64,000 nt of DNA, from IMG/VR virus record IMGVR_UViG_3300027985_001265, positions 1-64,000 of that record; one strand, written 5' to 3'. The notes beneath the pieces were generated by a model. The model was not told where the DNA came from. It worked only from the letters and a program-made list of their open reading frames with translations, and ran no database searches. How positions within the stretch are numbered: position 1 is the first letter of the stretch; every line of letters starts with the position of its first letter. Below are positions 1 to 64,000 of this stretch, piece after piece. Source of the stretch: a virus. The position numbers and the translations under genes were made by a program.

Positions 1-48
1 AAAAAAAAAAAAAAAAGGGACACTGCCGGCCAAAGCTAATGTCCCTTT
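1..48 (-). terminator. Intrinsic terminator-like hairpin
   Basis: AAGGGACA...TGTCCCTT stem preceded by an A16 run (U-tail on the - strand). Confidence 0.45.
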
Positions 49-75
49 AAACTGAAAAACTTATGAGGTGTCACT

Positions 76-555
76 ATGCTAATGGATATCGAAGAAAATG
101 TAAAGAGTCTTACAATCAATGCAGATGATGACTCTTACTTGGAGACTAAACGTAAACGGATATACAAAGATGATCGTAGTCCTTTCAGTATAATGGGACC
201 AACCAGGAATAAAAAAGCAAGGAGATTTAAAATGGGGCTTAATGACAAACTAATTACTGTATCCCGGGCGGCAGAAATTTTATATGTTACTGAGTTGTCT
301 TTTAAGGTAGACGAAAATACTGGTGTTGTAACCATGAAAGAGTGGGAAAAGCTTGACGCTTCTAAATTAAGATCTGTCTACCGAAAGATCGCTGAATTGA
401 GAGATGCAGAGATACTCGTTGATATCAAACCAATAGAGGGTAAGATTCATAAACCACCAAAATTCACTTATTTGCTCAATCCATACTATACTAAACCAAA
501 AGAGTATGTTCAGGCAAAAAGAGCCTGGGAACTCCTTGGTGGCAAGCCGGTATAA
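76..555 (+). CDS. Putative wHTH DNA-binding protein (RepL-like)
   Basis: 159-aa ORF with GAGG RBS. The 'SVYRKIAELRDAEIL...YLLNPYY' pattern is typical of RepL-like winged helices. Confidence 0.5.
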   Translation: MLMDIEENVKSLTINADDDSYLETKRKRIYKDDRSPFSIMGPTRNKKARRFKMGLNDKLITVSRAAEILYVTELSFKVDENTGVVTMKEWEKLDASKLRSVYRKIAELRDAEILVDIKPIEGKIHKPPKFTYLLNPYYTKPKEYVQAKRAWELLGGKPV

Positions 556-588
556 TTTATTTATTTGGTTTAAATTAAAGGAGGTTTT

Positions 589-744
589 ATGGAAGAACAG
601 CTTTATATAATACACTGGAAAAGTATGATAACCGGGTATACAGGTCAGGGTACTGCAGCATTTACAAAAAGATGTTGTAACCAGATTATAAGAGGACAGC
701 AGGATAAAAATATTGTTTATTGGATAGTACCCACAAAGAGTTAA
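589..744 (+). CDS. Small hypothetical protein (51 aa, MEEQLYIIHW...)
   Basis: Read manually; strong AAGGAGG RBS. Confidence 0.55.
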   Translation: MEEQLYIIHWKSMITGYTGQGTAAFTKRCCNQIIRGQQDKNIVYWIVPTKS

Positions 745-827
745 TAGTTTATTCTTTTGGATTAAATTTCAAAAATATACTACCATAAAATAGTTCATAT
801 TTAATAATTCATTTAAAGGAGGGTTCA

Positions 828-1136
828 ATGAAAAAAAGGTTATCATGCTTGTCTGTCTGTATGTTGTCCTTGGTTCTATTTATTAGTTCAGTATCCGCCA
901 GGTGTGTAGGCCCTATGGTTAATGGTAGGTGCCTGGGTACTGAGGTTTATGGAAGTGACGATTCTCAGGAAAGTTACCGGGGATCCTCCGGAGCTACCTA
1001 TCAGTATGACCTGAGTAAGCCGATAGACCAAAACAGGTATGGTTATGATTATGATGCCCAGCGGAGAGATCAGAGGAATAGCCTGGATCCTGCCAGGATT
1101 CTGGATGGGTATACCGGAGGTGGAATCAGAAAATAG
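828..1136 (+). CDS. Secreted/periplasmic protein with signal peptide (moron-like)
   Basis: AAGGAGG RBS. MKKR plus hydrophobic stretch plus VSA cleavage site; Cys pair in the mature part. Confidence 0.7.
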   Translation: MKKRLSCLSVCMLSLVLFISSVSARCVGPMVNGRCLGTEVYGSDDSQESYRGSSGATYQYDLSKPIDQNRYGYDYDAQRRDQRNSLDPARILDGYTGGGIRK

Positions 1137-1161
1137 ATCTGCTGGGACTTCAGCATATCTT

Positions 1162-1204
1162 GAAAAAAGAAAACCCCCGTGGAGAAGTCTAACTCCCGGG
1201 GGTT
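1162..1204 (-). terminator. Intrinsic terminator between convergent units
   Basis: AACCCCCG(T)GGAG...CTCCCGGGGGTT stem with an A-rich tail on the left. Confidence 0.6.
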
Positions 1205-1357
1205 CAACAAAGGAAGGATATATGACAAAGCTCCTGTTATTTGTATCCCGGCACCTGGGGCTGGCCGGTTGTGATATAATGAAACGACAATACGGTTCTA
1301 TATTATTTCTTTGGATCAAACAAATTTACTGTCAGACTCATATTGAATATTCTTGGT

Positions 1358-1789
1358 TTAATCCCCAGCCCAAATATGTTCTTCCCACATAATGGGAATT
1401 TCTTTTGTTTGAGTTATTCCTTGCTCATCTTGATATTCAACCTGAATTGTTTCATCAATATCAGGATGGTATACTTTGATAGTCTCCAGAGAACCGAAGA
1501 TTTTAACGTAAACGTCAAGCATGGCAATTGCTGTGGCATCTGTAAAAGGGTCAGTAACACCACACTGATCCGCAAGATACTGCTGAATCTTTTCTCCGAA
1601 TCTGACCTTGATGACTACCTTATCCGGATCATCCGGTTGCCCAGGTCTTGGGTATATCTTGATGCAGTCACCAAATAAACTATCAAGCAGGGCCATGTTG
1701 TTGTCTTGCCAGAGATTGAGAGTTACAATATTCCCATAACGCTTGGTGATTTGAGATGGATGGACAACGAAATAGAATATTTTAATCAT
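1358..1789 (-). CDS. Hypothetical protein (fibre-associated?)
   Basis: 143-aa ORF translationally coupled to the upstream 542-aa gene. Confidence 0.7.
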   Translation of the reverse strand: MIKIFYFVVHPSQITKRYGNIVTLNLWQDNNMALLDSLFGDCIKIYPRPGQPDDPDKVVIKVRFGEKIQQYLADQCGVTDPFTDATAIAMLDVYVKIFGSLETIKVYHPDIDETIQVEYQDEQGITQTKEIPIMWEEHIWAGD

Positions 1790-3417
1790 TATTCCCAGTC
1801 TCCAGGTAGCACGTTATCAAAAACAAGTGGTGTTATGTTCTGAGGATAGTCAGTTGATTCACCAAACACAATAGCCGTATCAGGATCAAAGCTTCCATCA
1901 AAATCAGAAACAGTAGAAGCAGTAGAATCAACTATTAATTGCATCTTATCAACACCTGGATATGTGGGGTTATTATCTCCACATGAAATAGTGAATGAAT
2001 AGCTTGTAAATGCTTCCCAATCTAAAGCAACTGATATTGTATTTGTCCCATCCATAAGATCAATGTATCCATTACCAGAACCATCTGTCCTGAACTGCAA
2101 AAGGTTCTGAGTTCCACCATACAAAAGGCAGACTGTCGTTGAAACTGGAAGATCGGAATAGCTAAAGCTTGGGGTCCAGTTAAACTTGAGTTTAAAACTA
2201 GCCGAAGAAACTTTTTTTATGGATATGCTATCAATTACAACTAATCCTGTTTGATTACCTACAGTAAAGAAAATCTTTCCGTTGTCTATGGTGCATAGAA
2301 CTCTGTATATGTAAACGCCAGCGGTTAACGCTCCGAGAGTCTTAGAGTCTGAAAACCCTGACGCAGAAAGAAATATATCTACTCCTGTGTTGGAAACTAC
2401 TCTTAATTTAACTTCATACATTTCTCCAGAAATAAATTCAGATGACGCAGGCTGGTAAGCAGTGCCATAGTTGGAGTTTATTGTAAAAGTAATAACTCCA
2501 TCAGATACAGTAGAATTGGTAGTCGTCCAAGATTCATCATTACTTACTATTATCTCTGTACCATCAGCCTTACCATCCAGCAACTCATACAACTTGTCTC
2601 CAACAACCGTAGGAGCATTTATCGTCCCTGCCCTGGATGCAATGGTTGTATCGCCTGGTCCTGTGAAAGGCCAGATATGGCCTAACTCATTTGCGTAAAG
2701 ACATGCGAATACTATAATATTGGACTCGTTAGATGACTTTGGACCAATCCCAACTTTAAGTGTATTAGATGGATTATTCCACATTATTGAAAATAGGATA
2801 TAAGAAAATCCTGCTGAATGATCACCGTATCCATCCACCGTTGGAACTCCAGCAGATGATCCAGCTATTGTCCAAAGTGTCCCGTCATAATCTATATAAC
2901 TTTCGCGTGCTAAAGTAAGGTCTCTAAAAGTGATTCTTCCTATTCCAGAGCTACCCTTATTATATAGAATACAAAAACTCTGCCCACCTGTTGGATTCCC
3001 GTCCAAAACAGAAGAGTAGAATTGACCTCTATGTAATATGTTACCATTATCGGTAAAAATGGTCTCTGTAAAATCACCTATAATGTTTCCAATACTTACA
3101 TCGCAAGTGTTTTCCCACTGACTCGGATCATAAGGATAAGTACACATCTGATCCCAGGAGCCCATGCTCCAGAATTTTGCAAAAGCGTATAATGGTGATT
3201 CGGCAGGAACGGTAACAATTTCACCATTAGAATTAATGTAATATGCTGGCCCTGTGGAGTAGTCTTCAGTATTACCTATAAGCATTTTCCACAAAAAGGC
3301 TTTAATTGAACCAGCAAGCCCAGGATAAAGATCATCTATCCCAAAAGCAGAAGCAGATATTTTATTTAAAATAGGAATCATAAACAGCCCCTCTACCCGT
3401 TCAAATATTAACGCCAA
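1789..3417 (-). CDS. Putative head/tail spike-fibre protein with beta-sandwich (carbohydrate-binding-like) domains
   Basis: 542 aa, S/T/G/aromatic-rich. 'AYYINSNGEIVTVPAESP' resembles phage spike-fibre N-termini. Confidence 0.55.
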   Translation of the reverse strand: MALIFERVEGLFMIPILNKISASAFGIDDLYPGLAGSIKAFLWKMLIGNTEDYSTGPAYYINSNGEIVTVPAESPLYAFAKFWSMGSWDQMCTYPYDPSQWENTCDVSIGNIIGDFTETIFTDNGNILHRGQFYSSVLDGNPTGGQSFCILYNKGSSGIGRITFRDLTLARESYIDYDGTLWTIAGSSAGVPTVDGYGDHSAGFSYILFSIMWNNPSNTLKVGIGPKSSNESNIIVFACLYANELGHIWPFTGPGDTTIASRAGTINAPTVVGDKLYELLDGKADGTEIIVSNDESWTTTNSTVSDGVITFTINSNYGTAYQPASSEFISGEMYEVKLRVVSNTGVDIFLSASGFSDSKTLGALTAGVYIYRVLCTIDNGKIFFTVGNQTGLVVIDSISIKKVSSASFKLKFNWTPSFSYSDLPVSTTVCLLYGGTQNLLQFRTDGSGNGYIDLMDGTNTISVALDWEAFTSYSFTISCGDNNPTYPGVDKMQLIVDSTASTVSDFDGSFDPDTAIVFGESTDYPQNITPLVFDNVLPGDWE

Positions 3418-3695
3418 ATCTCAACTTCAAGAGTTCCTGTACCGGATAGAGTTTTTGCATAGAAAGGAGTTATTTCCCCTGTGACATTCAACGGAATGGT
3501 GATATCACTATCCGGGCAAAGTTTAGATGTGGAAGCTGTAAGGGAGGTCTGCCGGCGCCACTGTATCGGAGAATCACTGGATTGAGCACCAATCAATAAA
3601 ACGGAGGCTCCTTTGTACTGTGCAGGTATGGTAACGGCAGCAGAGGTGGTGGTGAGGGAAATATTTAAAGTACCTAAGAGACGATTTAATTTCAT
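3408..3695 (-). CDS. Small beta-rich virion accessory-like protein
   Basis: 95-aa ORF overlapping the downstream gene. Confidence 0.6.
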   Translation of the reverse strand: MKLNRLLGTLNISLTTTSAAVTIPAQYKGASVLLIGAQSSDSPIQWRRQTSLTASTSKLCPDSDITIPLNVTGEITPFYAKTLSGTGTLEVEIWR

Positions 3696-3855
3696 GATAA
3701 AAACCTTTCATAGAGTAAGTATGAGAAAATACAAGCCAACTAACAGAGAGAGGTTCTTCTGGCAAACAAGTTATCAATCACAAATTGTTAAACTCTTCTG
3801 GAAAGATTTAAACCAAAGGATTATATTACAGATTATTATTAACTTGGAGGGTATT

Positions 3856-4038
3856 ATGAATAAGAAAGATCGTATTGCTGTGGTGTTTAGTGTTCCTGTT
3901 TTGATTCTGTGTTCTTTGGGTGCAATGACAGACGGCATATTATTTACTCCAGCCTGGTTCGTAATAGCTTATTGGGGCTATAGGTTTATCAAAGGGGATA
4001 TATCTTTTATTGGTTCTAGAATACAGAAGGAGGATTAA
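3856..4038 (+). CDS. Small two-TM membrane protein (MNKKDRIAVV...)
   Basis: GGAGGG RBS before the ATG at 3856; two hydrophobic segments. Confidence 0.6.
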   Translation: MNKKDRIAVVFSVPVLILCSLGAMTDGILFTPAWFVIAYWGYRFIKGDISFIGSRIQKED

Positions 4039-4041
4039 TAA

Positions 4042-4218
4042 TATATTCTAGATAATCTCTCTTATTTTATATTTCCGTAATTATATAAATACCGCACCGC
4101 CCAAAATTGCTGGCGCAATTTATGTTGCGGCGGGTATTTATATAATTACGGGATAAACTCTATAGTATATTCTAGATAAAAGAAGGGTGTATATATAATA
4201 AGCTTATTTATATTCTAG
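4042..4218. repeat. 19-bp perfect inverted repeat with nested hairpin, plus three TATATTCTAG direct repeats
   Basis: CCGTAATTATATAAATACC at 4075-4093 with its reverse complement at 4133-4151. Inner AAATTGC/GCAATTT. TATATTCTAG at 4042, 4166 and 4209. Confidence 0.85.
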
Positions 4219-4612
4219 TTAATCTAGTATAGGATTTGCGAAGCTAATTTATTTTTGTTTAAGCGAAATGTTCAGGAGTGGGCCGGACTATAAACAAAAA
4301 TTTTCCATAAAAAAACTCTCCTGTCAGACTCAAATTGATCTTTCATTAAAATAGCCCTGTATATTCAAAGAGGTAACTTTTCTAAAAAATATTTTCTATC
4401 AACACTCAGCCTATAAAAACCTGATAATTTAACCCCCAACTCTTACAGATTGTATTTCACGAAATAATTTTTCATCTCAGATTCTCACGTTTTAAGTATC
4501 CCACCATTAATTTTTATTCTTATCTAATCTATTTATAGCTGCCAGAAGATTTCCTCTCCCACTATTCTTGGTTTATTCCCTGGTCATTTTACATTGAGTT
4601 TAAATCAAGGAG

Positions 4613-5095
4613 ATGTTCATGCAGAAGTTCATTGGAGTTAAACTTGTTGATGCCAAGCCTATGACCCGAGGTGACTATAACATCTATCGGGGCTGGAACA
4701 TTCCCGCAGATGAAAACCCGACAGATCCTGGATACATGGTTCAGTATCCTGATGGGTACCAATCCTGGCGTCCTAAAGATGAGTTTGAAAAACGGAATCT
4801 TCTTTATCTTGGTTCAGATAACAAAGTTTCCGAAGAAGATGTGAATGCTATGATCCGGGAGATTCACGTTGAAGAAATCACCCCCAATGTTGTCGGCACC
4901 AAGGTTACTGCTGTTACGGTGACCTTGTCCAATGGGTTTACAATTACTGAATCCAGCACCTGTGTTGATCCTAAGAACTATGATGTGGAAGTCGGCATAG
5001 ACTGCTGCATGGAACGCATCAAAGACAAAATCTGGTTCCTCATGGGCTTCTTATTGAGCTGTGGTGCCAATGGTTTTCAGAAAGGAGGTAAATAA
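4613..5095 (+). CDS. Two-domain protein with C-terminal Phage_gp49_66-like (Acb4-like sponge) domain
   Basis: N-terminal 'FIGVKLVDAKPM..GYMVQYPDGYQSWRPKDEFE'; C-terminal 'TLSNGFTITESSTCVDPKNYDVEVG..C.ERIKDKIWFLMGF'. Confidence 0.65.
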   Translation: MFMQKFIGVKLVDAKPMTRGDYNIYRGWNIPADENPTDPGYMVQYPDGYQSWRPKDEFEKRNLLYLGSDNKVSEEDVNAMIREIHVEEITPNVVGTKVTAVTVTLSNGFTITESSTCVDPKNYDVEVGIDCCMERIKDKIWFLMGFLLSCGANGFQKGGK

Positions 5096-5382
5096 TGGGT
5101 GGTGGCTTTGATGATGGCTATTCCACAGGAGATGCCTCTTTCGGTGAAGACTTTGTTGGAGACCCCCTGCCTCTAAAAAGTCCTGTTACCGAAGGTATTA
5201 CTTCACCAATTATGAAGTATTTTGAATTTAAACATCTGCCGGAAAAACTCCAAGAAATCTCTCTACCCTTCTGGAATATTGCTGCGACCATGGAAGCTAA
5301 GTTGCCTCCTAGCCCCGAAAAGAGTGCCGGTCTGCGGAAGCTTCTGGAAGCCAAAGACTGTATGGTGAGGGCTGCCTTGTAA
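5095..5382 (+). CDS. Helical-hairpin protein, possibly Acb2/Tad1-like
   Basis: 'KYFEFKHLPEKLQEIS.PF...LPPSPEKSAGLRKLLEAKDCMVRA', a conserved phage motif. Confidence 0.5.
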   Translation: MGGGFDDGYSTGDASFGEDFVGDPLPLKSPVTEGITSPIMKYFEFKHLPEKLQEISLPFWNIAATMEAKLPPSPEKSAGLRKLLEAKDCMVRAAL

Positions 5383-6050
5383 TGCCAATGACCCCTGAAG
5401 AATTCAAGGCCGTCTTACCTATCCAGTTAAAGAACTCTGTTACCCAGGACGTAATGGACTCTATCAACCAGGTGTTGTCCGGACCTGAATCCACTGAGAT
5501 TTTTAAAGAGAACCTGCTCTCCTATACCCGGGTGCTACTGGAAGGTAAGTTCAAGATGACGAGCTATGTTAGTGCAGTTCGTTATGTCAGTTTTAAGCTT
5601 TTGGGTGGGACCAATAAGGCGGCGTTTACTGCCACCTTTCCGGACAAAATTTCCAGATGGACTGCCCAGGGTGTTTCAGAGAAAGATCAGTCCAGTTACA
5701 TTTCAGCGTACCATAAGAGCAAGTTGGTGAACCTGATCATGGAGCAGACATTAATTCCTCTCCATGTCTTGAATGCACCTACCCGGCAAGAGGCTGTGAA
5801 TATTCTCGCTGATTTGATGCGTAACGCTTCATCTGAGAAGGTTAGAAGTGATTCGGCTGCCCATATACTCAGGGAACTCAAACCACCCGAGAAAACGAAA
5901 ATAGAGCTTGATTTGGGGGCAAAGGCAGATAAGACCCTAGACACTCTCCGGGAAACTACACGGGTACTGGTAGAGCAACAGAAGGCTATGATTGCCCAGG
6001 GTGTTCCTATTAAGACCATTGCTGAAGGGGTTCTCGTTGTCAAAGAGTAA
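5382..6050 (+). CDS. N4 gp69-like protein (candidate terminase small subunit)
   Basis: 222 aa upstream of TerL, with N4 gp69-like sequence ('EGKFKMTSYVSAVRYVSFKL', 'SEKVRSDSA'). Confidence 0.8.
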   Translation: MPMTPEEFKAVLPIQLKNSVTQDVMDSINQVLSGPESTEIFKENLLSYTRVLLEGKFKMTSYVSAVRYVSFKLLGGTNKAAFTATFPDKISRWTAQGVSEKDQSSYISAYHKSKLVNLIMEQTLIPLHVLNAPTRQEAVNILADLMRNASSEKVRSDSAAHILRELKPPEKTKIELDLGAKADKTLDTLRETTRVLVEQQKAMIAQGVPIKTIAEGVLVVKE

Positions 6051-6237
6051 AACCCGAATAACGTACCCCTGTGGGCATGTGGAAGAGAAGGCCACCAAAG
6101 TTGCTATTTACGGCTTATGTCATAATGATGCCAGGCCAATATTGATAGAAGTTTTTGGTAAATGTTCCTTTTATCAATACCGGCGTTTTAAGCAAGCCGT
6201 ACATCCTGTAAAGGGCCTTGTCATTGTTAATGCCTAA
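6037..6237 (+). CDS. Small Cys/His-containing hypothetical protein
   Basis: Fills the gap between gp69 and TerL with overlaps on both sides; start uncertain. Confidence 0.35.
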   Translation: MSKSKTRITYPCGHVEEKATKVAIYGLCHNDARPILIEVFGKCSFYQYRRFKQAVHPVKGLVIVNA

Positions 6238-7840
6238 TGATGATATTCTCAATATTGAGGTCAATCACAAGAAGGTTGAAGATTGGCTCCGGGAAGTCTG
6301 TTATGAGGATGACCCCAATTATATGCCTTCGGACTTCGCCTTGGAGTTTATCAACTTCATCAAGCTGGTGAATGGTGTCGAGGGTGAAGAGAATAAATCC
6401 CCGGTAATTCACCTTCAGATGCTGGATAATATCCAGAAGAATGACAAAGACACAGTAAATATGTGCCACAGAGGATCAGCCAAAACCACAGTTCTTGGCT
6501 CTTATCTCATTCTTTATGTGGCTACTTACGGAGAAATCCCTGGTTTCGGGGAAGTTGGGTACACCCTCTATGTTTCAGATGCTGTGGAAAACGGTGTCAA
6601 GAAAATGAGACTAGACCTGGAATTCAGATGGCAAAATTCAGACTTCCTGCAGGAATGGGTACCTTATGCTAAGTTCACAGACATTCGTTGGGAGTTCAAA
6701 AATAAAGATGGAAAGCGTTCTGTCGTCACAGGTCATGGTGCAAAAACGGGAGTCCGTGGTACCAAAGAACTAGGCAAGCGTCCTGTCCTGGCTATCCTCG
6801 ATGATTTAATTTCTGATGATGACGCCAGATCTCAAACAGTTATCGCCAGTGTAGAAGACACTGTTTATAAAGCCGTTGACTATGCCTTGCACCCCCAGCG
6901 TAGGAAAATTATTTGGTCGGGCACTCCTTTCAATGCAAAAGACCCATTATACAAAGCTGTGGAATCGGGGGCATGGCATGTCAATGTTTATCCTATCTGT
7001 GAGCATTGGCCGTGTAAAAGAGAGGATTTTAAAGGCTCCTGGGAAGACAGATTCAACTACGATTATGTCCTCAAGCAATATACGAAAGCCAAGAGAGCTG
7101 GGAAGATTTCCGCATTCAATCAGGAATTGCTGTTACGAATTATGTCTGATGAAGATCGTCTTATCACTGATGATGAGATCAACTGGTATTCCCGAGACTT
7201 GCTTCTACAGCGTAGAGGCTCGTTCAATTATTATATCACCACTGACTTTGCAACCAGTGACAAGCAGTCTGCGGATTTCTCAGTAGTTTCCACATGGGCA
7301 TATAATTCTAAAGGACACTGGTTCTGGGTGGACGGTGTTTGTGAAAAACAGACTATGGATAAGAATATTGATGATCTATTTCGTCTGTCTCAAAAGTGGA
7401 AACCTCAGGAAGTAGGTATAGAAGTCTCCGGGCAACAAGGAGGATTTATTCCTTGGATTCAAGATCAGATGATGACAAGACAAGTATACTTTAATATAGC
7501 TAAAGATAAAGATTCCAGCAAACTTGGTATTCGGCCCAATACCAACAAGATGCAAAGATTCAACATTGTTGTTCCTTGGTTTAAAACTCACCAAGTATTT
7601 TTTCCCCGGGAAATGGAAGAACATCCTGTAATCAAAGAATTCATAAGTGAGTTAGAGTTGGTATCTCCCGCTGGCATGAAATCGAAGCATGATGATTGTC
7701 TGGATACTATTTCAATGTTGGCCAGTTTAACTCCCTGGAAGCCAAGTGATGATGTACCAATGTCAAAGAATTCAGACACTGAAATCTGGGAAATGGAAAC
7801 CTTTGAACAGGCTTCCAAAATATCGTCCTATATAGTTTGA
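6230..7840 (+). CDS. terL: Terminase large subunit (N4 gp68-like)
   Basis: Walker A 'HRGSAKTT', Walker B 'AILDDL', nuclease motifs 'TTDFA' and 'HDDCLD'. Confidence 0.95.
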   Translation: MPNDDILNIEVNHKKVEDWLREVCYEDDPNYMPSDFALEFINFIKLVNGVEGEENKSPVIHLQMLDNIQKNDKDTVNMCHRGSAKTTVLGSYLILYVATYGEIPGFGEVGYTLYVSDAVENGVKKMRLDLEFRWQNSDFLQEWVPYAKFTDIRWEFKNKDGKRSVVTGHGAKTGVRGTKELGKRPVLAILDDLISDDDARSQTVIASVEDTVYKAVDYALHPQRRKIIWSGTPFNAKDPLYKAVESGAWHVNVYPICEHWPCKREDFKGSWEDRFNYDYVLKQYTKAKRAGKISAFNQELLLRIMSDEDRLITDDEINWYSRDLLLQRRGSFNYYITTDFATSDKQSADFSVVSTWAYNSKGHWFWVDGVCEKQTMDKNIDDLFRLSQKWKPQEVGIEVSGQQGGFIPWIQDQMMTRQVYFNIAKDKDSSKLGIRPNTNKMQRFNIVVPWFKTHQVFFPREMEEHPVIKEFISELELVSPAGMKSKHDDCLDTISMLASLTPWKPSDDVPMSKNSDTEIWEMETFEQASKISSYIV

Positions 7841-7850
7841 GAGGTAAATT

Positions 7851-8576
7851 ATGACTTTGCAAGACCTGTTCGATACTTTAGCCACAGGGGAGTTTACTAG
7901 TTTAAACCTGGCTAATTCAGTCACCGGTTCCATTAAAGAAGAAGCCTACCCCAAAGTAGTCAATTCCATTAATCGAGGGCTCAGAGAATTATACAAAAAA
8001 TTTCTTTTAAAAAAGAAGAAAGTCTACCTGGTCCAGCAGACAGACGTGACCCGGTATTACCTACAGACCAGGTATCTTGGGTATGCCGGGGCAACCACAG
8101 CTGATGCCTATTTGGTGGATCATCCTGATGAGGAGTTTTCCAATGACGTGATCCGACTCTTAGAGATTGAAGACTCTGATGGTTTAGCGGTAGAGATTAA
8201 TCCTCCTCACCCTTACCTGGAGCAGACATACTTTAAGACCTCTGGCTTTGACACCTTGGATTTGGTTACTGAAGAAACCGGAGAAACCTTCCTTGTTACT
8301 TATCAGGCCAGGTATCCTAAAATAACAATCACAGAAGATTTTGATCCAGAAGAAATTAACCTGTATTTTCCTTCATTTATTGAAGAAGCTTTGTGTAATT
8401 ATGCTGCTTCTCTCCTGGTTAAGGGTAAAGCCACCAAAGCTTCAGAAGGTGAAGGGTATGCCACCAATACCTGGAACTATAAGTATGAACAGGCCTGCCA
8501 GGAAATTATCAGACTGGGTCTGGTTGAAGAAGCCATTGTCCAGGATAACCGATTTAACAGAAGAGGTTTCGTATGA
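7851..8576 (+). CDS. N4 gp67-like head-tail adaptor/virion protein
   Basis: Position after TerL; C-terminal 'YEQAC...RFNRRGFV' typical of gp67. Confidence 0.8.
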   Translation: MTLQDLFDTLATGEFTSLNLANSVTGSIKEEAYPKVVNSINRGLRELYKKFLLKKKKVYLVQQTDVTRYYLQTRYLGYAGATTADAYLVDHPDEEFSNDVIRLLEIEDSDGLAVEINPPHPYLEQTYFKTSGFDTLDLVTEETGETFLVTYQARYPKITITEDFDPEEINLYFPSFIEEALCNYAASLLVKGKATKASEGEGYATNTWNYKYEQACQEIIRLGLVEEAIVQDNRFNRRGFV

Positions 8577-8953
8577 TCCCCGGGAAATACAATATTACGA
8601 TATGGCGTGGTGGTACCTGGTCCATTGGGATCAACGCAGACTATATAGACTTCACTGCCTATGATGAGATCCGATTACAGGTAAGACCTCCTTGGGTAAA
8701 GGGAACCCCTACCAAACCACCTCTCTTGTCTATGACTTTGGTGAATGGTCGGGTTACTCTGGAAGACGAAGGTTTGACTGTACGGCTTACTGTTTCGGCT
8801 GCAGACACAGCAGGCATAACCTTTGATGAAGGTATCTATGATCTGGAACTTGTTCAGCATGCAGATCCAGAAGGTGATCCTGCAATTCCTGAAGAAATAG
8901 TAGATAAACTGATTTACGGTAAAGTTACTGTTCAAGGGGAAATAACGGTATGA
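8573..8953 (+). CDS. Tail-fibre attachment beta-sandwich protein (LtfC/BppU-like)
   Basis: 'PGKYNITIWRGGT...GIYDLEL...KLIYGKVTV' pattern. Confidence 0.6.
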   Translation: MIPGKYNITIWRGGTWSIGINADYIDFTAYDEIRLQVRPPWVKGTPTKPPLLSMTLVNGRVTLEDEGLTVRLTVSAADTAGITFDEGIYDLELVQHADPEGDPAIPEEIVDKLIYGKVTVQGEITV

Positions 8954-11076
8954 CCGATATCGTTGTAACAGTCCAGGAAGATCCTACACCTGTTATTATT
9001 GACTCTGGTTCCCGAGCTGTAACTATTACCGATTCAAATACTGGGGATGTCACGGTTATCCAGGCTTCTCCGGTTACTGTATCTGCTGTTGAGGGAAACC
9101 CCACACTGATTATCAGTGGTGGCGGTGGAACTATGGCAAATACAAATCTTATGTTGGAGGCCCTAATGGGCCGGCTAACCAGATTACAGATGGCAGATGC
9201 TCTCTCCGCTGATTTGGAGAAACTGGAAGCTCTCTGGATTCGAGCTGCCAATGAGCTGGTTTTACTGGAATCAGATGGAGTTCATATCGAGGAAGTGGGC
9301 CGGGAGTATACTGATCAGAGTATCCTCGATATAGTCGCCAGTATCAACTTGAGTGTCGATGGTAAATTCGATGTAGCTTACTCCTATATAAACCAGGAAG
9401 TGGGTCTAATTGATCAACGGATTACCACCGTTGAAGGGGAAACTGATGCTCGTTTTGTTACGGCTGAATCAAGGATTACCCAGACTGAAGATTCTATTGT
9501 TTCGGCGGTTTCTCGGCTAGATACAATCGACGGAGAGGGTGGTGACATTGCCCTGATGCAATCCGCCATTTCTCAGAATACAAGCAATATCAATCTGGAA
9601 GTTGGTGAACGGTTGATACTGGATGGGGAACTCCAAGAGGCTATTACTAACCTCTCTTTGCTGACAGATTCCGTTTCTCTCATCACCACTACTGTGGATA
9701 CCCTTGGGAACAAGATGACCTCTACAGAGCTTCTTTTAGGGGAAGACGGGGTTAATTTTACCGTAGCACAGCAAGCATTAAACCAGCATGCCTATTCCAT
9801 ATCCGCAATCCAGGAAATGCTGGTAAACAAGTGGGATGTTATAATTGCTGAAAGTGTTGGTGGAAATAAGTATGCTGCAGGTTTTGGAATTGCTCTTCAT
9901 CCTACTTGGATCTTAGAAACAGGGTATGTTGCCGGGGATACTGTTTATTACATAGATACTGTTTATGAATGTCTGGCAGATCACACGGCCACCACGGTGA
10001 ATGCCCCTACCGGTGCCGAAGGTGAAACATACTGGGAAGAGCTTGTTGACGCTGTGAAGTCCGAATTTACTGTGAATGCAGAATCCTTTCAAGTTTTATC
10101 CCCTGTAGGCCTTGGATCTCTTTTCTCGGTCGATGGGGAGGGTAACGCATACGTCAGGTCTGAGATGTTGGTAGGCAGCCTGAAATCGTTAAATTATGGT
10201 GAAGAAGGAGAATCCTGGTTTAATCTTGATCCGTCTACCGGGTTAGCTGAATTTAATGAAATTGTCCTGGCCATTGGAAGTGGCAGTACCGGGTATAATA
10301 ATTTCTCAGATATCCCCGGATCTCTTGATGATATTAATCCAACAGAGTATGCAGCTCTTATAGATCCTGCCGGGGTTATCAATTCAGGGACAACCACCAT
10401 TAATGGTGGCAAAATAACAACTGAGTCTATTACTGCGGATCAAATAGGCACCAATGAGATCATAGCCTATGCTGCGAATATTCATGATGGGGTTATCACT
10501 TCAGCTAAGATAGGCAGCCTGGAAGTCAAGACAGCCAATATAGACACTGGTGCCATCACCAATGCTAAAATAGGAGCTTTGGCTGTAGACACAGCACAGA
10601 TTGCTGCTCTAGCGGTGGAGACTGCCAAGATAAATGATCTGGCTGTCACAGAAGGTAAAATAGCAAATTTGGCAGTTGATACATTAAAAATCGCAGACCA
10701 AGCAGTAACGATTCCTGTATCTGCGTATACAGAAGGTTCTATTAGTTGCCCCTCTACCACAACAGTACAGACAGCAGGAATAAACTCTTCGGGTGCTCCT
10801 ATTCTTATTATAGCTTCTGTGCTTGTGTATGTACCTATTGCTGATGATAATAACTACGGTTCGATAAAAGTTACCAGAGATTCAGATGGTGCTACTATTG
10901 CTGGTCCTTTCAGGGCAGATCCTGGTGGAACGTACTCCCAATATATAACAATTTCTTTTTGTATACAGGATACACCAGGTGAAGGAGTTGAAACTTACTA
11001 TTTAAAAGCTGGTGGTTCAGAAACAAGCGTTACTTGCTATTACCGTACTCTCTGTTTATTGGAGACTAAAAAATGA
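8950..11076 (+). CDS. Tail fibre / receptor-binding protein
   Basis: Coiled-coil N-terminus; CBM5/12-like 'W..ETGYVAGDTVYY..TVYEC..H..P..YW'; 10-aa 'AVxxAKIxxL' repeats. Confidence 0.75.
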   Translation: MTDIVVTVQEDPTPVIIDSGSRAVTITDSNTGDVTVIQASPVTVSAVEGNPTLIISGGGGTMANTNLMLEALMGRLTRLQMADALSADLEKLEALWIRAANELVLLESDGVHIEEVGREYTDQSILDIVASINLSVDGKFDVAYSYINQEVGLIDQRITTVEGETDARFVTAESRITQTEDSIVSAVSRLDTIDGEGGDIALMQSAISQNTSNINLEVGERLILDGELQEAITNLSLLTDSVSLITTTVDTLGNKMTSTELLLGEDGVNFTVAQQALNQHAYSISAIQEMLVNKWDVIIAESVGGNKYAAGFGIALHPTWILETGYVAGDTVYYIDTVYECLADHTATTVNAPTGAEGETYWEELVDAVKSEFTVNAESFQVLSPVGLGSLFSVDGEGNAYVRSEMLVGSLKSLNYGEEGESWFNLDPSTGLAEFNEIVLAIGSGSTGYNNFSDIPGSLDDINPTEYAALIDPAGVINSGTTTINGGKITTESITADQIGTNEIIAYAANIHDGVITSAKIGSLEVKTANIDTGAITNAKIGALAVDTAQIAALAVETAKINDLAVTEGKIANLAVDTLKIADQAVTIPVSAYTEGSISCPSTTTVQTAGINSSGAPILIIASVLVYVPIADDNNYGSIKVTRDSDGATIAGPFRADPGGTYSQYITISFCIQDTPGEGVETYYLKAGGSETSVTCYYRTLCLLETKK

Positions 11077-11477
11077 GCAAAGACTTTATTCTTTATGACA
11101 GTATAACTGGCCGAATACTAAGATGTGTTCAATGCCATGAGAGCATGATAGGGGTTCAACTTCAAGAAGAAAATGCTGCTTTTATCAAAGGAAAAGCTAA
11201 TGATGAAATTCAGTATATTGATGCAGTTACCTCGGAGATCCTAAATAAAACTGAATTACCAGCTACTGTAGATAAAATAGAGATACTCGCTAATGAGGAG
11301 GATATTGTAATCATCTCAAATTTACCAAACCCATCTATAGTTAAAATTAACGAGGCAGAAGGTTATGAAGTAACTGATGGTTCTTTTGAGTTCACTGTAG
11401 ATACCCCTGGGGAATACTCTCTTTTATGTTCTGCTTTTCCCTATTTGGATAAGGAGTTTATTGTCAATGCGAGTTAA
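11073..11477 (+). CDS. Tail-fibre-associated protein
   Basis: Coupled to the fibre gene; 'LYDSITGRIL' N-terminus. Confidence 0.6.
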   Translation: MSKDFILYDSITGRILRCVQCHESMIGVQLQEENAAFIKGKANDEIQYIDAVTSEILNKTELPATVDKIEILANEEDIVIISNLPNPSIVKINEAEGYEVTDGSFEFTVDTPGEYSLLCSAFPYLDKEFIVNAS

Positions 11478-11658
11478 TTTTAAAGCCCCAGAAAAGCAAA
11501 AAATTAAACAGGATATCACTCTTAAAGCATTAAGTGAAGCGACACCTGAAGAGATTGATGCCTGGGTAGATGAAAACCTGCAAAATATTGATGATCTTAA
11601 AGCAGCCTTGAAAAAGATCATTCGGGTTCAGGTATACCTTTTAAAAAGACAGGGATAA
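11467..11658 (+). CDS. Hypothetical protein
   Basis: Short ORF in the operon, GGAG RBS. Confidence 0.55.
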   Translation: MRVNFKAPEKQKIKQDITLKALSEATPEEIDAWVDENLQNIDDLKAALKKIIRVQVYLLKRQG

Positions 11659-11666
11659 GAGAATAA

Positions 11667-12173
11667 ATGCCTAATTTTACAAGTAAATACGACCAAGAAA
11701 TTCAAGATGCTGTGGCCAAATGGTGGCCTTCTGATATTCCATGGGAGTGGTGGAAAGCACAATTATACCAAGAATCCGGGTTGCACCCAGATGCGGTATC
11801 CCCAGTCGGTGCCAGTGGGATTGCCCAATTCATGCCTGGGACATGGAAGACCATTAGTAAAAAACTCGGCTTTACCCATGTGTCTCCTTTCTCAGCCAAA
11901 CACAGTATAGAAGCAGGAGCTTACTATATGGCTAAATTAGCCCATATCTGGTCCTGGGAACGCCCTGAGATGGACAGGTGGGACTTGGCAAGGGCTTCTT
12001 ATAATGCAGGTCCGGGAAACCTTTTAAAAGCACAAAAGAAGGCTCATGGTGCTGTACTTTATAAAGACATCATTAAGGGCCTGCCCGCTGTTACCGGCAG
12101 GCACAGTAAAGAAACAATTGAGTATGTTAAAAATATTCATAGATGGTACGCACAGATTAAAATGGAGGATTAA
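11667..12173 (+). CDS. Endolysin, lytic transglycosylase (SLT) family
   Basis: 'QES' catalytic Glu, 'GIAQFMPGT', 'ASYNAGPG', 'ETIEYV'. Confidence 0.92.
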   Translation: MPNFTSKYDQEIQDAVAKWWPSDIPWEWWKAQLYQESGLHPDAVSPVGASGIAQFMPGTWKTISKKLGFTHVSPFSAKHSIEAGAYYMAKLAHIWSWERPEMDRWDLARASYNAGPGNLLKAQKKAHGAVLYKDIIKGLPAVTGRHSKETIEYVKNIHRWYAQIKMED

Positions 12174-12176
12174 GAT

Positions 12177-12410
12177 ATGGAATTTCTTAACCAAATTATG
12201 ACCTTTGATTCTTCTGCTTGGATTCTCAAGTTATTGGATAATCACTGGTTGATTGTGAATTTTGTCTGGGGGTCGTTTGTCATTTATGCACGACGGTCCG
12301 AGAAGACCTGGGATGATGCCCTTGTTGCTTTGGTTCAAGGGTTGAACCCAGCGAGAAGAATGAAAGGCATGAAACTTTTTTCTAAAAATGAGGAGGAATC
12401 AAAAAAATGA
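12177..12410 (+). CDS. Putative holin
   Basis: Follows the endolysin; hydrophobic segment, 'TWDD' motif, charged C-terminus. Confidence 0.55.
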   Translation: MEFLNQIMTFDSSAWILKLLDNHWLIVNFVWGSFVIYARRSEKTWDDALVALVQGLNPARRMKGMKLFSKNEEESKK

Positions 12411-12691
12411 GCATTTTTACATCTATGTTAAAAGACACAATGGAAGAAGCCACAACAGGGATTATAGTTGAAAGTGCCACAGTGATCTTGACACTGGCCT
12501 TCAAGCAAGTGAAAAAGGTTCTTGCATCAGAAAACCTGAAGAACTCTGTTGAAGACTTGCTTGACCGGCTGGAAATCTCAGCAGAAAAGACAGAAACTAA
12601 GGCGGATGACCTGCTTGTTCAGGTTTTGGCAACTTCATTAAGATCAGCCTTTGATATGAAAGATGAAGATCGAGACGTGGTATTAGAATGA
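12407..12691 (+). CDS. Lysis-cassette hypothetical protein
   Basis: Coupled ORF with 'TETKADDLLV' motif similar to the preceding gene. Confidence 0.55.
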   Translation: MSIFTSMLKDTMEEATTGIIVESATVILTLAFKQVKKVLASENLKNSVEDLLDRLEISAEKTETKADDLLVQVLATSLRSAFDMKDEDRDVVLE

Positions 12692-12792
12692 AAATTCCAA
12701 CAGGTTTTATGGTGAAGGTTAAAATTACATCGAAGTTGAATCGAAAAATAGAGAGGTTCTTCCGAAATCTATTCAAGAGGAAAAAACAGTAG
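12688..12792 (+). CDS. 34-aa highly cationic peptide (MKIPTGFMVKVKITSKLNRKIERFFRNLFKRKKQ)
   Basis: ATGA overlap with the previous stop; read manually; weak RBS. Confidence 0.35.
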   Translation: MKIPTGFMVKVKITSKLNRKIERFFRNLFKRKKQ

Positions 12793-12884
12793 TTATCTTT
12801 CTCAAAAATCTTTTTGCTATTTAATAAAAAAGTATTTTAAATATTAAAAGATAAGTAACAGGCATTTCTTATTGCATTTTTATG

Positions 12885-12920
12885 AGGCAGGTTAGGTAAT
12901 TAATACCAATCTGCCTTTCT
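12885..12920 (+). terminator. Terminator-like hairpin before the portal gene
   Basis: AGGCAG.TT.GGTA/TACC.AATCTGCCT followed by T-rich sequence. Confidence 0.5.
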
Positions 12921-13003
12921 ATTTATAACTAATAGTGAATTTTTTATTTTAAAAATTTACTCCTATACTCGGCCAAAATTTTTCATCAATACATGAGGAC
13001 TCA

Positions 13004-15148
13004 ATGGCCGAGCTGGAAAGACATAGACTGACTTCTTGGGAGAATGAACCTAGTGTTATGGATCTCAAGAAAAATATTGATGATGCCGATATCGATCAAC
13101 AGTCACATCAGATAAATGTTGATCGTTGGTTAAGTAATCTCTATGTTACCGGATCTGCCAAGATTCCTGAGAAAGACGGGCAATCTTCTGTAGTCCCTAA
13201 ACTAATCAGGAAACAGGCTGAATGGCGATACTCCTCTTTGTCAGAACCTTTCTTGAGTTCACCTGATATTTTCAATGTTGCTCCCCGGACAGCCGGCGAT
13301 AGAAAACGAGCAATCCAGAATGCACTGTTACTGAATTATCAGTTCAATAATATTATCGGTCGTGTGTCCTTTATTGATGCTTATGTGCGGGATGCTGTGG
13401 ACATCGGAACTGTCATTGTAAAAGTAGGTTGGATCACTGAAGAGGCCCCAGTCAAAGAAGAAGTTCCTGTCTATGAATTTATACCTGTCATGGATCAGAT
13501 GGTCCTTCAACAATATATGGCCTGGTTACAATTACGGGCAACCAATCAGGATCTCTATGCAGAGGTAAGTAATCCTGGTATTGACCAGGCTCTGGATATT
13601 TTCCTGAAAGAACAGCGTCTTGTGGTCCCTCGTCAGGTTGGTACTCGAACTGTTGAATCAATCAAAGAGATTAAAAACCAGCCAACAGTAGAAACCTGTT
13701 TACCAGATAATGTCATCATTGACCCTTCATGCAATGGTGATCTGGATAAGGCGGAATTCATTTGTGAAAAGTTTAAATCATCTCTTTCCGAGTTACGGAA
13801 GGATGGTCGATATAAAAACTTAGAGCGCGTCAATATTGAAGGTGCATCTCCTCTGACAGATCCTGATTATAAAGAGGGAGACGATAATGGCAATTTTAAT
13901 TTTGATGACAAACCCAGGAGACAGTTTGTTGTCCACAGTTACTGGGGTAACTGGGATATCCATAACAGAGGTATAGCAGACCCCATTTGTGCTTTCTGGG
14001 TTGGCGATACAATGATTCGCCTGGAAGAAAACCCTTTCCCGGACAGAAAACCCCCTTTCGTAAAGGCCGTGTATATGCCTGTGCGAAAATCTAATTGGGG
14101 AGAGCCTGACGGTGAGTTATTAGAGCCCAATCAAAAGATCGTTGGCGCCGTAACCCGTGGAATGATTGATCTTTTAGGTAAATCTGCCAATGGTCAGACG
14201 GCTTTTAAAAAAGGTGCTCTGGACGCTACCAACAAGCAGAAATTTCTTCGCGGCGATGATTACGAAATTAATGCCACAGATGATGCCAGACAAGCCATAT
14301 ACATGCACCAGTACCCGGAGATCCCTAATTCTGCGTATAGCATGATTACCCTACAGCAGACAGAGGCTGAATCCCTTACTGGTGTTAAAGCGTACCATAC
14401 AGGCATTACCGGGGAAGCTTTAGGTAATAATGTCCGGAATGGTCGGTCTGCCCTGGATGCGGCCAGTAAACGTGAGCTTGGAATCCTCCGCAGGTTGGCT
14501 GTAGGGGTAATTCAGATTGGTCGTAAAATTATCGCCATGAACGCTGAATTTCTCTCTGAGGAAGAGGTTGTCCGGGTTACTAATGATAAGTTTATCCCAG
14601 TTCGCAGAGACGATTTAAAGGGAACATTTGATCTTGAATTAACCATCAGTACAGCGGAAGAGGATAACAAGAAAGCTGAAGAATTAGCCTTTATGCTTCA
14701 GACCACGGGTAACAATATGGACCCAGGTCTTCAAAAAATGATCTTGTCCGACATCGCCCGCCTGAGAAAAATGCCGGCCATCGCTGATCGCATCGAAAAG
14801 TTCCAGCCCCAGCCTGATCCTTTGGTTCAAATGAAAGCCGAACTGGAAATTGAGTTGTTGAAAAAACAATGTGCCAAGGAGGAAGCCCTGGCCATTAAAC
14901 ATGCCTCTGAAGCTGAATTGAATGGTGTCCAGGGAATCAAAGAAGCTACCCAGGCTAAATTGAATGATGCAAAGGCCAATACTGAAGAAGCTAAAGCCCG
15001 GAACTTGCACAGTGATTCAGACAATAAAGATTTGTCATTTTTAGAGCAAGAATCTGGTGTCAACCAAGCCCGTGAAAAAGAAAAAATAAATCTACAAGCA
15101 CAACACAATAAAGAGGCTAAACAAGCCACACAATCCAAGGAGAAGTAA
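13004..15148 (+). CDS. Portal protein (N4 gp59-like)
   Basis: 'PKLIRKQAEWRYSSLSEPFL' and 'GAVTRGMIDLLGKSANGQ' are N4 portal signatures. Confidence 0.95.
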   Translation: MAELERHRLTSWENEPSVMDLKKNIDDADIDQQSHQINVDRWLSNLYVTGSAKIPEKDGQSSVVPKLIRKQAEWRYSSLSEPFLSSPDIFNVAPRTAGDRKRAIQNALLLNYQFNNIIGRVSFIDAYVRDAVDIGTVIVKVGWITEEAPVKEEVPVYEFIPVMDQMVLQQYMAWLQLRATNQDLYAEVSNPGIDQALDIFLKEQRLVVPRQVGTRTVESIKEIKNQPTVETCLPDNVIIDPSCNGDLDKAEFICEKFKSSLSELRKDGRYKNLERVNIEGASPLTDPDYKEGDDNGNFNFDDKPRRQFVVHSYWGNWDIHNRGIADPICAFWVGDTMIRLEENPFPDRKPPFVKAVYMPVRKSNWGEPDGELLEPNQKIVGAVTRGMIDLLGKSANGQTAFKKGALDATNKQKFLRGDDYEINATDDARQAIYMHQYPEIPNSAYSMITLQQTEAESLTGVKAYHTGITGEALGNNVRNGRSALDAASKRELGILRRLAVGVIQIGRKIIAMNAEFLSEEEVVRVTNDKFIPVRRDDLKGTFDLELTISTAEEDNKKAEELAFMLQTTGNNMDPGLQKMILSDIARLRKMPAIADRIEKFQPQPDPLVQMKAELEIELLKKQCAKEEALAIKHASEAELNGVQGIKEATQAKLNDAKANTEEAKARNLHSDSDNKDLSFLEQESGVNQAREKEKINLQAQHNKEAKQATQSKEK

Positions 15149-15490
15149 ATGTCTGAGAATGTTGTTCAAGAAATTGAAGTATCTATGGAGTTGCTTAAAA
15201 AGAAAATTGCCCTGGCTGAAGTGTTGAATCGCCTGGAACAAAATAAAGATTTCCAGGAATTTATCCTGGATGGGTTCTGTAAGGAGCATGCTCTTGGTTT
15301 GGTTTCCAAGAGAGTTTCCCCGGCATTCCAGCAGGAGATGAATAAAAAGTATATCGAAGACCAGCTTACTGCCATCGGCAGCCTTCAGCTCTATATGCGT
15401 TTTGTTAAAGATGAAGCCAAAGTATCCAAGAAAAACCTGGATGAGGCCATCGAAGAGCGCAATCGAGCAATGGAGAAGGAGGTCGCCTAA
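15149..15490 (+). CDS. N4 gp58-like protein
   Basis: Synteny; 'L.RLEQNKDFQEFILDGF'. Confidence 0.75.
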   Translation: MSENVVQEIEVSMELLKKKIALAEVLNRLEQNKDFQEFILDGFCKEHALGLVSKRVSPAFQQEMNKKYIEDQLTAIGSLQLYMRFVKDEAKVSKKNLDEAIEERNRAMEKEVA

Positions 15491-15493
15491 TCC

Positions 15494-16699
15494 ATGACTG
15501 AACCCGTCATTGATACTCCTGAAAAAGAAGAACAGGTGGATGTATTTGAGCTTTCCGATGAAGAATTTGCAAAGCTCAATGAACCCTCCGTTCAATCTAT
15601 AACCCAGGAGAAGGAGGTAGAGCTTCCAGGTGAAACGTCCTCAGACGAAAGTACAATGGGTCAGGAAAAGGCCGGTGAAGTTCAAGAAGAGGCCGAAACT
15701 AACCCCGGAACAGAGGTTATTCAACCAGACGAAAAAAATGCTGATGCTTCAGGCATTATTGATGATAACCCCGCTGCTGGTGATACTGCCGGAAAAAACA
15801 AGCCGGAAGAGAAGCCTGGGGAATCAAAGAAAGATGAAACGCCGGCCGACAACCAACAGTCGCTGGTAGATTATAAGACCGAATATGAAAAACTGATGGC
15901 CCCGTTCAAAGCGAACGGTTCAGATATGCAGATAAAGAGTGTTGACGATGCCATTCAGCTCATGAAGATGGGGGCCGGGTTCCATAAGAAGATGGCTGCC
16001 TTGAAGCCCAACCTTCGCCAGATGAAACTTCTGGAAAAGCACGGACTGTTGGATGACGAGAAATTGAATTATCTCATTGATCTGCATAACCGTGATCCTA
16101 AAGCAATACAAAAGCTTCTGAAGGAAAGCCAGATTGATCCTTTGGATATAGATGTAAAGGCTGAAACCAACTACAAACCCACTGATCGGAAGATCTCCGA
16201 TAAAGAGCTTGATCTGGATAATGTCCTAAGTGAAATCCGGGATACTCCTACATTCCAGAAAACTCTCAATGTCGTTTCCAACCAGTGGGATGAATCAAGT
16301 CAGAACACCATTGCCTCTGAGCCCCATATTATCTCGATAATCAATGGGCATATCGCAGATGGTACTTTTGATGTTGTCATGAAGCGAGTTGACTATGAAC
16401 GTAGTCTGGGCCGCCTTAGTGGTGTTTCAGATTTTGAGGCTTATAAACAGATGGGCAATGCTCTAGCTAATGAAGGAGTCCTTCAGCGAGTCGGTGCATC
16501 CCAGCATACTGTCCAGTCTCAGCCGAATGTTCAGCCGCCTAAAGCGGAATCCCAAGAAGAGATCGAACGGCAAAAAAAGAAACGTGCTGCAAGTCCGACT
16601 AAAGGATCCAAGACCACTGCTGCTCCGGCTTTTGACCCACTCGATATGTCTGATGAAGATTTTGCCAAATTGGATATCAATAAGTACATAAAATCTTGA
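15494..16699 (+). CDS. N4 gp57-like protein (probable scaffold)
   Basis: Acidic N-terminus, 'APFKANG...LMKMGA', 'SDEEF/SDEDF' motifs at both ends. Confidence 0.85.
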   Translation: MTEPVIDTPEKEEQVDVFELSDEEFAKLNEPSVQSITQEKEVELPGETSSDESTMGQEKAGEVQEEAETNPGTEVIQPDEKNADASGIIDDNPAAGDTAGKNKPEEKPGESKKDETPADNQQSLVDYKTEYEKLMAPFKANGSDMQIKSVDDAIQLMKMGAGFHKKMAALKPNLRQMKLLEKHGLLDDEKLNYLIDLHNRDPKAIQKLLKESQIDPLDIDVKAETNYKPTDRKISDKELDLDNVLSEIRDTPTFQKTLNVVSNQWDESSQNTIASEPHIISIINGHIADGTFDVVMKRVDYERSLGRLSGVSDFEAYKQMGNALANEGVLQRVGASQHTVQSQPNVQPPKAESQEEIERQKKKRAASPTKGSKTTAAPAFDPLDMSDEDFAKLDINKYIKS

Positions 16700-16718
16700 T
16701 ATAACGAGGTAAAATACA

Positions 16719-18281
16719 ATGACTTTTGAAAACGGACAGGTTTACGGTACCGGTAGCAACTCTACCATTGGTACTCAGTTTACCGATCATTTCTACCAGA
16801 AGAAAGCCCTGGTGGATTTGCAGAAAGAAAAATACTTTTCCCAGCTTGCCGATGTTGTGGGTATGCCGAAAAATATGGGCAAGACCATTAAACGGTATCA
16901 CTATGTTCCCCTGCTGGATGACCGAAACATCAGTGACCAGGGCATTGATGCCAATGGTGTTGTCATGGCATCCACCCAGTTTACGGTAACCATTCCCCAG
17001 GCTACCAATGGTGCTCCTCTGAATACCAATACCCTTGGTACAGCCGAGAGAGCCTATGTTGAAGGTGAATACCTTTATTGCGTTGCCGATGCCTGTTACT
17101 ATGTAATCGGTGCTGCAGGTGTAGCTGAAGACGCTGACCTTTCCGCTGCTGCCGGAGCTACTGCCAAGACCTATGCAAACATTAAAACCCTGATCGAAGA
17201 TGTTCTTTCCGGTACCACTGCTGTAACAGCGACTGTTGATGCTAATGGTATTGACGTTACCAACCAGACCCCGGTTTATGAGACTGAAGCCAAAGCTACC
17301 ATTGTTACCTCCATTATTGGTGGTGCCTCCAAAGTTGAGCGTTACGGCAATATCTACGGCTCCAGTAAAGACATCGGGTCCATCCAGGGCAAATTACCGG
17401 TATTGTCTGAAACCGGTGGCCGTGTTAACCGGGTGGGTTTTACCCGTATCAACCTGGAAGGTTCCATTGAGAAGTTCGGTTTCTTCGATGAATACACGGA
17501 AGAATCTCTTAACTTTGATACTGATGCCGAACTGGAAATGCACGTCAACCGTGAAATGATCTTCGGCGCCCATGAGATTACCGAAGATATGCTCCAGATT
17601 GACCTGCTGGAAAACGCCGGTGTTGAGTATTTCCCTGGAGCTGCCTCGGTTGATACCCTGGAAGAGCTTACTGGTGAAACTGGTTCTGTAACAGAAGTGG
17701 CTTACTCCGACTTGGTAAAACTGGACATTGAGTTGAACAACAACCGCTGCCCCAAAGCTACCAAGATCATTACCGGTTCTCGTCTCCAGGATACCAAGGT
17801 TATCCCTGCTTGTCGCTTGATGTATATCGGCTCTGAAATGCAGCCTACCCTGCTGCAGATGACGGATTACCACAGTAACCCGGCCTTTATTCCCTTGGCT
17901 CATTATGCTGCTGCCGGCTCCGAGATCAATGGTGAAATCGGCTCAGTGGCCAACTTTCGTGTCGTTGTTGTTCCCGAGATGCTGCATCATGCTGGTGTGG
18001 GTGCCATTGAGTCTACCAATGCCGGGTATCGTACTACCAATGGCCGGTATGATGCCTATCCCATGATGGTTATTGGTTCTGAGTCTTTTACCACCATTGG
18101 TTTCCAGACCTCTGGTAAAATGGTGAAATTCAAGATTTATCATAAGAAACCTGGTGAAGCTACTGCTGACCGGAACGACCCCTATGGGGAAACTGGCTTC
18201 ATGTCCATCAAGTGGTACTATGGATTTATGCCCCTCAGGACGGAACGTCTGGCCGTTATCTGGTCCGTAGCCCAGCTTTAA
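16719..18281 (+). CDS. Major capsid protein (N4 gp56 family) with a large insertion
   Basis: 'MPKNMGKTIK..HYVPLLDDRN', 'GNIYGSSKDIG', 'GGRVNRVGFTR', 'DPYGETGFMSIKWYYG'. Confidence 0.96.
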   Translation: MTFENGQVYGTGSNSTIGTQFTDHFYQKKALVDLQKEKYFSQLADVVGMPKNMGKTIKRYHYVPLLDDRNISDQGIDANGVVMASTQFTVTIPQATNGAPLNTNTLGTAERAYVEGEYLYCVADACYYVIGAAGVAEDADLSAAAGATAKTYANIKTLIEDVLSGTTAVTATVDANGIDVTNQTPVYETEAKATIVTSIIGGASKVERYGNIYGSSKDIGSIQGKLPVLSETGGRVNRVGFTRINLEGSIEKFGFFDEYTEESLNFDTDAELEMHVNREMIFGAHEITEDMLQIDLLENAGVEYFPGAASVDTLEELTGETGSVTEVAYSDLVKLDIELNNNRCPKATKIITGSRLQDTKVIPACRLMYIGSEMQPTLLQMTDYHSNPAFIPLAHYAAAGSEINGEIGSVANFRVVVVPEMLHHAGVGAIESTNAGYRTTNGRYDAYPMMVIGSESFTTIGFQTSGKMVKFKIYHKKPGEATADRNDPYGETGFMSIKWYYGFMPLRTERLAVIWSVAQL

Positions 18282-18315
18282 TTTAATCCTTTGGATTAAA
18301 CAGTAAGTATATCTT

Positions 18316-18347
18316 AGCCCTCCTCCGTCCTTGGGGGAGGGTTTTTT
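18316..18347 (+). terminator. Intrinsic terminator after the capsid gene
   Basis: GCCCTCCTCC/GGGGGAGGGT stem plus T6. Confidence 0.8.
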
Positions 18348-18367
18348 AAACCCTCAAGGAGATCCCC

Positions 18368-18916
18368 ATGACTGAACTATTTGAAGATACCACTGAAATT
18401 TATGAAGAAAAAGATGAATTGACCCTGCTCAAGGAACGTGCCGATCTGATGGGTATTAAATACCATCCCAGTATTGGTTTGGAGAAGTTGAAGGAAAAAG
18501 TGAATGAATCCCTCAAGCCTACAAAACCGGTGCCGGTAGAAAAAACAGCCATGCAGAAAAAAATGGAACAGGTTAAAGAGGCCAATCGTCTGGTGCGTAT
18601 CCGGGTTACCTGCATGGACCCCAACAAAAAAGGATGGAAGGGTGACTTCTTTACTGTCATGAATTCCACCTTTGGTTCCATCAAAAAATATGTACCTTTC
18701 AACGTCGAGTGGCATGTGCCTGTGGTTATCTTCAAACAGATTAAACGGAAAAAACGTCAGGAATTTTATGAAGTTCCCGGGAAGTTTGGTTTGAAGATCA
18801 AGAGAGCCCGCATGGTGCCTATGTTTGCCGTCGAAGAACTTCCTCCCCTCACAACCAATGAGTTGAAAGAACTGGCCAGACGACAGTCCCTGAACCACAG
18901 TATTGATGAAAATTAG
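18368..18916 (+). CDS. N4 gp55-like protein
   Basis: 'LKERADLMGIKYHPSIGLEKLKEKV', 'LPPLT..EL.ELA..Q'. Confidence 0.85.
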   Translation: MTELFEDTTEIYEEKDELTLLKERADLMGIKYHPSIGLEKLKEKVNESLKPTKPVPVEKTAMQKKMEQVKEANRLVRIRVTCMDPNKKGWKGDFFTVMNSTFGSIKKYVPFNVEWHVPVVIFKQIKRKKRQEFYEVPGKFGLKIKRARMVPMFAVEELPPLTTNELKELARRQSLNHSIDEN

Positions 18917-18924
18917 AGGTCTTT

Positions 18925-19968
18925 ATGACTACGTCGATTGATACCATTGTTTTAGATTCCAATGCGTCTCTAAGCCAACCTGATGTATCCAGGCTGACCA
19001 CCCAAAGTGTTGATGGCACAGGTGTTTTTGATGTCCTGATGAAAGCTGCCAAGCAGCACCTTCTCGAAGAATATGAAGCTGACCGGATTACCGGTGCCGA
19101 GTATACTCAGGTGTACCTTGGTGCCATGACTGCGGTAATGCAGACAGCCCTTCAGTTTTTGTTAAATTCCCAGCAGGAAGAAAAGATCCAGGCAGAGATA
19201 GCTTTAACCCGGCAGAAGACCGTTACCGAGTTGGCCCAGACTGATGATGATTTACCCCTTGGTCTTGGTTTTAACGGGGATACATCAGTTCAAGGTATCG
19301 TTGCCCTCCAGAGGGAGAAACTTACCCAGGAAGGCCTTTTAGTCGATGCCCAGGTCAGCCGTACAGCAACTGAAAATGCTTTGACCGGCCAGCAACTTAT
19401 TACGGAATTGGCCAAGACTGATGATGATCTCACCCAGGCAGAAGCTGCCGGGTATGGTCTGAACAGCAGTACCGCCGTAACCGGATTGATGAAAGCTGAA
19501 ACGGATAAGACGATGGCCGAAGCTGTCTATACTGAACAAAAAACTGTAACTGAACTGGCCAGTACCAGTGACACCAAACCAGTAACTCTTGGTGTTATGA
19601 CCAGCACCACGGCAATTACTGGTTTGAGTGCAGCCCAGAAAGATAAAATCTATGCCGAACAAACTCTGTTGTCTCAGAAAGCCAATACTGAATTGGCTCA
19701 GACTGCAGATACCGTAAAAATAGGTTCCCCATATCTGAATACTTTAACTGCAGTTACAGGTGTCATTGGGCAACAGAAAGCTCTGTATGCAGCTCAGACA
19801 GAAGGTTTTGCCCGGGATGCTGAACAGAAGGTATTTAAGATTTTCGCTGATACTTGGTCAGTTTCTGCCACTCAAAGTGAAGCTACAGCCAATACAACAA
19901 ATGGGTTAGATGATGCGTCTCTTGGTGAAGTTGTAGCTAAAGCTAAAGCCGGAATCGGTATTTCTTAA
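18925..19968 (+). CDS. N4 gp54-like virion structural protein with internal repeats
   Basis: 'GTGVFDVLM', 'RITGAEY', 'GVIGQQKALY..Q..GF.RDAEQK'. Confidence 0.85.
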   Translation: MTTSIDTIVLDSNASLSQPDVSRLTTQSVDGTGVFDVLMKAAKQHLLEEYEADRITGAEYTQVYLGAMTAVMQTALQFLLNSQQEEKIQAEIALTRQKTVTELAQTDDDLPLGLGFNGDTSVQGIVALQREKLTQEGLLVDAQVSRTATENALTGQQLITELAKTDDDLTQAEAAGYGLNSSTAVTGLMKAETDKTMAEAVYTEQKTVTELASTSDTKPVTLGVMTSTTAITGLSAAQKDKIYAEQTLLSQKANTELAQTADTVKIGSPYLNTLTAVTGVIGQQKALYAAQTEGFARDAEQKVFKIFADTWSVSATQSEATANTTNGLDDASLGEVVAKAKAGIGIS

Positions 19969-19993
19969 TTTATAAGTAAAGAGGTTTTATATT

Positions 19994-20371
19994 ATGGTAA
20001 TGATCAGTGATGATGCTTTAGATGCAGCATTGGACTACATCGGAGATGCTGCTACCAGAGTCGATTTATGTACAGCAGAACCTGCTAACTACGCTGGTAT
20101 AGCTGCTGTTTCTTGTGCTTATGCTACTCTGGCTGGAGATGGTTCCGACTTTACAAAAGCCAATGGTGATACTTCCGGGCGGAAATTAACTTTTCTTGGA
20201 AAAACTGGAGGTAGTGGTACTGCAAACAGCACAGGCATCTTTTTGGCTTTTTCCGATGGTACCAATCTTCTGGCTGTTACAGCATGTACCTCTCAAGCTG
20301 TTACTGATGGCGCTGACGTTGATTTCAACAGTTATGATGTAACCGAACTCAGAGATCCTGCATCTGAATAA
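19994..20371 (+). CDS. Small fibre/whisker-associated structural protein
   Basis: 125-aa A/G/T-rich ORF ('ANGDTSGRKLT'). Confidence 0.6.
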   Translation: MVMISDDALDAALDYIGDAATRVDLCTAEPANYAGIAAVSCAYATLAGDGSDFTKANGDTSGRKLTFLGKTGGSGTANSTGIFLAFSDGTNLLAVTACTSQAVTDGADVDFNSYDVTELRDPASE

Positions 20372-20374
20372 CCA

Positions 20375-21955
20375 ATGACTACTCTGTCTTGTGACATACT
20401 TATTGTTGCCGGTGGAGCTGGCGGAGGTGTATACGATTATGGTGGTGGGGGTGGCGCCGGTGGTGCCATCCTTCAAACCAGTTATAGTCTTGATCTATCA
20501 AATCTACCCTTATCTATTACTATTGGTGCTGGTGGCTCAGAAGGTTCTAATGGAGGAAACACCACATTTGGTTCCTTATTTACAGCAATAGGCGGTGGAA
20601 CCGGTGGTGGTGGTACTTCTCAGGACAATGGGTATTCTGGAGGATCTGGTGGTGGTGGTCATGATACAGGTACGGGTGCGTCCGGCACTTCCGGTCAAGG
20701 ATATGCTGGCGGTGATGGTTCACACACTACATTGGCCTGGGGGCGAAATGGTGGTGGGGGTGGTGGTGCCAGTGAAGCAGGTGGTGATGCAACAACAACA
20801 TCTAATGGTGATGCAGGAGATGGTGGTGATGGTATTCAAACGTCTATCTCAGGTACTTCTCTATACTATGCTGGTGGTGGCTCAGGGGGTACAAATCATA
20901 CCTCTAACTCCAGTACAGCGGGCCAAGGTGGAGGTGGTAAGGGTGGTTGGGATGGTACAGATGGTGAGGATGCTACATTTTACGGAGGTGGTGGTGGCGG
21001 TGCTGGAAGGTATTCAACCGATCCAGGGGGCTCTGGGTATCAAGGCGTTGTAATTATCCGGTATCTTACCTCTGCTGGAGAGTACCAAGGTGGTACTATT
21101 ACTTATGATGGCCTGTATACTGTTCATTCATTTACGACAAGTGGAACTTTTGAAGCCCCAGCTATTATTGATATATATGGTATAGGAGCCTACTCCACAT
21201 CATATGTTGGTGTCGGTTCTGTTATCCCTAAATACTCAATTTCAGGAATAGGAAGTTATGCTCAATCTGTTGCTGGAATAGGGTCTGTTTTCCCTAAATA
21301 TTCTATTATTGGTACCAGTAACTATGCACTGTCAACTGCAGGTGTTGGTAACATTAATGTTTATCTAGCTGTCAACGGGATTAAAACATATTCTCCCAGT
21401 ATAGCAGGTATAGGTAGTGTAATACCAAAATACGTTGTAAATGGTATTGGCACTTATAGTTATTCAATTCTTGGCATTGGCTCAGTAACAGTAAAATACA
21501 GTATTTCTGGTGTAAAAACTAATAGTTTATCTGTTAATGGAGTTGGTTCGGTTATTCCAATTATCCGGGTTTCTGGAATAAAAACAACTGCTTCCTCTGT
21601 TAATGGTATTGGTTTTGTATATGCTGTTTTACATATCCAAGGCATTGGTACAATAACGGTTCTCGTTAATGGAGTAGGCTCTGTTGAAACATCTATTTCT
21701 GACTGGGTAGAAGTTTTTACTTTTAACAGCCCATTAACTAAAGAATTTTCTATTGAAAGTCCTATAACCAAAGAGTTGGTAATTAGTAGTTTAATAACCA
21801 AAGAACTATTAATTGAAAGCCCTGTAATAAAAGAATTTCCTGTTGATAGTTTAATTACAAAAGAGCTGCAAATTGATAGTTTAATTACAAAAGAGGTGTT
21901 GATTAACAGCCCAGTGGTAAGACCTGTTGTAATCTATAACCCCTTGGGGGATTAA
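20375..21955 (+). CDS. Glycine-rich fibre-like protein with 23-aa and 10-aa repeats
   Basis: Gly-rich domain 'LIVAGGAGGG...GYQGVVIIRY', then 'GIGSV.PKYSI.G' repeats, then 'S(P/L)ITKE' repeats. Confidence 0.7.
   Translation: MTTLSCDILIVAGGAGGGVYDYGGGGGAGGAILQTSYSLDLSNLPLSITIGAGGSEGSNGGNTTFGSLFTAIGGGTGGGGTSQDNGYSGGSGGGGHDTGTGASGTSGQGYAGGDGSHTTLAWGRNGGGGGGASEAGGDATTTSNGDAGDGGDGIQTSISGTSLYYAGGGSGGTNHTSNSSTAGQGGGGKGGWDGTDGEDATFYGGGGGGAGRYSTDPGGSGYQGVVIIRYLTSAGEYQGGTITYDGLYTVHSFTTSGTFEAPAIIDIYGIGAYSTSYVGVGSVIPKYSISGIGSYAQSVAGIGSVFPKYSIIGTSNYALSTAGVGNINVYLAVNGIKTYSPSIAGIGSVIPKYVVNGIGTYSYSILGIGSVTVKYSISGVKTNSLSVNGVGSVIPIIRVSGIKTTASSVNGIGFVYAVLHIQGIGTITVLVNGVGSVETSISDWVEVFTFNSPLTKEFSIESPITKELVISSLITKELLIESPVIKEFPVDSLITKELQIDSLITKEVLINSPVVRPVVIYNPLGD
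21728..21915 (+). repeat. 30-bp coding tandem repeat (about 6 units)
   Basis: AG(C/T)..(A/T)..AC.AAAGA... units encoding S(P/L)ITKExxIx. Confidence 0.8.
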
Positions 21956-21958
21956 AAA

Positions 21959-24304
21959 ATGGGTTTATTTGATGATTCCGAAGAGATCACTGTTGGGTCG
22001 AATATCTACCATCTTGTTGAGCCAAACCCTAATGCAGTTTTAGACTCTGTCCTCTATTCAATACTTACCCGATCTTCCTTAGTTCACAATATTCTCAATG
22101 TCACAATCGGTCAGATGAGTTCTCAGGTAGGTAACATGATGGCATACGCCAAGGAATCTTACACCCTTGGTTTACCTCAAACCACCTATGAGACCACAAT
22201 TCTTTTAGCCGAGCAGGATGTCATTGATGCTATCGTTGATGATACAGATCAGCCTTACGGTGTTGTTTTAGAATTTCATTATATAATGCCTATGGTTTCC
22301 ATCAATGTGGTGGCTCCCTATTTGTTCACCACCCGGGGTTGGAATCCAATCAACAATACTATTTCTGAACTGCCTTCAGCTTACCAGGCCAGTGGTGATT
22401 TTTATTATGTGGGATCGGTCCAAAGTGTTGAACTCAATGACGCCTATACCCAGGCCACAATTGTCTACAAGATCATAAAATACTCTGTGCAGTATACTGG
22501 AGATCCGGCTGTTCCGACTCAAACATATGTCAGTGAGACTACTTTCCAGGAAACTGTGTCGGTAGCTTCCGGTTTGATTTATGGTCGGGATTACTGCGTG
22601 GCTTGTTATCGTACTTTGGATTCAGGGGGTTCTCCTTCAGCATCTGTCCACTGGTGGTACTATGATATCAGCTCTGGAATTTATCCAGATCTCACCCCGG
22701 AAAGTTACATTGATGAAGATGATATTTTGATGCCTGTGGTCCCTATTCGCTATGAAAATGAAAGTATGGTTACAGGCAAAGAGTATACTGAACTCTACCA
22801 AACCAGCAAGACCATGATGAAAAAGGTTGGCGTTGATATTGAGGAGATCGCTGATACTTTAGAATCAGACTCACATATTGATGACATCGACCATGCTTAT
22901 ATTACCTTTGGTGTTGATCTACAAACAGACTATGTGGCCAGTATCCGTTATTTAGCTGAATTTTTTGATTTCCTTGCAGACAAAGCTCAGGCGGATGTAT
23001 TCAATAATATCGAAACAGCCGTATCCCAAAATTCAGATAGTGTCTACGAAACTGGGGTAGCTTCTTATAATACCTATACCTTTATCATAGGTGCAGAGTT
23101 AGCAACCAGCAATCAGATTGATGAGGTATCCTGGACTGCTTCTGATGGTACTACTGCTACAGCAAAAACAACTTCCAATAGTGCCATAGGGAAATTTGAA
23201 GAGTATGGTTTACACTTTAAAATAACCTATTCTTATATTCGTACAGAGATCAGACAGGGATCTATCGGTCCTATTGGACATGCCACCAAAGAGTGGGCTA
23301 AAGAAGCAACCGATGATAGTTTATTTGGTGTTTTGGCTTCCCTGGATAGTGCCTATGTTATTTTCAGAGTACAAATCGCTGAAAATACTTATAAACAAAT
23401 TACTGTTCAAGGGCTTATTCATCGGAACAGCATCTATGATGGGCATTCAGTTATCACCACTTTGAGTGATCTGATTGATGACCCAGATAATCATCAGTTT
23501 ATAATTCCAGTCCATTACAATTTTTCCAGACAGCTCCCTGCTGTCGTAAGAAGTGTACTGTACCAGGATTCTTTAATTCTGGTTTTAAACAGTTATGTAG
23601 TTACAGAGATCCCTTGGTATACCGCAACCTGGTTTCAGGTTGTAATCGTAATTGTAGGTATTGTAATTTCTATTTATACCGGTGGTGCCGGTACATGGGT
23701 TGCTGGTTTAATTGTTGCTGCAGAAGCAGGTGTCATAGCTGTCTTGGTCTACCTCTTTGAAACTATTCTAGTCATGTATGCTATATCCTTGGCTTTGGAG
23801 TATGTAGCCAAATGGGTTGGCCCAGAAGCGATGCTAATCATAACCATAGCCACTATTGCTTTAGCTTCCATGTCTGAAGGGGGTGTGTTTGAAGTATCAA
23901 GCATAGCTTCTACAATGCCAACTGCTGGTAGATTAATGGCTTTGTCATGCTCTATGCTGGCTTCCACAAATGCAGGATTTCAGCAAGAATTTGAAGATCT
24001 CCAAGAAGAGTACAGCGATACCTTAGAAGATCAAACATCTTTATGGAAAGAGTTGGAAGAAGCTGCTGAATTGCTTCCTGATCCCTCTGAAACTGCATTG
24101 AAACTTCTTGATGCCCAGGTTTATTCAAAAACACTAAAGCAACCTAAAGTTGATAGTGTAGAAAACTTCTATAACCTGGCAATTCATTCAGGGAATATCG
24201 GAGTGTTGTCTTTACAGGGAGTTGCAACTTATTTTGATCTGGCTCTAAGACTCCCTGAAGCTGATACCAAATTAGGTGCTCAACTCAAAAATACATTATA
24301 TTGA
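21959..24304 (+). CDS. N4 gp53-like protein
   Basis: Starts 'MGLF', 'Y.LGLP', hydrophobic C-terminal block after 'WY...WF'; synteny. Confidence 0.85.
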   Translation: MGLFDDSEEITVGSNIYHLVEPNPNAVLDSVLYSILTRSSLVHNILNVTIGQMSSQVGNMMAYAKESYTLGLPQTTYETTILLAEQDVIDAIVDDTDQPYGVVLEFHYIMPMVSINVVAPYLFTTRGWNPINNTISELPSAYQASGDFYYVGSVQSVELNDAYTQATIVYKIIKYSVQYTGDPAVPTQTYVSETTFQETVSVASGLIYGRDYCVACYRTLDSGGSPSASVHWWYYDISSGIYPDLTPESYIDEDDILMPVVPIRYENESMVTGKEYTELYQTSKTMMKKVGVDIEEIADTLESDSHIDDIDHAYITFGVDLQTDYVASIRYLAEFFDFLADKAQADVFNNIETAVSQNSDSVYETGVASYNTYTFIIGAELATSNQIDEVSWTASDGTTATAKTTSNSAIGKFEEYGLHFKITYSYIRTEIRQGSIGPIGHATKEWAKEATDDSLFGVLASLDSAYVIFRVQIAENTYKQITVQGLIHRNSIYDGHSVITTLSDLIDDPDNHQFIIPVHYNFSRQLPAVVRSVLYQDSLILVLNSYVVTEIPWYTATWFQVVIVIVGIVISIYTGGAGTWVAGLIVAAEAGVIAVLVYLFETILVMYAISLALEYVAKWVGPEAMLIITIATIALASMSEGGVFEVSSIASTMPTAGRLMALSCSMLASTNAGFQQEFEDLQEEYSDTLEDQTSLWKELEEAAELLPDPSETALKLLDAQVYSKTLKQPKVDSVENFYNLAIHSGNIGVLSLQGVATYFDLALRLPEADTKLGAQLKNTLY

Positions 24305-24329
24305 TCCAAAAAATTAAAGAGGTTACGCT

Positions 24330-24809
24330 ATGTCTTATTTAGATAAGCCACAGTTTCAGGTACCCGGGCTTAATTTTGGTCTCGGGAATATCCAGCAACA
24401 AGTTGCAGGTAATTCTCTCATTCCTCAAGTAGGTATTGATTTATCTCAATTTGGGAACTCTTATGATGGAGCGTTTTCTTCACAGTTTGGCTCTCCTTCA
24501 GCAGCAGTAAGTAATCCAGCTACAACAACCCCTACTTTCTGGCAAAATGCTCTCGGGTATAAAAACGCAAATGGGGAATCTTTTGGTGGCTGGGCAGGGC
24601 CGGCTCTCAGCCTTTTGCAATCTGGTCTTGGTTTCTATTTTGGTTCACAACAACTGGGACAAGTTGAAGATGCCCTGGCTGAAAACCGCCGTCAGTTTGA
24701 TTTAAACTATGGTGCCCAGAAGAAGCTCATCAATGATCAACTTGCTTGGCAGTACCAGGCTCGGAAAGACCGTAATGCTGCTAATGCTGGCGAACTCACT
24801 CAGATCTAA
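24330..24809 (+). CDS. N4 gp52-like internal virion protein
   Basis: Synteny; 'QFDLNYGAQKKLIN'; no Cys. Confidence 0.8.
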   Translation: MSYLDKPQFQVPGLNFGLGNIQQQVAGNSLIPQVGIDLSQFGNSYDGAFSSQFGSPSAAVSNPATTTPTFWQNALGYKNANGESFGGWAGPALSLLQSGLGFYFGSQQLGQVEDALAENRRQFDLNYGAQKKLINDQLAWQYQARKDRNAANAGELTQI

Positions 24810-24821
24810 GGATGGTGAATA

Positions 24822-26765
24822 ATGCCTGAAATTACCTGGAGGAATATCACCACTGTTGGCGATGGCGGCAATACTGCCAACAGAAGTACAGCCAATGGTG
24901 TTGATACTATCATGCAAGCTTTTGACCCTTTACGCCAAGAGCTTAAAAATTACACCACCCGGGATGAACAAAACTGGGATGCTGCGGCTGCTGCTAATAC
25001 TCGGACCATGAAAGCTGAACTTCAAAACATCCAGAGTCTCAAAGACCTGAATAGTAGAGATGATCAGGGCCTTATCAACGAGGCTTCTTTTAATGCACGG
25101 TTCGGGGCTCAGTATGATCCCAGTGCTCTCCCTGGGGCTGTATCAGAAGCTCGTCAAAGGCTTCAGGGTGTTGCAGCAAATGAGGCTTTGCCTATTGCTC
25201 TGAATGCTGCTGATAAAGAGCGTGATTTGACTGCCGGCCTTTCTTCTCTGGAACAACAGTACCGATCAGCAGGTATGCGTGAAAATGAAATCCAGAAGAA
25301 ATTGAACTCTTTTATGGTCGATAATCAGGGTCGTACAGCCTTGTATACAAAAGCCAATAAGGATGAAGTAGAAGCTTTCCGAAGTAAAGTAGCTTCTCCA
25401 ACATCCCCGGAACAAGTAGAGGCTTTGGTTGCCCAAGGTGGTAAGGCCGGGGTTAAAGATCTCGACCTTCTTCGTAGTACACTTAAAGGCGAACTTGATG
25501 ATCACTACATCGAGGGAAAGTATCAGATGGAGCGTAGTAGACTAGGCATTGAGCAAGGTCGATTAGCCCTTGATAAAGGCAGGCTTTCCTTAGAGCAAGG
25601 CAGGTATGCTCGTGAAGGTAGAAAGCTCGCCCAAGAAGAAGCCAATAACAGGGCTATGGATCTGGCCAGTTCTACTGCACTCAAAATGTTACAGGCTGGA
25701 GAAGATCCGAATAAAGCCTTTGCTGCAGTTGGTGGTATGGTCCGAGGTAGAGATCAACTACCCTTGTTCAATAATATTTTATCTACGCAGATAGGTATGA
25801 GTTCTATGCGTAATGACCAAAAAGAGCAATTAACCCAAGCAACTCAAAATGCTCTCAACAAGGTAACAGAACGTAAGGAGTGGTACGATTCACAAGACGC
25901 CTCTTATATAGCAAAAAGAAATAGTGTCACCGGTATTACCCCGGCTATTCTTAAAGTTGTAGATGATGCTGCTTCCTTGCCTGGTGGAATTATTGAAAAA
26001 ATTACTGCGGGTATGTCTGATACTGGTTGGGAGCCTTCTGATAATTGGACTAAAGTCAAAACAGGTAAAAAAGCCGCCGAAACTGCTCTTAATACTGTTT
26101 ACCAAGACCTTATATCAAAAGTTTCTGGTATTTCAAATATCTCCCCTAAAGAGGTAGATGCTATCTTTTGGCTCGGTTATCAAGATTCTGCTAAAAAATC
26201 TTCTCTTGGGGATCAAGGGGTAGATCCTACTGCCATGAAAACTGCAGTTGAAAACAGGATAAACCAGTATCGTAAAGGTGAAACCATTGAGCAAGAAAGG
26301 CTTTCTGTAAAAAAGAAGGCTGACCAGGAAATTCGTGGTATTACCCAAAATGTTTCCGATTTCACCACAGCTTCCAAACAAGCCATTGAAAAAGAAAACC
26401 AAACAGGTAATCCCGGTAATATCTCTGAGGTCCTTCAGAGTATAGAGAATCAAACGCTGTCTTTTAATAAGACGGGTGCTGATGGGAAGCCTGTAGAGTG
26501 GGGTGTCAAGAAAGAACTTCAAGATGCAAAAAAGGCTGCCGCAGATAAAAAAGCCAAGGAAGAAGCCGATGCTGCTGAAGTTCTATTAAAAGAAAAAGCT
26601 TCCTCTAAAGAAAAACAAAGCCGTAGCCAGGTAACTGGCAATCCTGGGGCAGATTTAAAGAATGCGTTAAAGGATGCTCTTTCCCAAGGAAAAAATCCAC
26701 CGCAGGCTATTGTAGATGAACCTTCTATTAATTTAGGTAATTACCTTAAAAAATACCAACAATAG
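24822..26765 (+). CDS. N4 gp51-like ejection/internal virion protein
   Basis: N-terminal 'ITWRNI'; Cys-free; immediately upstream of vRNAP. Confidence 0.8.
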   Translation: MPEITWRNITTVGDGGNTANRSTANGVDTIMQAFDPLRQELKNYTTRDEQNWDAAAAANTRTMKAELQNIQSLKDLNSRDDQGLINEASFNARFGAQYDPSALPGAVSEARQRLQGVAANEALPIALNAADKERDLTAGLSSLEQQYRSAGMRENEIQKKLNSFMVDNQGRTALYTKANKDEVEAFRSKVASPTSPEQVEALVAQGGKAGVKDLDLLRSTLKGELDDHYIEGKYQMERSRLGIEQGRLALDKGRLSLEQGRYAREGRKLAQEEANNRAMDLASSTALKMLQAGEDPNKAFAAVGGMVRGRDQLPLFNNILSTQIGMSSMRNDQKEQLTQATQNALNKVTERKEWYDSQDASYIAKRNSVTGITPAILKVVDDAASLPGGIIEKITAGMSDTGWEPSDNWTKVKTGKKAAETALNTVYQDLISKVSGISNISPKEVDAIFWLGYQDSAKKSSLGDQGVDPTAMKTAVENRINQYRKGETIEQERLSVKKKADQEIRGITQNVSDFTTASKQAIEKENQTGNPGNISEVLQSIENQTLSFNKTGADGKPVEWGVKKELQDAKKAAADKKAKEEADAAEVLLKEKASSKEKQSRSQVTGNPGADLKNALKDALSQGKNPPQAIVDEPSINLGNYLKKYQQ

Positions 26766-26777
26766 GACACCATAAAA

Positions 26778-29700
26778 ATGCCATCCCTGGAATTTTCTAC
26801 TTTATTCGATAAAAAAGCTGCAACAGTCCAAGCCGCAACCGAAGATAAAAAAGCACAATTAGGTAACACTTCTTCGGCTGCCGGTTATTTAATTTCCAGG
26901 ATAGAACAGGAGCAGGCTCTTGCTCCTTTGGATCTTAGTAATAAAGAGGCTCCTAAAATTGATCTTGATCCAGTTCCAGAAAATTCTCTTGAAGCTATGG
27001 GACGTGGTGGCCGTGAAGCTATTCAGGGTATGGTTGGTCTTGGTTATGGCCTAGGCGCAGGTGTTGGCGCCATTGCTGAATCCATAGCAGGAGAGGGTGG
27101 ATTATCCTCTGGGTTTAAAGAAGCCATGGTCAAGAAGTATATTGAGAATGAGCAAGATATGGCTCAGTATTCCCGACCTGAAGACTCTTTAACATACTCC
27201 TGGGAAAAAGCCAAAGATGGTGATTATGGTGCAATGCTCTCCTGGGCTACTCATGGTACCGGTTATGTAGCATCCCAGCTTGCTACTATACTGGCAGGTT
27301 CAGGTGTTGTTGCTGGCGGTACCCGGTTAATTGGTAAAAAAATGGTAGGTCAAGTCATGAGCGGTCTTGTTGAAAAAGAAGCTACTCGCTTGGCTGCCGG
27401 GAAAACAGTTACTGAAGCTGTCCTAAATAAGGCCACAGCTAATGTCACTGCAAAAGTAGGTGAACACCTGGGAATGGCTGCTTCAGGTTTCGGTATGGAA
27501 GGTGGGGAGATCCTGGGGGACTTGGCCAAACAATCTACCGAACGAGGCACTCCTTTAACTGCTGGTGAAATCGGTCAGGGATTAACCGCTACGGCCTTGG
27601 CCGGTGCAGTTGAATACATGGAGACTCTGTTAAGTGTATCCGCTTTAAAAGGCAAATTAGGCAAGTTTCCCGGAGCCACAGAAATGGATGGCATTGCCGG
27701 CAAGCTGGCTCGTGGAGCTATCACAGGAGGTAAAACTGCTGCTGGTGAAGCTGTTCAAGAAGCTACCCAAACCGGTATTGAACGTTGGGGTAAAGGTGAT
27801 GATTTAACCTCAGAGGATGCTGTTCGAGAGTACATTGATGCCGCTGGTCTTGGTGCTTTGGGCGGTGGCCCTGCTTCTGTAGGTGGTGTATTTACCCGAT
27901 CTACAAAAGAGCAGGAAGAAGTAGATCGTAAGAGGGCTGAAAAGAAAGAAGCACAAGCCAGAGTTCGGCCTCAGACTCAACCCGGATTTGATCAGAAAGT
28001 TGCTGAAGTGGTTGAGACTGGTAACACCAGTCAGTTTACCGAAGCCGAAAAGCCTGAGAATAATCCTACCACGGCCATGCACGTTGCTCAAAAGCAAACC
28101 CAAAAAGAGGGTGCTACCCGGACAGATAAACTGAAGACCCGGGATGATGCCGTTAAAGTATTTCAGTCTTTGGTTCAAAGTGAAATGGAAACCAAGGCCA
28201 AAGTAGATGCCCTCGATGAGAAGATAAAAACTGCTGCAACTCCCGAGGATAAAGCCCGGTATACTGAAGAACAGGCTCAATTAATTGCCAAAGGGGAATA
28301 CCTCAAGACACAGAGGGAAGATGTAACTCCTTTGATGCAGAGTATTGTCAAAGCAACCGATGATGAAATTCCTGGATTAGTTGAGGACTTTAAAAAGTCT
28401 TTTGAACAGGAAGCTCCTTCTGGTGCTGTGAATGAGATTCTTCGTAAGGTCTTTGGTTCTAATGGCGGTAAAGCGTTCTTTCAAGATGACTCAGTAGACT
28501 TCAATCAAATTATTAAAGACCACCAGGATAAGCTGACTCCTGAAGATATTGGTGTCCTACAAAAAGTTGCCAATCTCCAAAAGTCCGTAAAGGCTGTTGT
28601 GGATAAAACCACCAAGAGTATGGGGCAGGTGAACACAGATATCCTTGATGGTGGTGACGGGTATATTGGCCTTTTCCAGCACAAGCAGGGTGTGGTTGAT
28701 GCTCTTAATAACGGTGACATCCAATTGGCCGCAGAACGGCAAAATGCGTTCTCTCAGTGGGCAAAAGAGAGAGTCGTTCGAGCCAATACTTTCACCGGAA
28801 TGTACCAGGCTTTTAAAAACAATGTAGAGCCTTCTGCTGCAATTAAAAAATCTTTTGGTACTATCAATGCTAAACAAGTAGCCAATGGACGTAAAGCTTA
28901 TTCTATTGGACCAAAAACTTGGAGTTTGGCGGAAACTATGCGGTTGGAGGCTAAAGCCCTAAATGATGGGGTAGCTCTAACCCAAGCTATGTTTCCGTCC
29001 CAGACTGCCGAACAAACTCAATCGAACGGGACTGTCGCAAATGTCGCCTCTCCTTCGACCCAGGTTGACACCACCAATCCCGGTACTCAAACTTCCCCAG
29101 ACCTGGAGGGGAGGGCCGGCGATGCCCAGAGTAACCCGGGCGGAGAACAAACTTCCCGCCAGGGTACTCCGGCTCCGAAAGTTGAGAAGCAGCCCAGGGC
29201 TAAAATTGCACCTACCGTACAATTGCCTTCTCATATTTCCACTGATACCCAACAGACTCTTTCTGAAATGGGTTTTGTGGAAGAACAGATCCAGGAAATG
29301 AAACCTGCAGCCGCTAATTGGCATGTATCTCAAAAGGATAAATCTCTCGATGAACTTCGAGAAGCTCAAAAAGCTGTTAACCCTAATACGGCTAAAGCTG
29401 CCTTGTATAAAGAGCTTATTGCCACCAAGGAGCAACAAGAACAAAAAGAAGATATAGCTACCCCTCCTGAAACCAAAGAGCCTAAAATTAAACAAGAAAA
29501 GCCTTCTGAGGAGTTAAAAAAAGAGAGTGACCAAACTGAAGACTTTCCTTTTGCAAATGAGCCTCCGATTGATGATAACTATGACTATCAGTTATCACAA
29601 ATGGTGGAGCAGAATGATGAGGTATTTTCTCCTGTGGTAGAACAGGAGGAGCCTATCACAAAGTCTGAACGGGATTCTAGTCGGATTTACGGTCCAGCCA

Positions 29701-32700
29701 ACCAGGTTGCCCAGGACACCAGTATTGATCCCAGTACTCTCAAGACAGTTGAAGACTACAAAAAGACTAACGCTGTCAAAGCATTTACCAAGGTAAAAGG
29801 CGAAGCCAATCTCTTTAATGGTGAGGTCGAAGTAATTGATCACCTAAAAGAACAACATGCTGAAATGCAGGGTGAACAAAAAGTTGCCCTTGGTAAACTC
29901 ATTTCTTTCATGGAAAAGTTCTCTTCCACCTTAGATAAACTTTATCAGCATAAGAATACTGAATGGCTTTTTAAAGATGCTCTTTCATATTTTACAGTTT
30001 TTAATGGTGAAACCCGTTCTATAACCCATCCGACAACCAAGAAGGTAACCCAGAAAGCAGTCCGTAAATTGCCTGAAAATTTCAAAGCAGCCATGGCCTT
30101 ATCTGCCTTCAATTGGTTATCAACTCAAGCAGAAACAGAGGATCTTGAAAGAACCATTAAGAAGATTCTTGGTTTAAAAGCTTCTACCATTATAACCAAT
30201 GAATCCATGGGATTAATGGATGGTTTGGGGAATAAGGGTATTTACTTTTCAGAAGTTCTGGGTCGAGATGTAATCCGACACCTGCAGCTATCCTTCAGTG
30301 ATCAGGCCTTGGAAAACTTGGAGGAGAATCTCAGCAGGTCTACCGGTATGGCTATTCTCACCAATCTGCAGCAGATGGGTTACCTTAAACGTCAGTATGT
30401 TGATTCTGGAAAACGTAAAGGGTTAAAGCCGGAGAATTCTACTTTTGGTTTACAGGGTTTGGCTAATAAGTTGGATGGTATTTATGATGGAGAGATTACC
30501 AGCTTTCTGTTAGACGGCCCTCAGAAGGGTGTTACAGCAGATGACTTCTTCTCTCTGAAAACAGACAAGAAAGGTAACGTTCTTGGTTCTGTCAAAGAAC
30601 TTCGCCAACAGTACAAGCCCTTAAAGGTTTTCCTGGACGATCAGTTTGAAATGACTCCGAAGAGTCTTGAGGTGTCATTCGTGAAACCTGAACTCACTGG
30701 TGGTCAGGAACGCCTACAGAAAAGCAGTGAATCTGCCACCAAAGAGCAGACAGCCAATAAAGAGAAGAACGAGCAAACACCTTATAACGTATCCAATAAA
30801 ATGGACAAATTACTTCGTCGTTTTGGTGTGGATGCCATGAAGCTGTTTGCCGGATATCAGTCTGAGGAAGGTCGGCATGTAAACAGTATCATTAGTATCA
30901 AGGGTAAAAACCGGAGTATTGACCGATCCTTTGAACAGATTCAAACGTGGTATGAAATGGCTCAAAACCAAAAGAGTAAATTTCTGTCTAAGTTCTTTAT
31001 TCGGTCTGTATTTCAAGCAGTTGGTCGTATGCGTCAGGTTGGTTTGATCCGACCCCAGGGGGACAAGATACACCGAAATTTTTTCAATATGTCCACTACT
31101 GAAGTAGAGATTGATCCCCATAACAATGAAAAGCATCGTCAGCTCTTTATAGAAGCTGTAGGCCAAGGTCTTGGGATTGAGGCTAGTAAATATAGTTCTC
31201 TTGAAGAAACTCTTCGGCTGGTTGATGAAAAACTTGCTACGCCTGTTATCCAGGAAGGTTTGAAAGCACTTAAAGAAGTCCTTGATGGTAATAAAAAAGC
31301 CACCCCGGAGCAAGTTCAGGCAGTTATGGCTGCTATCAAATCTGGTGGTGAAGATCTTCATACTTTGAAAGTCCTCGAAGGATATCAAACTTTTCTGGAT
31401 AATCAACCTAAAGAGGGTAAGAAGGGCAAGCCTTTTAAAACAGACCTTTACCTGGAACGTGATGGTCTGGCCAATGGTGTCATGATGATGCTCACCCAAC
31501 TTAGAACAGCTCCTATTACCCGTGTATTCTTGGCTCGATTAATGAGCGTTGGTTTAGGATATAGAGCAGAAGGCAATGACTTTGATCATGCTACATACCT
31601 TGATCCTTATATGGCTATTGCCAGACATTGGAATACCTTCCTGAATGAGAGAATTGAAATTCTTCAACTACGTCCTCGTGAGTTGAAAGAGTGGAACCGA
31701 AAATTAAGGGAAGAGATCTCTCCAACCCCAGTAGAAGCCCAGGATCGTATTCGTAAAATTCGAGCTATAAACAGACTTCTGGAAGGTCTCGATAAACCAG
31801 GAGACTCAATAGTTGAACATAAGCGTAAACTAGCTAAAAACTTAAATGTAGGGGCTATTTACGGGGCGGAGAAGAATAGCACTGAACGAGGTATTGCCAC
31901 CAAGATTGTTGATGACGTCATTCCGGAAACTTTGGAGAGTATTGCTGCCCTTCGTAAAACTGATAGAGCGGCTGCAGATCTTCTTCAGAAACAGTTACAA
32001 GAAGCTCTTGGTAATTTAACTCAAACAGAAGTTTGGGATCCGAAGACCTTCAAGGGTAACCCTCTTGAATGGCAACTGTCCAAAGAAGCCAAAAAGGATA
32101 TCTATGCGGCTGTTTCTGTGGATTATGGGACCATGCTTTATGATGCTATGTCCCTGGTCTATGGTGATTTTCGTGAAGCCAGTAAACTCTTAAATCCTGC
32201 CATTGGTTTAGCTGCAGCCAATTACAATGCTGCCCTGCAAGCTCTTATTCAGCAACATGTTAAAGAGGGTAAACCATTAACTCGGGCGGATGTAAAAGCT
32301 TTTAAAGCAAGGCTGGAGTCCATACTCCCCAGGATTAAAACTCCGATGGGTGGTTTCATAAATCTGACAGACTTTACCGGGAGTGATGTTCTCGAAGAGG
32401 ATGATTTCTCAACGATTGAGCAGACATACTACCAGGTTGAAGGTTTCCCGAAGATTGGCCGGCTGATGGGTAAAGCTGTTTCTGTCAAAGAATTGAAAGC
32501 TCCCGGGGTTAAGCCAATTCCCAGCGTCATTCATATGCTTGATTCTATGGTGGCCAATATGTTGATGGGTGCTGTAGATCCGGAAACCTTTGGTATTTTG
32601 AATATTCATGATGCTGGGATCACAAATATCCTCCAGGCTGCTGAGATGACAAATATCCAGAATAAAGCCATGTTTGAAAACATGCGGGATTACAACTTGG

Positions 32701-35700
32701 CTTTTGAAATTGAGCAGGCTGTAAAACACAGTAATGATGCTTTCGTGAAATTGCTTAAAGAGGGTAGTCTTGGTGAAGGTATTGCTGATGGGATTGCTAA
32801 GAACAGAGATAAAATCTTTGCAGATGAAAAATATAACAAAATCCCTGAATACCCTGGAGCCAAGAAAAAGATTGAAGTAGATACGAAAACAGCTATCGAA
32901 TACGTCAGCGATATGGTTACCTGGGTTAAGAATAAAACATCTGCAAATAAGAAGTTTCTCCTTGGTTTAAAAACCAACCCTGATCTTGGTATTGTGACTC
33001 ACATGAACCAGTACATGGACCCGACTACCGGGGGGTATAAGACTGGGATCACCCCTAAAGAGACTGTCAGCAATATTAAGATGTCCGATATTCTCAAGGA
33101 TGCTGTAGTTAAAACCAGCCAGCAGGTGTTTGACGTAGCCCCTGATGAGGTCACAGAAGAAGAGATTCTATCTGCTGTAACTGAAGAGACCCCTGAGATG
33201 ACTACTATCAATCCTGAATTCGATCCAGATAAAAAAGGTTTCCAGATTATCCGCATACGCCAGGATGGGGAATTTATTGAACACAGGGTCAGAGCATTAA
33301 CCTTAGATGAGTTTCCTGGTATCGAGTTGGCTGCAGAACGCACTTCAAAGAATGTTTGGACCTTCTATGAAGCAACTACCGGTTTAACAGCTTTTAAACA
33401 TAAGGGTAATCAAGAAAAAGGTATTGAGGCTTTTAAAAAAGCAGTGACCCTTGAGATGTTTCAAAAAGCTCTCAAAGATGTTGCTGAAAAACAAAAGACT
33501 CTGGGTAGTAGTCGGTTGTCAAACCTATCCTTAGACCCTGCAGACTATGCTCTGGAAAGTGAGATCAACCGGGAGACTATACTTGATACCTACGAGGCCA
33601 TTAAAAATAATGGGTCTAAATCTGACAATGTTAATCACGATTTCCAGTTGAAGCATATTCTTTCTTCTTTGGTTCAAAATGTTATTGAGCCTCTGGACCT
33701 ATTCATGAAATCCAGTACTACTGATCAGACTGAAGGTGCTTTTGATTATGAATCAGGAAGAAAAGACAGGGTGTTTATCAGCAATCATTCTGGTCTGTTG
33801 AATCTTGGAATCCAGATGTCTACAGGTGAGGTTTACACCCATGAGTTGGTGCATGCTGTTATCCATAAAGGTCTGGAGATGAATCGTCACCTCTATGATA
33901 AGGTTAACCGGTTATACGACGTGGCTTATAATAAATTGAAACAGACTTATGGTGACGAGGGTCTTCGTATATTTTTGAGTGATCCAAATAATATTACCAA
34001 CCAAGCAGAAATATCTCTAGCCCATGAACGTTTCAATTATCTTTTTCGTGATGCCGGCACACATGGCTCCAATACTCAGAACCAGTATACTGGAGTAACT
34101 TCCAATAAGATCAAGTCCAACCATCTTGATGAATTTATGGCCTTTGGTTTAACCAATGAGAATTTTAGCAACTTCCTCAAAGGTATTAGCTTGGGTCAGA
34201 CTGATTATGCAAAAAGCACCTGGTCGAATATTCGGGGAGCCAATATTCAAGAAACTCTCTTGAATATCTTTCAGATGATCATGGACTTTTTCAGAGGAAG
34301 GCTGACGGATATTAATCGTCGAGTAGCCTATCAAGAACTTGAGGCTTTGGCTCAACAACTATCAAATACTGAATCCAGATGGAAAAGCCAACGGTTTGAA
34401 GTAGTTCGTAAATTTGTTGGTTTAAGTGGGAAGCTTTCTGAGAAAGGTAACAGTCTGGTGAAGGCTACTTTTAAAAAAGTAGCACCTAAAGCTGAAACCT
34501 GGAAAGAGGGTTATGATATTCTCATGAAAGACCCCAGTAAAGGTGGTCAGATGCTTCGGGATCTTATCTATAAAGCCAGGGCTATGGACCAGGGGGTTGT
34601 TAAAACTACTGTACAGGAAGCACGGGGAGTTACTGAAAGACTGTCTGACTATTACCAGATGCTTACTCGTAAAAAAAGAATTCTTGATGCTTCCAAAGAG
34701 GCTGTTGCCCGTGCTTGGAGTTCTATGGCCAATGACTTTTTTACATTGGATCTAACCAAGGAGCAGAAGACAAATTTAACCAAAGCTGGATTAAAGGCCG
34801 ATGCTGGAATTCTGCTGGATGTTCATGGCTCAGATCATTTGCTTAAAATTTATTCTGACGAGTCTGTTAGAAACATGGAGATCCAAAAGGTTCTTGATAC
34901 CATAGAAGGTAAGCTTAACCAGATCCTGGAATCTGTGAATAAGAAAAAGCAAAGCACTGTTGTTGCTCAGTACCTGAATTATTATGATCGGGCAGCTATG
35001 GCTTTGGGTGATTTCATAATCCACTCTCAATTCCGAAAAGGTGAAGACGCTCCTTTGAATGCCCAGCTTATTGCTGAGTTGGCCGGTACCACTGAAATGG
35101 GAAATATGAGAGAGGTGGATGCCAAGAAAGTGGAACCCCTGATTGATCAATTGGCAAGCCTTTACGCCATTGGAAGCCTATCTGAAAACTCCCGAGCTGA
35201 ATTCGCTGACATATTGACTAATGATGCGGAGGGTGTGTCTAAGATGTTTCAGATGCAAAAAACTCTTAAAGAACAAGCCCGGGAAACTTTGTTTGCCGGC
35301 AGCGAACGTCTATTTATAAAAGGGTATGTCAAGACTGTTTTGAATCCTGAGATGTCTCTCGAATTTGGTACTCTGGCAGACGAAGCTGAGATGACCCGGT
35401 TGGGATATACTCGAAGCGAAAAACCTTTGCCTCGGGATGAAGCGGATGTTTATCGTAACCAGGATATTTATCTCTATACAGCCAGAAATGGTCGTATGAA
35501 TACTTTGCAGTCTGGATTGATGTCTTATACTCGGAATAAAGCCAAAGGCCAAGGAGGACGTGCTCTAGCTGCTCAGACAAGCAATTCCACTGAACAAGGC
35601 TATCTGAACATGGAACAGATTATCATAAACAAACACGCTGTTCGGGATCATATGTTCACTCAAAAACGAAATTCCCGGGCCAAGCTTTCCAATGTAATGG

Positions 35701-37142
35701 TTGCCAAAACAGATGCTCTAGGATTTTCCATTGATTACCGGTATATGATGTCTGAGGCAAGCAAGGATGCTTATTTAAGTCAGGTCAGTGATTTCGATAC
35801 TGTGTTTGGTTCTATGGCTGCTCAGATTCTTGATAAAGGTGTTACTCCCATTGTTAATGAGGAGTTGATTCATCGGTTAAAACAGACCTATGACGAAGAG
35901 TACCAAAATAACCCTGCTGCTTTTAAAGCCATTGGGCCTAACGTAGCTGACCCAGATATGGTAGAGCAATATTATTTAATCCCGGAGAAAACCCGGAAAG
36001 TAGTTGCGGATGTTTGGGGGCCTGAAAAGACCATGTATGTACCCAAGGATCTTATGACATTAGCTTTCGGTTACCGTAAATACTCAATCATTGATGCTTT
36101 TACCAAGAAGCCCTCTGAACGTGCCAGGTTGGAAAAAATGGTAGTTACCCTTTTTCAACATATTACCCGGGACATAACCGGAGAGTCCGGCCGAGCTATC
36201 AAGGCGGCTAATACTGCAGAGCGTATGGCTATAGAAATGACTCATTATGCCAAGGACAACATCATTGTAAAATCCTTGACAGTCACGCTCGGCAACTTTG
36301 GCTCTAACTTAATGTACTTGAGGATGCGGGGTGTACCCATCAGTACAACTCTGAAGCATGGGTGGGACGCTGTGAAATATGGTACTCGGTTTCAGGCTGA
36401 CAGTCAGAGAATGAATAAACTTTTGATAGAAAAAGATACCCGGGAAAAATCAAATACACCAGAAGATCAACGTCGATTAAAGGAAATCCAAAAAGAGTTG
36501 ATGCAACTCAAGGATGCTCTGGCCAGAAATCCTGTACTAGATTCCATAGACTCTGGGCTGATGCCCTCTCTGGTAGATGATGTTGATACCCAGGGACAGC
36601 AAAACTATTTTCCAGGCATGATCGAAAGCTATGTTGAGGATAAGACCAAAAATCTTCCTAAACCGGTTAAACAGTTCGGTAGAGTCGCTTTTTTGACCCA
36701 AGACACAGAAGTATACAAGGTGCTCAATAATGCTGTTAAAATGACCGATTTTGTGGGCCGGCACATTCTGTATAAGCACTATACAGAAAGCCTCGGAATG
36801 AGCCAAAAAGAAGCTGCTGCAAAGGCGATTGATGAGTTCGTGAACTTTGATATTGCTTCTCATCGGATCACTGAGTATTTGAATGAAATAGGCCTTCTTT
36901 GGTTTACCAAGTATGCCACCAGGATTCCTCGGATAGCAATTAAGGCTGTCATGGACCGACCTTTTGATTCAGCAATGTCCTATTTATTGTCTACCCATTT
37001 GGGTACAGATAATATCTTAGATTCAACTATCCCAAATCTTCCATATAAAACGGGTTTACCTCCTACTGCTGTAGCCACTTCAATGGACGATATTCTATCT
37101 GCCCAGGGAGCAGGCTGGATTTTGGGGTCAATTTTACCCTGA
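26778..37142 (+). CDS. Virion-encapsidated RNA polymerase (N4 gp50)
   Basis: 3454 aa, no Cys seen. Motifs 'AVGRMRQ', A 'ERDGLANG', B 'RKLAKNLNVGAIYG', C 'IHDA'; C-terminal 'THELVH'. Confidence 0.97.
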   Translation: MPSLEFSTLFDKKAATVQAATEDKKAQLGNTSSAAGYLISRIEQEQALAPLDLSNKEAPKIDLDPVPENSLEAMGRGGREAIQGMVGLGYGLGAGVGAIAESIAGEGGLSSGFKEAMVKKYIENEQDMAQYSRPEDSLTYSWEKAKDGDYGAMLSWATHGTGYVASQLATILAGSGVVAGGTRLIGKKMVGQVMSGLVEKEATRLAAGKTVTEAVLNKATANVTAKVGEHLGMAASGFGMEGGEILGDLAKQSTERGTPLTAGEIGQGLTATALAGAVEYMETLLSVSALKGKLGKFPGATEMDGIAGKLARGAITGGKTAAGEAVQEATQTGIERWGKGDDLTSEDAVREYIDAAGLGALGGGPASVGGVFTRSTKEQEEVDRKRAEKKEAQARVRPQTQPGFDQKVAEVVETGNTSQFTEAEKPENNPTTAMHVAQKQTQKEGATRTDKLKTRDDAVKVFQSLVQSEMETKAKVDALDEKIKTAATPEDKARYTEEQAQLIAKGEYLKTQREDVTPLMQSIVKATDDEIPGLVEDFKKSFEQEAPSGAVNEILRKVFGSNGGKAFFQDDSVDFNQIIKDHQDKLTPEDIGVLQKVANLQKSVKAVVDKTTKSMGQVNTDILDGGDGYIGLFQHKQGVVDALNNGDIQLAAERQNAFSQWAKERVVRANTFTGMYQAFKNNVEPSAAIKKSFGTINAKQVANGRKAYSIGPKTWSLAETMRLEAKALNDGVALTQAMFPSQTAEQTQSNGTVANVASPSTQVDTTNPGTQTSPDLEGRAGDAQSNPGGEQTSRQGTPAPKVEKQPRAKIAPTVQLPSHISTDTQQTLSEMGFVEEQIQEMKPAAANWHVSQKDKSLDELREAQKAVNPNTAKAALYKELIATKEQQEQKEDIATPPETKEPKIKQEKPSEELKKESDQTEDFPFANEPPIDDNYDYQLSQMVEQNDEVFSPVVEQEEPITKSERDSSRIYGPANQVAQDTSIDPSTLKTVEDYKKTNAVKAFTKVKGEANLFNGEVEVIDHLKEQHAEMQGEQKVALGKLISFMEKFSSTLDKLYQHKNTEWLFKDALSYFTVFNGETRSITHPTTKKVTQKAVRKLPENFKAAMALSAFNWLSTQAETEDLERTIKKILGLKASTIITNESMGLMDGLGNKGIYFSEVLGRDVIRHLQLSFSDQALENLEENLSRSTGMAILTNLQQMGYLKRQYVDSGKRKGLKPENSTFGLQGLANKLDGIYDGEITSFLLDGPQKGVTADDFFSLKTDKKGNVLGSVKELRQQYKPLKVFLDDQFEMTPKSLEVSFVKPELTGGQERLQKSSESATKEQTANKEKNEQTPYNVSNKMDKLLRRFGVDAMKLFAGYQSEEGRHVNSIISIKGKNRSIDRSFEQIQTWYEMAQNQKSKFLSKFFIRSVFQAVGRMRQVGLIRPQGDKIHRNFFNMSTTEVEIDPHNNEKHRQLFIEAVGQGLGIEASKYSSLEETLRLVDEKLATPVIQEGLKALKEVLDGNKKATPEQVQAVMAAIKSGGEDLHTLKVLEGYQTFLDNQPKEGKKGKPFKTDLYLERDGLANGVMMMLTQLRTAPITRVFLARLMSVGLGYRAEGNDFDHATYLDPYMAIARHWNTFLNERIEILQLRPRELKEWNRKLREEISPTPVEAQDRIRKIRAINRLLEGLDKPGDSIVEHKRKLAKNLNVGAIYGAEKNSTERGIATKIVDDVIPETLESIAALRKTDRAAADLLQKQLQEALGNLTQTEVWDPKTFKGNPLEWQLSKEAKKDIYAAVSVDYGTMLYDAMSLVYGDFREASKLLNPAIGLAAANYNAALQALIQQHVKEGKPLTRADVKAFKARLESILPRIKTPMGGFINLTDFTGSDVLEEDDFSTIEQTYYQVEGFPKIGRLMGKAVSVKELKAPGVKPIPSVIHMLDSMVANMLMGAVDPETFGILNIHDAGITNILQAAEMTNIQNKAMFENMRDYNLAFEIEQAVKHSNDAFVKLLKEGSLGEGIADGIAKNRDKIFADEKYNKIPEYPGAKKKIEVDTKTAIEYVSDMVTWVKNKTSANKKFLLGLKTNPDLGIVTHMNQYMDPTTGGYKTGITPKETVSNIKMSDILKDAVVKTSQQVFDVAPDEVTEEEILSAVTEETPEMTTINPEFDPDKKGFQIIRIRQDGEFIEHRVRALTLDEFPGIELAAERTSKNVWTFYEATTGLTAFKHKGNQEKGIEAFKKAVTLEMFQKALKDVAEKQKTLGSSRLSNLSLDPADYALESEINRETILDTYEAIKNNGSKSDNVNHDFQLKHILSSLVQNVIEPLDLFMKSSTTDQTEGAFDYESGRKDRVFISNHSGLLNLGIQMSTGEVYTHELVHAVIHKGLEMNRHLYDKVNRLYDVAYNKLKQTYGDEGLRIFLSDPNNITNQAEISLAHERFNYLFRDAGTHGSNTQNQYTGVTSNKIKSNHLDEFMAFGLTNENFSNFLKGISLGQTDYAKSTWSNIRGANIQETLLNIFQMIMDFFRGRLTDINRRVAYQELEALAQQLSNTESRWKSQRFEVVRKFVGLSGKLSEKGNSLVKATFKKVAPKAETWKEGYDILMKDPSKGGQMLRDLIYKARAMDQGVVKTTVQEARGVTERLSDYYQMLTRKKRILDASKEAVARAWSSMANDFFTLDLTKEQKTNLTKAGLKADAGILLDVHGSDHLLKIYSDESVRNMEIQKVLDTIEGKLNQILESVNKKKQSTVVAQYLNYYDRAAMALGDFIIHSQFRKGEDAPLNAQLIAELAGTTEMGNMREVDAKKVEPLIDQLASLYAIGSLSENSRAEFADILTNDAEGVSKMFQMQKTLKEQARETLFAGSERLFIKGYVKTVLNPEMSLEFGTLADEAEMTRLGYTRSEKPLPRDEADVYRNQDIYLYTARNGRMNTLQSGLMSYTRNKAKGQGGRALAAQTSNSTEQGYLNMEQIIINKHAVRDHMFTQKRNSRAKLSNVMVAKTDALGFSIDYRYMMSEASKDAYLSQVSDFDTVFGSMAAQILDKGVTPIVNEELIHRLKQTYDEEYQNNPAAFKAIGPNVADPDMVEQYYLIPEKTRKVVADVWGPEKTMYVPKDLMTLAFGYRKYSIIDAFTKKPSERARLEKMVVTLFQHITRDITGESGRAIKAANTAERMAIEMTHYAKDNIIVKSLTVTLGNFGSNLMYLRMRGVPISTTLKHGWDAVKYGTRFQADSQRMNKLLIEKDTREKSNTPEDQRRLKEIQKELMQLKDALARNPVLDSIDSGLMPSLVDDVDTQGQQNYFPGMIESYVEDKTKNLPKPVKQFGRVAFLTQDTEVYKVLNNAVKMTDFVGRHILYKHYTESLGMSQKEAAAKAIDEFVNFDIASHRITEYLNEIGLLWFTKYATRIPRIAIKAVMDRPFDSAMSYLLSTHLGTDNILDSTIPNLPYKTGLPPTAVATSMDDILSAQGAGWILGSILP

Positions 37143-37219
37143 TAGAGGGAATGTAAATTGCCTCCTATTAATGTATGAAAAGAGAAAATTAATACATAAT
37201 TCAAAGGGTAATATGCTTA

Positions 37220-37600
37220 ATGGAAAGAACTCTTATAACTCTGCTGGCTGGCAGTGTAGTTAGTCTACTCGGTAAAGGTGCCTGGGATTATTTTAAAAGT
37301 GGTCAAGTTGAAAAGGCTTCTATTTATGTAACTAAATCGGAGTGTCTTTCCACGGTACAACGCTGTAATTTACCTAATGTGAAAGATCAACTTTCTGATG
37401 TTAAGTCTAAGTTGGAATCTTTTAAAGCTGAAATGAAAGCCCGGATGATAGATATGGAAAAACGTGTTGAACAAAGCAGTCTGGACATCCGGGAATTCAG
37501 GGATGACATATCAGAAATTAAGTCAGCTCAGGTTAAAACACATATGCTTCTTGAAACATTACTTCAAAACTCAAAACATGAAAAACTTTCCGGAGAATAA
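37220..37600 (+). CDS. N-terminal TM plus coiled-coil protein (holin/lysis-associated-like)
   Basis: Hydrophobic N-terminus, 'YVTKSEC' motif, heptad pattern. Confidence 0.55.
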   Translation: MERTLITLLAGSVVSLLGKGAWDYFKSGQVEKASIYVTKSECLSTVQRCNLPNVKDQLSDVKSKLESFKAEMKARMIDMEKRVEQSSLDIREFRDDISEIKSAQVKTHMLLETLLQNSKHEKLSGE

Positions 37601-37602
37601 AT

Positions 37603-37905
37603 ATGGGAATGATCTTTGTAGGGCAAACTGCCTTATCCATTATCGCTGATTTGAGCGAGGATATTACAGGGGCCACTTGTCTTGTGAAATACAAGAAGCC
37701 TTCAGGAACTCTTGGGAGTTTTTCAGCAACTATTACGGATGCTGAAAATGGTATTATTTCTGCTTCTCCGGAATCTGAAAGTGACATAGATGAACCTGGT
37801 CGGTGGGTTGTCTGGGGTTATGTAACTTTTGCTGATGGTTCTGTTATTGCTGGAGAGCCTGAAGAAATGATGGTATACCCTGAAGGATATTTGCCTCGAA
37901 CATAA
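37603..37905 (+). CDS. BppU-like beta-sandwich structural protein
   Basis: 'YKKPSG...ATITDAENGII...DIDEPGRW..WGYVTF'. Confidence 0.6.
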   Translation: MGMIFVGQTALSIIADLSEDITGATCLVKYKKPSGTLGSFSATITDAENGIISASPESESDIDEPGRWVVWGYVTFADGSVIAGEPEEMMVYPEGYLPRT

Positions 37906-37933
37906 GGGGGAGGTGAAGACTCCCCCTAGTTTT
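37905..37933. terminator. Terminator at the convergence of the late and middle blocks
   Basis: AGGGGGAG/CTCCCCCT stem. Confidence 0.75.
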
Positions 37934-37936
37934 AGT

Positions 37937-38500
37937 TTATTTTACTGATGCTTCTGTAAAACGACGACATTTTTTACAAGGTATAGCATCATACTCTATG
38001 TATTTCATCACGCACTTATCATGATGGATACAAGAGTAACTCCTGTCTGGATCTGCCAAATGGTCATTATGCTTATCAATACTATTTGGCAGATCCCCTC
38101 TTGCGGCCCTTCTGGATGAAGAGCAACTACTGCAACATACTGAGGCTTGCGCTCTCAAACTGACATGCTCGGCGCCACATGAACATCGCTTGTATTTCGT
38201 GATCAAAGGATGTTTTTCTCCAAGATTTTCCCAGCAGATAGGGCAGATACGTTTGCCTCTGTTTTTCTGCTTTGCGAATTCTGGGAAATATTTTATCACC
38301 CGGGCATCATCATCATTGTCAATGACATGACCACATTCGTATATGTTATATGCTCGGTCTGATTCTGGTTTTATGTCTGCTTGTTTGAGCATACGTTTAA
38401 CCAGAGTTAAGGAGATTCTGACTTTCGCTTTGTCACACCAGTTTACTGGTGTGACAACCATTCCATCAGTGTGTTGCTTTGGCTTCATACTAACCCTCAA
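37937..38500 (-). CDS. Cys-rich multi-zinc-finger protein
   Basis: CGH, CPIC, CSCG, CSSC, CxxxDKC, PCKKC. Confidence 0.7.
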   Translation of the reverse strand: MRVSMKPKQHTDGMVVTPVNWCDKAKVRISLTLVKRMLKQADIKPESDRAYNIYECGHVIDNDDDARVIKYFPEFAKQKNRGKRICPICWENLGEKHPLITKYKRCSCGAEHVSLRAQASVCCSSCSSSRRAARGDLPNSIDKHNDHLADPDRSYSCIHHDKCVMKYIEYDAIPCKKCRRFTEASVK

Positions 38501-38508
38501 AATAGAAT

Positions 38509-39792
38509 TTAATTCATAAATAATTCTACGTCTTCAGGAAGTTTATCTTCGTGGCGTTTACTGAAACGTGGGAATTGGAATTTACCGGTATCAGGAAACC
38601 GTTGATCATACTTCACTTCGATAACACAAGGAAACTCCCAAGAGTCGGGATCCCGATCAGCATCTGTCAAACCACCAACGGTGCCTAGGTCAATCCGATT
38701 ACCCGTGGTGTCATATTGACAGATTTTGAGAGAACCAACCAGTCCTTGGAATCTTCCCTTACCTGGAGCGTAACCGTCTGCGATAACGTCTATGTCGCCC
38801 TGTGGTTTAACCTTAAAGGCGGCGCAACGATTTGGCTTACCATTCATCGTAATTTCTATACATTTGGTGGTATCCCAAAGAACAAACCCCTCAATCTGTT
38901 TTTTGTTCTCCCAAGCCAAACGTGTCGCTTCTTCCCCGGATTTTATTGGAACCTCTTTAGGGACGAATATTGATTTTCCTGCAGAGATGTCTGGGGATTT
39001 AAGATTCAGGCTATTGAGAATAACCTGATATGGAAATGATGCTGCTAAATTACCATCCAAGTACAGGATGGTTAGGAGTGCTGCTCGTACCCTGTATATT
39101 TCTTGAAGAGCCAGGGATTTTGGCACTTCATCTTTACAAACTCCGTCAGCAACGTCGGCCTTGCTGATTTGGGACATCAGCAGGAAAGCTGTCATGTGTG
39201 GGATCTGGAGCTGCGGGTCAATCATAAACTCAGTGTAAAACAAAGTCCCATTGGGGTATTCCTGAGACTTAACTTCTTCGACGATACTCGGGTATTTTAA
39301 CGTGTGGTCACACCACCTACGAGTGTATATCCGAATATCACCGTCTGTTCGGATCAGGATAAAATGCCCGATTCCGTTGTATTTCACGAAGAATTTCCCA
39401 TTCCCGGATTTGAGCAACTTGTTCATGGCCGGGATGGAAATAGTCTTCTTTGGTTTTGAAATACAGAAGGATTCAGGGATATTGTCCAGGTCCAGACCTT
39501 CTCCGGTTTGATCCAAGATGGAGAGGTCATCCAGGCTGGGTACCTCAAGATATCCCTCTTTAGTCTTGGTTTTGATCAGCCGGAGGTACTCTTCTTCGGC
39601 AACCTGCTCTGGGCTTTTCTCATTGGTTTTACCAATGTTGACCCCGGTACAGGTGTTGGCTGTGCTTTGAATATTATCACTACCAACATGTCCGTATTCC
39701 CGGGAAACTGTGTCTCCAGATAGCATAAGCTTTATGAAGACAGGTTGCCCTAGTTGAGTTTTTTTAACTAAAATTGTTTGTTTTTCTTCCAT
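38509..39792 (-). CDS. ATP-dependent DNA ligase with N-terminal WGR-like domain
   Basis: Motif I 'VKYNG', 'EGFVLW', 'FKVKP', OB-fold 'EVKY...QFPRF..RHEDK'. Start taken at MEEKQ. Confidence 0.85.
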   Translation of the reverse strand: MEEKQTILVKKTQLGQPVFIKLMLSGDTVSREYGHVGSDNIQSTANTCTGVNIGKTNEKSPEQVAEEEYLRLIKTKTKEGYLEVPSLDDLSILDQTGEGLDLDNIPESFCISKPKKTISIPAMNKLLKSGNGKFFVKYNGIGHFILIRTDGDIRIYTRRWCDHTLKYPSIVEEVKSQEYPNGTLFYTEFMIDPQLQIPHMTAFLLMSQISKADVADGVCKDEVPKSLALQEIYRVRAALLTILYLDGNLAASFPYQVILNSLNLKSPDISAGKSIFVPKEVPIKSGEEATRLAWENKKQIEGFVLWDTTKCIEITMNGKPNRCAAFKVKPQGDIDVIADGYAPGKGRFQGLVGSLKICQYDTTGNRIDLGTVGGLTDADRDPDSWEFPCVIEVKYDQRFPDTGKFQFPRFSKRHEDKLPEDVELFMN

Positions 39793-39981
39793 AAGTTTCC
39801 TTTTTGATGTTTTTGCTTTTACCAGAAATAATCTCCATAACAAGAAAATGTCAGACTTAAATTGATAATCAATATTTCATTTTTAAACAAAAACCTTAAT
39901 GTAATACTCTTCTGGTAAAGTTTTTATTTAAAAGTGAAATAGTGTGTTTATATTTATTAGAATGCCAGTACAATAAGGCAC

Positions 39982-39998
39982 TTTTTAGTAACTAAAAA
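39982..39998. promoter_or_regulatory. Palindromic operator candidate upstream of the HxlR gene
   Basis: TTTTTAGT-A-ACTAAAAA in the divergent AT-rich intergenic region. Confidence 0.45.
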
Positions 39999-40032
39999 TT
40001 ACCTATAGGAAAGGGGGATTTTCATAGAAAAT

Positions 40033-40419
40033 ATGAATAAGAAACCTTGCGGTTGTGGTTTAAGGTTAATGCTGCGCATTTTTAATAAAAAATGGCGTAG
40101 CTGTATTATTTGTCACCTTGCCAGGAAAACTCTATATTTTACTGAGCTTAAAAAAATTATAGGAATTTCTCATAAAGTATTAACAGAAAACCTGCAAATA
40201 CTTAAAAAAGTTGGGATTGTAGAACGGACAGTTATTGACACTGTACCTATCCAGGTACAATACTCTTTAACTGATATGGGAAGATCTTTGATACCCATTA
40301 TACGAGAAAGTCATAAATGGGTAAATGAGTGGAGGGATACTCTAGAGATGCCCTCTGATAGAGCACCTCTATGTAAGTATCCAAAATCTAAACGTGAAAA
40401 GGCCTGGGAAACTTTCTAG
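40033..40419 (+). CDS. HxlR-family winged-helix transcriptional regulator
   Basis: 'KW...I','FTELKK.I.GISHKVLTENL..L...GIVER.V....P..V.YSLT..GRSL.P'. Confidence 0.9.
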   Translation: MNKKPCGCGLRLMLRIFNKKWRSCIICHLARKTLYFTELKKIIGISHKVLTENLQILKKVGIVERTVIDTVPIQVQYSLTDMGRSLIPIIRESHKWVNEWRDTLEMPSDRAPLCKYPKSKREKAWETF

Positions 40420-40615
40420 CCCGTTCAGATACTGTGATTAAGGTGGGTTGGCCATCAGGATGATAAAGTGTATTCACCAGATTCGGGTCCATGGATTGGC
40501 CCCAGGATACTTCGGTGGAGAACAGGGTATCATCCTGAATGGCTCTTTCAGCAGCTTCAGGGGATAGTTCAGCAAAGGTTTTATATTGCCACACTCTTTT
40601 TATAATTGACAGCAT
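40388..40615 (-). CDS. Hypothetical protein
   Basis: AAGGAG RBS, 75 aa. Confidence 0.6.
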   Translation of the reverse strand: MLSIIKRVWQYKTFAELSPEAAERAIQDDTLFSTEVSWGQSMDPNLVNTLYHPDGQPTLITVSERARKFPRPFHV

Positions 40616-40711
40616 GTGACTCTCCTTCAGTTTTATGTAGATAAAATCTTATATTTAATCCTTTGATTTTATATACAATAAGGAGATTTCTAGTGTCAAC
40701 TACAAATTGAA

Positions 40712-41212
40712 TTATGCTGCCTCAAAATTTCTGTGTGCAATAGGGTATAGCCGAATGTTGCTTACAAACTGAGAAGGTATTTCAGAAGGTTTAATCCTAT
40801 CAGGATGATACTCCTTACAATTGTAGCAGGGTAAGCAGTCCGCCCTTGGATTATTTAACCAGGAGTTTTCAAGACACTGATCCCGGTAAATACAATCCCA
40901 GGTATCGGCTGCAGCTTGAATTTTCTCTAGTTTTAATTCATATTTTTTTCTGGAAGCTTTAGCTCTATCAAGTTCTTTTCGCCTGTTAATCTCTTTTTGG
41001 ACTTCCCTGATATGAACAGCTCGACAAGCGTCACAACGTTCTGTCTTCGCTTGATTTGGGGCAAGAGTCAGTATTGTTGGGCAATCAGCACACTTCTTCT
41101 GAATCAGTTTGACTCTACCTTTAGGATGTTCTGGACAATAATATGTCCCGTTTACTCTTAACTTTATAGTATCTTGTGTCAAATGGCAGCCGCAGGTCAT
41201 TTCATAAATCAT
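40712..41212 (-). CDS. Cys-rich multi-zinc-finger protein (paralogue of 37937-38500)
   Basis: CGCH, CPEH, CADC, CDAC, CxxxDQC, PCYNC. Confidence 0.7.
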   Translation of the reverse strand: MIYEMTCGCHLTQDTIKLRVNGTYYCPEHPKGRVKLIQKKCADCPTILTLAPNQAKTERCDACRAVHIREVQKEINRRKELDRAKASRKKYELKLEKIQAAADTWDCIYRDQCLENSWLNNPRADCLPCYNCKEYHPDRIKPSEIPSQFVSNIRLYPIAHRNFEAA

Positions 41213-42168
41213 TTGAATACCTCTGGAAGTTCTTCCTGTAATTCAGCCAGGACCGGTTCCATTAGTATCCGAATCTGGGGGTGTGCAACTTTGCTTGTCC
41301 GAAGTCTTAGCATGTGTTTCCACTCGGATAAAGGGGCTGTGCAGACGACCTCTGTCTTGAGAGAATTGGGGAGGACGGATCTGGCAAATTGAGGTTGCCA
41401 GCCTTTATCCAGTAAGTCTTCATAGGAGTCTTTTGCATTTTTACATGCCCATAACCATTCAGAAGGTGCTATCATCCAGTCTTCATCTCTACGACCAAAA
41501 CGGCTTCTCCAAGCAGTTTCATAATCAGACCAGTCACCAACCCATATATTACCCACCCAAACTGGGAGAATGAATTCCATCCCTTTATTCCCATAGTTCA
41601 CATACCGGGTGCTTTCCTGGCTATATGCCCAGGGGCGATGCCTGACCATTTCATGGGTAACACCTCGATCTGTGATAAACCTGCAGGTCCGGGTAGCATG
41701 GATAAGTTTTTCTTCTGGATCAAGAGATATTTCAGGAAGAATAATGGCAATTTTTTTATCCACAATAAAGTAATCAGGGAAAATTTCAGGGTATGTTTTA
41801 ACAAAATAATCCTGGATGGCTTGCATACCAGTAGGATACTTTATAGCAGTATGTTTTAATACAAATTCTAACCAAGCCCTGAAATTTCCTGAAACGATAA
41901 AAACACCTTTCTTGTTGGAAAATCGAAGATACCCAGAATCAGAAGAGTCTTTCAAAAAACTCCAAGTTTCTTTACTGACTTGAAAAATTCTGTTTGCATG
42001 TTCCAGGACAGAATAATGTCCAGCCTTGGTGATCATTTGAACAAACCGATTGGCAGAGTCTTCTGTGATTTTGTCTTCGGACTTGTAGCAGGTCCGGCCA
42101 GCCAGCTCTATCAATTTTATTGGATCAGATTCCCGAAGGAACTGATGAGATTGTTCAATAACTTTCAT
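41209..42168 (-). CDS. thyX: FAD-dependent thymidylate synthase
   Basis: 'AGRTCYKS', 'GHYSVLEH', 'RGVTHEMVRHR...SQESTRY', 'ARSVLPN', 'AHPQIR'. Confidence 0.93.
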   Translation of the reverse strand: MKVIEQSHQFLRESDPIKLIELAGRTCYKSEDKITEDSANRFVQMITKAGHYSVLEHANRIFQVSKETWSFLKDSSDSGYLRFSNKKGVFIVSGNFRAWLEFVLKHTAIKYPTGMQAIQDYFVKTYPEIFPDYFIVDKKIAIILPEISLDPEEKLIHATRTCRFITDRGVTHEMVRHRPWAYSQESTRYVNYGNKGMEFILPVWVGNIWVGDWSDYETAWRSRFGRRDEDWMIAPSEWLWACKNAKDSYEDLLDKGWQPQFARSVLPNSLKTEVVCTAPLSEWKHMLRLRTSKVAHPQIRILMEPVLAELQEELPEVFK

Positions 42169-42488
42169 TTTGGTTCTCCATGTTTATAAACCTTCCGCAT
42201 TCTAAATTCCTCCCGTTTAGCTTCATTCCAGTTGCTGACAGGTCGAAGATAACCAACTACCCGGGAGTATACTTCGGTATGTTGACCAAAGTTTTTATCA
42301 TTCTCCCAGCAATCGGGGCATTTGAAATAGTATTCTTCATCCCGTTTACCGATGACCCCATCTTTAATTTCAATTTGGGTTGGTCCGGTACGTTCCAAAT
42401 GGATAGTGAAGTCTTCTCCACAATCCATACAGGTACAATTAACAGCAGCATACTGATGCTCGCCAATTTTTTCAGAAAGTTCTTTCAT
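42165..42488 (-). CDS. Stand-alone class III RNR (NrdD) C-terminal-like zinc-ribbon protein
   Basis: CxxC...CxxC plus 'TEVYSRVVGYLRPVSNWNEAKREEFRMR'. Confidence 0.75.
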   Translation of the reverse strand: MKELSEKIGEHQYAAVNCTCMDCGEDFTIHLERTGPTQIEIKDGVIGKRDEEYYFKCPDCWENDKNFGQHTEVYSRVVGYLRPVSNWNEAKREEFRMRKVYKHGEPK

Positions 42489-42589
42489 TTGGTTTTCCTT
42501 AATTAAAGTCAAAAGTTCTAAAGACCATTTTTATTGAATGATGACAAATCTGACGATAGGTATAAATTGAGATGAGAAAGAAAAATAGA

Positions 42590-42617
42590 AAAGGTTCTCA
42601 GGGAGTTGAGAACCTTT
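42590..42617 (-). terminator. Terminator downstream of the integrase
   Basis: AAAGGTTCTCA/TGAGAACCTTT stem. Confidence 0.7.
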
Positions 42618-42627
42618 ATTTAAAATA

Positions 42628-43797
42628 TTAAATTGTTTTCTTGAGTTGATCCAGGTAGTCGGCCCACCATTGCATCATCTTGGTTCTTTCAGGTAAATAC
42701 TCAGCATGGTTATATGCAGCCTTTACCTTATTTCGTTCTGCATGAGCAAGTTGCATTTCAACATAAGAGGTATTCCAGCCGTTTTCATTTAATAATGTGG
42801 AAGCCATAGCTCTAAAACCATGACCACACATTTCAACTTTTTCATACCCTAATCGACGTATTGCAGCCAAGACGGTATTTCCACTCATGGGTCGGGAATC
42901 TGTCATGATAGATGGGAAAAGGTATTTGGACCTATGTTCAGTATAAGGTCGAAGATCTTCTATGATTTGCAAAGCTTGAATAGATAACGGGACAATATGT
43001 GGCCGGCGCATCTTCATCTTCTCTGACGGTATTTTCCAGACAGAGTTAACGGTATCTATTTCCGACCATTCTGCTTGGCGTAATTCTTTGGGACGCACAA
43101 ATACCAAAGGTGCTAATTTTAAAGCACACAGGGTAATGAATTGTCCGGTGTACCCATCAATAGACCGGAGCAAAGCACCTACTTCTTTTGGGTCTGTGAT
43201 GGTAGCCATGTGATTAATTTTTGTTGGTTTTAACGTATCTTTTAGAGCAGCCGTGACATCGTATTGGGCTCGCTCTGTAATGACGGCATAACGAAAGATT
43301 TGGCCACATGTTTGCCGTAAACGATGGGCTGTTTCATGAGTCCCTCGTTCTTCGACTATCCGCAAAATATTTAAAATATCTAAGGGTCCAATAGCATCAC
43401 AGACTTTTGATCCAATGAAAGGGAAGGCGTGTGTCTCCAGACGGGCCAATGTTCTTTTTGCATGAGTAGGCTCCCACCCAGGTTCTTTGGTATTGTACCA
43501 CTCCCGGGCAACAGCTTCAAAAGTGTAACCGATGACGGTATGTTTTGTAGGCTTGGGGTCAATACCGTCAGCGAGCTGTAATTTAGCCTCTTGACATTTA
43601 GCCCTGGCAGCCTTTAATTTGACTGTTGGGTACACCCCAAAGGCTAGTGTTTTGCGTTTATTGTTAAAGCGGTAATCCATACGCCAGTATTTTTGTCCGG
43701 TGGGCATTACCAGAATGTATAGACCATTACCATCGGCAAGCTTGTATTGCCTGTCCTGGGCCTTAGCATTACGGATAGCAGTATCTGAGAGTTTCAT
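42628..43797 (-). CDS. int: P4-family tyrosine integrase with arm-DNA-binding domain
   Basis: N-terminal 'YKLADGNGLY..V...G.K.WR..YR...KTLAFGVYP'; catalytic R (VRPKE), K, HGFR, H (LAH), Y (AAYN). Confidence 0.95.
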   Translation of the reverse strand: MKLSDTAIRNAKAQDRQYKLADGNGLYILVMPTGQKYWRMDYRFNNKRKTLAFGVYPTVKLKAARAKCQEAKLQLADGIDPKPTKHTVIGYTFEAVAREWYNTKEPGWEPTHAKRTLARLETHAFPFIGSKVCDAIGPLDILNILRIVEERGTHETAHRLRQTCGQIFRYAVITERAQYDVTAALKDTLKPTKINHMATITDPKEVGALLRSIDGYTGQFITLCALKLAPLVFVRPKELRQAEWSEIDTVNSVWKIPSEKMKMRRPHIVPLSIQALQIIEDLRPYTEHRSKYLFPSIMTDSRPMSGNTVLAAIRRLGYEKVEMCGHGFRAMASTLLNENGWNTSYVEMQLAHAERNKVKAAYNHAEYLPERTKMMQWWADYLDQLKKTI

Positions 43798-44057
43798 GAC
43801 GGTATCTCCTTTGTAAAGTGGTTATGTACCGTCAGATATATCGTCAAGATACTGTTGCTGTCAACGGATTTTAGTAGACTTAGGTAGAAACTAAAAACCC
43901 CTGAGAGCCAGAATTCCCAAGGGTTTTAAAATAAAACTGGATGATATTAAATTACAGTGTGGTAGAGATTCTCACATCCATACTTTTTAAAAAAATCTTT
44001 TATTTTCAGTCTGTTGGTTTTTGAGAATAAGGCTTATACCGTTAAATATACCGTCAA
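43797..44057. other. Putative attP with integrase arm-type repeats
   Basis: (A/G)TA(C/T)CGT(C/T)A copies at about 43826, 43838, 44036 and 44048, plus an inverted copy over the int start (43797-43805); lies between int and alpA. Confidence 0.75.
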
Positions 44058-44062
44058 GCTGT

Positions 44063-44263
44063 TTATGCTGCGTTTTCTTTTTCATCACGTTCTTGGATTC
44101 GTTTTTCGATCCAGTCATTGATTTCACTTTCAACCCAGGCAACAGATCTTTGTCCTAACTTAACAGGCTGGGGAAATTGTTTCAAGGCCAGTAGTTGATA
44201 TACTTTAGCTCGGCATATCGAGGTACGGTCAACGACCTCTTTAATCTTCAGAAGTTTTTTCAT
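44063..44263 (-). CDS. alpA: AlpA-family excisionase / recombination directionality factor
   Basis: 'LLKIKEV..RT.I.R..VY.....FPQPVKLG.RSVAW.ESEI..WI'. Confidence 0.93.
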   Translation of the reverse strand: MKKLLKIKEVVDRTSICRAKVYQLLALKQFPQPVKLGQRSVAWVESEINDWIEKRIQERDEKENAA

Positions 44264-44296
44264 AACTCTCCTTTAATATTTAATCCATTAAAAACT

Positions 44297-44410
44297 TAAA
44301 AAAGAGCACAACCACGTTTGTCTGCCTACGTCCAGGCGTTCGTGTCTGTAGGGGGGAGATAAGCCCCTCGGCAGCGTGAGAATTGTTTTTCATGCCTGCG
44401 CTCTTTTTTA
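44297..44410. ncRNA. Candidate branched small RNA / leader upstream of alpA
   Basis: Closing stem TAAAAAAGAGC/GCTCTTTTTTA enclosing three hairpins; GC-rich island in an AT-rich intergenic region. Confidence 0.5.
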
Positions 44411-44415
44411 AAAAT

Positions 44416-44577
44416 TTAATCAGAAAAATTATCAGGATGAGCTGGATGCCAAGAGTCATCCTTTTCAAATTGTTGTGACTCCATGGCATTTTCTGGTAAT
44501 AAGGGTTCTAAATAATCATCAGCTAATCCTGGCCAGAGGTCATAATTTTTACAGTCATCTATACTTATGAAAGCCAT
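44416..44577 (-). CDS. 53-aa acidic hypothetical protein (MAFISIDDCK...)
   Basis: Read manually; GGAG RBS. Confidence 0.45.
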   Translation of the reverse strand: MAFISIDDCKNYDLWPGLADDYLEPLLPENAMESQQFEKDDSWHPAHPDNFSD

Positions 44578-44660
44578 AATCACTCCATTAATAACCTGCC
44601 GGATTGAGGAACCCGACTAATAATCGGGTCGATAACTTTATACCCCTACCGGCAGGTTTG

Positions 44661-44837
44661 TTATTCAGGTGGTGGATCCTCAGTGTCTTGAAACAAAATC
44701 CAGAGAAAGAGTACCAGGATTGCTGCTGGAGCTATAAAGATAATCCAGTGCATAACAAGAGCCACCAAAGTCAAACCAATGAATAAGGCTAAAATAATGC
44801 CCAAGGCTCCAACGACCTTGGACAGGTTGCCCAGCAT
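44661..44837 (-). CDS. 58-aa membrane protein (MLGNLSKVVG...)
   Basis: Read manually; start overlaps the upstream stop; two hydrophobic segments. Confidence 0.55.
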   Translation of the reverse strand: MLGNLSKVVGALGIILALFIGLTLVALVMHWIIFIAPAAILVLFLWILFQDTEDPPPE

Positions 44838-45256
44838 CAGAAATTAAACAGAGAGTCCTTAGTGGGAGGAGCCTCTGCCGTATTGGTTTCTTCATCTTTA
44901 TCCGGGATATCTGGTTCCTGGGTGGGTTCTTCTTCCGGATTGGTGTTAGGTTCAGTTATGATCTTCGGAGCAGGTTCTTTGGCGGCGTCTTCAATGTTCT
45001 CGTTTACCTGCTCTTCTGGTTCCTTGGTTACTTTTTCTGGTTTTTGAACGTCAAATTCCGGTATTTTCTTGGGAATAGGTGCTGTAGCCTTGGGTTTATC
45101 ATCATCCACAAAATCAATGGTAGCCCGGGTACCGTTACCACCACGGCCTACGGTGAAGTCCACATTGATCTTTTTCCCTTCGGGAATGATGATGTTCTTG
45201 GCACAGTAAGCATTCAGGGCTTCCATGATTTCGTTTTCTTCAAGAATAATCTGCAT
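44837..45256 (-). CDS. N4-like conserved protein with acidic/Pro-rich tail
   Basis: 'MQIIL...EI.EAL..Y...I...FT.GRG' N-terminus, 'SLF' C-terminus; downstream of SSB. Confidence 0.75.
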   Translation of the reverse strand: MQIILEENEIMEALNAYCAKNIIIPEGKKINVDFTVGRGGNGTRATIDFVDDDKPKATAPIPKKIPEFDVQKPEKVTKEPEEQVNENIEDAAKEPAPKIITEPNTNPEEEPTQEPDIPDKDEETNTAEAPPTKDSLFNF

Positions 45257-45303
45257 AGGTTTTTTGCATCCTTTATATAAGGGTATTTAAAGAAGAGATA
45301 TGT

Positions 45304-45330
45304 AGGGCCTCATCACTATGATAAAGCCCT
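45304..45330 (-). terminator. Hairpin after the SSB gene
   Basis: AGGGC..CATCA/TGAT.AAGCCCT. Confidence 0.45.
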
Positions 45331-45342
45331 CACCGGTTAAAT

Positions 45343-46128
45343 TTAAGCTGCTGCACCACCAAAAAGTGATGCACCACTGGCTGCCTGTTCAGGGGTGGTT
45401 GTACCCCCACCGAAAGTTCCACTGTTGCCCGGGCCGGCAGTAACATTGACCGCAGTTTTGGAGGTCTTGTCTTTGACCTGTCCGGTCCATTTTTCAGCCC
45501 ACTGGCCTTTAAATACAGGCTCGGTCATTTTGGCTTCAGCTTCGGTGACGGTTAGGCCAGAGGGATAATGGAAGAACTTGTCGATCTCATTCTCATTCCG
45601 GGTTTCTGTGGAATCCACATAATTACCAGTAGCGTCTTTGACCCGTTTGCTAACGGTCTGTTTGATGACACCGGCAAAGATCTTTTTACCCAGGAGTTCT
45701 GTAATCATGGGTACTTCGGTGGGAACTTCTTTTCTCTGGGAGAAGTCGTAGAGCATAATTGTCTTCACTTCTGATTTGACCTGGGCGATGTGTTTGCCGA
45801 GGGTCATCAGGCACAGATGGTCAGCCAGCTCAAATCCGGGCAGATATTTCTTGAGGGTCTTCTGCCCGGTCTTGGGATCTTTGGCCATGTAGAAATTCTG
45901 GCCACCTTTTGCTGTTGCAGAGGACAACCAGAGTTGTGCTTTGAGTTCCTTACCGTCTTCAGTCTCAAGGACAAGGTTGAGGGCTTTGGCACCGCCATCG
46001 GAGATGGAGCCGTAGGCCAGTTTAATATCAAAGGGGTAAATAGCAGAATCCAGAGTTCCATATCTGGAGCCGCCAAGTCTGTCGCCATCACTCTGGATGG
46101 ATATATCGGTTGTAAGGGTATCAAACAT
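45343..46128 (-). CDS. ssb: Single-stranded DNA-binding protein (N4 gp45-like)
   Basis: 'DRLGG', 'YLPGF', 'TRNENEIDKFF', C-terminal 'SLFG'. Confidence 0.9.
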   Translation of the reverse strand: MFDTLTTDISIQSDGDRLGGSRYGTLDSAIYPFDIKLAYGSISDGGAKALNLVLETEDGKELKAQLWLSSATAKGGQNFYMAKDPKTGQKTLKKYLPGFELADHLCLMTLGKHIAQVKSEVKTIMLYDFSQRKEVPTEVPMITELLGKKIFAGVIKQTVSKRVKDATGNYVDSTETRNENEIDKFFHYPSGLTVTEAEAKMTEPVFKGQWAEKWTGQVKDKTSKTAVNVTAGPGNSGTFGGGTTTPEQAASGASLFGGAAA

Positions 46129-46388
46129 GAGATTTTTATCTCCTATTTTAAAATTAATTGCTGGGCATATCGCCCGGTTACCGAATACTGATTTTCCGGT
46201 ATTCTTTCATAAGGGCAGTCAGTTCAAGACTGTTTTTCCTGGCTCTGCGGGCACCGGCTTTATTGTCGTACTTTGCAGTGTTCTGCTTGAACTCAGCAAA
46301 TAAGGTGTCAATTTTGTCGGTCAGTTCAGTTACTGCTGTTGCATTAAAATCACTCATAATAAAATTACCTCTTTGTTTTTGGTTTAAT

Positions 46389-47132
46389 TTAAGCTGCTAC
46401 GGGTGTTCCGTAATATTCATGAAGCCGGTTCAGCAAGAGTTGTGCATCATTGTCGATGAAGGTCTCTTTGGTATCCCACATACCCATGCTGGCACGGATC
46501 CGTTCGTTAACTGTTTCTTTGGTGAGCTTGGTCTGATACACATGCTTGAAACCAAGCATCTCCTCTTCCGGGGTAATAACCAAGAGAGGGTTTTTATAGG
46601 GTTCCAGGTCGGTGATTGCCATACGGCGGGCTGAAACCACAGTTGAGAAATAGGCTTCAATCCCATTGGCCTGGAGAGCACCTTTAACCGGTACTTTTCT
46701 CTCCATGACCATAGCCGTTTTATTCAGGATGGCCTGGACATGAGCCAGGATAATGACGTTGCACTTGGACGGGGCCACATACTTCTGCATCAGGTTTTTA
46801 AAATATTGTTGGTACTGGGACCATCCGGCCATAGTATCTGCTGAAGGAAGAACGTGGATAGATTCAAACATGTCCATGAGGAATGTCAGAGTGTCAATAA
46901 TGATGGTGTGAAAATTCCCGGTTACGTCTGCATGGGCAAATCCTTCATAGACCTGATAGGGGTCTGTGATGGAGAATTGCCTGAATTTAGCCGGGAATGG
47001 ACATTTTTTATTTGACTCGCAGTTGAGGTACATGATCCCCTCGGGGTTTTTTAAATTCCGGAGAGACGCTGTTTTGCCCCCGGAGGATTCCCCTACGATA
47101 AGGACTAAATTGTCATTGGTAGGCGTTGCCAT
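46389..47132 (-). CDS. AAA/Sak4-like ATPase (N4 gp44-like)
   Basis: Walker A 'GESSGGKT', 'IIDTLTF', 'VPVKG', 'IEAYFS'. Confidence 0.9.
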   Translation of the reverse strand: MATPTNDNLVLIVGESSGGKTASLRNLKNPEGIMYLNCESNKKCPFPAKFRQFSITDPYQVYEGFAHADVTGNFHTIIIDTLTFLMDMFESIHVLPSADTMAGWSQYQQYFKNLMQKYVAPSKCNVIILAHVQAILNKTAMVMERKVPVKGALQANGIEAYFSTVVSARRMAITDLEPYKNPLLVITPEEEMLGFKHVYQTKLTKETVNERIRASMGMWDTKETFIDNDAQLLLNRLHEYYGTPVAA

Positions 47133-47150
47133 TGGTTTATCTCCTATTTT

Positions 47151-49328
47151 TTAGGCAGCCTGTTTAGCTGCTCGTTTACCTATTGCGGTTGTGGCCGTGA
47201 CCAAGATGGTGGTATCAATCTCTTTTTCAGAGAGCTTGTCCGGCATACTGCTGTTGAGTCCCATGACTTTTTCCCGGATGTCCGGGTAACTGAAACCCAT
47301 ATCTACCAGGAGCATGGCGTAGCGTAGCAGCCGGTTGTTCCTATTGCCTTCAAATGATCCCTGTACGAACCATCTCTCCAGATTGGAGAGACTGGCAAAG
47401 TCCACCATCTGCTGTTTACGCTCATCATTTTTACGGGTCTTGGCGATAAACAGGCGGGCATCCAGGAGCTGATCTCCATGGTTATAGATATACTGGCCGG
47501 CATCGTTGGTGAGCCATTTGCGGCATCTGTCTATGGCAGCCGTATCTACCTCGAAAGGCAACCATTCGAAGATGTTCCGCATGAATGCCCGGTATTCTTC
47601 GGCGGTCATGGACATTTCATAATTCAAAGGCATGATCAGCCGGAATCTGTTATTTTCCGGGGTATGCCGTTTGGTGGTATAGGCCATGAACTTGTAATCT
47701 TTCAGGAGGCTCTGGACGATGTCCAGCTTGGCTCCCTTGTCGATATCCAGGACCACCATGTTGAATCCCGGGATCATGTGATCCTCATCCCGGTGTCCAT
47801 TGGTTGAACGGTGATTGATCCAATGATGATTCTTTAGTTGGGTCAGAACATGTAGTTTGTCGAAGGGGGCCAGGTCATTTTTATAGCCGTCAGAAATACT
47901 CTGGGAATGGGCCACCTTCAGTTTATCCAGGTTGGTTTCGGTCAAGGATGAGCCCTTAAAGAATTCGACACCTTCTTGCATATACTGTTTAACGACAATG
48001 TGATTCTTGTAGCCCCAGGATATAGCGTTGGTTACCATATCCCTTCTCAGGACTACCGAAGCTTTCTTATAATACGGCAGTTTTTCGATGAGATCGGACT
48101 GAGTCAGTTCATTGGGAACCTGGGCCAGATACCGGGCCATCTTTGCATACGGGGGATCCTGGTGGAACATATTATAAAAGCTCTCACCTGAGTCCTCGGC
48201 CAGCTTAATAGCGGCATACAGGTTCTCCATACTGATCTCAGCGTGACCATCCACATAGGCGAAGGCGCCGGCCAGCTTCAATACTTTGAAGTACCGATGT
48301 TCCATCTCTGCCCGGACTGTTTCTTCGATACCTCTGTACGGGGCAGCCCGCCTTTTACAATCCCGATGATATTCAAAGAGTTCAATGCCCACATCTTTGG
48401 TGAGAATGATCTCCCGGCCGAAGTTGGTGACATTGGCCAGTTTGCTAAAATAGACTGCAGCATCTTTAAAAACATCATTGGTGTCCTTGCTGCTTTGCAG
48501 TGCGTACATTTCAGCACCGGTCATATCCTCGTCTTCCACGAAGTCATCCATGTAAAAGGTCCAGCATCTGCGGGCCAGTCCTGTTTCTTCAAGTTCGTTG
48601 AAGTTCTCTTCAACTTTGCTTCCATCAAAGACTTTGCATGGGGTGCCGATGGCCAGTAAGTTTGCCGGGGTGGTTCCGTCTATTTCTTCAATACGGGTAT
48701 TCTCTTTGGTATTTTTGGTCAGAGCTTCTTTGGCTTCACCAATATCAAAGAGTTCCAGGTAGGCAGATAGAGCTTCGTTGGAAGCCAGGAGATTCATGCC
48801 TATTTCGTCAATCTCCAGATTCAAAGCACCGGCATTCGCAATGAGCAGTTTCTGTCTTAACTGCTGGATGGCCGGAGCAGTAGCTTTCTGGAATGAGAAT
48901 CTCATTTTACCGAGGTTTTCATATTCACGAAGTACACCAGCTTTCATATCGTCGGGGTCTTCCCCGGCTATGTACGCTCTTCGTACAGCGATCTTTGCTA
49001 TGTGTTCATCTGCCACAATTGGCAGTACCTGATCCAAGAAAATCTTCTTGAAATGCTTCAAGACGCCTTTCTCGATCATGTTTATTGAATAGTTTTTGCC
49101 AACACCCGAGGGTACCAGATTGATCAGGAAGGCATTGATGGGGAGTGTTCCCCGGACTTCTGTTTTGATCTTGGCTCTCATGGTGGATGCGGCCTTGCAA
49201 AAGAAGTATCCAAGCAATGCTCGATACATCCCCATGGGGCCTGCAGGATTTTTCTTTTTCATAGCCCCAGCTATTTTCTCGGTAAATGGGTGATATTCCA
49301 TCTCCGAATAATCTTTTTTCATAATCAT
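47151..49328 (-). CDS. DNA primase (N4 gp43-like)
   Basis: 'SGVGK', 'DEIG', 'LDID', 'YTTKRH', PriCT-like 'GNRNNRLLRYA'. Confidence 0.9.
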   Translation of the reverse strand: MIMKKDYSEMEYHPFTEKIAGAMKKKNPAGPMGMYRALLGYFFCKAASTMRAKIKTEVRGTLPINAFLINLVPSGVGKNYSINMIEKGVLKHFKKIFLDQVLPIVADEHIAKIAVRRAYIAGEDPDDMKAGVLREYENLGKMRFSFQKATAPAIQQLRQKLLIANAGALNLEIDEIGMNLLASNEALSAYLELFDIGEAKEALTKNTKENTRIEEIDGTTPANLLAIGTPCKVFDGSKVEENFNELEETGLARRCWTFYMDDFVEDEDMTGAEMYALQSSKDTNDVFKDAAVYFSKLANVTNFGREIILTKDVGIELFEYHRDCKRRAAPYRGIEETVRAEMEHRYFKVLKLAGAFAYVDGHAEISMENLYAAIKLAEDSGESFYNMFHQDPPYAKMARYLAQVPNELTQSDLIEKLPYYKKASVVLRRDMVTNAISWGYKNHIVVKQYMQEGVEFFKGSSLTETNLDKLKVAHSQSISDGYKNDLAPFDKLHVLTQLKNHHWINHRSTNGHRDEDHMIPGFNMVVLDIDKGAKLDIVQSLLKDYKFMAYTTKRHTPENNRFRLIMPLNYEMSMTAEEYRAFMRNIFEWLPFEVDTAAIDRCRKWLTNDAGQYIYNHGDQLLDARLFIAKTRKNDERKQQMVDFASLSNLERWFVQGSFEGNRNNRLLRYAMLLVDMGFSYPDIREKVMGLNSSMPDKLSEKEIDTTILVTATTAIGKRAAKQAA

Positions 49329-49357
49329 ATCCTCTCAAATTATTTTTGTTTTTTCCC

Positions 49358-49378
49358 AATAAAGCCCCGGAGGGGCTA
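49358..49378 (-). terminator. Hairpin terminator after gp42-like gene
   Basis: AGCCCC-GGA-GGGGCT with a TTTATT tail on the - strand. Confidence 0.55.
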
Positions 49379-50386
49379 TCAGTTGGGTTGAAGTAATCCA
49401 GAGGCAATAAGTTCATCTTTTTGAGAACAGAGATCATAGCTTTCACAGTAGTTGCAATGTTTAGCCTTACCTTGGAATTCTTTGATGATGCCCTTGGCTC
49501 CGCCTTTCATGAAATGCTCATGAGCTTCGGCATAGGTGTCACATACTTTCGTAGCGACTTTGTTGGTGGGTTTGCCATAATACTTGTAGACCGTCTGGTC
49601 CTGCCACAGTTCTTCCGGGGTACACCGGGGAAGTTCTGATTCCGGCTTATCCATGTAAAGCATAAGTTCCCGGAGTCTTTGTTTAATAAAAGTTTCAGTC
49701 TCCGGTACGGACATCAGCATCAGTTTTTTGGAGATGAGTCTGGACTGAGGATATCCGGCTTTTTTCTTAATCATGGAGTCCAGCTTTGACCAATCGGTGA
49801 AGATATGCTGGATTCTCATAAAATCAGATGTAATGACTTCTGGAGCAAGCCAACGATAAATGCTGCCTTGCTGGATATATTTATCGTCATTGTTACCTTT
49901 CATGTAGCCGTAGACTCCGGTGGATTTGAAATCCTCCAGAACACCTTCACCAATGAAGTCTGCTTCTCCGTCTATGATGAATCCGTCAATTTCCCTGTAG
50001 AATCGTTTTTCAATGTAGACAGGGATAATATCGGGGTTCTTAGCTTCTTCCTCTGAAGGGTTTACCCGGATTCGGTCAACGACTCTTGCCGGGTATCCCA
50101 TATTGATTAAGGCCTCTTTTCTTTTTTCTGGATTCAACCAGGCCCTGGAAATACCATCATGGATAGCGGTACCCATTCGGTTGGCGATGTCTTCTCTGAT
50201 ATCCCGGGAAACTTCTTCTTCCTGTATTTTCTCTAATCGCTGGGCCAAGATGGTCTGTCTAATTGGCTTGAGCAAGCCAGTAGATGACATGTGAAGTTTG
50301 CCCGGATGCCTGTTGTGATTATACCAGTCTACTCCCAGCCATACGGCGATAGAGAGCGAATGCTGATCTTGATTGGTTAATTTCAT
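49379..50386 (-). CDS. PD-(D/E)xK exonuclease (N4 gp42-like)
   Basis: 'GTAIHD', 'YIEKR', 'GEADFI...EDFKST', 'Q.SIYRWL', terminal Cys cluster; start at MKLTN. Confidence 0.88.
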   Translation of the reverse strand: MKLTNQDQHSLSIAVWLGVDWYNHNRHPGKLHMSSTGLLKPIRQTILAQRLEKIQEEEVSRDIREDIANRMGTAIHDGISRAWLNPEKRKEALINMGYPARVVDRIRVNPSEEEAKNPDIIPVYIEKRFYREIDGFIIDGEADFIGEGVLEDFKSTGVYGYMKGNNDDKYIQQGSIYRWLAPEVITSDFMRIQHIFTDWSKLDSMIKKKAGYPQSRLISKKLMLMSVPETETFIKQRLRELMLYMDKPESELPRCTPEELWQDQTVYKYYGKPTNKVATKVCDTYAEAHEHFMKGGAKGIIKEFQGKAKHCNYCESYDLCSQKDELIASGLLQPN

Positions 50387-50877
50387 ACACCCTCCTTGAT
50401 GTTGTGGTGATACCCATAGGCCCCATAGCATTCCCGGAGGTGTTCCCAGTCGGTACAGGTTTTTGCAAGCCAAGAGTAACAGGATGAACAAATGCCGCAG
50501 CCTTCCTGGGATCTATGCCAGTGCCGTCCTTGAGTAGGTTTTCCACACAGGCCGCAGGTCAGAGTCTCAATTTCGATATCACCCATCGGGGTGTAATAAT
50601 CTCCAAGGGATTCAATTTTTTTAGTGATGTGGCGTGTGAGAGCATCTTGGGAGATAATTTTTTGAGTGATTAAAATTCCCACCATAGCCTGAAAATGACC
50701 TATCTCTTCTTCCAGGGCAGCCACATTGGTCTTGAAGTTTTTCGGATGGTGATCCTTTAACCCAAATCTTGCGATCTTAGACTTCATCCTTACGATACGG
50801 GCCAGGATCTCCATAATTTCACCGGCCTCTTCACCAAGGATTTCAAGATTTAACTTTGTGTCTGTGAATTCAGTCAT
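50383..50877 (-). CDS. MazG-like pyrophosphatase domain plus zinc finger
   Basis: 'EEAGEI....SK..RFG', 'LEEEIGH'; C-terminal CGLC/CSSC. Confidence 0.6.
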   Translation of the reverse strand: MTEFTDTKLNLEILGEEAGEIMEILARIVRMKSKIARFGLKDHHPKNFKTNVAALEEEIGHFQAMVGILITQKIISQDALTRHITKKIESLGDYYTPMGDIEIETLTCGLCGKPTQGRHWHRSQEGCGICSSCYSWLAKTCTDWEHLRECYGAYGYHHNIKEGV

Positions 50878-51127
50878 CAAGTTTCTCCTTGATTTCAACA
50901 TGGTCCCGGTGGAATATCTCATAGGCATCGAGATCTGTAATATGTCCGTTGATCAGGTCATGTTCTCCCAATACTTTTTTGGCCCGGTCTGCTGCTCTCT
51001 GTGACCAGTCACTTTGAATGATGTGCCAGTTACCATTGATCTTTTTACATACAAGATACTTTTCGTCCGGGGTCACTGACTGACTTCTAGGATCTCGGAT
51101 TTTGTTTGAATACACACATTGTTTCAT
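50870..51127 (-). CDS. Hypothetical protein
   Basis: AGGAG RBS; overlaps the next gene. Confidence 0.6.
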   Translation of the reverse strand: MKQCVYSNKIRDPRSQSVTPDEKYLVCKKINGNWHIIQSDWSQRAADRAKKVLGEHDLINGHITDLDAYEIFHRDHVEIKEKLDD

Positions 51128-51550
51128 TTTCTATCTCCTATTGTTATTTCCACAGAACACCCGGACGGGTGTGTGAATACATTGTTTTTTGGATTTAAAG
51201 CAAAATCACCAGTAAATCTTAAATTGATTTATATGGTTTTAAGCTGGTGATTTTTAGTGGGTAATGAGTCTGAGGGTCTTGAAATGAGAATTATTTTATT
51301 TGAATAAAGTTCTTTCTTTAACCAAGAAAGACCAGACTGCTCTGATAATTGGGTTAATCTTAGGAGCTAAAATTGGCCAACAGTGACTAGAGAACATTGT
51401 AATATACGCAATAGGAAAAATTCCAGATATTATGATATATATTGACCAATCCTCAAAATCCCATTCTTCCATTGGACAGTCTTCACGGTCATATTGCACA
51501 CACCAAAAAAGTGATTAAAGAAATCAGTAACCAAACAATAAAAAATGTTT

Positions 51551-52150
51551 TCATGCTACTCTCCTTTCCGTAAGCATGCGGGCAGTGTTGGAATATTTCA
51601 GGGCTTCATAAGCTCCGAGGCTATCTGCAACATGTTCAAACTGTCCTTTGCCCATGGCTTTCCCTATCGGGTAATAGACCATATCAGTTCTTTGGAGTTT
51701 CCCGGTTTTTTTGCTGAAGACATTTTTCTGTGAAGTCTGCCATCCATACTTCTTACAGGCGGTCATCATCATTTCGGTTTTAGAGGCGTTTTCTTTGCCT
51801 GTCATGGCCTTTTTCACCTCTGCTGGTGTTGCCCATTCAACCGGAATATTCAACGTTGTAAACAGGGTTGTCGTTAACGCTACGGCCATGCCTAAACTTT
51901 TAGCTGCCGAAGCTGATTGACTGCTCGATGGGGGCAGCTCTGCAAGGACTCCTTGGATATTATATTTATTGACCAGCTCCGTGAGTTTCGCTGCGATATG
52001 GGTAATTCTCTGGACATCATCATCGGCAACCCGTAGCAGTTTATTCTTGGTTTTCTGGGTTTGAATTGTACCCAGATCTACAACTCGGCCATGTTGATTG
52101 ATGACACTACAGCCGAAGTTGCTGAATCCAGGATCAAGACATAGAATCAT
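51551..52150 (-). CDS. RuvC-like Holliday junction resolvase (N4 gp46-like)
   Basis: 'LDPGFSNFG', 'AELP', 'VKK..TG...ASK', 'EHVADSLG'. Confidence 0.88.
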   Translation of the reverse strand: MILCLDPGFSNFGCSVINQHGRVVDLGTIQTQKTKNKLLRVADDDVQRITHIAAKLTELVNKYNIQGVLAELPPSSSQSASAAKSLGMAVALTTTLFTTLNIPVEWATPAEVKKAMTGKENASKTEMMMTACKKYGWQTSQKNVFSKKTGKLQRTDMVYYPIGKAMGKGQFEHVADSLGAYEALKYSNTARMLTERRVA

Positions 52151-52677
52151 GCGACCTCCTTTATAAAGTCTATTCGTTTCTGAATTTCTGTTTTGAAATC
52201 ATCGAGGCCAAGATCGTTGTGAATAACAAAATCATAGTTGTAATTTTGATACTGGGTATCTCCGGAACTGGTGAAAGATTTTGCGGCTTCTTGTTCAGCT
52301 TTTTCCTGTCGGATCCAGACAGAAAAACATTTAACGGCGTTCCATAAACACCAGTCTCTAAGTTTCTGTATCTCTTCAGGTTCCCGGATATTGGTACAGA
52401 AAAATTCTGTTTCAAATGCTTCCCCGAGTCGAATTTTTTTACAGATTTCTCGGAAAGGAATATCATCCCAGGCAGTAGATAGATCTTTCAAATCTGAGAG
52501 AAGTTGTCGGCTCTTTGCATCTTTGGTTCCATCCCAGTCAAAAGCGTCTTTAGCTAGGTTTTTGACCCAATCAATGCTGGAGTATTCGGTAACTGTTTTC
52601 TCAGTGATCTCACGAAGAAGTTTAATGAAGGTGTCTTTCCCTACCCGGGGAGCACCGTTGATAATCAATACGATCAT
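52147..52677 (-). CDS. P-loop (d)NMP kinase-like protein
   Basis: 'INGAPRVGKDT', 'WDGTKD..SR.LLSDLK', 'IREPEEI', 'YDFVIHN'; AAGGAG RBS. Confidence 0.75.
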   Translation of the reverse strand: MIVLIINGAPRVGKDTFIKLLREITEKTVTEYSSIDWVKNLAKDAFDWDGTKDAKSRQLLSDLKDLSTAWDDIPFREICKKIRLGEAFETEFFCTNIREPEEIQKLRDWCLWNAVKCFSVWIRQEKAEQEAAKSFTSSGDTQYQNYNYDFVIHNDLGLDDFKTEIQKRIDFIKEVA

Positions 52678-52699
52678 TGTTTTTCTCCTTAATATTTTA

Positions 52700-53400
52700 A
52701 TAAGCCCCTGCATAAGATTCCGCCTATGCTTTAACGGACTGGCCGTCCGTGTCATTTGTCTCCCAGAGTTAGTCTAAGATTATTGTCCCAGACACAGTAT
52801 CATCAGGTTTTGATCCTGACTCCCTTCGCTCCAGCCCTCGGCAAGCGATCCAGATTTGAACTGGCCCTTACATAAGATACTGAATACCTTATGTAAGATG
52901 CAGTTCTATCACCAGAGTTTAATAACCGGTTACGCATCCGGTGCGGGTTTCTCATTTACCGCCGACTATCCGTTTAGGTATAATAGCACCAAGGCGTTTG
53001 CATCCCTTTTTTTGTGTCGGGCTTGTTCACCGACTCCAGGACTTCCTCATGAAAGCGTCCCTCTCACTCACCCACACTTTATTTAAGCGACTGTGGGCTT
53101 AACCGTCATATAGACCCCGCTTTTGTGTCAGGTTTTTGAATACTGACTCCGGGACAGCTTTATAAAAGATGCCCTATGCTATGGCTCTCCATGCAGAGGT
53201 GTGACCATAGCTGTTGCATGGAACAGACAAAATACTGCAATGATTTCTTTCAAGAAAATTTGATGTTAAACTAGAATTGAAATTACTTAGAGGGAGTTCC
53301 CTGGTTTGCAGACTCCAGGACTTCGACATACTCGGTTGGAATGATTATCGAATTTCCACAGTTTAGACAAAGACAGAATGTCCATGCGGGGTCTATACAA
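52700..53400 (-). ncRNA. Large structured non-coding RNA candidate of unknown class
   Basis: No credible ORF; about a dozen stems; 12-bp long-range helix; repeated stem-GGA-stem module; G-U pairs favour the - strand. Confidence 0.65.
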
Positions 53401-53437
53401 GAAAGTTTTAATGTATTGCTACATTGGCATTTTTCTT

Positions 53438-53689
53438 TCATCCTAATGCCTCCATGAACGGAATTTTCTTTACCTTGGGAAGTTTCTTAATGTAAACCTC
53501 CAAGCGGAATGCTTCACTCTTTTTGAACCCGGACTTCCAGGCTATCAATGATACTGGACATCTGGCCCGGGTGTACTTAGCTCCTTTGCCTGCATTATGT
53601 TGATGGACCCTGCGCTGCAGATCATTTGTTACTCCACAATAGAGAGATCCGTCTGAACACCGTAGCAGGTATACAGACCACTTATTCAT
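53438..53689 (-). CDS. GIY-YIG nuclease (YhbQ/UPF0213-like)
   Basis: 'VYLLRCSDGSLYCGVTNDLQRR..QHN.GKGAKYTR'. Confidence 0.9.
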   Translation of the reverse strand: MNKWSVYLLRCSDGSLYCGVTNDLQRRVHQHNAGKGAKYTRARCPVSLIAWKSGFKKSEAFRLEVYIKKLPKVKKIPFMEALG

Positions 53690-53825
53690 TTTGTTGTCTC
53701 TCAATAAAAGCCAAAGCAGCATCAATTTCTTTCAGTTTTTCTGTATCTTCAGGGAAGTCTTCTCCTTCAAACCAACCTCTATAATCCATAAGAGCTTCAT
53801 GGATTACATTTAGATGTTCTTTCAT
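53682..53825 (-). CDS. 47-aa hypothetical protein (MKEHLNVIHE...)
   Basis: ATGA overlap with the DNAP stop; GGAGG RBS. Confidence 0.55.
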   Translation of the reverse strand: MKEHLNVIHEALMDYRGWFEGEDFPEDTEKLKEIDAALAFIERQQNE

Positions 53826-56440
53826 GCAGCCTCCTTTATTTTCTGTTTATCCAAATATTCTTTGGCTCCTTTCTTACAGGCGTCTTTAATTTCCTGTTTA
53901 GAGCCATTTACAGGAATACCAATGGCATTGGACCAACTCGGCCAGAACACATCCAGAGCTGAAGATATCTTGACGACAGGATGCTTTAACTCAGGTAGGT
54001 CATCCCAGGCCATGCACTCAATCAGATTTGTATTAACCCATTCAAGAATTTCCGCAGAATCCGGGAACATGAGATAGATGGCATCGTGGATGGTCCCAGA
54101 AGGTAATACCTTGTACCGATACGGGGAAGCCCAGACTCGTTCCATGAACTCATTCAAGGCCCGGATAGTGAGTACGCAGTAGCTTTGGGTAGCAGCGTTC
54201 CCAGCTGATCTGGCTTCCTTCTTGGCACCGTATGGCATTTTACAGTCTGTACCAATGACACACTTGGCCAGCAGGGGAGTTCTGATTCTGGCACCAAAGG
54301 CCATAGGGATGTATCCACAGGTTTTAGCGTCTTCCACCAGGCCTGCCACCCAGTCATCTGCCACTTTGTAAAGTTCATGATATTTGGCCTCAATGGTTTT
54401 GGCTTTTTCTTCAGAAAAACCGTTGTTATTCATCAGAGTGATAAAACTGCCCCCGTAGGTCAGAGCAAAGGTAGGGGCCTTAGAATCCTGTCTTAGTGGT
54501 TTATATAACTTCTTGATGGAGTTAATACTGTTCACAGAATTCGGATCTATACCAGCCATTTGATCCCCAAAATAAGCATAAGCTCGAAGGCAATGACCAT
54601 CGAACCCGTCGGTGTAAACCTTTAATTTGTTTGGGTCTTTGGTAAGTAATGCATTGATCTTGTCTTCAAGAGAGTCAAAATCTGACCCAGCGAAGATCCA
54701 GCGTTTGATCGGCTCAAAACAGTCTTTGATGATCTTAGCATAAATGGAACTAGAAGGAATATTTTGTAGGTTGGGATTGCTGCTGGATAAGCGAAGCGAT
54801 TGTGTGCCGCCAAGGTTGAAATTACCGAAGAGTCTCCAGGAACCGTCCGGGAGTTGCTGGGCATTTTCAAAAGCCGGGATAAATGTGCTGAGAATAATGC
54901 TTACATCAGCGTAACCTCGAAGATTTTCAATGATCTCAATGATCTCCGGATTCTGGGTATGGTTGACCAGTTTCTTCAGAGTTTTACTTCCAGTTGCTGG
55001 TTGTTTCCCATCAGTCAAATCAATTACCGGCAAATCAAAATAATCATAGAGTAGGAACCGGACTTGATTATCAGAACCAGGGTTAAACTCTTCCAGGTCT
55101 TTCCGGACTACAGAGTCGTCAATGGTGTAAACTTTCTTCTTGGCTTCAGCAGTCTTTTTTTCTGCCTTAGCCATTAATAGTTGATAATACACCTCCTGAA
55201 TGTGTGAGTTGTTTTTGAAGAAATCCTGGTGTTTCTCTTTGATCGTTGTGAGTTTGGTCTTGGCTTCTTGGACTTTTACAGGATTGATCGGCATCCCGCA
55301 TAGCTCCATGGCCAGAAGAGATTTGACAGCAGGTTTCATTACTTCATGATAGGCTTGTTCTTGTTGATCTTTTACCAAGGTAGGCCAATGTTTCTCTGCC
55401 ACATACCAGGTAGCCAGACAGTCCCGAAGGTTGTATGTCAGCAGGTCTTTAATTGGGATCTTTGAAGTATCTGTGGTGTCTTCGGCGTAATTACCGGTGT
55501 ATTCAGCAGAGTTCTCCTTGAGGCCCAGGGAATTCTCTACGGCATTATTGGTGGCCAGATAGGTGATCAGCTTGGTATCTTCAAAATCCCTTGTCAGGGT
55601 GAAGATTCCTTCTTGCATTCCAACATAATCGGCCAGGTTTTTCATCCATAGCTCATAGGTAATCACCTTCATATCATAGCCGGCATTCTGGTAAACCAGC
55701 TTGCCTTTATAGGTATCAAAGAAATTCCACAAACATACCCGGGTGAAAGCCCTCAATGGGTTATCAAGACCGTAATCAGCAAAACGATTGCGATCTACGG
55801 CCATTGCTACTCCTTCATGCTTGTTCCAGGCAAAGGATATGGTACTGATCCCAGCATTCCAGAATTCAAGGCTAAGAGCCTCAATATCACAAGTCAAAGC
55901 TGGGTACTGGTGGAGCTCATCAAAGGCTCTTTTAACTTCTTCCTCTGTTCTGGGAAAGATCGCCCGGTGTATGATTGTCTGACCTGGCGATACTTTTTTC
56001 CCATCAATGTGTCTCTGCAGGGCGGCCAGGGATCTGTCCATTTTTCCTTGGATCATCGGATTATAAACCAAGGCTTGAAAGTTAGGGGCCAGGATTACCT
56101 TCATATGTCCATAGCCTTTTACTGTGCAAGGAACAATTTCCCCATAGAAGGGGTCCACCTTTTTAGCGTTGGTCAGGTATTTGAAATATGTTCCATCAGC
56201 TACGAACAGAGTTTTGACCCCCAAGTGATCAAGTTCCGGCAAAAGGTCATTAAGATATGCCTTTGCATGTTTCGCCGTGCATTTCTTGAGGGTTTCATAA
56301 CTCAATTCGTAAGCGGTAAATCTATCCGGGCTCACTTTTAATTGTTTGAGATAATGATGCTCTAATTTGACTCTGTTGAGCCCGGTAGATTTGATTAGTA
56401 TTGCAATATCAGGATTTGAGCCAAATAGAATAGATTGCAT
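53822..56440 (-). CDS. Family A DNA polymerase (N4 gp39-like)
   Basis: Exonuclease motifs 'DIE', 'QNAGYD', 'YNLRD'; 'RLSSSNPNLQNIP'; A 'DFDSLE', B 'RQDSKAPTFALTYG', C 'IHDA'. Confidence 0.96.
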   Translation of the reverse strand: MQSILFGSNPDIAILIKSTGLNRVKLEHHYLKQLKVSPDRFTAYELSYETLKKCTAKHAKAYLNDLLPELDHLGVKTLFVADGTYFKYLTNAKKVDPFYGEIVPCTVKGYGHMKVILAPNFQALVYNPMIQGKMDRSLAALQRHIDGKKVSPGQTIIHRAIFPRTEEEVKRAFDELHQYPALTCDIEALSLEFWNAGISTISFAWNKHEGVAMAVDRNRFADYGLDNPLRAFTRVCLWNFFDTYKGKLVYQNAGYDMKVITYELWMKNLADYVGMQEGIFTLTRDFEDTKLITYLATNNAVENSLGLKENSAEYTGNYAEDTTDTSKIPIKDLLTYNLRDCLATWYVAEKHWPTLVKDQQEQAYHEVMKPAVKSLLAMELCGMPINPVKVQEAKTKLTTIKEKHQDFFKNNSHIQEVYYQLLMAKAEKKTAEAKKKVYTIDDSVVRKDLEEFNPGSDNQVRFLLYDYFDLPVIDLTDGKQPATGSKTLKKLVNHTQNPEIIEIIENLRGYADVSIILSTFIPAFENAQQLPDGSWRLFGNFNLGGTQSLRLSSSNPNLQNIPSSSIYAKIIKDCFEPIKRWIFAGSDFDSLEDKINALLTKDPNKLKVYTDGFDGHCLRAYAYFGDQMAGIDPNSVNSINSIKKLYKPLRQDSKAPTFALTYGGSFITLMNNNGFSEEKAKTIEAKYHELYKVADDWVAGLVEDAKTCGYIPMAFGARIRTPLLAKCVIGTDCKMPYGAKKEARSAGNAATQSYCVLTIRALNEFMERVWASPYRYKVLPSGTIHDAIYLMFPDSAEILEWVNTNLIECMAWDDLPELKHPVVKISSALDVFWPSWSNAIGIPVNGSKQEIKDACKKGAKEYLDKQKIKEAA

Positions 56441-56451
56441 CTATACCTCCG

Positions 56452-57222
56452 TTAAGCTGCTATTTTTTTGAAACAGTAATCAGGGATACGTCCGGCGGAT
56501 ATTTCGTTTTTTACAAAAGCAAGTCCGTCATCCAGCAGGTAAAGACCATTACCATAAGCAAGAAAGTATTGTTTTCCTAAATTTGTAGGTTCTTTTCTGG
56601 TTCTGCATTTTTCATAAGGCTTAGGTACGACTTTCAAGTACCCTTTTTTTACAAGGTGGTTTGTTGTTACAGTCGGTCTTAACCCTAAAAGAGAAAATTG
56701 CCGTTGTACTGAATTTGTTTCCATATTTTTAGGGCCTTTTGTTACTGACACCTTTGCGCAGGCTTTAGCCTGGTTTGGGAATGATAAGATACATTTCGTT
56801 TCTTCAGGCTGTTTCTTTGTTTCCTGGACGGGGCAGCCTTCTATTGAAGCAGCAAGTAGCCGAAGAGCTTTAGGGATGTTTGAAGGATCAATCAATTCAG
56901 CCCGGGCCTTCATCAATTCAAGCTCCATTTCATTGAAGGCTTTGATGAAGTCCACTTTGAAGCCCAAAGCTTTTTCCCCGGTAAAACCAAAAACAAGGAC
57001 AGCAAAGGCATCCCGGTCCATGTCATACATGGGTCTTTCTTTTCCCTGTTTATCCAGGTAGTTAGTCTCCTGAAAGTTCAGGGGGCCTCTCCCAATGGAG
57101 TTCAGAGTATCCTGAATGGTCTCAATGGATTGAAGAACATTGTCATGACGTTTATCAAATACATCCGACACTTTCAGGGAATTGGTCACAGGTTTACCAG
57201 CTTTTTCAGTTACAAGTTTCAT
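56452..57222 (-). CDS. Rha-family phage regulatory protein with antirepressor-like C-terminus
   Basis: 'TNSLKVSDVFDKRHDNVLQSIE', 'Y.DKQGKERPMY.M.RDAF..LV.GFTGEKA..FK..FI.AFNEME'. Confidence 0.9.
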   Translation of the reverse strand: MKLVTEKAGKPVTNSLKVSDVFDKRHDNVLQSIETIQDTLNSIGRGPLNFQETNYLDKQGKERPMYDMDRDAFAVLVFGFTGEKALGFKVDFIKAFNEMELELMKARAELIDPSNIPKALRLLAASIEGCPVQETKKQPEETKCILSFPNQAKACAKVSVTKGPKNMETNSVQRQFSLLGLRPTVTTNHLVKKGYLKVVPKPYEKCRTRKEPTNLGKQYFLAYGNGLYLLDDGLAFVKNEISAGRIPDYCFKKIAA

Positions 57223-57246
57223 TTTATATTTTCCTCTCAAAATACA

Positions 57247-57687
57247 TTATGCGTAAATTGCTTGCCATTTCAGGGCGATTTCAGTTCCTGCTTCAATTGT
57301 CGGGTAGCTCAGTTCTTTTCCATCATCCAAATGTTTGGCAATGAGGACCAGGGTTGAGAATATCCCGGGGTTATACCGGAAGGGTGAATTTTCTATCATA
57401 TCCAGACAGAAAGAGATCAAAGATCCAATATGTGCAGGCTCCTGCCACCAGCCAATTTCTTTAAGCCAGTCTTCAATGTGTTTATCCACGAAGGCTGCTT
57501 CTCTGTCTCCCATTTTGGGCAGGGTCAGCAGATCAGGTATAACTAGTTTCTGCAGTTTTCGTTGAAGACCATCCAACCGGCTATTTTCTTTGGCTTTCAT
57601 GATCATGGGTACTCCATATATCAAGGCCAGTTCAGCCAATTTTCTTTTTTCTTGCTTCGATAACACCAGGCTTTCCTTATGCTGCAT
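57247..57687 (-). CDS. Hypothetical protein
   Basis: ORF in operon; start uncertain. Confidence 0.6.
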   Translation of the reverse strand: MQHKESLVLSKQEKRKLAELALIYGVPMIMKAKENSRLDGLQRKLQKLVIPDLLTLPKMGDREAAFVDKHIEDWLKEIGWWQEPAHIGSLISFCLDMIENSPFRYNPGIFSTLVLIAKHLDDGKELSYPTIEAGTEIALKWQAIYA

Positions 57688-58288
57688 TAAAGTTTTTGAT
57701 GATGGCCTGTGCTTTTTTTGACACCTCATGTTCTGTTTTTTCTGTAGGTTTCGGGATGAATTTTCCCAAATCCGGGTGATTTTTGACCAGGGGATTTACT
57801 GTCCGGAAGGTGTCTACAATTTCCATGAAGGCATTTACCGTCTCCTTGATTTCACACTCAATATGATTAAATGTTTTGATAGCTTGAATGGTTAATGCTT
57901 TCATTTTCTCGTTGTATTCAAGCATATCTATTAAGCGGCCATTATAAAAAGCGGAAGTACCCGGTGTTTCCAAAGCAGGAGTAAATTCAAGAAGAAGGTA
58001 CGCCGGGCCATTTTGAATTATCCATGGTTTTCCTAAACGACCATTATTATCTTCTTGAGCAATATGGAAAGGATACACAGTTCTGGTATATCCATATTTT
58101 TTCAATATACTAAGTTCTTCTTTAGTAAACTGTTTCAAGACTTCTTTTTTGAGAAAATCAAGAATACTTTTTTTCATACTTGCCAGTTCTTTACCCGGAA
58201 TGGATTCATTCATCTTCTTCCGGACATGGGCTTCAATGTTATTTTTGATCTGCTGTTTCAGGGTTTTATTCAAATGACGAGTTGCCAT
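57677..58288 (-). CDS. Hypothetical protein (possibly Nmad5-like)
   Basis: GGAGG RBS; 'FRTVNPLVKNHPDLGKFIP' C-terminal pattern. Confidence 0.6.
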   Translation of the reverse strand: MATRHLNKTLKQQIKNNIEAHVRKKMNESIPGKELASMKKSILDFLKKEVLKQFTKEELSILKKYGYTRTVYPFHIAQEDNNGRLGKPWIIQNGPAYLLLEFTPALETPGTSAFYNGRLIDMLEYNEKMKALTIQAIKTFNHIECEIKETVNAFMEIVDTFRTVNPLVKNHPDLGKFIPKPTEKTEHEVSKKAQAIIKNFNAA

Positions 58289-58297
58289 TGCATCCTC

Positions 58298-58840
58298 CTA
58301 TATTGTTTTGGCCAGTAGAACTTGAGTTACGATCATTCGTTTCAAGTACCTAAGATTATTTTTGTTATCAGCCAATACCTGTTCAATTTTTTCTTCAGGC
58401 AAAGGCTCTGCGATATTAAAGACTTCGGAATCTATTTTGGGCATATACTGCTTGAGGGCTGCCGGGAACAGTCTGTCCAGATCCTCTGTATGTCCTGCCA
58501 TGGCCAGGAAGATACCAACCAATATCTTTACCCCAGTCATAACTTCCTGGTCTTTAAAAGAGCTTTTTTCCAGCAATTTTTGGACATCTTCATAAAGGTT
58601 TACATGTAGGATACGATTACACTTATGAGGGTCCGGAGGTTTTGGAATCGGCCACCATCTCCCTGCAAAGAAGAATGTTGGAGTTCTTGCATTAAGCATC
58701 TTTTGATTGGTTTCAGCGAGCTTCCACATCTCTTCTATCAAAGTTTTTTCAGCATGAGCATCCAAGGCTTTCAAAGTGTTATTCTGGACTTTCCGAAGGT
58801 ATTCCATCCTTTCCCGTTCGAGGTTTCTGAGTTTTGCCAT
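58298..58840 (-). CDS. N4 gp38-like hypothetical protein
   Basis: Position between helicase and DNAP. Confidence 0.65.
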   Translation of the reverse strand: MAKLRNLERERMEYLRKVQNNTLKALDAHAEKTLIEEMWKLAETNQKMLNARTPTFFFAGRWWPIPKPPDPHKCNRILHVNLYEDVQKLLEKSSFKDQEVMTGVKILVGIFLAMAGHTEDLDRLFPAALKQYMPKIDSEVFNIAEPLPEEKIEQVLADNKNNLRYLKRMIVTQVLLAKTI

Positions 58841-58867
58841 GACTATTTCCTTTCATGGTTATAAGTC

Positions 58868-61177
58868 CTATGCAGCCATAGGACTTCTGTATTTGGCCGG
58901 CAGATCTCCGAACATGACCACCCTCTCCCGAGCACGACTGATTGCTACATAGAGCATCCGGGCAACGTCAGACGGGATATTGCATCGGCCGATATCATAG
59001 AGGTCAATGAAGACTTGATCATATGAAACTGCCCTGGGATTTATGGACAGTACTGGCATACGGGGATCTGAGATCCAGCCAGGTATTTTTGATATTGAAG
59101 TACCGGGTCCAGAGTTCTTTACGTTCATGGGGATTATCTTGCATAGCTTTAGAATTGGCTTCTTTGGCTATGGCCTGCATACGGGCTTTGGTATCCATAG
59201 GATTGTTCGGTAGAAACAGAACCTGCTCTCCATTGATTTCCGCATTTCTGCCAAGAACCTCTTCTATGAGTATTTCATCCCCCAGCCATGTGATTGCCAC
59301 CTCGCTGTCTACGGGAGTAACTGTGCCACCAGCGATAATGGGATTATTGGTGATGGCCAGTTCCCCTTCCTGAAAACTGTTGCCAAGGCCTTTTATCTTC
59401 CGCAAGTGCATGTTGTATTCCTGCACTCTAATATTACTCCAGGCTAAGACTTTTGCGCTGTTGATGGAAAATAGAGGGTTTATAAAAGCCTTTTCCATCT
59501 CCTCTTTGAAAGTGGGGCCGTCCACCAGGAGTACCTTGTCGGAAAGTAGAATATCTTGAAATACTTGAGTCTGGACCACTTCACGGAAAGCTGATGCTGC
59601 TTCCAAGATAGGACCGTCATGTCGCATGACTTGGCTCATAATTGCGGTAGGTACCTTGTGCATAAGAAGCTGCATATTGGACACCTTCTGTTGTACCGGA
59701 GCCAACTGAAATACGTCCCCGATCAGGACAGCCTTTGATGTTTTCTGAAGCGATTCCTCTAAAAACCTAAAGGTATCCACGTCCAGCATGCTGGCTTCAT
59801 CCATGATGACGACAGTATCTTTTAAATAGGTAAACCGGTTTGTCTTCTGAAGACTCTCCTTTCCTGTCCGATAATTTGGTACAAGTTTCAATCCAAGTGT
59901 GGAATGAATGGTATTCACCGTTGGGTTTTTGGATAACTCCCTGAGAACTGCAACGGCCTTGTTGGTTGTGGCCGTTAATACGATCTGAAAATCCTGTTTA
60001 TTCGGATCTTCACACATTACGGTCTTGAGTACCTTGTACTGCTTAGAGATGCTGGAAAGCATCTTTTTGATCATGGTGGTTTTTCCCGGAATGTTCAGTA
60101 AAGGCGTCACTCTTTACCAGTTCTTTTATGAACTTCTGCATATTTCTATGCAGCCCAGACCATATCTTCATCTTTTCTATAGCAATCAGAGCAGACACCC
60201 CCTCTTTGAATCCAAGGAGAATCACTGCGTCTGTTGAAAATATTTTGACAGTGTTTACAGGTAAATTTTACATACCTGCGTTTATTGATAACTTCGGTAG
60301 TTATTAACCGAGAACCAAGGATAGAAGTTAATTCCTGTAACTTCTTTTTTTCTTGTAATTTTCCCGTAGCAATTCCACCAAGGCGCCTCACTTTATCTTG
60401 TCTTCCTTGTTTGATGGAATGTTGCATATTTTCTTTATGAGTGGACCACTCTAAATTTGTATTAAAATTATGGAGTCCGTTGTTATCAATATGGTTTATA
60501 AAAGGTTTATTATCAGGATTTGGGATAAAAGCTTCAGCAACTAGTCTATGCACAGAGAATCGTTTTGTTTTTCCATTTATTGAAAAAGTAACCCTATGAT
60601 AAGAAGTGTGTTTTCTTTTATCCACATCTGGCTTTAATTCTCGAATACCTGTTCTTGAACTGTTTGGCATTGAGAACACTCTGCCTTTATTTGAAATTTG
60701 ATATCTACCTTCATAACCTACAATGTCTTTGATAATTTCTGACATGATTTACCTCATTACTTTAATTATTAAACCCTGTGTAAGGTTTAATAAAAATAAA
60801 TAGGTAAGTCTAGTTTCACATCAGCTTTAAAAAGAGTCCCCCATTTCCACATCACTTGATGTGTACGGCTTTCGCCTGGTCGTTGAACCTTCTCCATACT
60901 ATTTTAGATTAGGAGCTTGGCTGCTGATTGCCCATTAATTATCCGTTTACTTGTCAAACCTTTATAAGCTCTTTTCAGGCGTATTGTGGTAAAACGGCTT
61001 TAGGGGTTTCCAGCAATTAAAGGGATTTATTTTGAGGGGATCACTCCCCAAAGGAACCTATTACAAACAAGTTCCGGCAGCCCCCTGGATGATCATGTAT
61101 CGTTCATTGGGATTCTTCAGGAACTTCATGAATGTCTTGATGACATTCTTCTGTTCATCGGTGAGTTCAAAGTCCAA
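58868..61177 (-). CDS. SF1B (Dda/RecD-like) DNA helicase, N4 gp37-like; intron-split and with a 1-nt frameshift near the 3' end
   Basis: Exon 1 at 61177-61070 (MDFELTDEQK...IQGAAGT) joined to exon 2 from 60086 (GKTT) gives Walker A. Also 'DEASM', 'IGDVFQL.PV', 'TVHKSQG', then 'YDQVFIDL...YVAISRAR' in a second frame. Confidence 0.9.
60087..61069 (-). mobile_element. Group I self-splicing intron
   Basis: 5' exon ends in U and the intron ends in G. P1 GGAACU/GGUUCC. P AAUUGCUGGAAA, Q AAUCAGCAG, R GUUCAACGACCA, S AAGAUAUGGUCU. Confidence 0.92.
60146..60745 (-). CDS. Intron-encoded NUMOD4-HNH homing endonuclease
   Basis: 'KDIVGYEGRYQISNKGRV' NUMOD4; 'VHRLVAEAFIPNP...NHIDN...N...NLEW....EN..H'; C-terminal CxxC pair. 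Confidence 0.92.
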   Translation of the reverse strand: MSEIIKDIVGYEGRYQISNKGRVFSMPNSSRTGIRELKPDVDKRKHTSYHRVTFSINGKTKRFSVHRLVAEAFIPNPDNKPFINHIDNNGLHNFNTNLEWSTHKENMQHSIKQGRQDKVRRLGGIATGKLQEKKKLQELTSILGSRLITTEVINKRRYVKFTCKHCQNIFNRRSDSPWIQRGGVCSDCYRKDEDMVWAA

Positions 61178-61188
61178 TAGTTTTCTCC

Positions 61189-61431
61189 TTAATTAGGCAG
61201 AAAGGTCACAATCTTCTTGTGCTTCTGGCTGTATATGAGTCTGAATTTATTTGATCCATAGTTTACATGGACTAGGGTCCGGGAATTGGTTACCTTTTCA
61301 TAACTTTCAGCTTTACCTTCCCGGATGATCCTTTCGATCTCCCTGAATCCACTGTCTGTGATATGGGTGAAATATCTTTGTTCAGCCCGCATTCGGGCAT
61401 GGGATCTTTTATGTTTTCCTCTGGTTCTCAT
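61189..61431 (-). CDS. Small basic protein (RelE-like fold possible)
   Basis: 'HARMRAEQRY' and 'KKIVTFLP' pattern; GGAGG RBS. Confidence 0.6.
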   Translation of the reverse strand: MRTRGKHKRSHARMRAEQRYFTHITDSGFREIERIIREGKAESYEKVTNSRTLVHVNYGSNKFRLIYSQKHKKIVTFLPN

Positions 61432-61612
61432 TGGCCTCCTCTACATTATTGTTATGAGGGCAGTTTTCTAAAATACCTTTATCTGGAATAAGAGGTTCTC
61501 TCTTGAGTTCACAACAAACAAGCCCTTCTCGGTATACTCCTGGTTTACCTCTGAGTCTTATATGCGGGCAGTGATTACAGTGATAAACCATACGTCTGTA
61601 TTCCCAAGACAT
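61409..61612 (-). CDS. Small Cys-rich hypothetical protein
   Basis: CxxCP...C...CP; AGGAG RBS. Confidence 0.6.
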   Translation of the reverse strand: MSWEYRRMVYHCNHCPHIRLRGKPGVYREGLVCCELKREPLIPDKGILENCPHNNNVEEANENQRKT

Positions 61613-61624
61613 AACTAGTTCTCC

Positions 61625-62800
61625 TTAAATCTCATAATGAATAACTTCACCGTATTCTGTAGTGAAATCCGGATTATTGTGAATTACCCAGACCACAGAA
61701 CAGTCCGGGAATTTATCTACTATTGGGGGATCAAACCATCCGTCGGTGAATATGATCAAGACTTCAGGTTCATTTTCACAGGCCCATTCTAGGACAGGAT
61801 GAATATCTGTTCCACCACGGCCTGTGAATTTAATATCCCGCATGACATCAGTGCTTTGGGTTATTTCGTGAATTTCGTGGATCTCTGTATCAAAATCAAT
61901 CAGGGTGATCAGTTCCGGGTGTAGGGTCTGCTGGACCACTTCCACTTCCTGTACAAAGAACCCGAATTCATGATCCTCAACAGAGCAGGAACAATCCACG
62001 GCAAAGACCACATTGTCTACTGCCTCAGAGTAGGCCGATGGCATGATCAAATTCGGCAGGTATCTTCTATTGGGCCGGCGCCAGGTGTAGTCATCCTTGG
62101 CGAACCGGTTCATATAGTTTTGGAAGATCACTTCCCAGGGAAGTTTGGGGTTAATAGTCTTGTCCAGTTCAATCAAGACAGCTCCCGGGATGCTTCCCCA
62201 GGCATTTACTTGCTGGGCCTGTATGGTGGCCTTTAAGACCATATCAGCGATCTCAGCTTCTATTTGACTTGCTTCCGCCTTATCTGCCGGAGGCAGAACA
62301 TCCTTACCTATTCCCGGGACAGTACCTGTCGGGGTGCATGGAATACCCTGTCCGTTACCTGAATTATTTGCCTGATTCTGTTTCCTTTCATCCATGAGGA
62401 TCTTGTAGACTTCTTCATAGGCCATATCTCTAAATCGTTGGTCCAAGAGACAACCTTTAGGAAGCTTGAAGTTAGCATCTGTGAGGATCAAGTTGGCCAC
62501 ATAATTCATGGCGTTGTTGGCTTCCGGATCTTCATGGCCGATACCTCGGGTAATATGCTGCAGGGCTACATGAAGGACTTCATGCAGGAGAACCCCTATC
62601 CTTTCGTCCTGGGTTAGTGTGTCAAAGAATCTGGGACTGAACAGTATATGACGACCATTTGTTGCGGCAGTCGGGATTGTGTCATCCCACTTGAATTCAA
62701 GCTGGAACAGTATGCTGGTATAGAATACTGTGTTTGGATCCATCATGAGCTGAAACTTAGCTTTATCCAGTAGGATATTTCTTTCTTCAGGTGTTTTCAT
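61625..62800 (-). CDS. Metallopeptidase-like plus vWA domain protein (N4 gp25-like)
   Basis: 'TAATNG', 'HEVLH', 'W.RPNRR', 'DCSCS' MIDAS, 'GRGGTD', 'IFTDG'. Confidence 0.9.
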   Translation of the reverse strand: MKTPEERNILLDKAKFQLMMDPNTVFYTSILFQLEFKWDDTIPTAATNGRHILFSPRFFDTLTQDERIGVLLHEVLHVALQHITRGIGHEDPEANNAMNYVANLILTDANFKLPKGCLLDQRFRDMAYEEVYKILMDERKQNQANNSGNGQGIPCTPTGTVPGIGKDVLPPADKAEASQIEAEIADMVLKATIQAQQVNAWGSIPGAVLIELDKTINPKLPWEVIFQNYMNRFAKDDYTWRRPNRRYLPNLIMPSAYSEAVDNVVFAVDCSCSVEDHEFGFFVQEVEVVQQTLHPELITLIDFDTEIHEIHEITQSTDVMRDIKFTGRGGTDIHPVLEWACENEPEVLIIFTDGWFDPPIVDKFPDCSVVWVIHNNPDFTTEYGEVIHYEI

Positions 62801-62972
62801 TAATCCACTCCTCCCACTCTTTAGTGGTGTACCATTTTCCTTTCCAATAATGGGCATTACAATTATGACAGTAGTAGTTTGGATTTTTTCCTAAACCTTT
62901 TGTTAAATCAGACATGAGATCTCCACAGTATTTACATGTTTTTGGCCATGGAGTATTTTTATGTGTCATAGT
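62787..62972 (-). CDS. Small zinc-ribbon protein
   Basis: CKYC/CHNC. Confidence 0.55.
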   Translation of the reverse strand, partial: TMTHKNTPWPKTCKYCGDLMSDLTKGLGKNPNYYCHNCNAHYWKGKWYTTKEWEEWINENT

Positions 62973-63171
62973 CATCCCCTCTCGGTTGGCCATACCAACC
63001 TACCAATGCAGTCAGCGGGACGCTGACTGGTGCGGTGATGAATAGAAAGATCACGAATAAATCAAGGGAAACACTTTTTAAAAATGTGAAATAAACATTG
63101 AAAATTTTCCTGGTAAAGTACCTTCCGAATATGGAAGAAACTTCTCTCAGGAAGTATGAATATGGTTGCAT
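62959..63171 (-). CDS. Small membrane protein
   Basis: GGAGG RBS before MQPYS; hydrophobic segment. Confidence 0.5.
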   Translation of the reverse strand: MQPYSYFLREVSSIFGRYFTRKIFNVYFTFLKSVSLDLFVIFLFITAPVSVPLTALVGWYGQPRGDDYDT

Positions 63172-63344
63172 TGTTCCTCCTCTTTTTTGGTTAATGGTCG
63201 GCACTTAGTTTCCGTGAGCACCACCCCACAGAATTCCGATTGGGTGCAGTGATCCGGGCAATGGGGCCGACCACATGGACAGGTTTCTTTGCAGTGGTCT
63301 ACAGGGTCTTTCACATTGCAGATGTAGAGCTTGGCCGGTTTCAT
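63147..63344 (-). CDS. Small Cys-rich protein
   Basis: Eight Cys in 65 aa; ATGA overlap with the upstream gene. Confidence 0.55.
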   Translation of the reverse strand: MKPAKLYICNVKDPVDHCKETCPCGRPHCPDHCTQSEFCGVVLTETKCRPLTKKEEEQCNHIHTS

Positions 63345-63979
63345 TTAATAAGTTTCATACCTTCAGGAAGTGTCCTGTTATCAAGGTATTTGCTCATTAA
63401 TTCTTTGATAGTATCAATGGATTGTTCACCAATAGCATCTGATTTAATCTGTTTAAGAAGGAGATCTGTTTCTACACGAAGTAGGACATCATCTATGTTT
63501 TCTTCTTTGGCTATTAACGCCCTACGCTCTACTTCTATGTCTATGATCTTTTTTCGGTGTTCTTCCCTGTCTAGGAATATTTTAGTGTCCTTCTTTGAGA
63601 GTTTATAGTTTTTAATTTCAAATCTGGTGTCTTCTGCCCAGGGCATTAAGAGAAGGTTTATTGCGTATGAAAGGTTGAAACCATTATTAGTGACGTTCAA
63701 TGAGATTTCACTAATAATATGGGAAGCCGTTATGATGTTGGAGTCATCCATTAATACCGCACAGGTACTATCACTGAAAAGCATATTTTGATCTTCTTGG
63801 TTTAAGATGCAATTAGGGCCTATCTTAAATATAGCATCCTGCGTTGCTTCAACTAGCTTTTGTAACCAAGGAGTATTTAAAATAATTTCTCCCTTTTCTG
63901 TTTCCAGAATTTCTTCGCATCTTCTGTTTAAACGCAGAAGGGTTCCATCATGTCTGAGTTCATTGAGTTGTAATTGCAA
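63341..63979 (-). CDS. Hypothetical protein (start may lie beyond the window)
   Basis: 212-aa ORF, same orientation as neighbouring genes. Confidence 0.55.
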   Translation of the reverse strand: MQLQLNELRHDGTLLRLNRRCEEILETEKGEIILNTPWLQKLVEATQDAIFKIGPNCILNQEDQNMLFSDSTCAVLMDDSNIITASHIISEISLNVTNNGFNLSYAINLLLMPWAEDTRFEIKNYKLSKKDTKIFLDREEHRKKIIDIEVERRALIAKEENIDDVLLRVETDLLLKQIKSDAIGEQSIDTIKELMSKYLDNRTLPEGMKLIK

Positions 63980-64000
63980 AGCTTTATCTCTGTCTTTGAT

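Follow-up and report, generated by a model that had tools for sequence, protein, structure and literature searches.

The stretch of DNA analysed here (64,000 nt, termed the window) belongs to an uncultured N4-like phage whose whole genome measures 73.8 kb. The N4-like gene set was found in N4 order (giant virion RNA polymerase, two-subunit RNAP II, SSB, primase and PolA), with N4-type matches to phrog_2051, phrog_2166, phrog_743 and phrog_2135. Schitoviridae share this gene set and order, including the helicase; the primase matched 471 phage records, all with Schitoviridae-type hosts, and the nearest cultured relatives reach a primase identity of only about 45%. No close relatives were detected by DNA among INPHARED phages or by exact peptides in IMG/VR, and scans of metagenomes and GTDB returned close matches only as short contigs and otherwise distant relatives. 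Contigs encoding the nearest relatives of primase and PolA (50-76% identity) come mostly from ENA or Logan. Homologues of the integrase were found at up to 58% identity in Gammaproteobacteria as compared to 47% in Campylobacteria, a weak hint at a gammaproteobacterial host. The family assignments of the ORFs named below agree with those of a first-pass annotation made from the sequence alone. The locus comprises:

26778-37142: giant virion RNA polymerase-type ORF, 3454 aa, whose homologues are 83 ORFs in N4-like loci
40712..41212, minus strand: Cys-rich 166-aa ORF ending in ...NFEAA, no Pfam or PHROG match
42628..43797, minus strand: tyrosine integrase (phrog_1, E = 3e-65), the contrast case, ending in ...LKKTI without an Ala tail
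44063..44263, minus strand: AlpA-type excisionase/regulator, 66 aa (PF05930, E = 2e-20), ending in ...KENAA
45343..46128, minus strand: N4-type SSB (phrog_743, E = 3e-64), ending in ...SLFGGAAA
46389..47132, minus strand: Sak4-like AAA_24 ATPase (family match), ending in ...EYYGTPVAA
47151..49328, minus strand: DNA primase (phrog_2135), ending in ...KRAAKQAA
51551..52150, minus strand: RuvC-like resolvase (phrog_159), ending in ...RRVA
52147..52755, minus strand: dNMP kinase (phrog_139), ending in ...KEVA
53822..56440, minus strand: Family A DNA polymerase, PolA (family match), ending in ...IKEAA
56452..57240, minus strand: Rha-family regulator (PF09669), ending in ...KKIAA
57677..58288, minus strand: 203-aa ORF without assigned function (ORF call), ending in ...NFNAA
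58868..60110, minus strand: Dda-like helicase, second exon (phrog_325 spans both pieces), ending in ...SPMAA
60146..60745, minus strand: intron-borne NUMOD4/HNH homing endonuclease, adjoining the group I intron core on its 3' side, ending in ...MVWAA
60752..61079, minus strand: group I intron core within the helicase gene (Rfam RF00028, 59.5 bits, E = 1.5e-12)
Genome positions 69890-70207, outside the window, minus strand: eleventh Ala-Ala protein, its ORF ending in NFKAA

The last 50 codons of the helicase are out of frame with its body in the record. Independent contigs from Logan, of two runs (X1 and X2), have one base fewer at 59026 and carry a single frame through to SPMAA. The apparent frameshift reflects a single-base error or variant in the record and the true end is ...SPMAA, so that the Ala-Ala ending assigned to the helicase by the first-pass annotation stood while the reading frame of the record had to be corrected for the extra base. 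An intron-encoded Ala-Ala tail on the unspliced helicase was also considered and rejected, the read-through of exon 1 ending in ...GTCL.

Ala-Ala closes eleven of the approximately 59 minus-strand proteins (ten within the window, one outside), whereas it closes none of the 36 to 38 late plus-strand proteins (Fisher P = 0.006 between strands). The carriers are confined to early and middle genes, amounting to about one in five such proteins, and virion proteins lack the ending; eight carriers have clear family matches and three are ORFans. With alanine at 6.6% of the residues encoded on the minus strand and the Ala-Ala dipeptide at an internal frequency of 0.49%, only 0.3 such ends were expected as compared to the 11/59 observed (binomial P = 9e-15). 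The alanine excess is limited to the two terminal residues (26% and 17%), with baseline values further in. All ten minus-strand ORFs that the first-pass annotation had listed as Ala-Ala-ended proved to be so at the positions given above, as did the Val-Ala ends of the RuvC-like protein (RRVA) and the kinase (KEVA), which are possible weaker variants of the tail; its statements that plus-strand ORFs (0 cases) and the integrase (KKTI) lack the ending were likewise borne out, and in the comparison with late genes that it had proposed, Ala-Ala ends are indeed the rarer there. The antepenultimate residue is A, V, I, M or W in 5/11 carriers and polar in 6/11 (E, N, Q, E, N, K). BLASTP gave no match between the three NFxAA proteins, and their paralogy was rejected on this basis.

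Of the 16 minus-strand occurrences of GCN-GCN-stop, 11 fall at gene ends; out-of-frame copies do not exceed chance and the frequency of GCWGC is unremarkable genome-wide. A DNA-motif origin of the endings was rejected on these grounds and, in agreement with the earlier claim that they are not a DNA repeat, the codon pairs vary from gene to gene. The Ala-Ala signal sits in the protein and not in the DNA. The terminal Ala codons are nevertheless skewed (GCA 14, GCT 7 and GCC 1, vs a usage of 26%, 35% and 34%, respectively) and A is enriched at third codon positions near gene ends; the skew hints at an additional nucleotide or translation effect.

C-terminal alignments place the SSB, Sak4 and primase tails beyond the conserved ends of their families. 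In SSB, GAAA is appended past the family-conserved ...SLF[AGSN] end, and Sak4 carries a six-residue tail beyond the family ...EYY[x] end; in the AlphaFold model of Sak4 (pLDDT 91.8) the last helix runs to residue 241 and residues 242-247 form a coil of lower confidence. The closest Sak4 relatives (80% identity) retain the extension with the endings ...VTA and ...VQLN. Primase relatives end in ...KR, ...KRAA or ...KRAAQAA, and Ala-Ala is found in 12/16 of the nearest primase homologues (48-70% identity) next to variable residues. The same holds for PolA, where 22/120 homologues, including the nearest (76% identity), end in Ala-Ala, which is kept in the nearest relatives although the adjacent residues vary. 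Full-length Rha orthologues end in IA, AA or TA, and in the AlpA family Ala-Ala is the most frequent ending (8/103 single-domain representatives). Across N4-like phages, about 3-5% of replication-strand ORFs end in Ala-Ala vs about 0.4-2% of late-strand ORFs. Coliphage N4 has no such ending in gp1-gp49 and the tails are therefore not required for the N4 life style. Their occurrence in N4-like replication modules varies with the lineage, the present genome being an extreme case.

ClpX binds the Ala-Ala carboxylate of the ssrA tag (structures in PMC10638403), in agreement with the recognition element invoked by the first-pass annotation, and a free C-terminal Ala-Ala carboxylate stands directly before the stop in the 11 proteins. 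We propose, with what we judge to be about an even chance of being right, that the endings may be encoded ssrA-like tails read by host AAA+ proteases such as ClpXP. The tails would be short exposed extensions on the replisome, recombination proteins, AlpA, Rha, the homing endonuclease and three unknowns, through which a free Ala-Ala end becomes available to the axial pore of an AAA+ unfoldase-protease of the host, in the first place ClpXP, with ClpAP or FtsH as possible others. As Ala-Ala is an ending read by ClpXP-type proteases, the carriers are probably short-lived; their short lifetime would be built in and dependent on the host, and replication and excision functions would be cleared once transcription ends, including after a lysogeny decision. 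AlpA, Rha and the HNH protein are functionally unrelated and horizontally mobile, and that they share the ending speaks for a host reader of general specificity and against a replisome contact. ClpX affinity may however be low, since in 6/11 cases a polar antepenultimate residue takes the place that Leu has in the E. coli tag. Natural tags are not uniform, ending in ...AVA in a Sulfurovum MAG and in ...AKAA in a second genome from Campylobacteria. Instability of its replisome would also be costly to the phage, which counts against degrons, as do the lack of the ending in coliphage N4, the non-Ala-Ala ends of the Sak4 relatives, the skewed terminal Ala codons and the overlap of the PolA end with a Shine-Dalgarno (SD) sequence.

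CtrA of Caulobacter is an example of a protein with an ssrA-like C-terminal degron, and in phage lambda an unstable excisionase, Xis, degraded by Lon and FtsH, is paired with a stable integrase. The present phage resembles lambda in that a putative degron is present on AlpA and absent from the integrase, but the signal and the presumed protease are different; moreover, AlpA proteins often end in Ala-Ala in many elements, and for this reason the AlpA ending is not special to this phage. Natural ssrA-like ClpX degrons have been classed as C-motif 1 (Flynn et al. 2003, as cited in PMC8138137) and a further example, sigma-AntA of Streptomyces, is reported in PMC3933326. Like the tmRNA tag and C-motif 1, the present tails are short, exposed and portable, of a generic kind, found on unrelated proteins and finished by a free Ala-Ala. 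They differ in their encoding by numerous genes of a single phage module, as against addition by trans-translation or presence on one regulator, in an often polar antepenultimate residue and in a recognition that is predicted only. In mycobacteriophage BPs, ssrA-like tags govern the stability of the phage repressor (PMC4557955). Both phages encode an ssrA-like tail destabilising a protein of their own with an effect on lysogeny, putatively so in our case. In BPs, however, attP is located within the tagged gene and the tag is lost on integration, whereas here the int-alpA gap is intergenic, the integrase bears no tag and it is chiefly replication proteins that are tailed. We did not find a BPs-type attP inside a tagged gene: the sole non-coding gap of the integration module is int-alpA, which no Ala-Ala-ended ORF spans, and Rfam matches to tRNA or tmRNA fragments in this region did not rise above noise.

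That the endings arose by chance, as Ala-rich disordered tails or as an artefact of ORF calling is hardly credible to us, even though some tails contain extra alanines (primase KRAAKQAA, SSB GGAAA) and three carriers are ORFans: the binomial P is of the order of 1e-14 with the excess restricted to the last two residues, the eight family matches are clear, the stop of an ORF is the same whichever start is chosen, relatives show the pattern as well and the Ala-Ala end persists in independent assemblies of the helicase region. Selection could also act on nucleotides, Ala-Ala-stop being favoured in the closely packed operons read by the phage RNA polymerases for its effect on termination efficiency, translational coupling or mRNA structure, with the protein end as a by-product. 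PolA fits this well, as its last codons AAG GAG GCT GCA TGA also serve the next ORF as SD, spacer and overlapping ATGA start, and the ...KEAA ending recurs in many PolA relatives, for which the overlap may be an additional cause; the preference for GCA with avoidance of GCC and the A-rich third positions close to gene ends point in the same direction. The overlap is nonetheless found only at PolA, as the first-pass annotation had it, the ten other stops having no start or SD in register. Codon pairs vary between genes without enrichment of out-of-frame copies, late genes are as tightly packed yet have no Ala-Ala end, and relatives keep Ala-Ala after differing preceding residues, all of which leaves this explanation with little probability.

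The tail might instead serve as a handle gripped by some non-protease reader, or by ClpX in the role of a remodelling chaperone or in a saturated state, as in ClpX-assisted assembly or disassembly of replication complexes, for which MuA is a precedent, or a ClpXP sponge that shields other proteins or blocks protease-triggered defences. SSB, the most abundant middle protein, and the core replisome are tailed, and among N4-like lineages the tail recurs most often on PolA (22/120) and primase (19/120). No phage-encoded reader or protease was found to track the Ala-Ala-rich genomes, only ThyX and the integrase doing so, which makes the reader a host factor. A replisome-specific contact fits poorly with tails on regulators, a homing endonuclease and small unknowns, and both variants are conjectural; we consider such a handle unlikely. 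The first-pass annotation had favoured a lysis-lysogeny gate specific to integrase-bearing N4-like phages, with Xis and the replisome unstable, Int stable and the host protease deciding. Its contrast between an Ala-Ala-ended AlpA and an integrase without the ending holds, as none of the integrases in 9/9 integrase-bearing N4-like genomes examined has it, and the logic resembles that of lambda Xis/Int. It also resembles that of BPs gp33 (PMC4557955). Integrase carriage has been reported for 54 Schitoviridae genomes, with integrase-bearing and proviral members (PMC10654107). The tabulation proposed by the annotation gave a positive result in a first sample of 23 genomes, with Ala-Ala ends in 34/454 ORFs of integrase carriers vs 8/733 of the others (Mann-Whitney P = 0.001, or P = 0.007 without the genomes chosen for an Ala-Ala primase), but the integrase carriers fall in just two primase clades and a second sample of 25 contigs failed to reproduce the association (7/123 vs 21/443, 5.7% vs 4.7%, Fisher P = 0.64). 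Since the first association rests on two clades and was not reproduced, the tie to lysogeny remains a weak one and the gate is not supported. An integrated Moraxella N4-like prophage has no Ala-Ala tails and contigs without a tyrosine integrase have up to 8/24 (L337; 4/22 in L301 and 4/38 in G004). We therefore regard a gate of this kind as distinctly improbable. Exceptions to the association of integrase and tails are G021, G004, L337 and L301.

Encoded ssrA-like tails were already known from single phage or bacterial regulators; what is new, as far as we could find, is a whole module (DNA polymerase, primase, helicase and SSB) bearing them. Our literature search revealed no report of genome-wide Ala-Ala tails in phage replication proteins, and nowhere in it were C-terminal Ala-Ala tails described for Schitoviridae. 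If the tails are degrons, the lifetimes of early proteins would be programmed and dependent on the host protease, with relevance to the shut-off of the lytic programme, to the avoidance of replication-gene toxicity by temperate N4-like phages and to phage-host range via Clp specificity; the phage enzymes might also be unstable, owing to their tails, when expressed in E. coli. We suggest tentatively, as a possibility that we hold to be doubtful, that many N4-like phages, the present one above all, have built into the middle proteome as a whole a 'timer' read by the host: the Ala-Ala tails would deliver replisome, recombination enzymes, excision regulator and homing nuclease to ClpXP-type proteases, host proteolysis setting the duration of the replication programme and, in temperate phages, how completely it is erased when lysogeny is entered or maintained. 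If true, this would constitute a general and undescribed layer of phage gene-product control.

The ten proteins named in the first-pass annotation as carrying a C-terminal Ala-Ala (AA), namely AlpA, the SSB, the Sak4-like ATPase, the primase, PolA, Rha, the helicase, the HNH protein and the products of ORFs 40712-41212 and 57677-58288, all end in this dipeptide, and an eleventh (NFKAA, genome 69890-70207) lies beyond the window. No plus-strand ORF does so, as had been proposed. AA ends occur in 11 of 59 minus-strand proteins, against a frequency of 0.49% for internal AA dipeptides (binomial P = 9e-15), and Ala is enriched at only the final two residues (26% and 17%), with baseline values further in. 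The view that the pattern is not a DNA repeat was also borne out: among 16 occurrences of GCN-GCN-stop on the minus strand, 11 are gene ends and the remainder are at or below chance, while the frequency of GCWGC is unremarkable genome-wide, so that the signal resides at the protein level. An ending N-F-x-A-A is common to three proteins of unassigned function (window 40712-41212 and 57677-58288; genome 69890-70207), among which no sequence similarity was found apart from the ending.

The window covers the opening 64 kb of one contig of 73,758 bp, which has an N4-like (Schitoviridae-type) gene set and no DNA-level match in INPHARED; its primase is about 45% identical to those of the nearest cultured phages. 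Nearly all of the DNA is present in two sequencing runs, one of them labelled hydrothermal vent metagenome, from which it may derive. The minus-strand block also holds a tyrosine integrase, AlpA and a Rha protein, together with a plus-strand HxlR-type regulator. The features used below are:

Plus strand: virion RNA polymerase (3454 aa), with virion and lysis genes
Minus strand: two RNAP II subunits, AAA ATPase, Dda-like helicase, PolA, RuvC-like resolvase, dNMP kinase
Minus strand: exonuclease, primase, Sak4-like ATPase, N4-type SSB
Window 40033-40419, plus strand: HxlR-type winged-helix regulator (PF01638, E = 3e-24)
Window 42165-42512, minus strand: 115-aa stand-alone protein (PF13597, E = 7e-13)
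Window 60146-60745: NUMOD4/HNH ORF of the helicase group I intron
Window 60752-61079: group I intron interrupting the helicase gene (Rfam RF00028)

Within the minus-strand block, the HxlR-type gene is the only sizeable one on the plus strand; it encodes a candidate repressor for the prophage state of this N4-like, integrase-carrying phage. The match of the 42165-42512 protein is restricted to the C-terminal glycyl-radical end of the anaerobic ribonucleotide reductase NrdD, and its gene is coupled to a ThyX-like gene. Runs of A at both contig ends (16 bases, genome 1-16; 26 bases, 73733-73758) may stem from assembly or library preparation rather than mark true termini.

In the record, the last 50 codons of the helicase are out of frame. 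One base at window 59026 (minus strand) is missing from independent Logan contigs of two sequencing runs, X1 and X2, and without it the helicase reads in a single frame (...HKSQGS-SYDQVFID...SPMAA); the gene is therefore probably intact, the extra base of the record splitting it into two frames. Translation of the unspliced helicase RNA would end in ...GAAGTCL with two stops. In a low-depth X1 contig, 267 other letters stand in place of 10 bases around the stop codon of the helicase (window 58861-58872), a strain variant that would change the gene end or the spacer.

Comparison with homologues indicates that the tails are additions lying outside the protein folds. Every one of about 25 aligned N4-type SSBs ends in ...SLF[AGSN], and the SSB studied here in ...SLFGGAAA. 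All Sak4 proteins end in ...EYY[x], and four of them carry an extension of 5-6 residues: the present protein, the two most closely related to it and a further one (GTPVAA, GVSVTA, GVSVQLN and GVAVAA); in a confident AlphaFold model of Sak4 (pLDDT 91.8) the last helix runs to residue 241 and residues 242-247 form a coil of lower confidence. Related primases end in ...KR, ...KRAA or ...KRAAQAA, and this one in ...KRAAKQAA. No AA-type tail is present on the exonuclease, whose functional C-terminus (...G.L.L) is conserved. Among primases, 12 of the 16 closest homologues (48-70% identical) carry AA ends, preceded by varying residues (QAA, FAA, EAA, KAA, SAA, AAA), and distant homologues mostly stop at ...KR. 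For PolA, 22 of 120 homologues end in AA, including the nearest (76% identity), and two at 70-71% identity end in AG; the endings of Rha orthologues are IA, AA or TA. Single-domain AlpA representatives end in AA more often than in any other dipeptide (8/103, with 24/103 ending in Ala). The AlpA tail therefore belongs to a wider habit of that family rather than to this phage, and the counts suggest that excision regulators in general are often tagged.

In a non-redundant set of 142 loci centred on the primase, 19 of the primases were AA-ended, as were about 2% of the other same-strand ORFs; on the opposite strand the figure was 1 of 284 ORFs (first 80 loci). In loci centred on PolA the same-strand rate was about 5%. 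Rates per genome span 0 to one third, from coliphage N4, with no AA end among gp1-gp49, to 11/59 in the present genome and 8/24 PolA-strand ORFs in locus L337:

L337, IMGVR_UViG_3300011989_000486, 12510-34735: no tyrosine integrase in contig; IMG/VR class provirus

We consider this statistical and comparative finding solid.

The first-pass annotation had proposed that AA tails gate lysis versus lysogeny through a stable integrase and an unstable excisionase. The integrases indeed lack the ending (0/9, representing at least five unrelated types). In the comparison proposed there, an excess of AA ends in integrase-bearing N4-like genomes was present in a first sample of 23 whole genomes, with carriers defined by a PF00589 match in the same contig (34/454 versus 8/733 in the rest; Mann-Whitney P = 0.001), but not in a second, made up of 25 contigs no shorter than 60 kb and picked by size before inspection of the tails (7/123 with integrase versus 21/443 without; Fisher P = 0.64). 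The latter was PolA-centred and covered about 22 kb per genome, "integrase-free" meaning that no tyrosine recombinase was found. The integrase link is thus not reproducible. Moreover, carriers fall in only two clades of the primase tree, one integrase-free contig has four AA tails, and none of the replication proteins of an integrated N4-like prophage ends in AA:

L165, Moraxella sp. ZJ142 chromosome, 2,065,269-2,087,407: N4-like prophage with its own integrase, inside a 2.27-Mb contig

A specific lysis-lysogeny gate is therefore not supported. An identical copy of the Moraxella prophage lies on a 45.8-kb contig (L164).

The carriers are generic, ranging from the replisome and recombination enzymes through two mobile regulators to a homing endonuclease and small proteins of unassigned function, which points to a generic host reader of C-termini. 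No phage gene tracked AA-rich genomes except ThyX and, in the first sample, the integrase. ClpX is the established reader of free Ala-Ala-COO- (PMC10638403; review PMC8138137), and a phage repressor is destabilised by an encoded ssrA-like tag (PMC4557955). On these grounds we favour encoded degrons, giving this reading about an even chance; it is plausible but unproven. Several points weigh against it: the antepenultimate residue is polar in six of the tails, an unstable replisome would be costly, the closest Sak4 relatives have lost AA, and the terminal Ala codons are skewed to GCA (14/22 versus 26% usage). At the PolA end alone, as had been noted, there is also an overlap with the ribosome-binding site of the next gene. 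Natural tmRNA tags themselves differ among lineages and vary in antepenultimate residue, with ...PAYAVA (Sulfurovum MAG) and ...PAYAKAA in two Campylobacteria genomes (loci L282, 2932-3290, and L274, 1501-1874). The tmRNA gene encoding ...PAYAKAA adjoins a homologue of the phage integrase; the phage integrase itself is closer to gammaproteobacterial homologues, a weak hint at a possible gammaproteobacterial host.

That a phage or regulatory protein can have an ssrA-like tail encoded in its own gene is already known. Tails of this kind throughout a module of N4-like replication proteins were not found in the literature searched and, as far as that literature shows, it is this module-wide use of AA tails that would be new here.

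What the first reader, a model, noticed from the sequence alone, without database searches (positions are those of the whole stretch)
52700..53400. ~700-nt ornate non-coding RNA candidate with a repeated structural module
Seen: an otherwise gene-dense operon contains a long gap with no credible ORF. On the - strand, a 12-bp helix TATAGACCCCGC (53397-53386) pairs with 53120-53109 and closes a ~290-nt domain with nested GCATGGA/TCCATGC and GCTATGG/CCATAGC stems. A module [GGG..stem..GTCC(C/T)]-GGA-[GTCRG loop CYGAC]-ACAAAA occurs twice (about 53175-53121 and 53062-53010) with compensatory changes, and partially twice more (53324-53301, 52824-52801); GAAGTCCTGGAGTC is repeated exactly. Further stems: ACCGG/CCGGT, GAACTG..CTTACATAAG/CTTATGTAAG..CAGTTC, GTCTGGGA/TCTTAGAC, ACGGAC/GTCCGT, GCATAGG/CTTATGC. 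G-U pairs support the - strand. I cannot assign it to a known class. Hypotheses: a new large phage RNA comparable to GOLLD/ROOL; a CsrA-type protein sponge (many GGA); or a degenerate RNase P-like RNA, since the 3' 400 nt has collinear echoes (ACAGUCGC, GAGGAAGUCC, GCGGUAA, UAAACUC, AGACAAAUGAC, GGCUUAU), although P4 does not close.
Basis: partly seen in the sequence, partly recalled or inferred. Interest (0 to 1): 0.85.

Follow-up and report, generated by a model that had tools for sequence, protein, structure and literature searches.

The report
New double tRNA-elbow phage RNA
The last ~190 bases of the flagged gap encode a strongly conserved, previously uncatalogued structured RNA found in many unrelated phages (often inside their tRNA gene arrays), while the other ~500 bases are unique to this phage and could not be shown to belong to it.

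Summary

**The conserved RNA ("R1", my label).** Window 52704-52869 on the - strand (model match 52686-52882) belongs to a real RNA family.
- I collected about 70 distinct copies. They come from IMG/VR, metagenomes and seven cultured phages: Ebordelon, Holyagarpour, SA002, SXP01, D6, OBP and FBKp24.
- On 63 distinct sequences, 97.8% of cells form pairs, against 30-41% in slid controls. 29 of 36 pairs show compensatory changes.
- A pseudoknot joins the H5 loop to the 3' tail.
- Two T-arm hairpins each face a UGGU mini-hairpin, in the register of the tRNA G18-Psi55 / G19-C56 elbow.
- No Rfam 15 family matches. It is absent from 185,579 bacterial and archaeal genomes apart from two MAG contigs.
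- It is single-copy and sporadic. In about 20 loci it abuts tRNA genes.

**The rest of the interval.** Bases 52883-53440 have no homologue anywhere. They hold a possible 52-codon ORF, internal repeats and a 12-bp long-range helix.

RNase P, GOLLD/ROOL and CsrB readings are rejected or unsupported.

**Function.** Unknown. My best guess is a stable trans-acting tRNA-elbow mimic.

The scan had noted this stretch only on this same genome.

The parts
52704..52869 (-). Core of the conserved RNA (family 'R1'): AAGG, H1, J1, P2, h2a, H3, H4, h6, P2', H5, H6 and the pseudoknot tail
   Evidence: The covariance model R1 matches 52686-52882 at 177.5 bits, E = 6e-50. Family covariation is shown.
52849..52865 (-). 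H1: first T-arm-like hairpin (GCCAG-UUCAAAU-CUGGA)
   Evidence: All five pairs show compensatory changes in the family. The family loop consensus is G-UUCRAWU-C.
52828..52835 (-). h2a: mini-hairpin GC-UGGA-GC (family GC-UGGU-GC), partner loop of H1
   Evidence: Stem pair 59-94 is GC 28, AU 14, UA 8. Loop-loop columns 28-68 are CG 46, AU 3, UA 3, GC 2, and columns 26-64 are UG 46, GA 7. Fisher p = 2e-5, not corrected for relatedness.
52802..52820 (-). H3: second T-arm-like hairpin (GUCAGG-AUCAAAA-CCUGAU)
   Evidence: Five of six pairs show compensatory changes. The closing G-U is kept in 61 of 63 sequences.
52772..52793 (-). H4: hairpin with conserved loop CAAUAA
   Evidence: All six pairs are compensatory, plus an inner pair 142-149. 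A homing-endonuclease ORF replaces this part in L138/L025.
52760..52768 (-). h6: mini-hairpin CUC-UGG-GAG (family CUC-UGGU-GAG), partner loop of H3
   Evidence: The stem is invariant, so covariation cannot test it. Loop columns 112-181 are UG 45, GA 10, and columns 113-182 are CG 52, AU 2.
52750..52843 (-). P2: long-range 4-bp helix, 52840-52843 paired with 52750-52753. It encloses h2a, H3, H4 and h6.
   Evidence: Pairs 51-197, 52-196 and 53-195 show GC/AU/UA/CG exchanges, with 99.2% of cells paired. In this window one of the four pairs is a C-A mismatch.
52735..52749 (-). H5: hairpin CGGAC-GGCCA-GUCCG. Its loop GCC(A), 52740-52743, pairs with the 3' tail.
   Evidence: 99.7% of cells are paired. 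Pseudoknot columns 205/206/208/209 pair with 274-271.
52710..52729 (-). H6: hairpin with invariant loop CGGAAU
   Evidence: All five modelled pairs are compensatory. The loop is conserved in 90% or more of sequences.
52704..52707 (-). 3' tail GGGC of AGGGGC: pseudoknot partner of the H5 loop
   Evidence: The partners switch together across the family: GCCC/GGGC, GCAC/GUGC, GCUU/AAGC, GCUA/UAGC, ACAC/GUGU, GCUCC/GGAGC.
52858..52906 (-). Window-specific long hairpin directly 5' of the RNA. Its 3' arm overlaps the 5' strand of H1.
   Evidence: The arms are 22 nt and 82% complementary. It is not present in other family members.
52883..53282 (-). Orphan non-coding stretch with repeated modules (53022-53050, 53135-53163 and others); status unresolved
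   Evidence: No homologue was found in GenBank phages, in IMG/VR, or in the flanks of 83 other R1 loci. One hairpin copy resembles H3 (z = 3.7).
53109..53397 (-). 12-bp perfect inverted repeat (15 bp in the fold) closing a ~290-nt domain. The 5' arm lies inside the 52-codon ORF.
   Evidence: By my own arithmetic about 0.01 such repeats are expected by chance in a 700-nt region.
53283..53441 (-). Possible 52-codon Cys-rich ORF; coding status unresolved
   Evidence: For coding: a GGAGG Shine-Dalgarno and an ATGA overlap with the upstream stop. Against: no homologue in 5.8 billion proteins, no PHROG, and a codon score of -0.13, against -0.15 for spurious ORFs and +0.33 for genes.
53438..53689 (-). 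Upstream neighbour: 83-aa GIY-YIG domain protein
   Evidence: Pfam PF01541, E = 3e-18.
52147..52677 (-). Downstream neighbour: dNMP-kinase-like protein. Its RBS lies 15 nt after the RNA's tail.
   Evidence: phrog_139, E = 1.5e-9. Sequence.

Best explanation
**Shown.**
- Window 52704-52869 (- strand) is the single copy, in this N4-like phage, of an accessory RNA gene of a widespread, phage-restricted family.
- The RNA folds into a compact body with six hairpins and a 4-bp long-range helix.
- A pseudoknot joins the H5 loop to the 3' tail.
- Two T-arm hairpins each dock on a UGGU mini-hairpin, in the same parallel register as the T-loop/D-loop elbow of tRNA.
- The rest of the flagged interval is not part of the conserved family. 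It is about 400 nt of lineage-specific sequence with internal duplications, plus a doubtful 52-codon ORF.

**Inferred, about 30-35% likely.**
- The RNA is cut out of a polycistronic transcript as a stable ~190-nt molecule.
- In phages with tRNA arrays, the tRNA-processing enzymes would do the cutting. In phages without them, cleavage in an adjacent long hairpin would.
- The RNA then acts in trans by presenting one or two tRNA-like elbows to a tRNA-binding partner.
- Candidate partners are a host tRNA-directed defence nuclease, a tRNA-processing or modifying enzyme, or the ribosome. The RNA would serve as a decoy or a scaffold.
- The window's extra 5' sequence is most simply a lineage-specific structured leader or processing region, or debris of local duplication.
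For: **The family is real.**
- The model built from 30 sequences found 52 of 52 metagenome loci, and D6, OBP and FBKp24.
- On 63 distinct sequences, 97.8% of cells are paired, against 30-41% when partners are slid. 29 of 36 pairs have compensatory changes. 0 of 500 shuffles reach the observed values.
- The pseudoknot is supported by coordinated switches.

**Elbow mimicry.**
- Both T-loops read G-UUCRAWU-C.
- Columns 28-68 (CG 46, AU 3, UA 3, GC 2) and 26-64 (UG 46, GA 7), and likewise 113-182 and 112-181, pair in the parallel 55-18 / 56-19 register.
- H1 loop type associates with h2a loop type, Fisher p = 2e-5.

**Processing context.**
- In about 20 of 84 loci a same-strand tRNA gene lies 0-20 nt from either end.

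**Trans action.**
- No neighbouring protein family recurs.
- The downstream feature is a tRNA gene in some loci and unrelated genes in others.

**Phage-restricted and accessory.**
- There are 2 hits, both on MAG contigs, in 185,579 genomes.
- Eight complete N4-like relatives lack it, while the positive controls match once each.
- This phage has no tRNA gene.

**Composite interval.**
- Nothing matches 52883-53440.
- Ebordelon and Holyagarpour also carry a variable, strongly structured 5' extension, z = -5.1 and -5.6.

**Background.**
- Phage tRNA loci act as decoys or supplements against tRNA-cleaving defences and travel with GIY-YIG endonucleases (PMC13096335).
Against: - No expression data exist. 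The transcript ends and the stability of the RNA are inferred only from gene spacing.
- T-loops are general building blocks of folded RNAs such as RNase P, T-box leaders and some riboswitches. Two internal elbows may therefore be architecture rather than mimicry.
- In several members the H1 or H3 loop is not a T-loop, so the elbow is not strictly required.
- The most conserved parts are single strands (GAAGGGA, GAUAUGU, ACAAAU, UUAAA, loop CGGAAU). These would suit a catalytic or ligand-binding core as well as a protein-binding surface.
- The H3-h6 loop association was not significant with a crude motif test (p = 0.19).
- The loop-loop statistics are not corrected for relatedness.
- No partner is known.
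Confidence: 0.55

Rival explanations
1. The whole ~600-700 nt is one large ornate RNA. The conserved 190-nt module is its 3' domain, and the repeated modules and the 12-bp-closed domain are functional lineage-specific expansions.
For: - This is the largest gap upstream of R1 among 84 loci.
- The 5' domain folds at z = -3.75.
- The repeated modules carry a compensatory change, GUCAG/CUGAC versus GUCGG/CCGAC.
- One repeat resembles hairpin H3 of the conserved RNA (z = 3.7).
- Two Pseudomonas phages also have structured 5' extensions next to R1.
- The codon usage of the 52-codon ORF is not gene-like.
Against: - There is no homologue of 52883-53440 anywhere, so there is no covariation test.
- The middle 230 nt fold no better than shuffles.
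- In most phages the RNA is complete within ~190 nt, sometimes wedged between two tRNA genes.
- The first 160 nt carry an ORF with a good Shine-Dalgarno and a coupled start.
Confidence: 0.17
2. The conserved RNA is a ribozyme or a cis-acting RNA-processing punctuation element. It would cut itself, or recruit RNase P or RNase Z, to separate flanking RNAs, rather than act as a trans-acting decoy.
For: - Its invariant junction strands, a pseudoknot and loop-loop contacts in a ~170-nt body look like those of small ribozymes.
- Its distribution is sporadic, with no conserved neighbours, as for twister and hammerhead classes.
- It is placed exactly where tRNAs punctuate transcripts.
Against: - No cleavage site can be inferred.
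- It is larger than the known self-cleaving classes.
- It is present in a phage with no tRNA genes, inside an ordinary operon.
- Nothing was tested biochemically.
Confidence: 0.15
3. The conserved sequence is mainly selfish. It would be a homing-endonuclease target or passenger that spreads by recombination in tRNA/HEG hot spots, with little function for the phage.
For: - There is about 75-80% DNA identity between unrelated phages: ~75-kb Pseudomonas putida phages (Ebordelon, Holyagarpour), this N4-like phage, and Salmonella and Shewanella jumbo phages.
- A GIY-YIG gene lies upstream in this window, and HNH genes lie nearby in Ebordelon and D6.
- A GIY-YIG ORF is inserted into one copy.
- A 25-nt direct repeat brackets the RNA in this window.
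Against: - The substitution pattern is that of an RNA under selection for its fold: compensatory pairs, invariant loops and a pseudoknot. It is not that of a DNA site.
- The endonuclease neighbours are not consistent across loci.
Confidence: 0.08
4. The 3' 400 nt is a degenerate RNase P-like RNA.
For: - There are short collinear words, such as AGACAAAU versus the E. coli AGAUGAAU, and GGCUUAU. The E. coli sequence is from memory, so this is only a lead.
- The RNA sits in tRNA arrays in other phages.
Against: - No RNase P model matches at E <= 10 with permissive filters, nor in five other loci at E <= 1.
- The tail AGGGGC covaries with the H5 loop, not with a P4 5' strand.
- GAAGUCC and the rest of the putative specificity domain occur only in this window and fold at z = -0.06.
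- The family members between tRNA genes have no room for P1-P12.
Confidence: 0.02
5. The region is a CsrA/RsmA-type protein sponge.
For: - There are 20 GGA against 13.7 +/- 2.6 in shuffles (p about 0.02).
- One invariant GGA lies in the hairpin loop CGGAAU.
Against: - The GGA count is within the range seen elsewhere on this strand, where the maximum is 21 per 701 nt.
- AGGA is not enriched.
- Most GGA are not in hairpin loops.
- There is no CsrB/RsmY/RsmZ match in Rfam.
- The conserved family has a single loop GGA.
Confidence: 0.03

Closest known systems
tRNA-like domain of bacterial and phage Y RNAs (YrlA, Rfam RF02553)
   Same: Both are stable non-coding RNAs that carry a T-arm docked on a GG-containing loop to imitate the tRNA elbow. 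Both are also phage-encoded in some cases (background: PMC4201824).
   Different: - No YrlA model match overlaps R1.
- R1 has two elbow modules, a pseudoknot and no Ro60-binding stem.
- No Ro60 gene was seen nearby.
Phage T4 'species 1' and 'species 2' stable RNAs (rnaC, rnaD) in the tRNA gene cluster
   Same: Both are small stable RNAs of unknown function encoded inside a phage tRNA array, next to a GIY-YIG endonuclease gene (segB).
   Different: The R1 model finds nothing in the T4 cluster at E <= 10. The T4 RNAs are shorter, at 139 and 119 nt.
GOLLD (RF01998) and ROOL (RF03087) large phage RNAs
   Same: Both are phage-borne, frequently beside tRNA genes, richly structured, and of unknown function.
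   Different: - They are three to four times larger.
- Neither model matches here, although ROOL was detected in L107 by the same tool.
- R1 is ~190 nt in most phages.
Bacterial RNase P RNA (RF00010, RF00011)
   Same: Both are functionally linked to tRNA loci and use T-loop modules. A few short words are shared.
   Different: There is no model match. P4 is not formed, because the tail pairs with the H5 loop. There is no specificity domain in family members.
tRNA (RF00005)
   Same: The two hairpins have the canonical T-arm consensus G53-U-U-C-R-A-N-Y-C61. The GG partner loops pair in the 18-55 / 19-56 register.
   Different: There is no cloverleaf, no anticodon loop and no 7-bp acceptor stem. 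Neither ARAGORN nor the tRNA model calls it.

Membership tests
RNase P RNA (bacterial type A/B, archaeal, type T) | Match to a family covariance model | tested here: not met
   There is no hit at E <= 10 on 52500-53600 with permissive filters, and none on the whole window at gathering score.
RNase P RNA (bacterial type A/B, archaeal, type T) | P4 helix between the CR-I (GGAAAGUCC-like) and CR-V (...GGCUUA) strands | tested here: not met
   The candidate 3' strand AGGGGC covaries with the H5 loop as a pseudoknot. The candidate 5' strand is absent from all other family members.
RNase P RNA (bacterial type A/B, archaeal, type T) | Cleaves pre-tRNA 5' leaders | not testable with these tools
   This needs an in vitro assay.
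GOLLD / ROOL | Match to RF01998 or RF03087 | tested here: not met
   No hit was found. As a positive control, ROOL scored 304 bits in L107.
CsrB/RsmZ-type CsrA sponge | Many GGA motifs presented in hairpin loops, and a match to the family models | tested here: not met
   There is no model hit. The GGA excess is mild, at 20 against 13.7, and AGGA is not enriched. Few GGA fall in predicted loops.
tRNA / tRNA-like Y RNA (YrlA) | Cloverleaf or YrlA model match | tested here: not met
   ARAGORN finds none. No RF00005 or RF02553 hit overlaps R1.
tRNA / tRNA-like Y RNA (YrlA) | T-loop docked on a GG loop (elbow) | tested here: met
   There are two such modules. Columns 26-64 and 28-68, and columns 112-181 and 113-182, pair. 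This is a resemblance of a module, not membership.
Group I intron | Match to RF00028; P/Q/R/S core | tested here: not met
   The only hit in the window is at 60752-61079. Nothing is found in 52500-53600 at E <= 10.
T4 rnaC / rnaD stable RNAs | Sequence and structure similarity to the T4 genes | tested here: not met
   R1 finds nothing in T4 66000-76000 at E <= 10.
'R1' double-elbow phage RNA (family defined here) | Full-length match to model R1, with P2, H1, H3-H6 and the pseudoknot | tested here: met
   The match scores 177.5 bits, E = 6e-50, covering model positions 1-197. All helices are present. One P2 pair is C-A and the H1 closing pair is G-A.

The most novel reading that the evidence does not exclude
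R1 is a new class of phage RNA that displays two tRNA-like elbows and a pseudoknotted core. With these it captures or redirects a host tRNA-binding machine, such as a tRNA-cleaving defence nuclease, RNase P or RNase Z, a modification enzyme, or the ribosome. That would make it an RNA-only accessory or counter-defence gene that moves between unrelated phages. In this phage it has acquired a ~400-nt structured 5' expansion built from duplicated pieces of itself.
Probability: 0.3. Interest if true: 0.85.

Novelty: categorically new. Interest (0 to 1): 0.78.

Why it matters
- Large, well-conserved structured RNAs without a known function are rare, and they have repeatedly led to new biochemistry.
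- This one has unusually clean comparative support.
- Its architecture, two tRNA elbows plus a pseudoknot, is one I could not find described.
- Its distribution is strictly phage-borne, and its position inside tRNA arrays ties it to the current question of why phages carry tRNA loci and how they counter tRNA-targeting immunity.
- It is present, unannotated, in cultured phages: Pseudomonas OBP, D6, Ebordelon and Holyagarpour, Salmonella SA002, Klebsiella FBKp24 and Shewanella SXP01. It is therefore directly testable.
- Caveat on novelty: a 2023 catalogue of 10,006 unnamed candidate viral RNAs (PMC10690425) may contain it. Its supplementary files were not held, so I could not check.

Tried and rejected
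**Known RNA families**
- Rfam 15 at gathering score on the window, and at E <= 10 on 52500-53600, gave only chance hits (freshwater-2, SOX2OT).
- Rfam at E <= 1 on five other loci gave nothing over R1.
- RNase P, GOLLD, ROOL, CsrB, tmRNA, group I and YrlA are all rejected as above.
- T4 rnaC and rnaD gave no match.

**Homologues of the upstream 400-560 nt**
- blastn against GenBank phages found none.
- A degenerate module pattern in IMG/VR gave 5 unrelated hits, one lying next to a ROOL.
- blastn and nhmmer against the flanks of all R1 loci found none.
- There are no other copies in the same genome.
- Partial R1 copies were sought with filters off and only trivial matches appeared.
- Smith-Waterman against shuffles found only the H3-like hairpin significant.

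**Relatives of this phage**
- The dNMP-kinase query found none.
- The polA query found 13 distant relatives, none with R1 and none with the same downstream genes.

**Other checks**
- Clustering of neighbouring proteins showed no recurrent family.
- The 52-codon ORF has no PHROG, no similarity to the Ebordelon small ORF (E = 0.23) and no homologue.
- Promoter and terminator scans showed nothing above shuffles.
- Literature: five full-text searches, including the 15-nt motif, found no description.
- I considered a circularly permuted tRNA and dropped it. P2 is only 4 bp with a 5-nt spacer after the T-arm, and H6 has a 6-nt loop.
Full report
**Context.** The window is most of a 73.8-kb, about 95% complete IMG/VR virus record.
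- Its gene content is N4-like: a 3454-aa ORF, family-A DNA polymerase, Rha, RuvC, ThyX and a helicase split by a group I intron.
- The flagged interval lies on the - strand. Upstream is an 83-aa GIY-YIG protein gene (53438-53689). Downstream is a dNMP-kinase-like gene whose start is at 52677.

**Checking the observation.**
- Repeats: the 12-bp perfect inverted repeat 53109-53120 / 53386-53397, three copies of a 29-nt module, and the hairpin 52858-52906.
- The 5' domain 53105-53400 folds at z = -3.75, with 0 of 200 shuffles as good. The opposite strand gives -2.06.
- The middle part 52880-53110 is no better than shuffles, z = -0.06.
- The gap is not entirely ORF-free. A 52-codon Cys-rich ORF (53283-53441) has GGAGG 7 nt before an ATG that overlaps the GIY-YIG stop.
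- That ORF has no homologue. Its codon-usage score is -0.13, which matches spurious ORFs (-0.15) rather than genes (+0.33). The genuine GIY-YIG gene is also atypical at -0.03. Its coding status stays open.

**What is conserved.**
- blastn against GenBank phages matched only 52716-52848, at 76-82% identity. The hits were two ~75-kb Pseudomonas putida phages, a Salmonella jumbo phage and a Shewanella jumbo phage, all in unannotated DNA.
- Degenerate patterns from the conserved blocks retrieved about 35 true copies from IMG/VR and 50 from metagenomes.
- A covariance model (R1) built from 30 of them matched all 52 new genome-contig and metagenome loci, and Pseudomonas phages D6 and OBP and Klebsiella phage FBKp24.
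- It matched the window once, at 52686-52882, with 177.5 bits.
- The same strict pattern hit only two contigs, both from MAGs, in one genome each of 185,579 bacterial and archaeal species.
- Each phage checked has one copy. Eight complete or near-complete N4-like relatives have none. The gene is therefore accessory, sporadic and phage-restricted.

**Structure.**
- On 63 distinct sequences (alignment A2), 97.8% of cells form standard pairs, against 30-41% when the 3' partners are slid by 1-3 columns.
- 29 of 36 pairs show changes on both sides. No shuffle of 500 reaches the observed values.
- The helices are: H1 and H3, both T-arm-like; a 4-bp long-range helix P2; H4 with loop CAAUAA; H5; H6 with loop CGGAAU; and two mini-hairpins with UGGU loops, h2a and h6.
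- Mutual information revealed further contacts.
  - The H5 loop pairs with the 3' tail. Coordinated switches include GCCC/GGGC, GCAC/GUGC, GCUU/AAGC, GCUA/UAGC and ACAC/GUGU.
  - C47 pairs with G57.
  - The T-loop of H1 contacts the h2a loop: columns 26-64 are U-G, and columns 28-68 are C-G with A-U, U-A and G-C variants.
  - The T-loop of H3 contacts the h6 loop in the same way: columns 112-181 and 113-182.
- Both T-loops fit G-UUCRAWU-C. The two contacts run in parallel register, as G18-Psi55 and G19-C56 do in tRNA (established tRNA structure; see PMC4810234 for the elbow).
- When H1 lacks a T-loop, h2a lacks the GG (Fisher p = 2e-5, not corrected for relatedness).
- A crude test of the H3-h6 association was not significant (p = 0.19).
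- A subfamily switches the H4 loop, J5 and the tail together, which points to further tertiary contacts.

**Genomic setting.**
- In about 20 of 84 loci a same-strand tRNA gene lies 0-20 nt from the 5' or 3' end. Examples are L030, L051, L068, L082, OBP and D6. That spacing is typical between tRNA genes in an array, so the RNA's ends there would be made by tRNA processing.
- Elsewhere the RNA fills a short gap between co-directional, unrelated genes.
- This phage has no tRNA gene at all. Ebordelon and Holyagarpour have three, 20 kb away.
- In L138/L025 a GIY-YIG homing-endonuclease ORF has replaced the 3' strand of H3 through H4, in a copy that directly follows tRNA-Lys.

**The remaining 400-560 nt.**
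- No homologue was found by any route, so covariation cannot be tested.
- The R1 model sees no partial copy there.
- One repeat unit (GGAGUCAG...CUGA) is significantly like H3 (z = 3.7). A 25-nt direct repeat also links the 3' end of R1 to the junction just upstream. Both suggest local duplication.
- Ebordelon and Holyagarpour also carry a strongly structured, rapidly varying extension upstream of R1, z = -5.1 and -5.6. Its long helix keeps complementarity although the distal arms are unrelated.
- A lineage-specific structured leader is therefore plausible here, but it is not shown.

- RNase P: no model match at E <= 10. The supposed 3' strand of P4 is the pseudoknot partner of H5. The supposed 5' strand exists only in this window. 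Family members between tRNA genes have no room for the rest. Rejected.
- GOLLD and ROOL: no match, with a positive control for ROOL in L107.
- CsrA sponge: only a mild GGA excess.

**Mechanism.**
- Shown: the RNA is compact, pseudoknotted, carries two elbows, and is under strong selection for its fold in many unrelated phages.
- Inferred: it is released as a stable small RNA and works in trans.
- Speculative, about 30%: it offers tRNA-like elbows to a tRNA-binding partner, as decoy or scaffold. This fits its home in tRNA arrays. It also fits recent evidence that phage tRNA loci counter tRNA-cleaving defences and are mobilised by GIY-YIG endonucleases (PMC13096335).
- The invariant single strands would equally fit a ribozyme or a ligand-binding core. 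That rival cannot be excluded without biochemistry.

**Novelty.**
- No Rfam family matches, no paper was found in five full-text searches including the motif itself, and there is no annotation in any of the seven GenBank phages.
- An unnamed entry in the 2023 catalogue of candidate viral RNAs cannot be excluded.
- Within this scan, the stretch had been noted only on this same genome.

Noticed in passing
window 60752-61079 (-) and 60149-60745 (-): A group I intron (RF00028, 59.5 bits) lies next to an ORF with NUMOD4 and HNH domains, beside the helicase gene 59022-60110.
   Followed up: partly
L138 1159-1848 (+) and L025 (same element): A GIY-YIG homing-endonuclease ORF has replaced the 3' strand of H3 through H4 in a copy of the conserved RNA that directly follows tRNA-Lys. 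The RNA gene there is probably disrupted.
   Followed up: partly
L001 2525-2752 (+), L001 2753-2975, L020 2245-2477: Ebordelon has an unannotated 75-aa Cys-rich ORF (phrog_19749). Between it and the RNA lies a ~220-nt region folding at z = -5.1, and -5.6 in Holyagarpour. Its long helix stays complementary although the distal arms differ completely between the two phages.
   Followed up: partly
L107 8901-9420 (-): There is a ROOL RNA (RF03087, 304 bits) in an IMG/VR contig that was fetched by a chance pattern match. About 330 nt of unexplained non-coding sequence lies upstream of it.
   Followed up: no
window 52694-52718 and 52854-52878: A 25-nt direct repeat (76% identity) links the 3' end of the RNA (H6 3' strand plus AGGGGC) to the sequence just 5' of H1. 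It may be a trace of tandem duplication or recombination.
   Followed up: no
window 52858-52906 (-): The long window-specific hairpin overlaps the 5' strand of H1 by 8 nt, so it competes with the conserved fold. It may be a processing site or an alternative structure.
   Followed up: no
window 42631-43797 (-): A tyrosine integrase with an Arm-DNA-binding domain is present, which is unusual for a phage with N4-like gene content.
   Followed up: no
L002 2395-2512 and 3157-3227 (+): Salmonella phage SA002 has a weak YrlA-like match (32 bits, below threshold) and an unannotated tRNA-model match (34 bits). Both lie in the region around the conserved RNA.
   Followed up: no
L122, L137, L146: Three copies of the RNA lie on very long metagenome contigs (0.68, 1.86 and 1.54 Mb). 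I did not determine whether these are giant viruses, cellular genomes or misassemblies.
   Followed up: no
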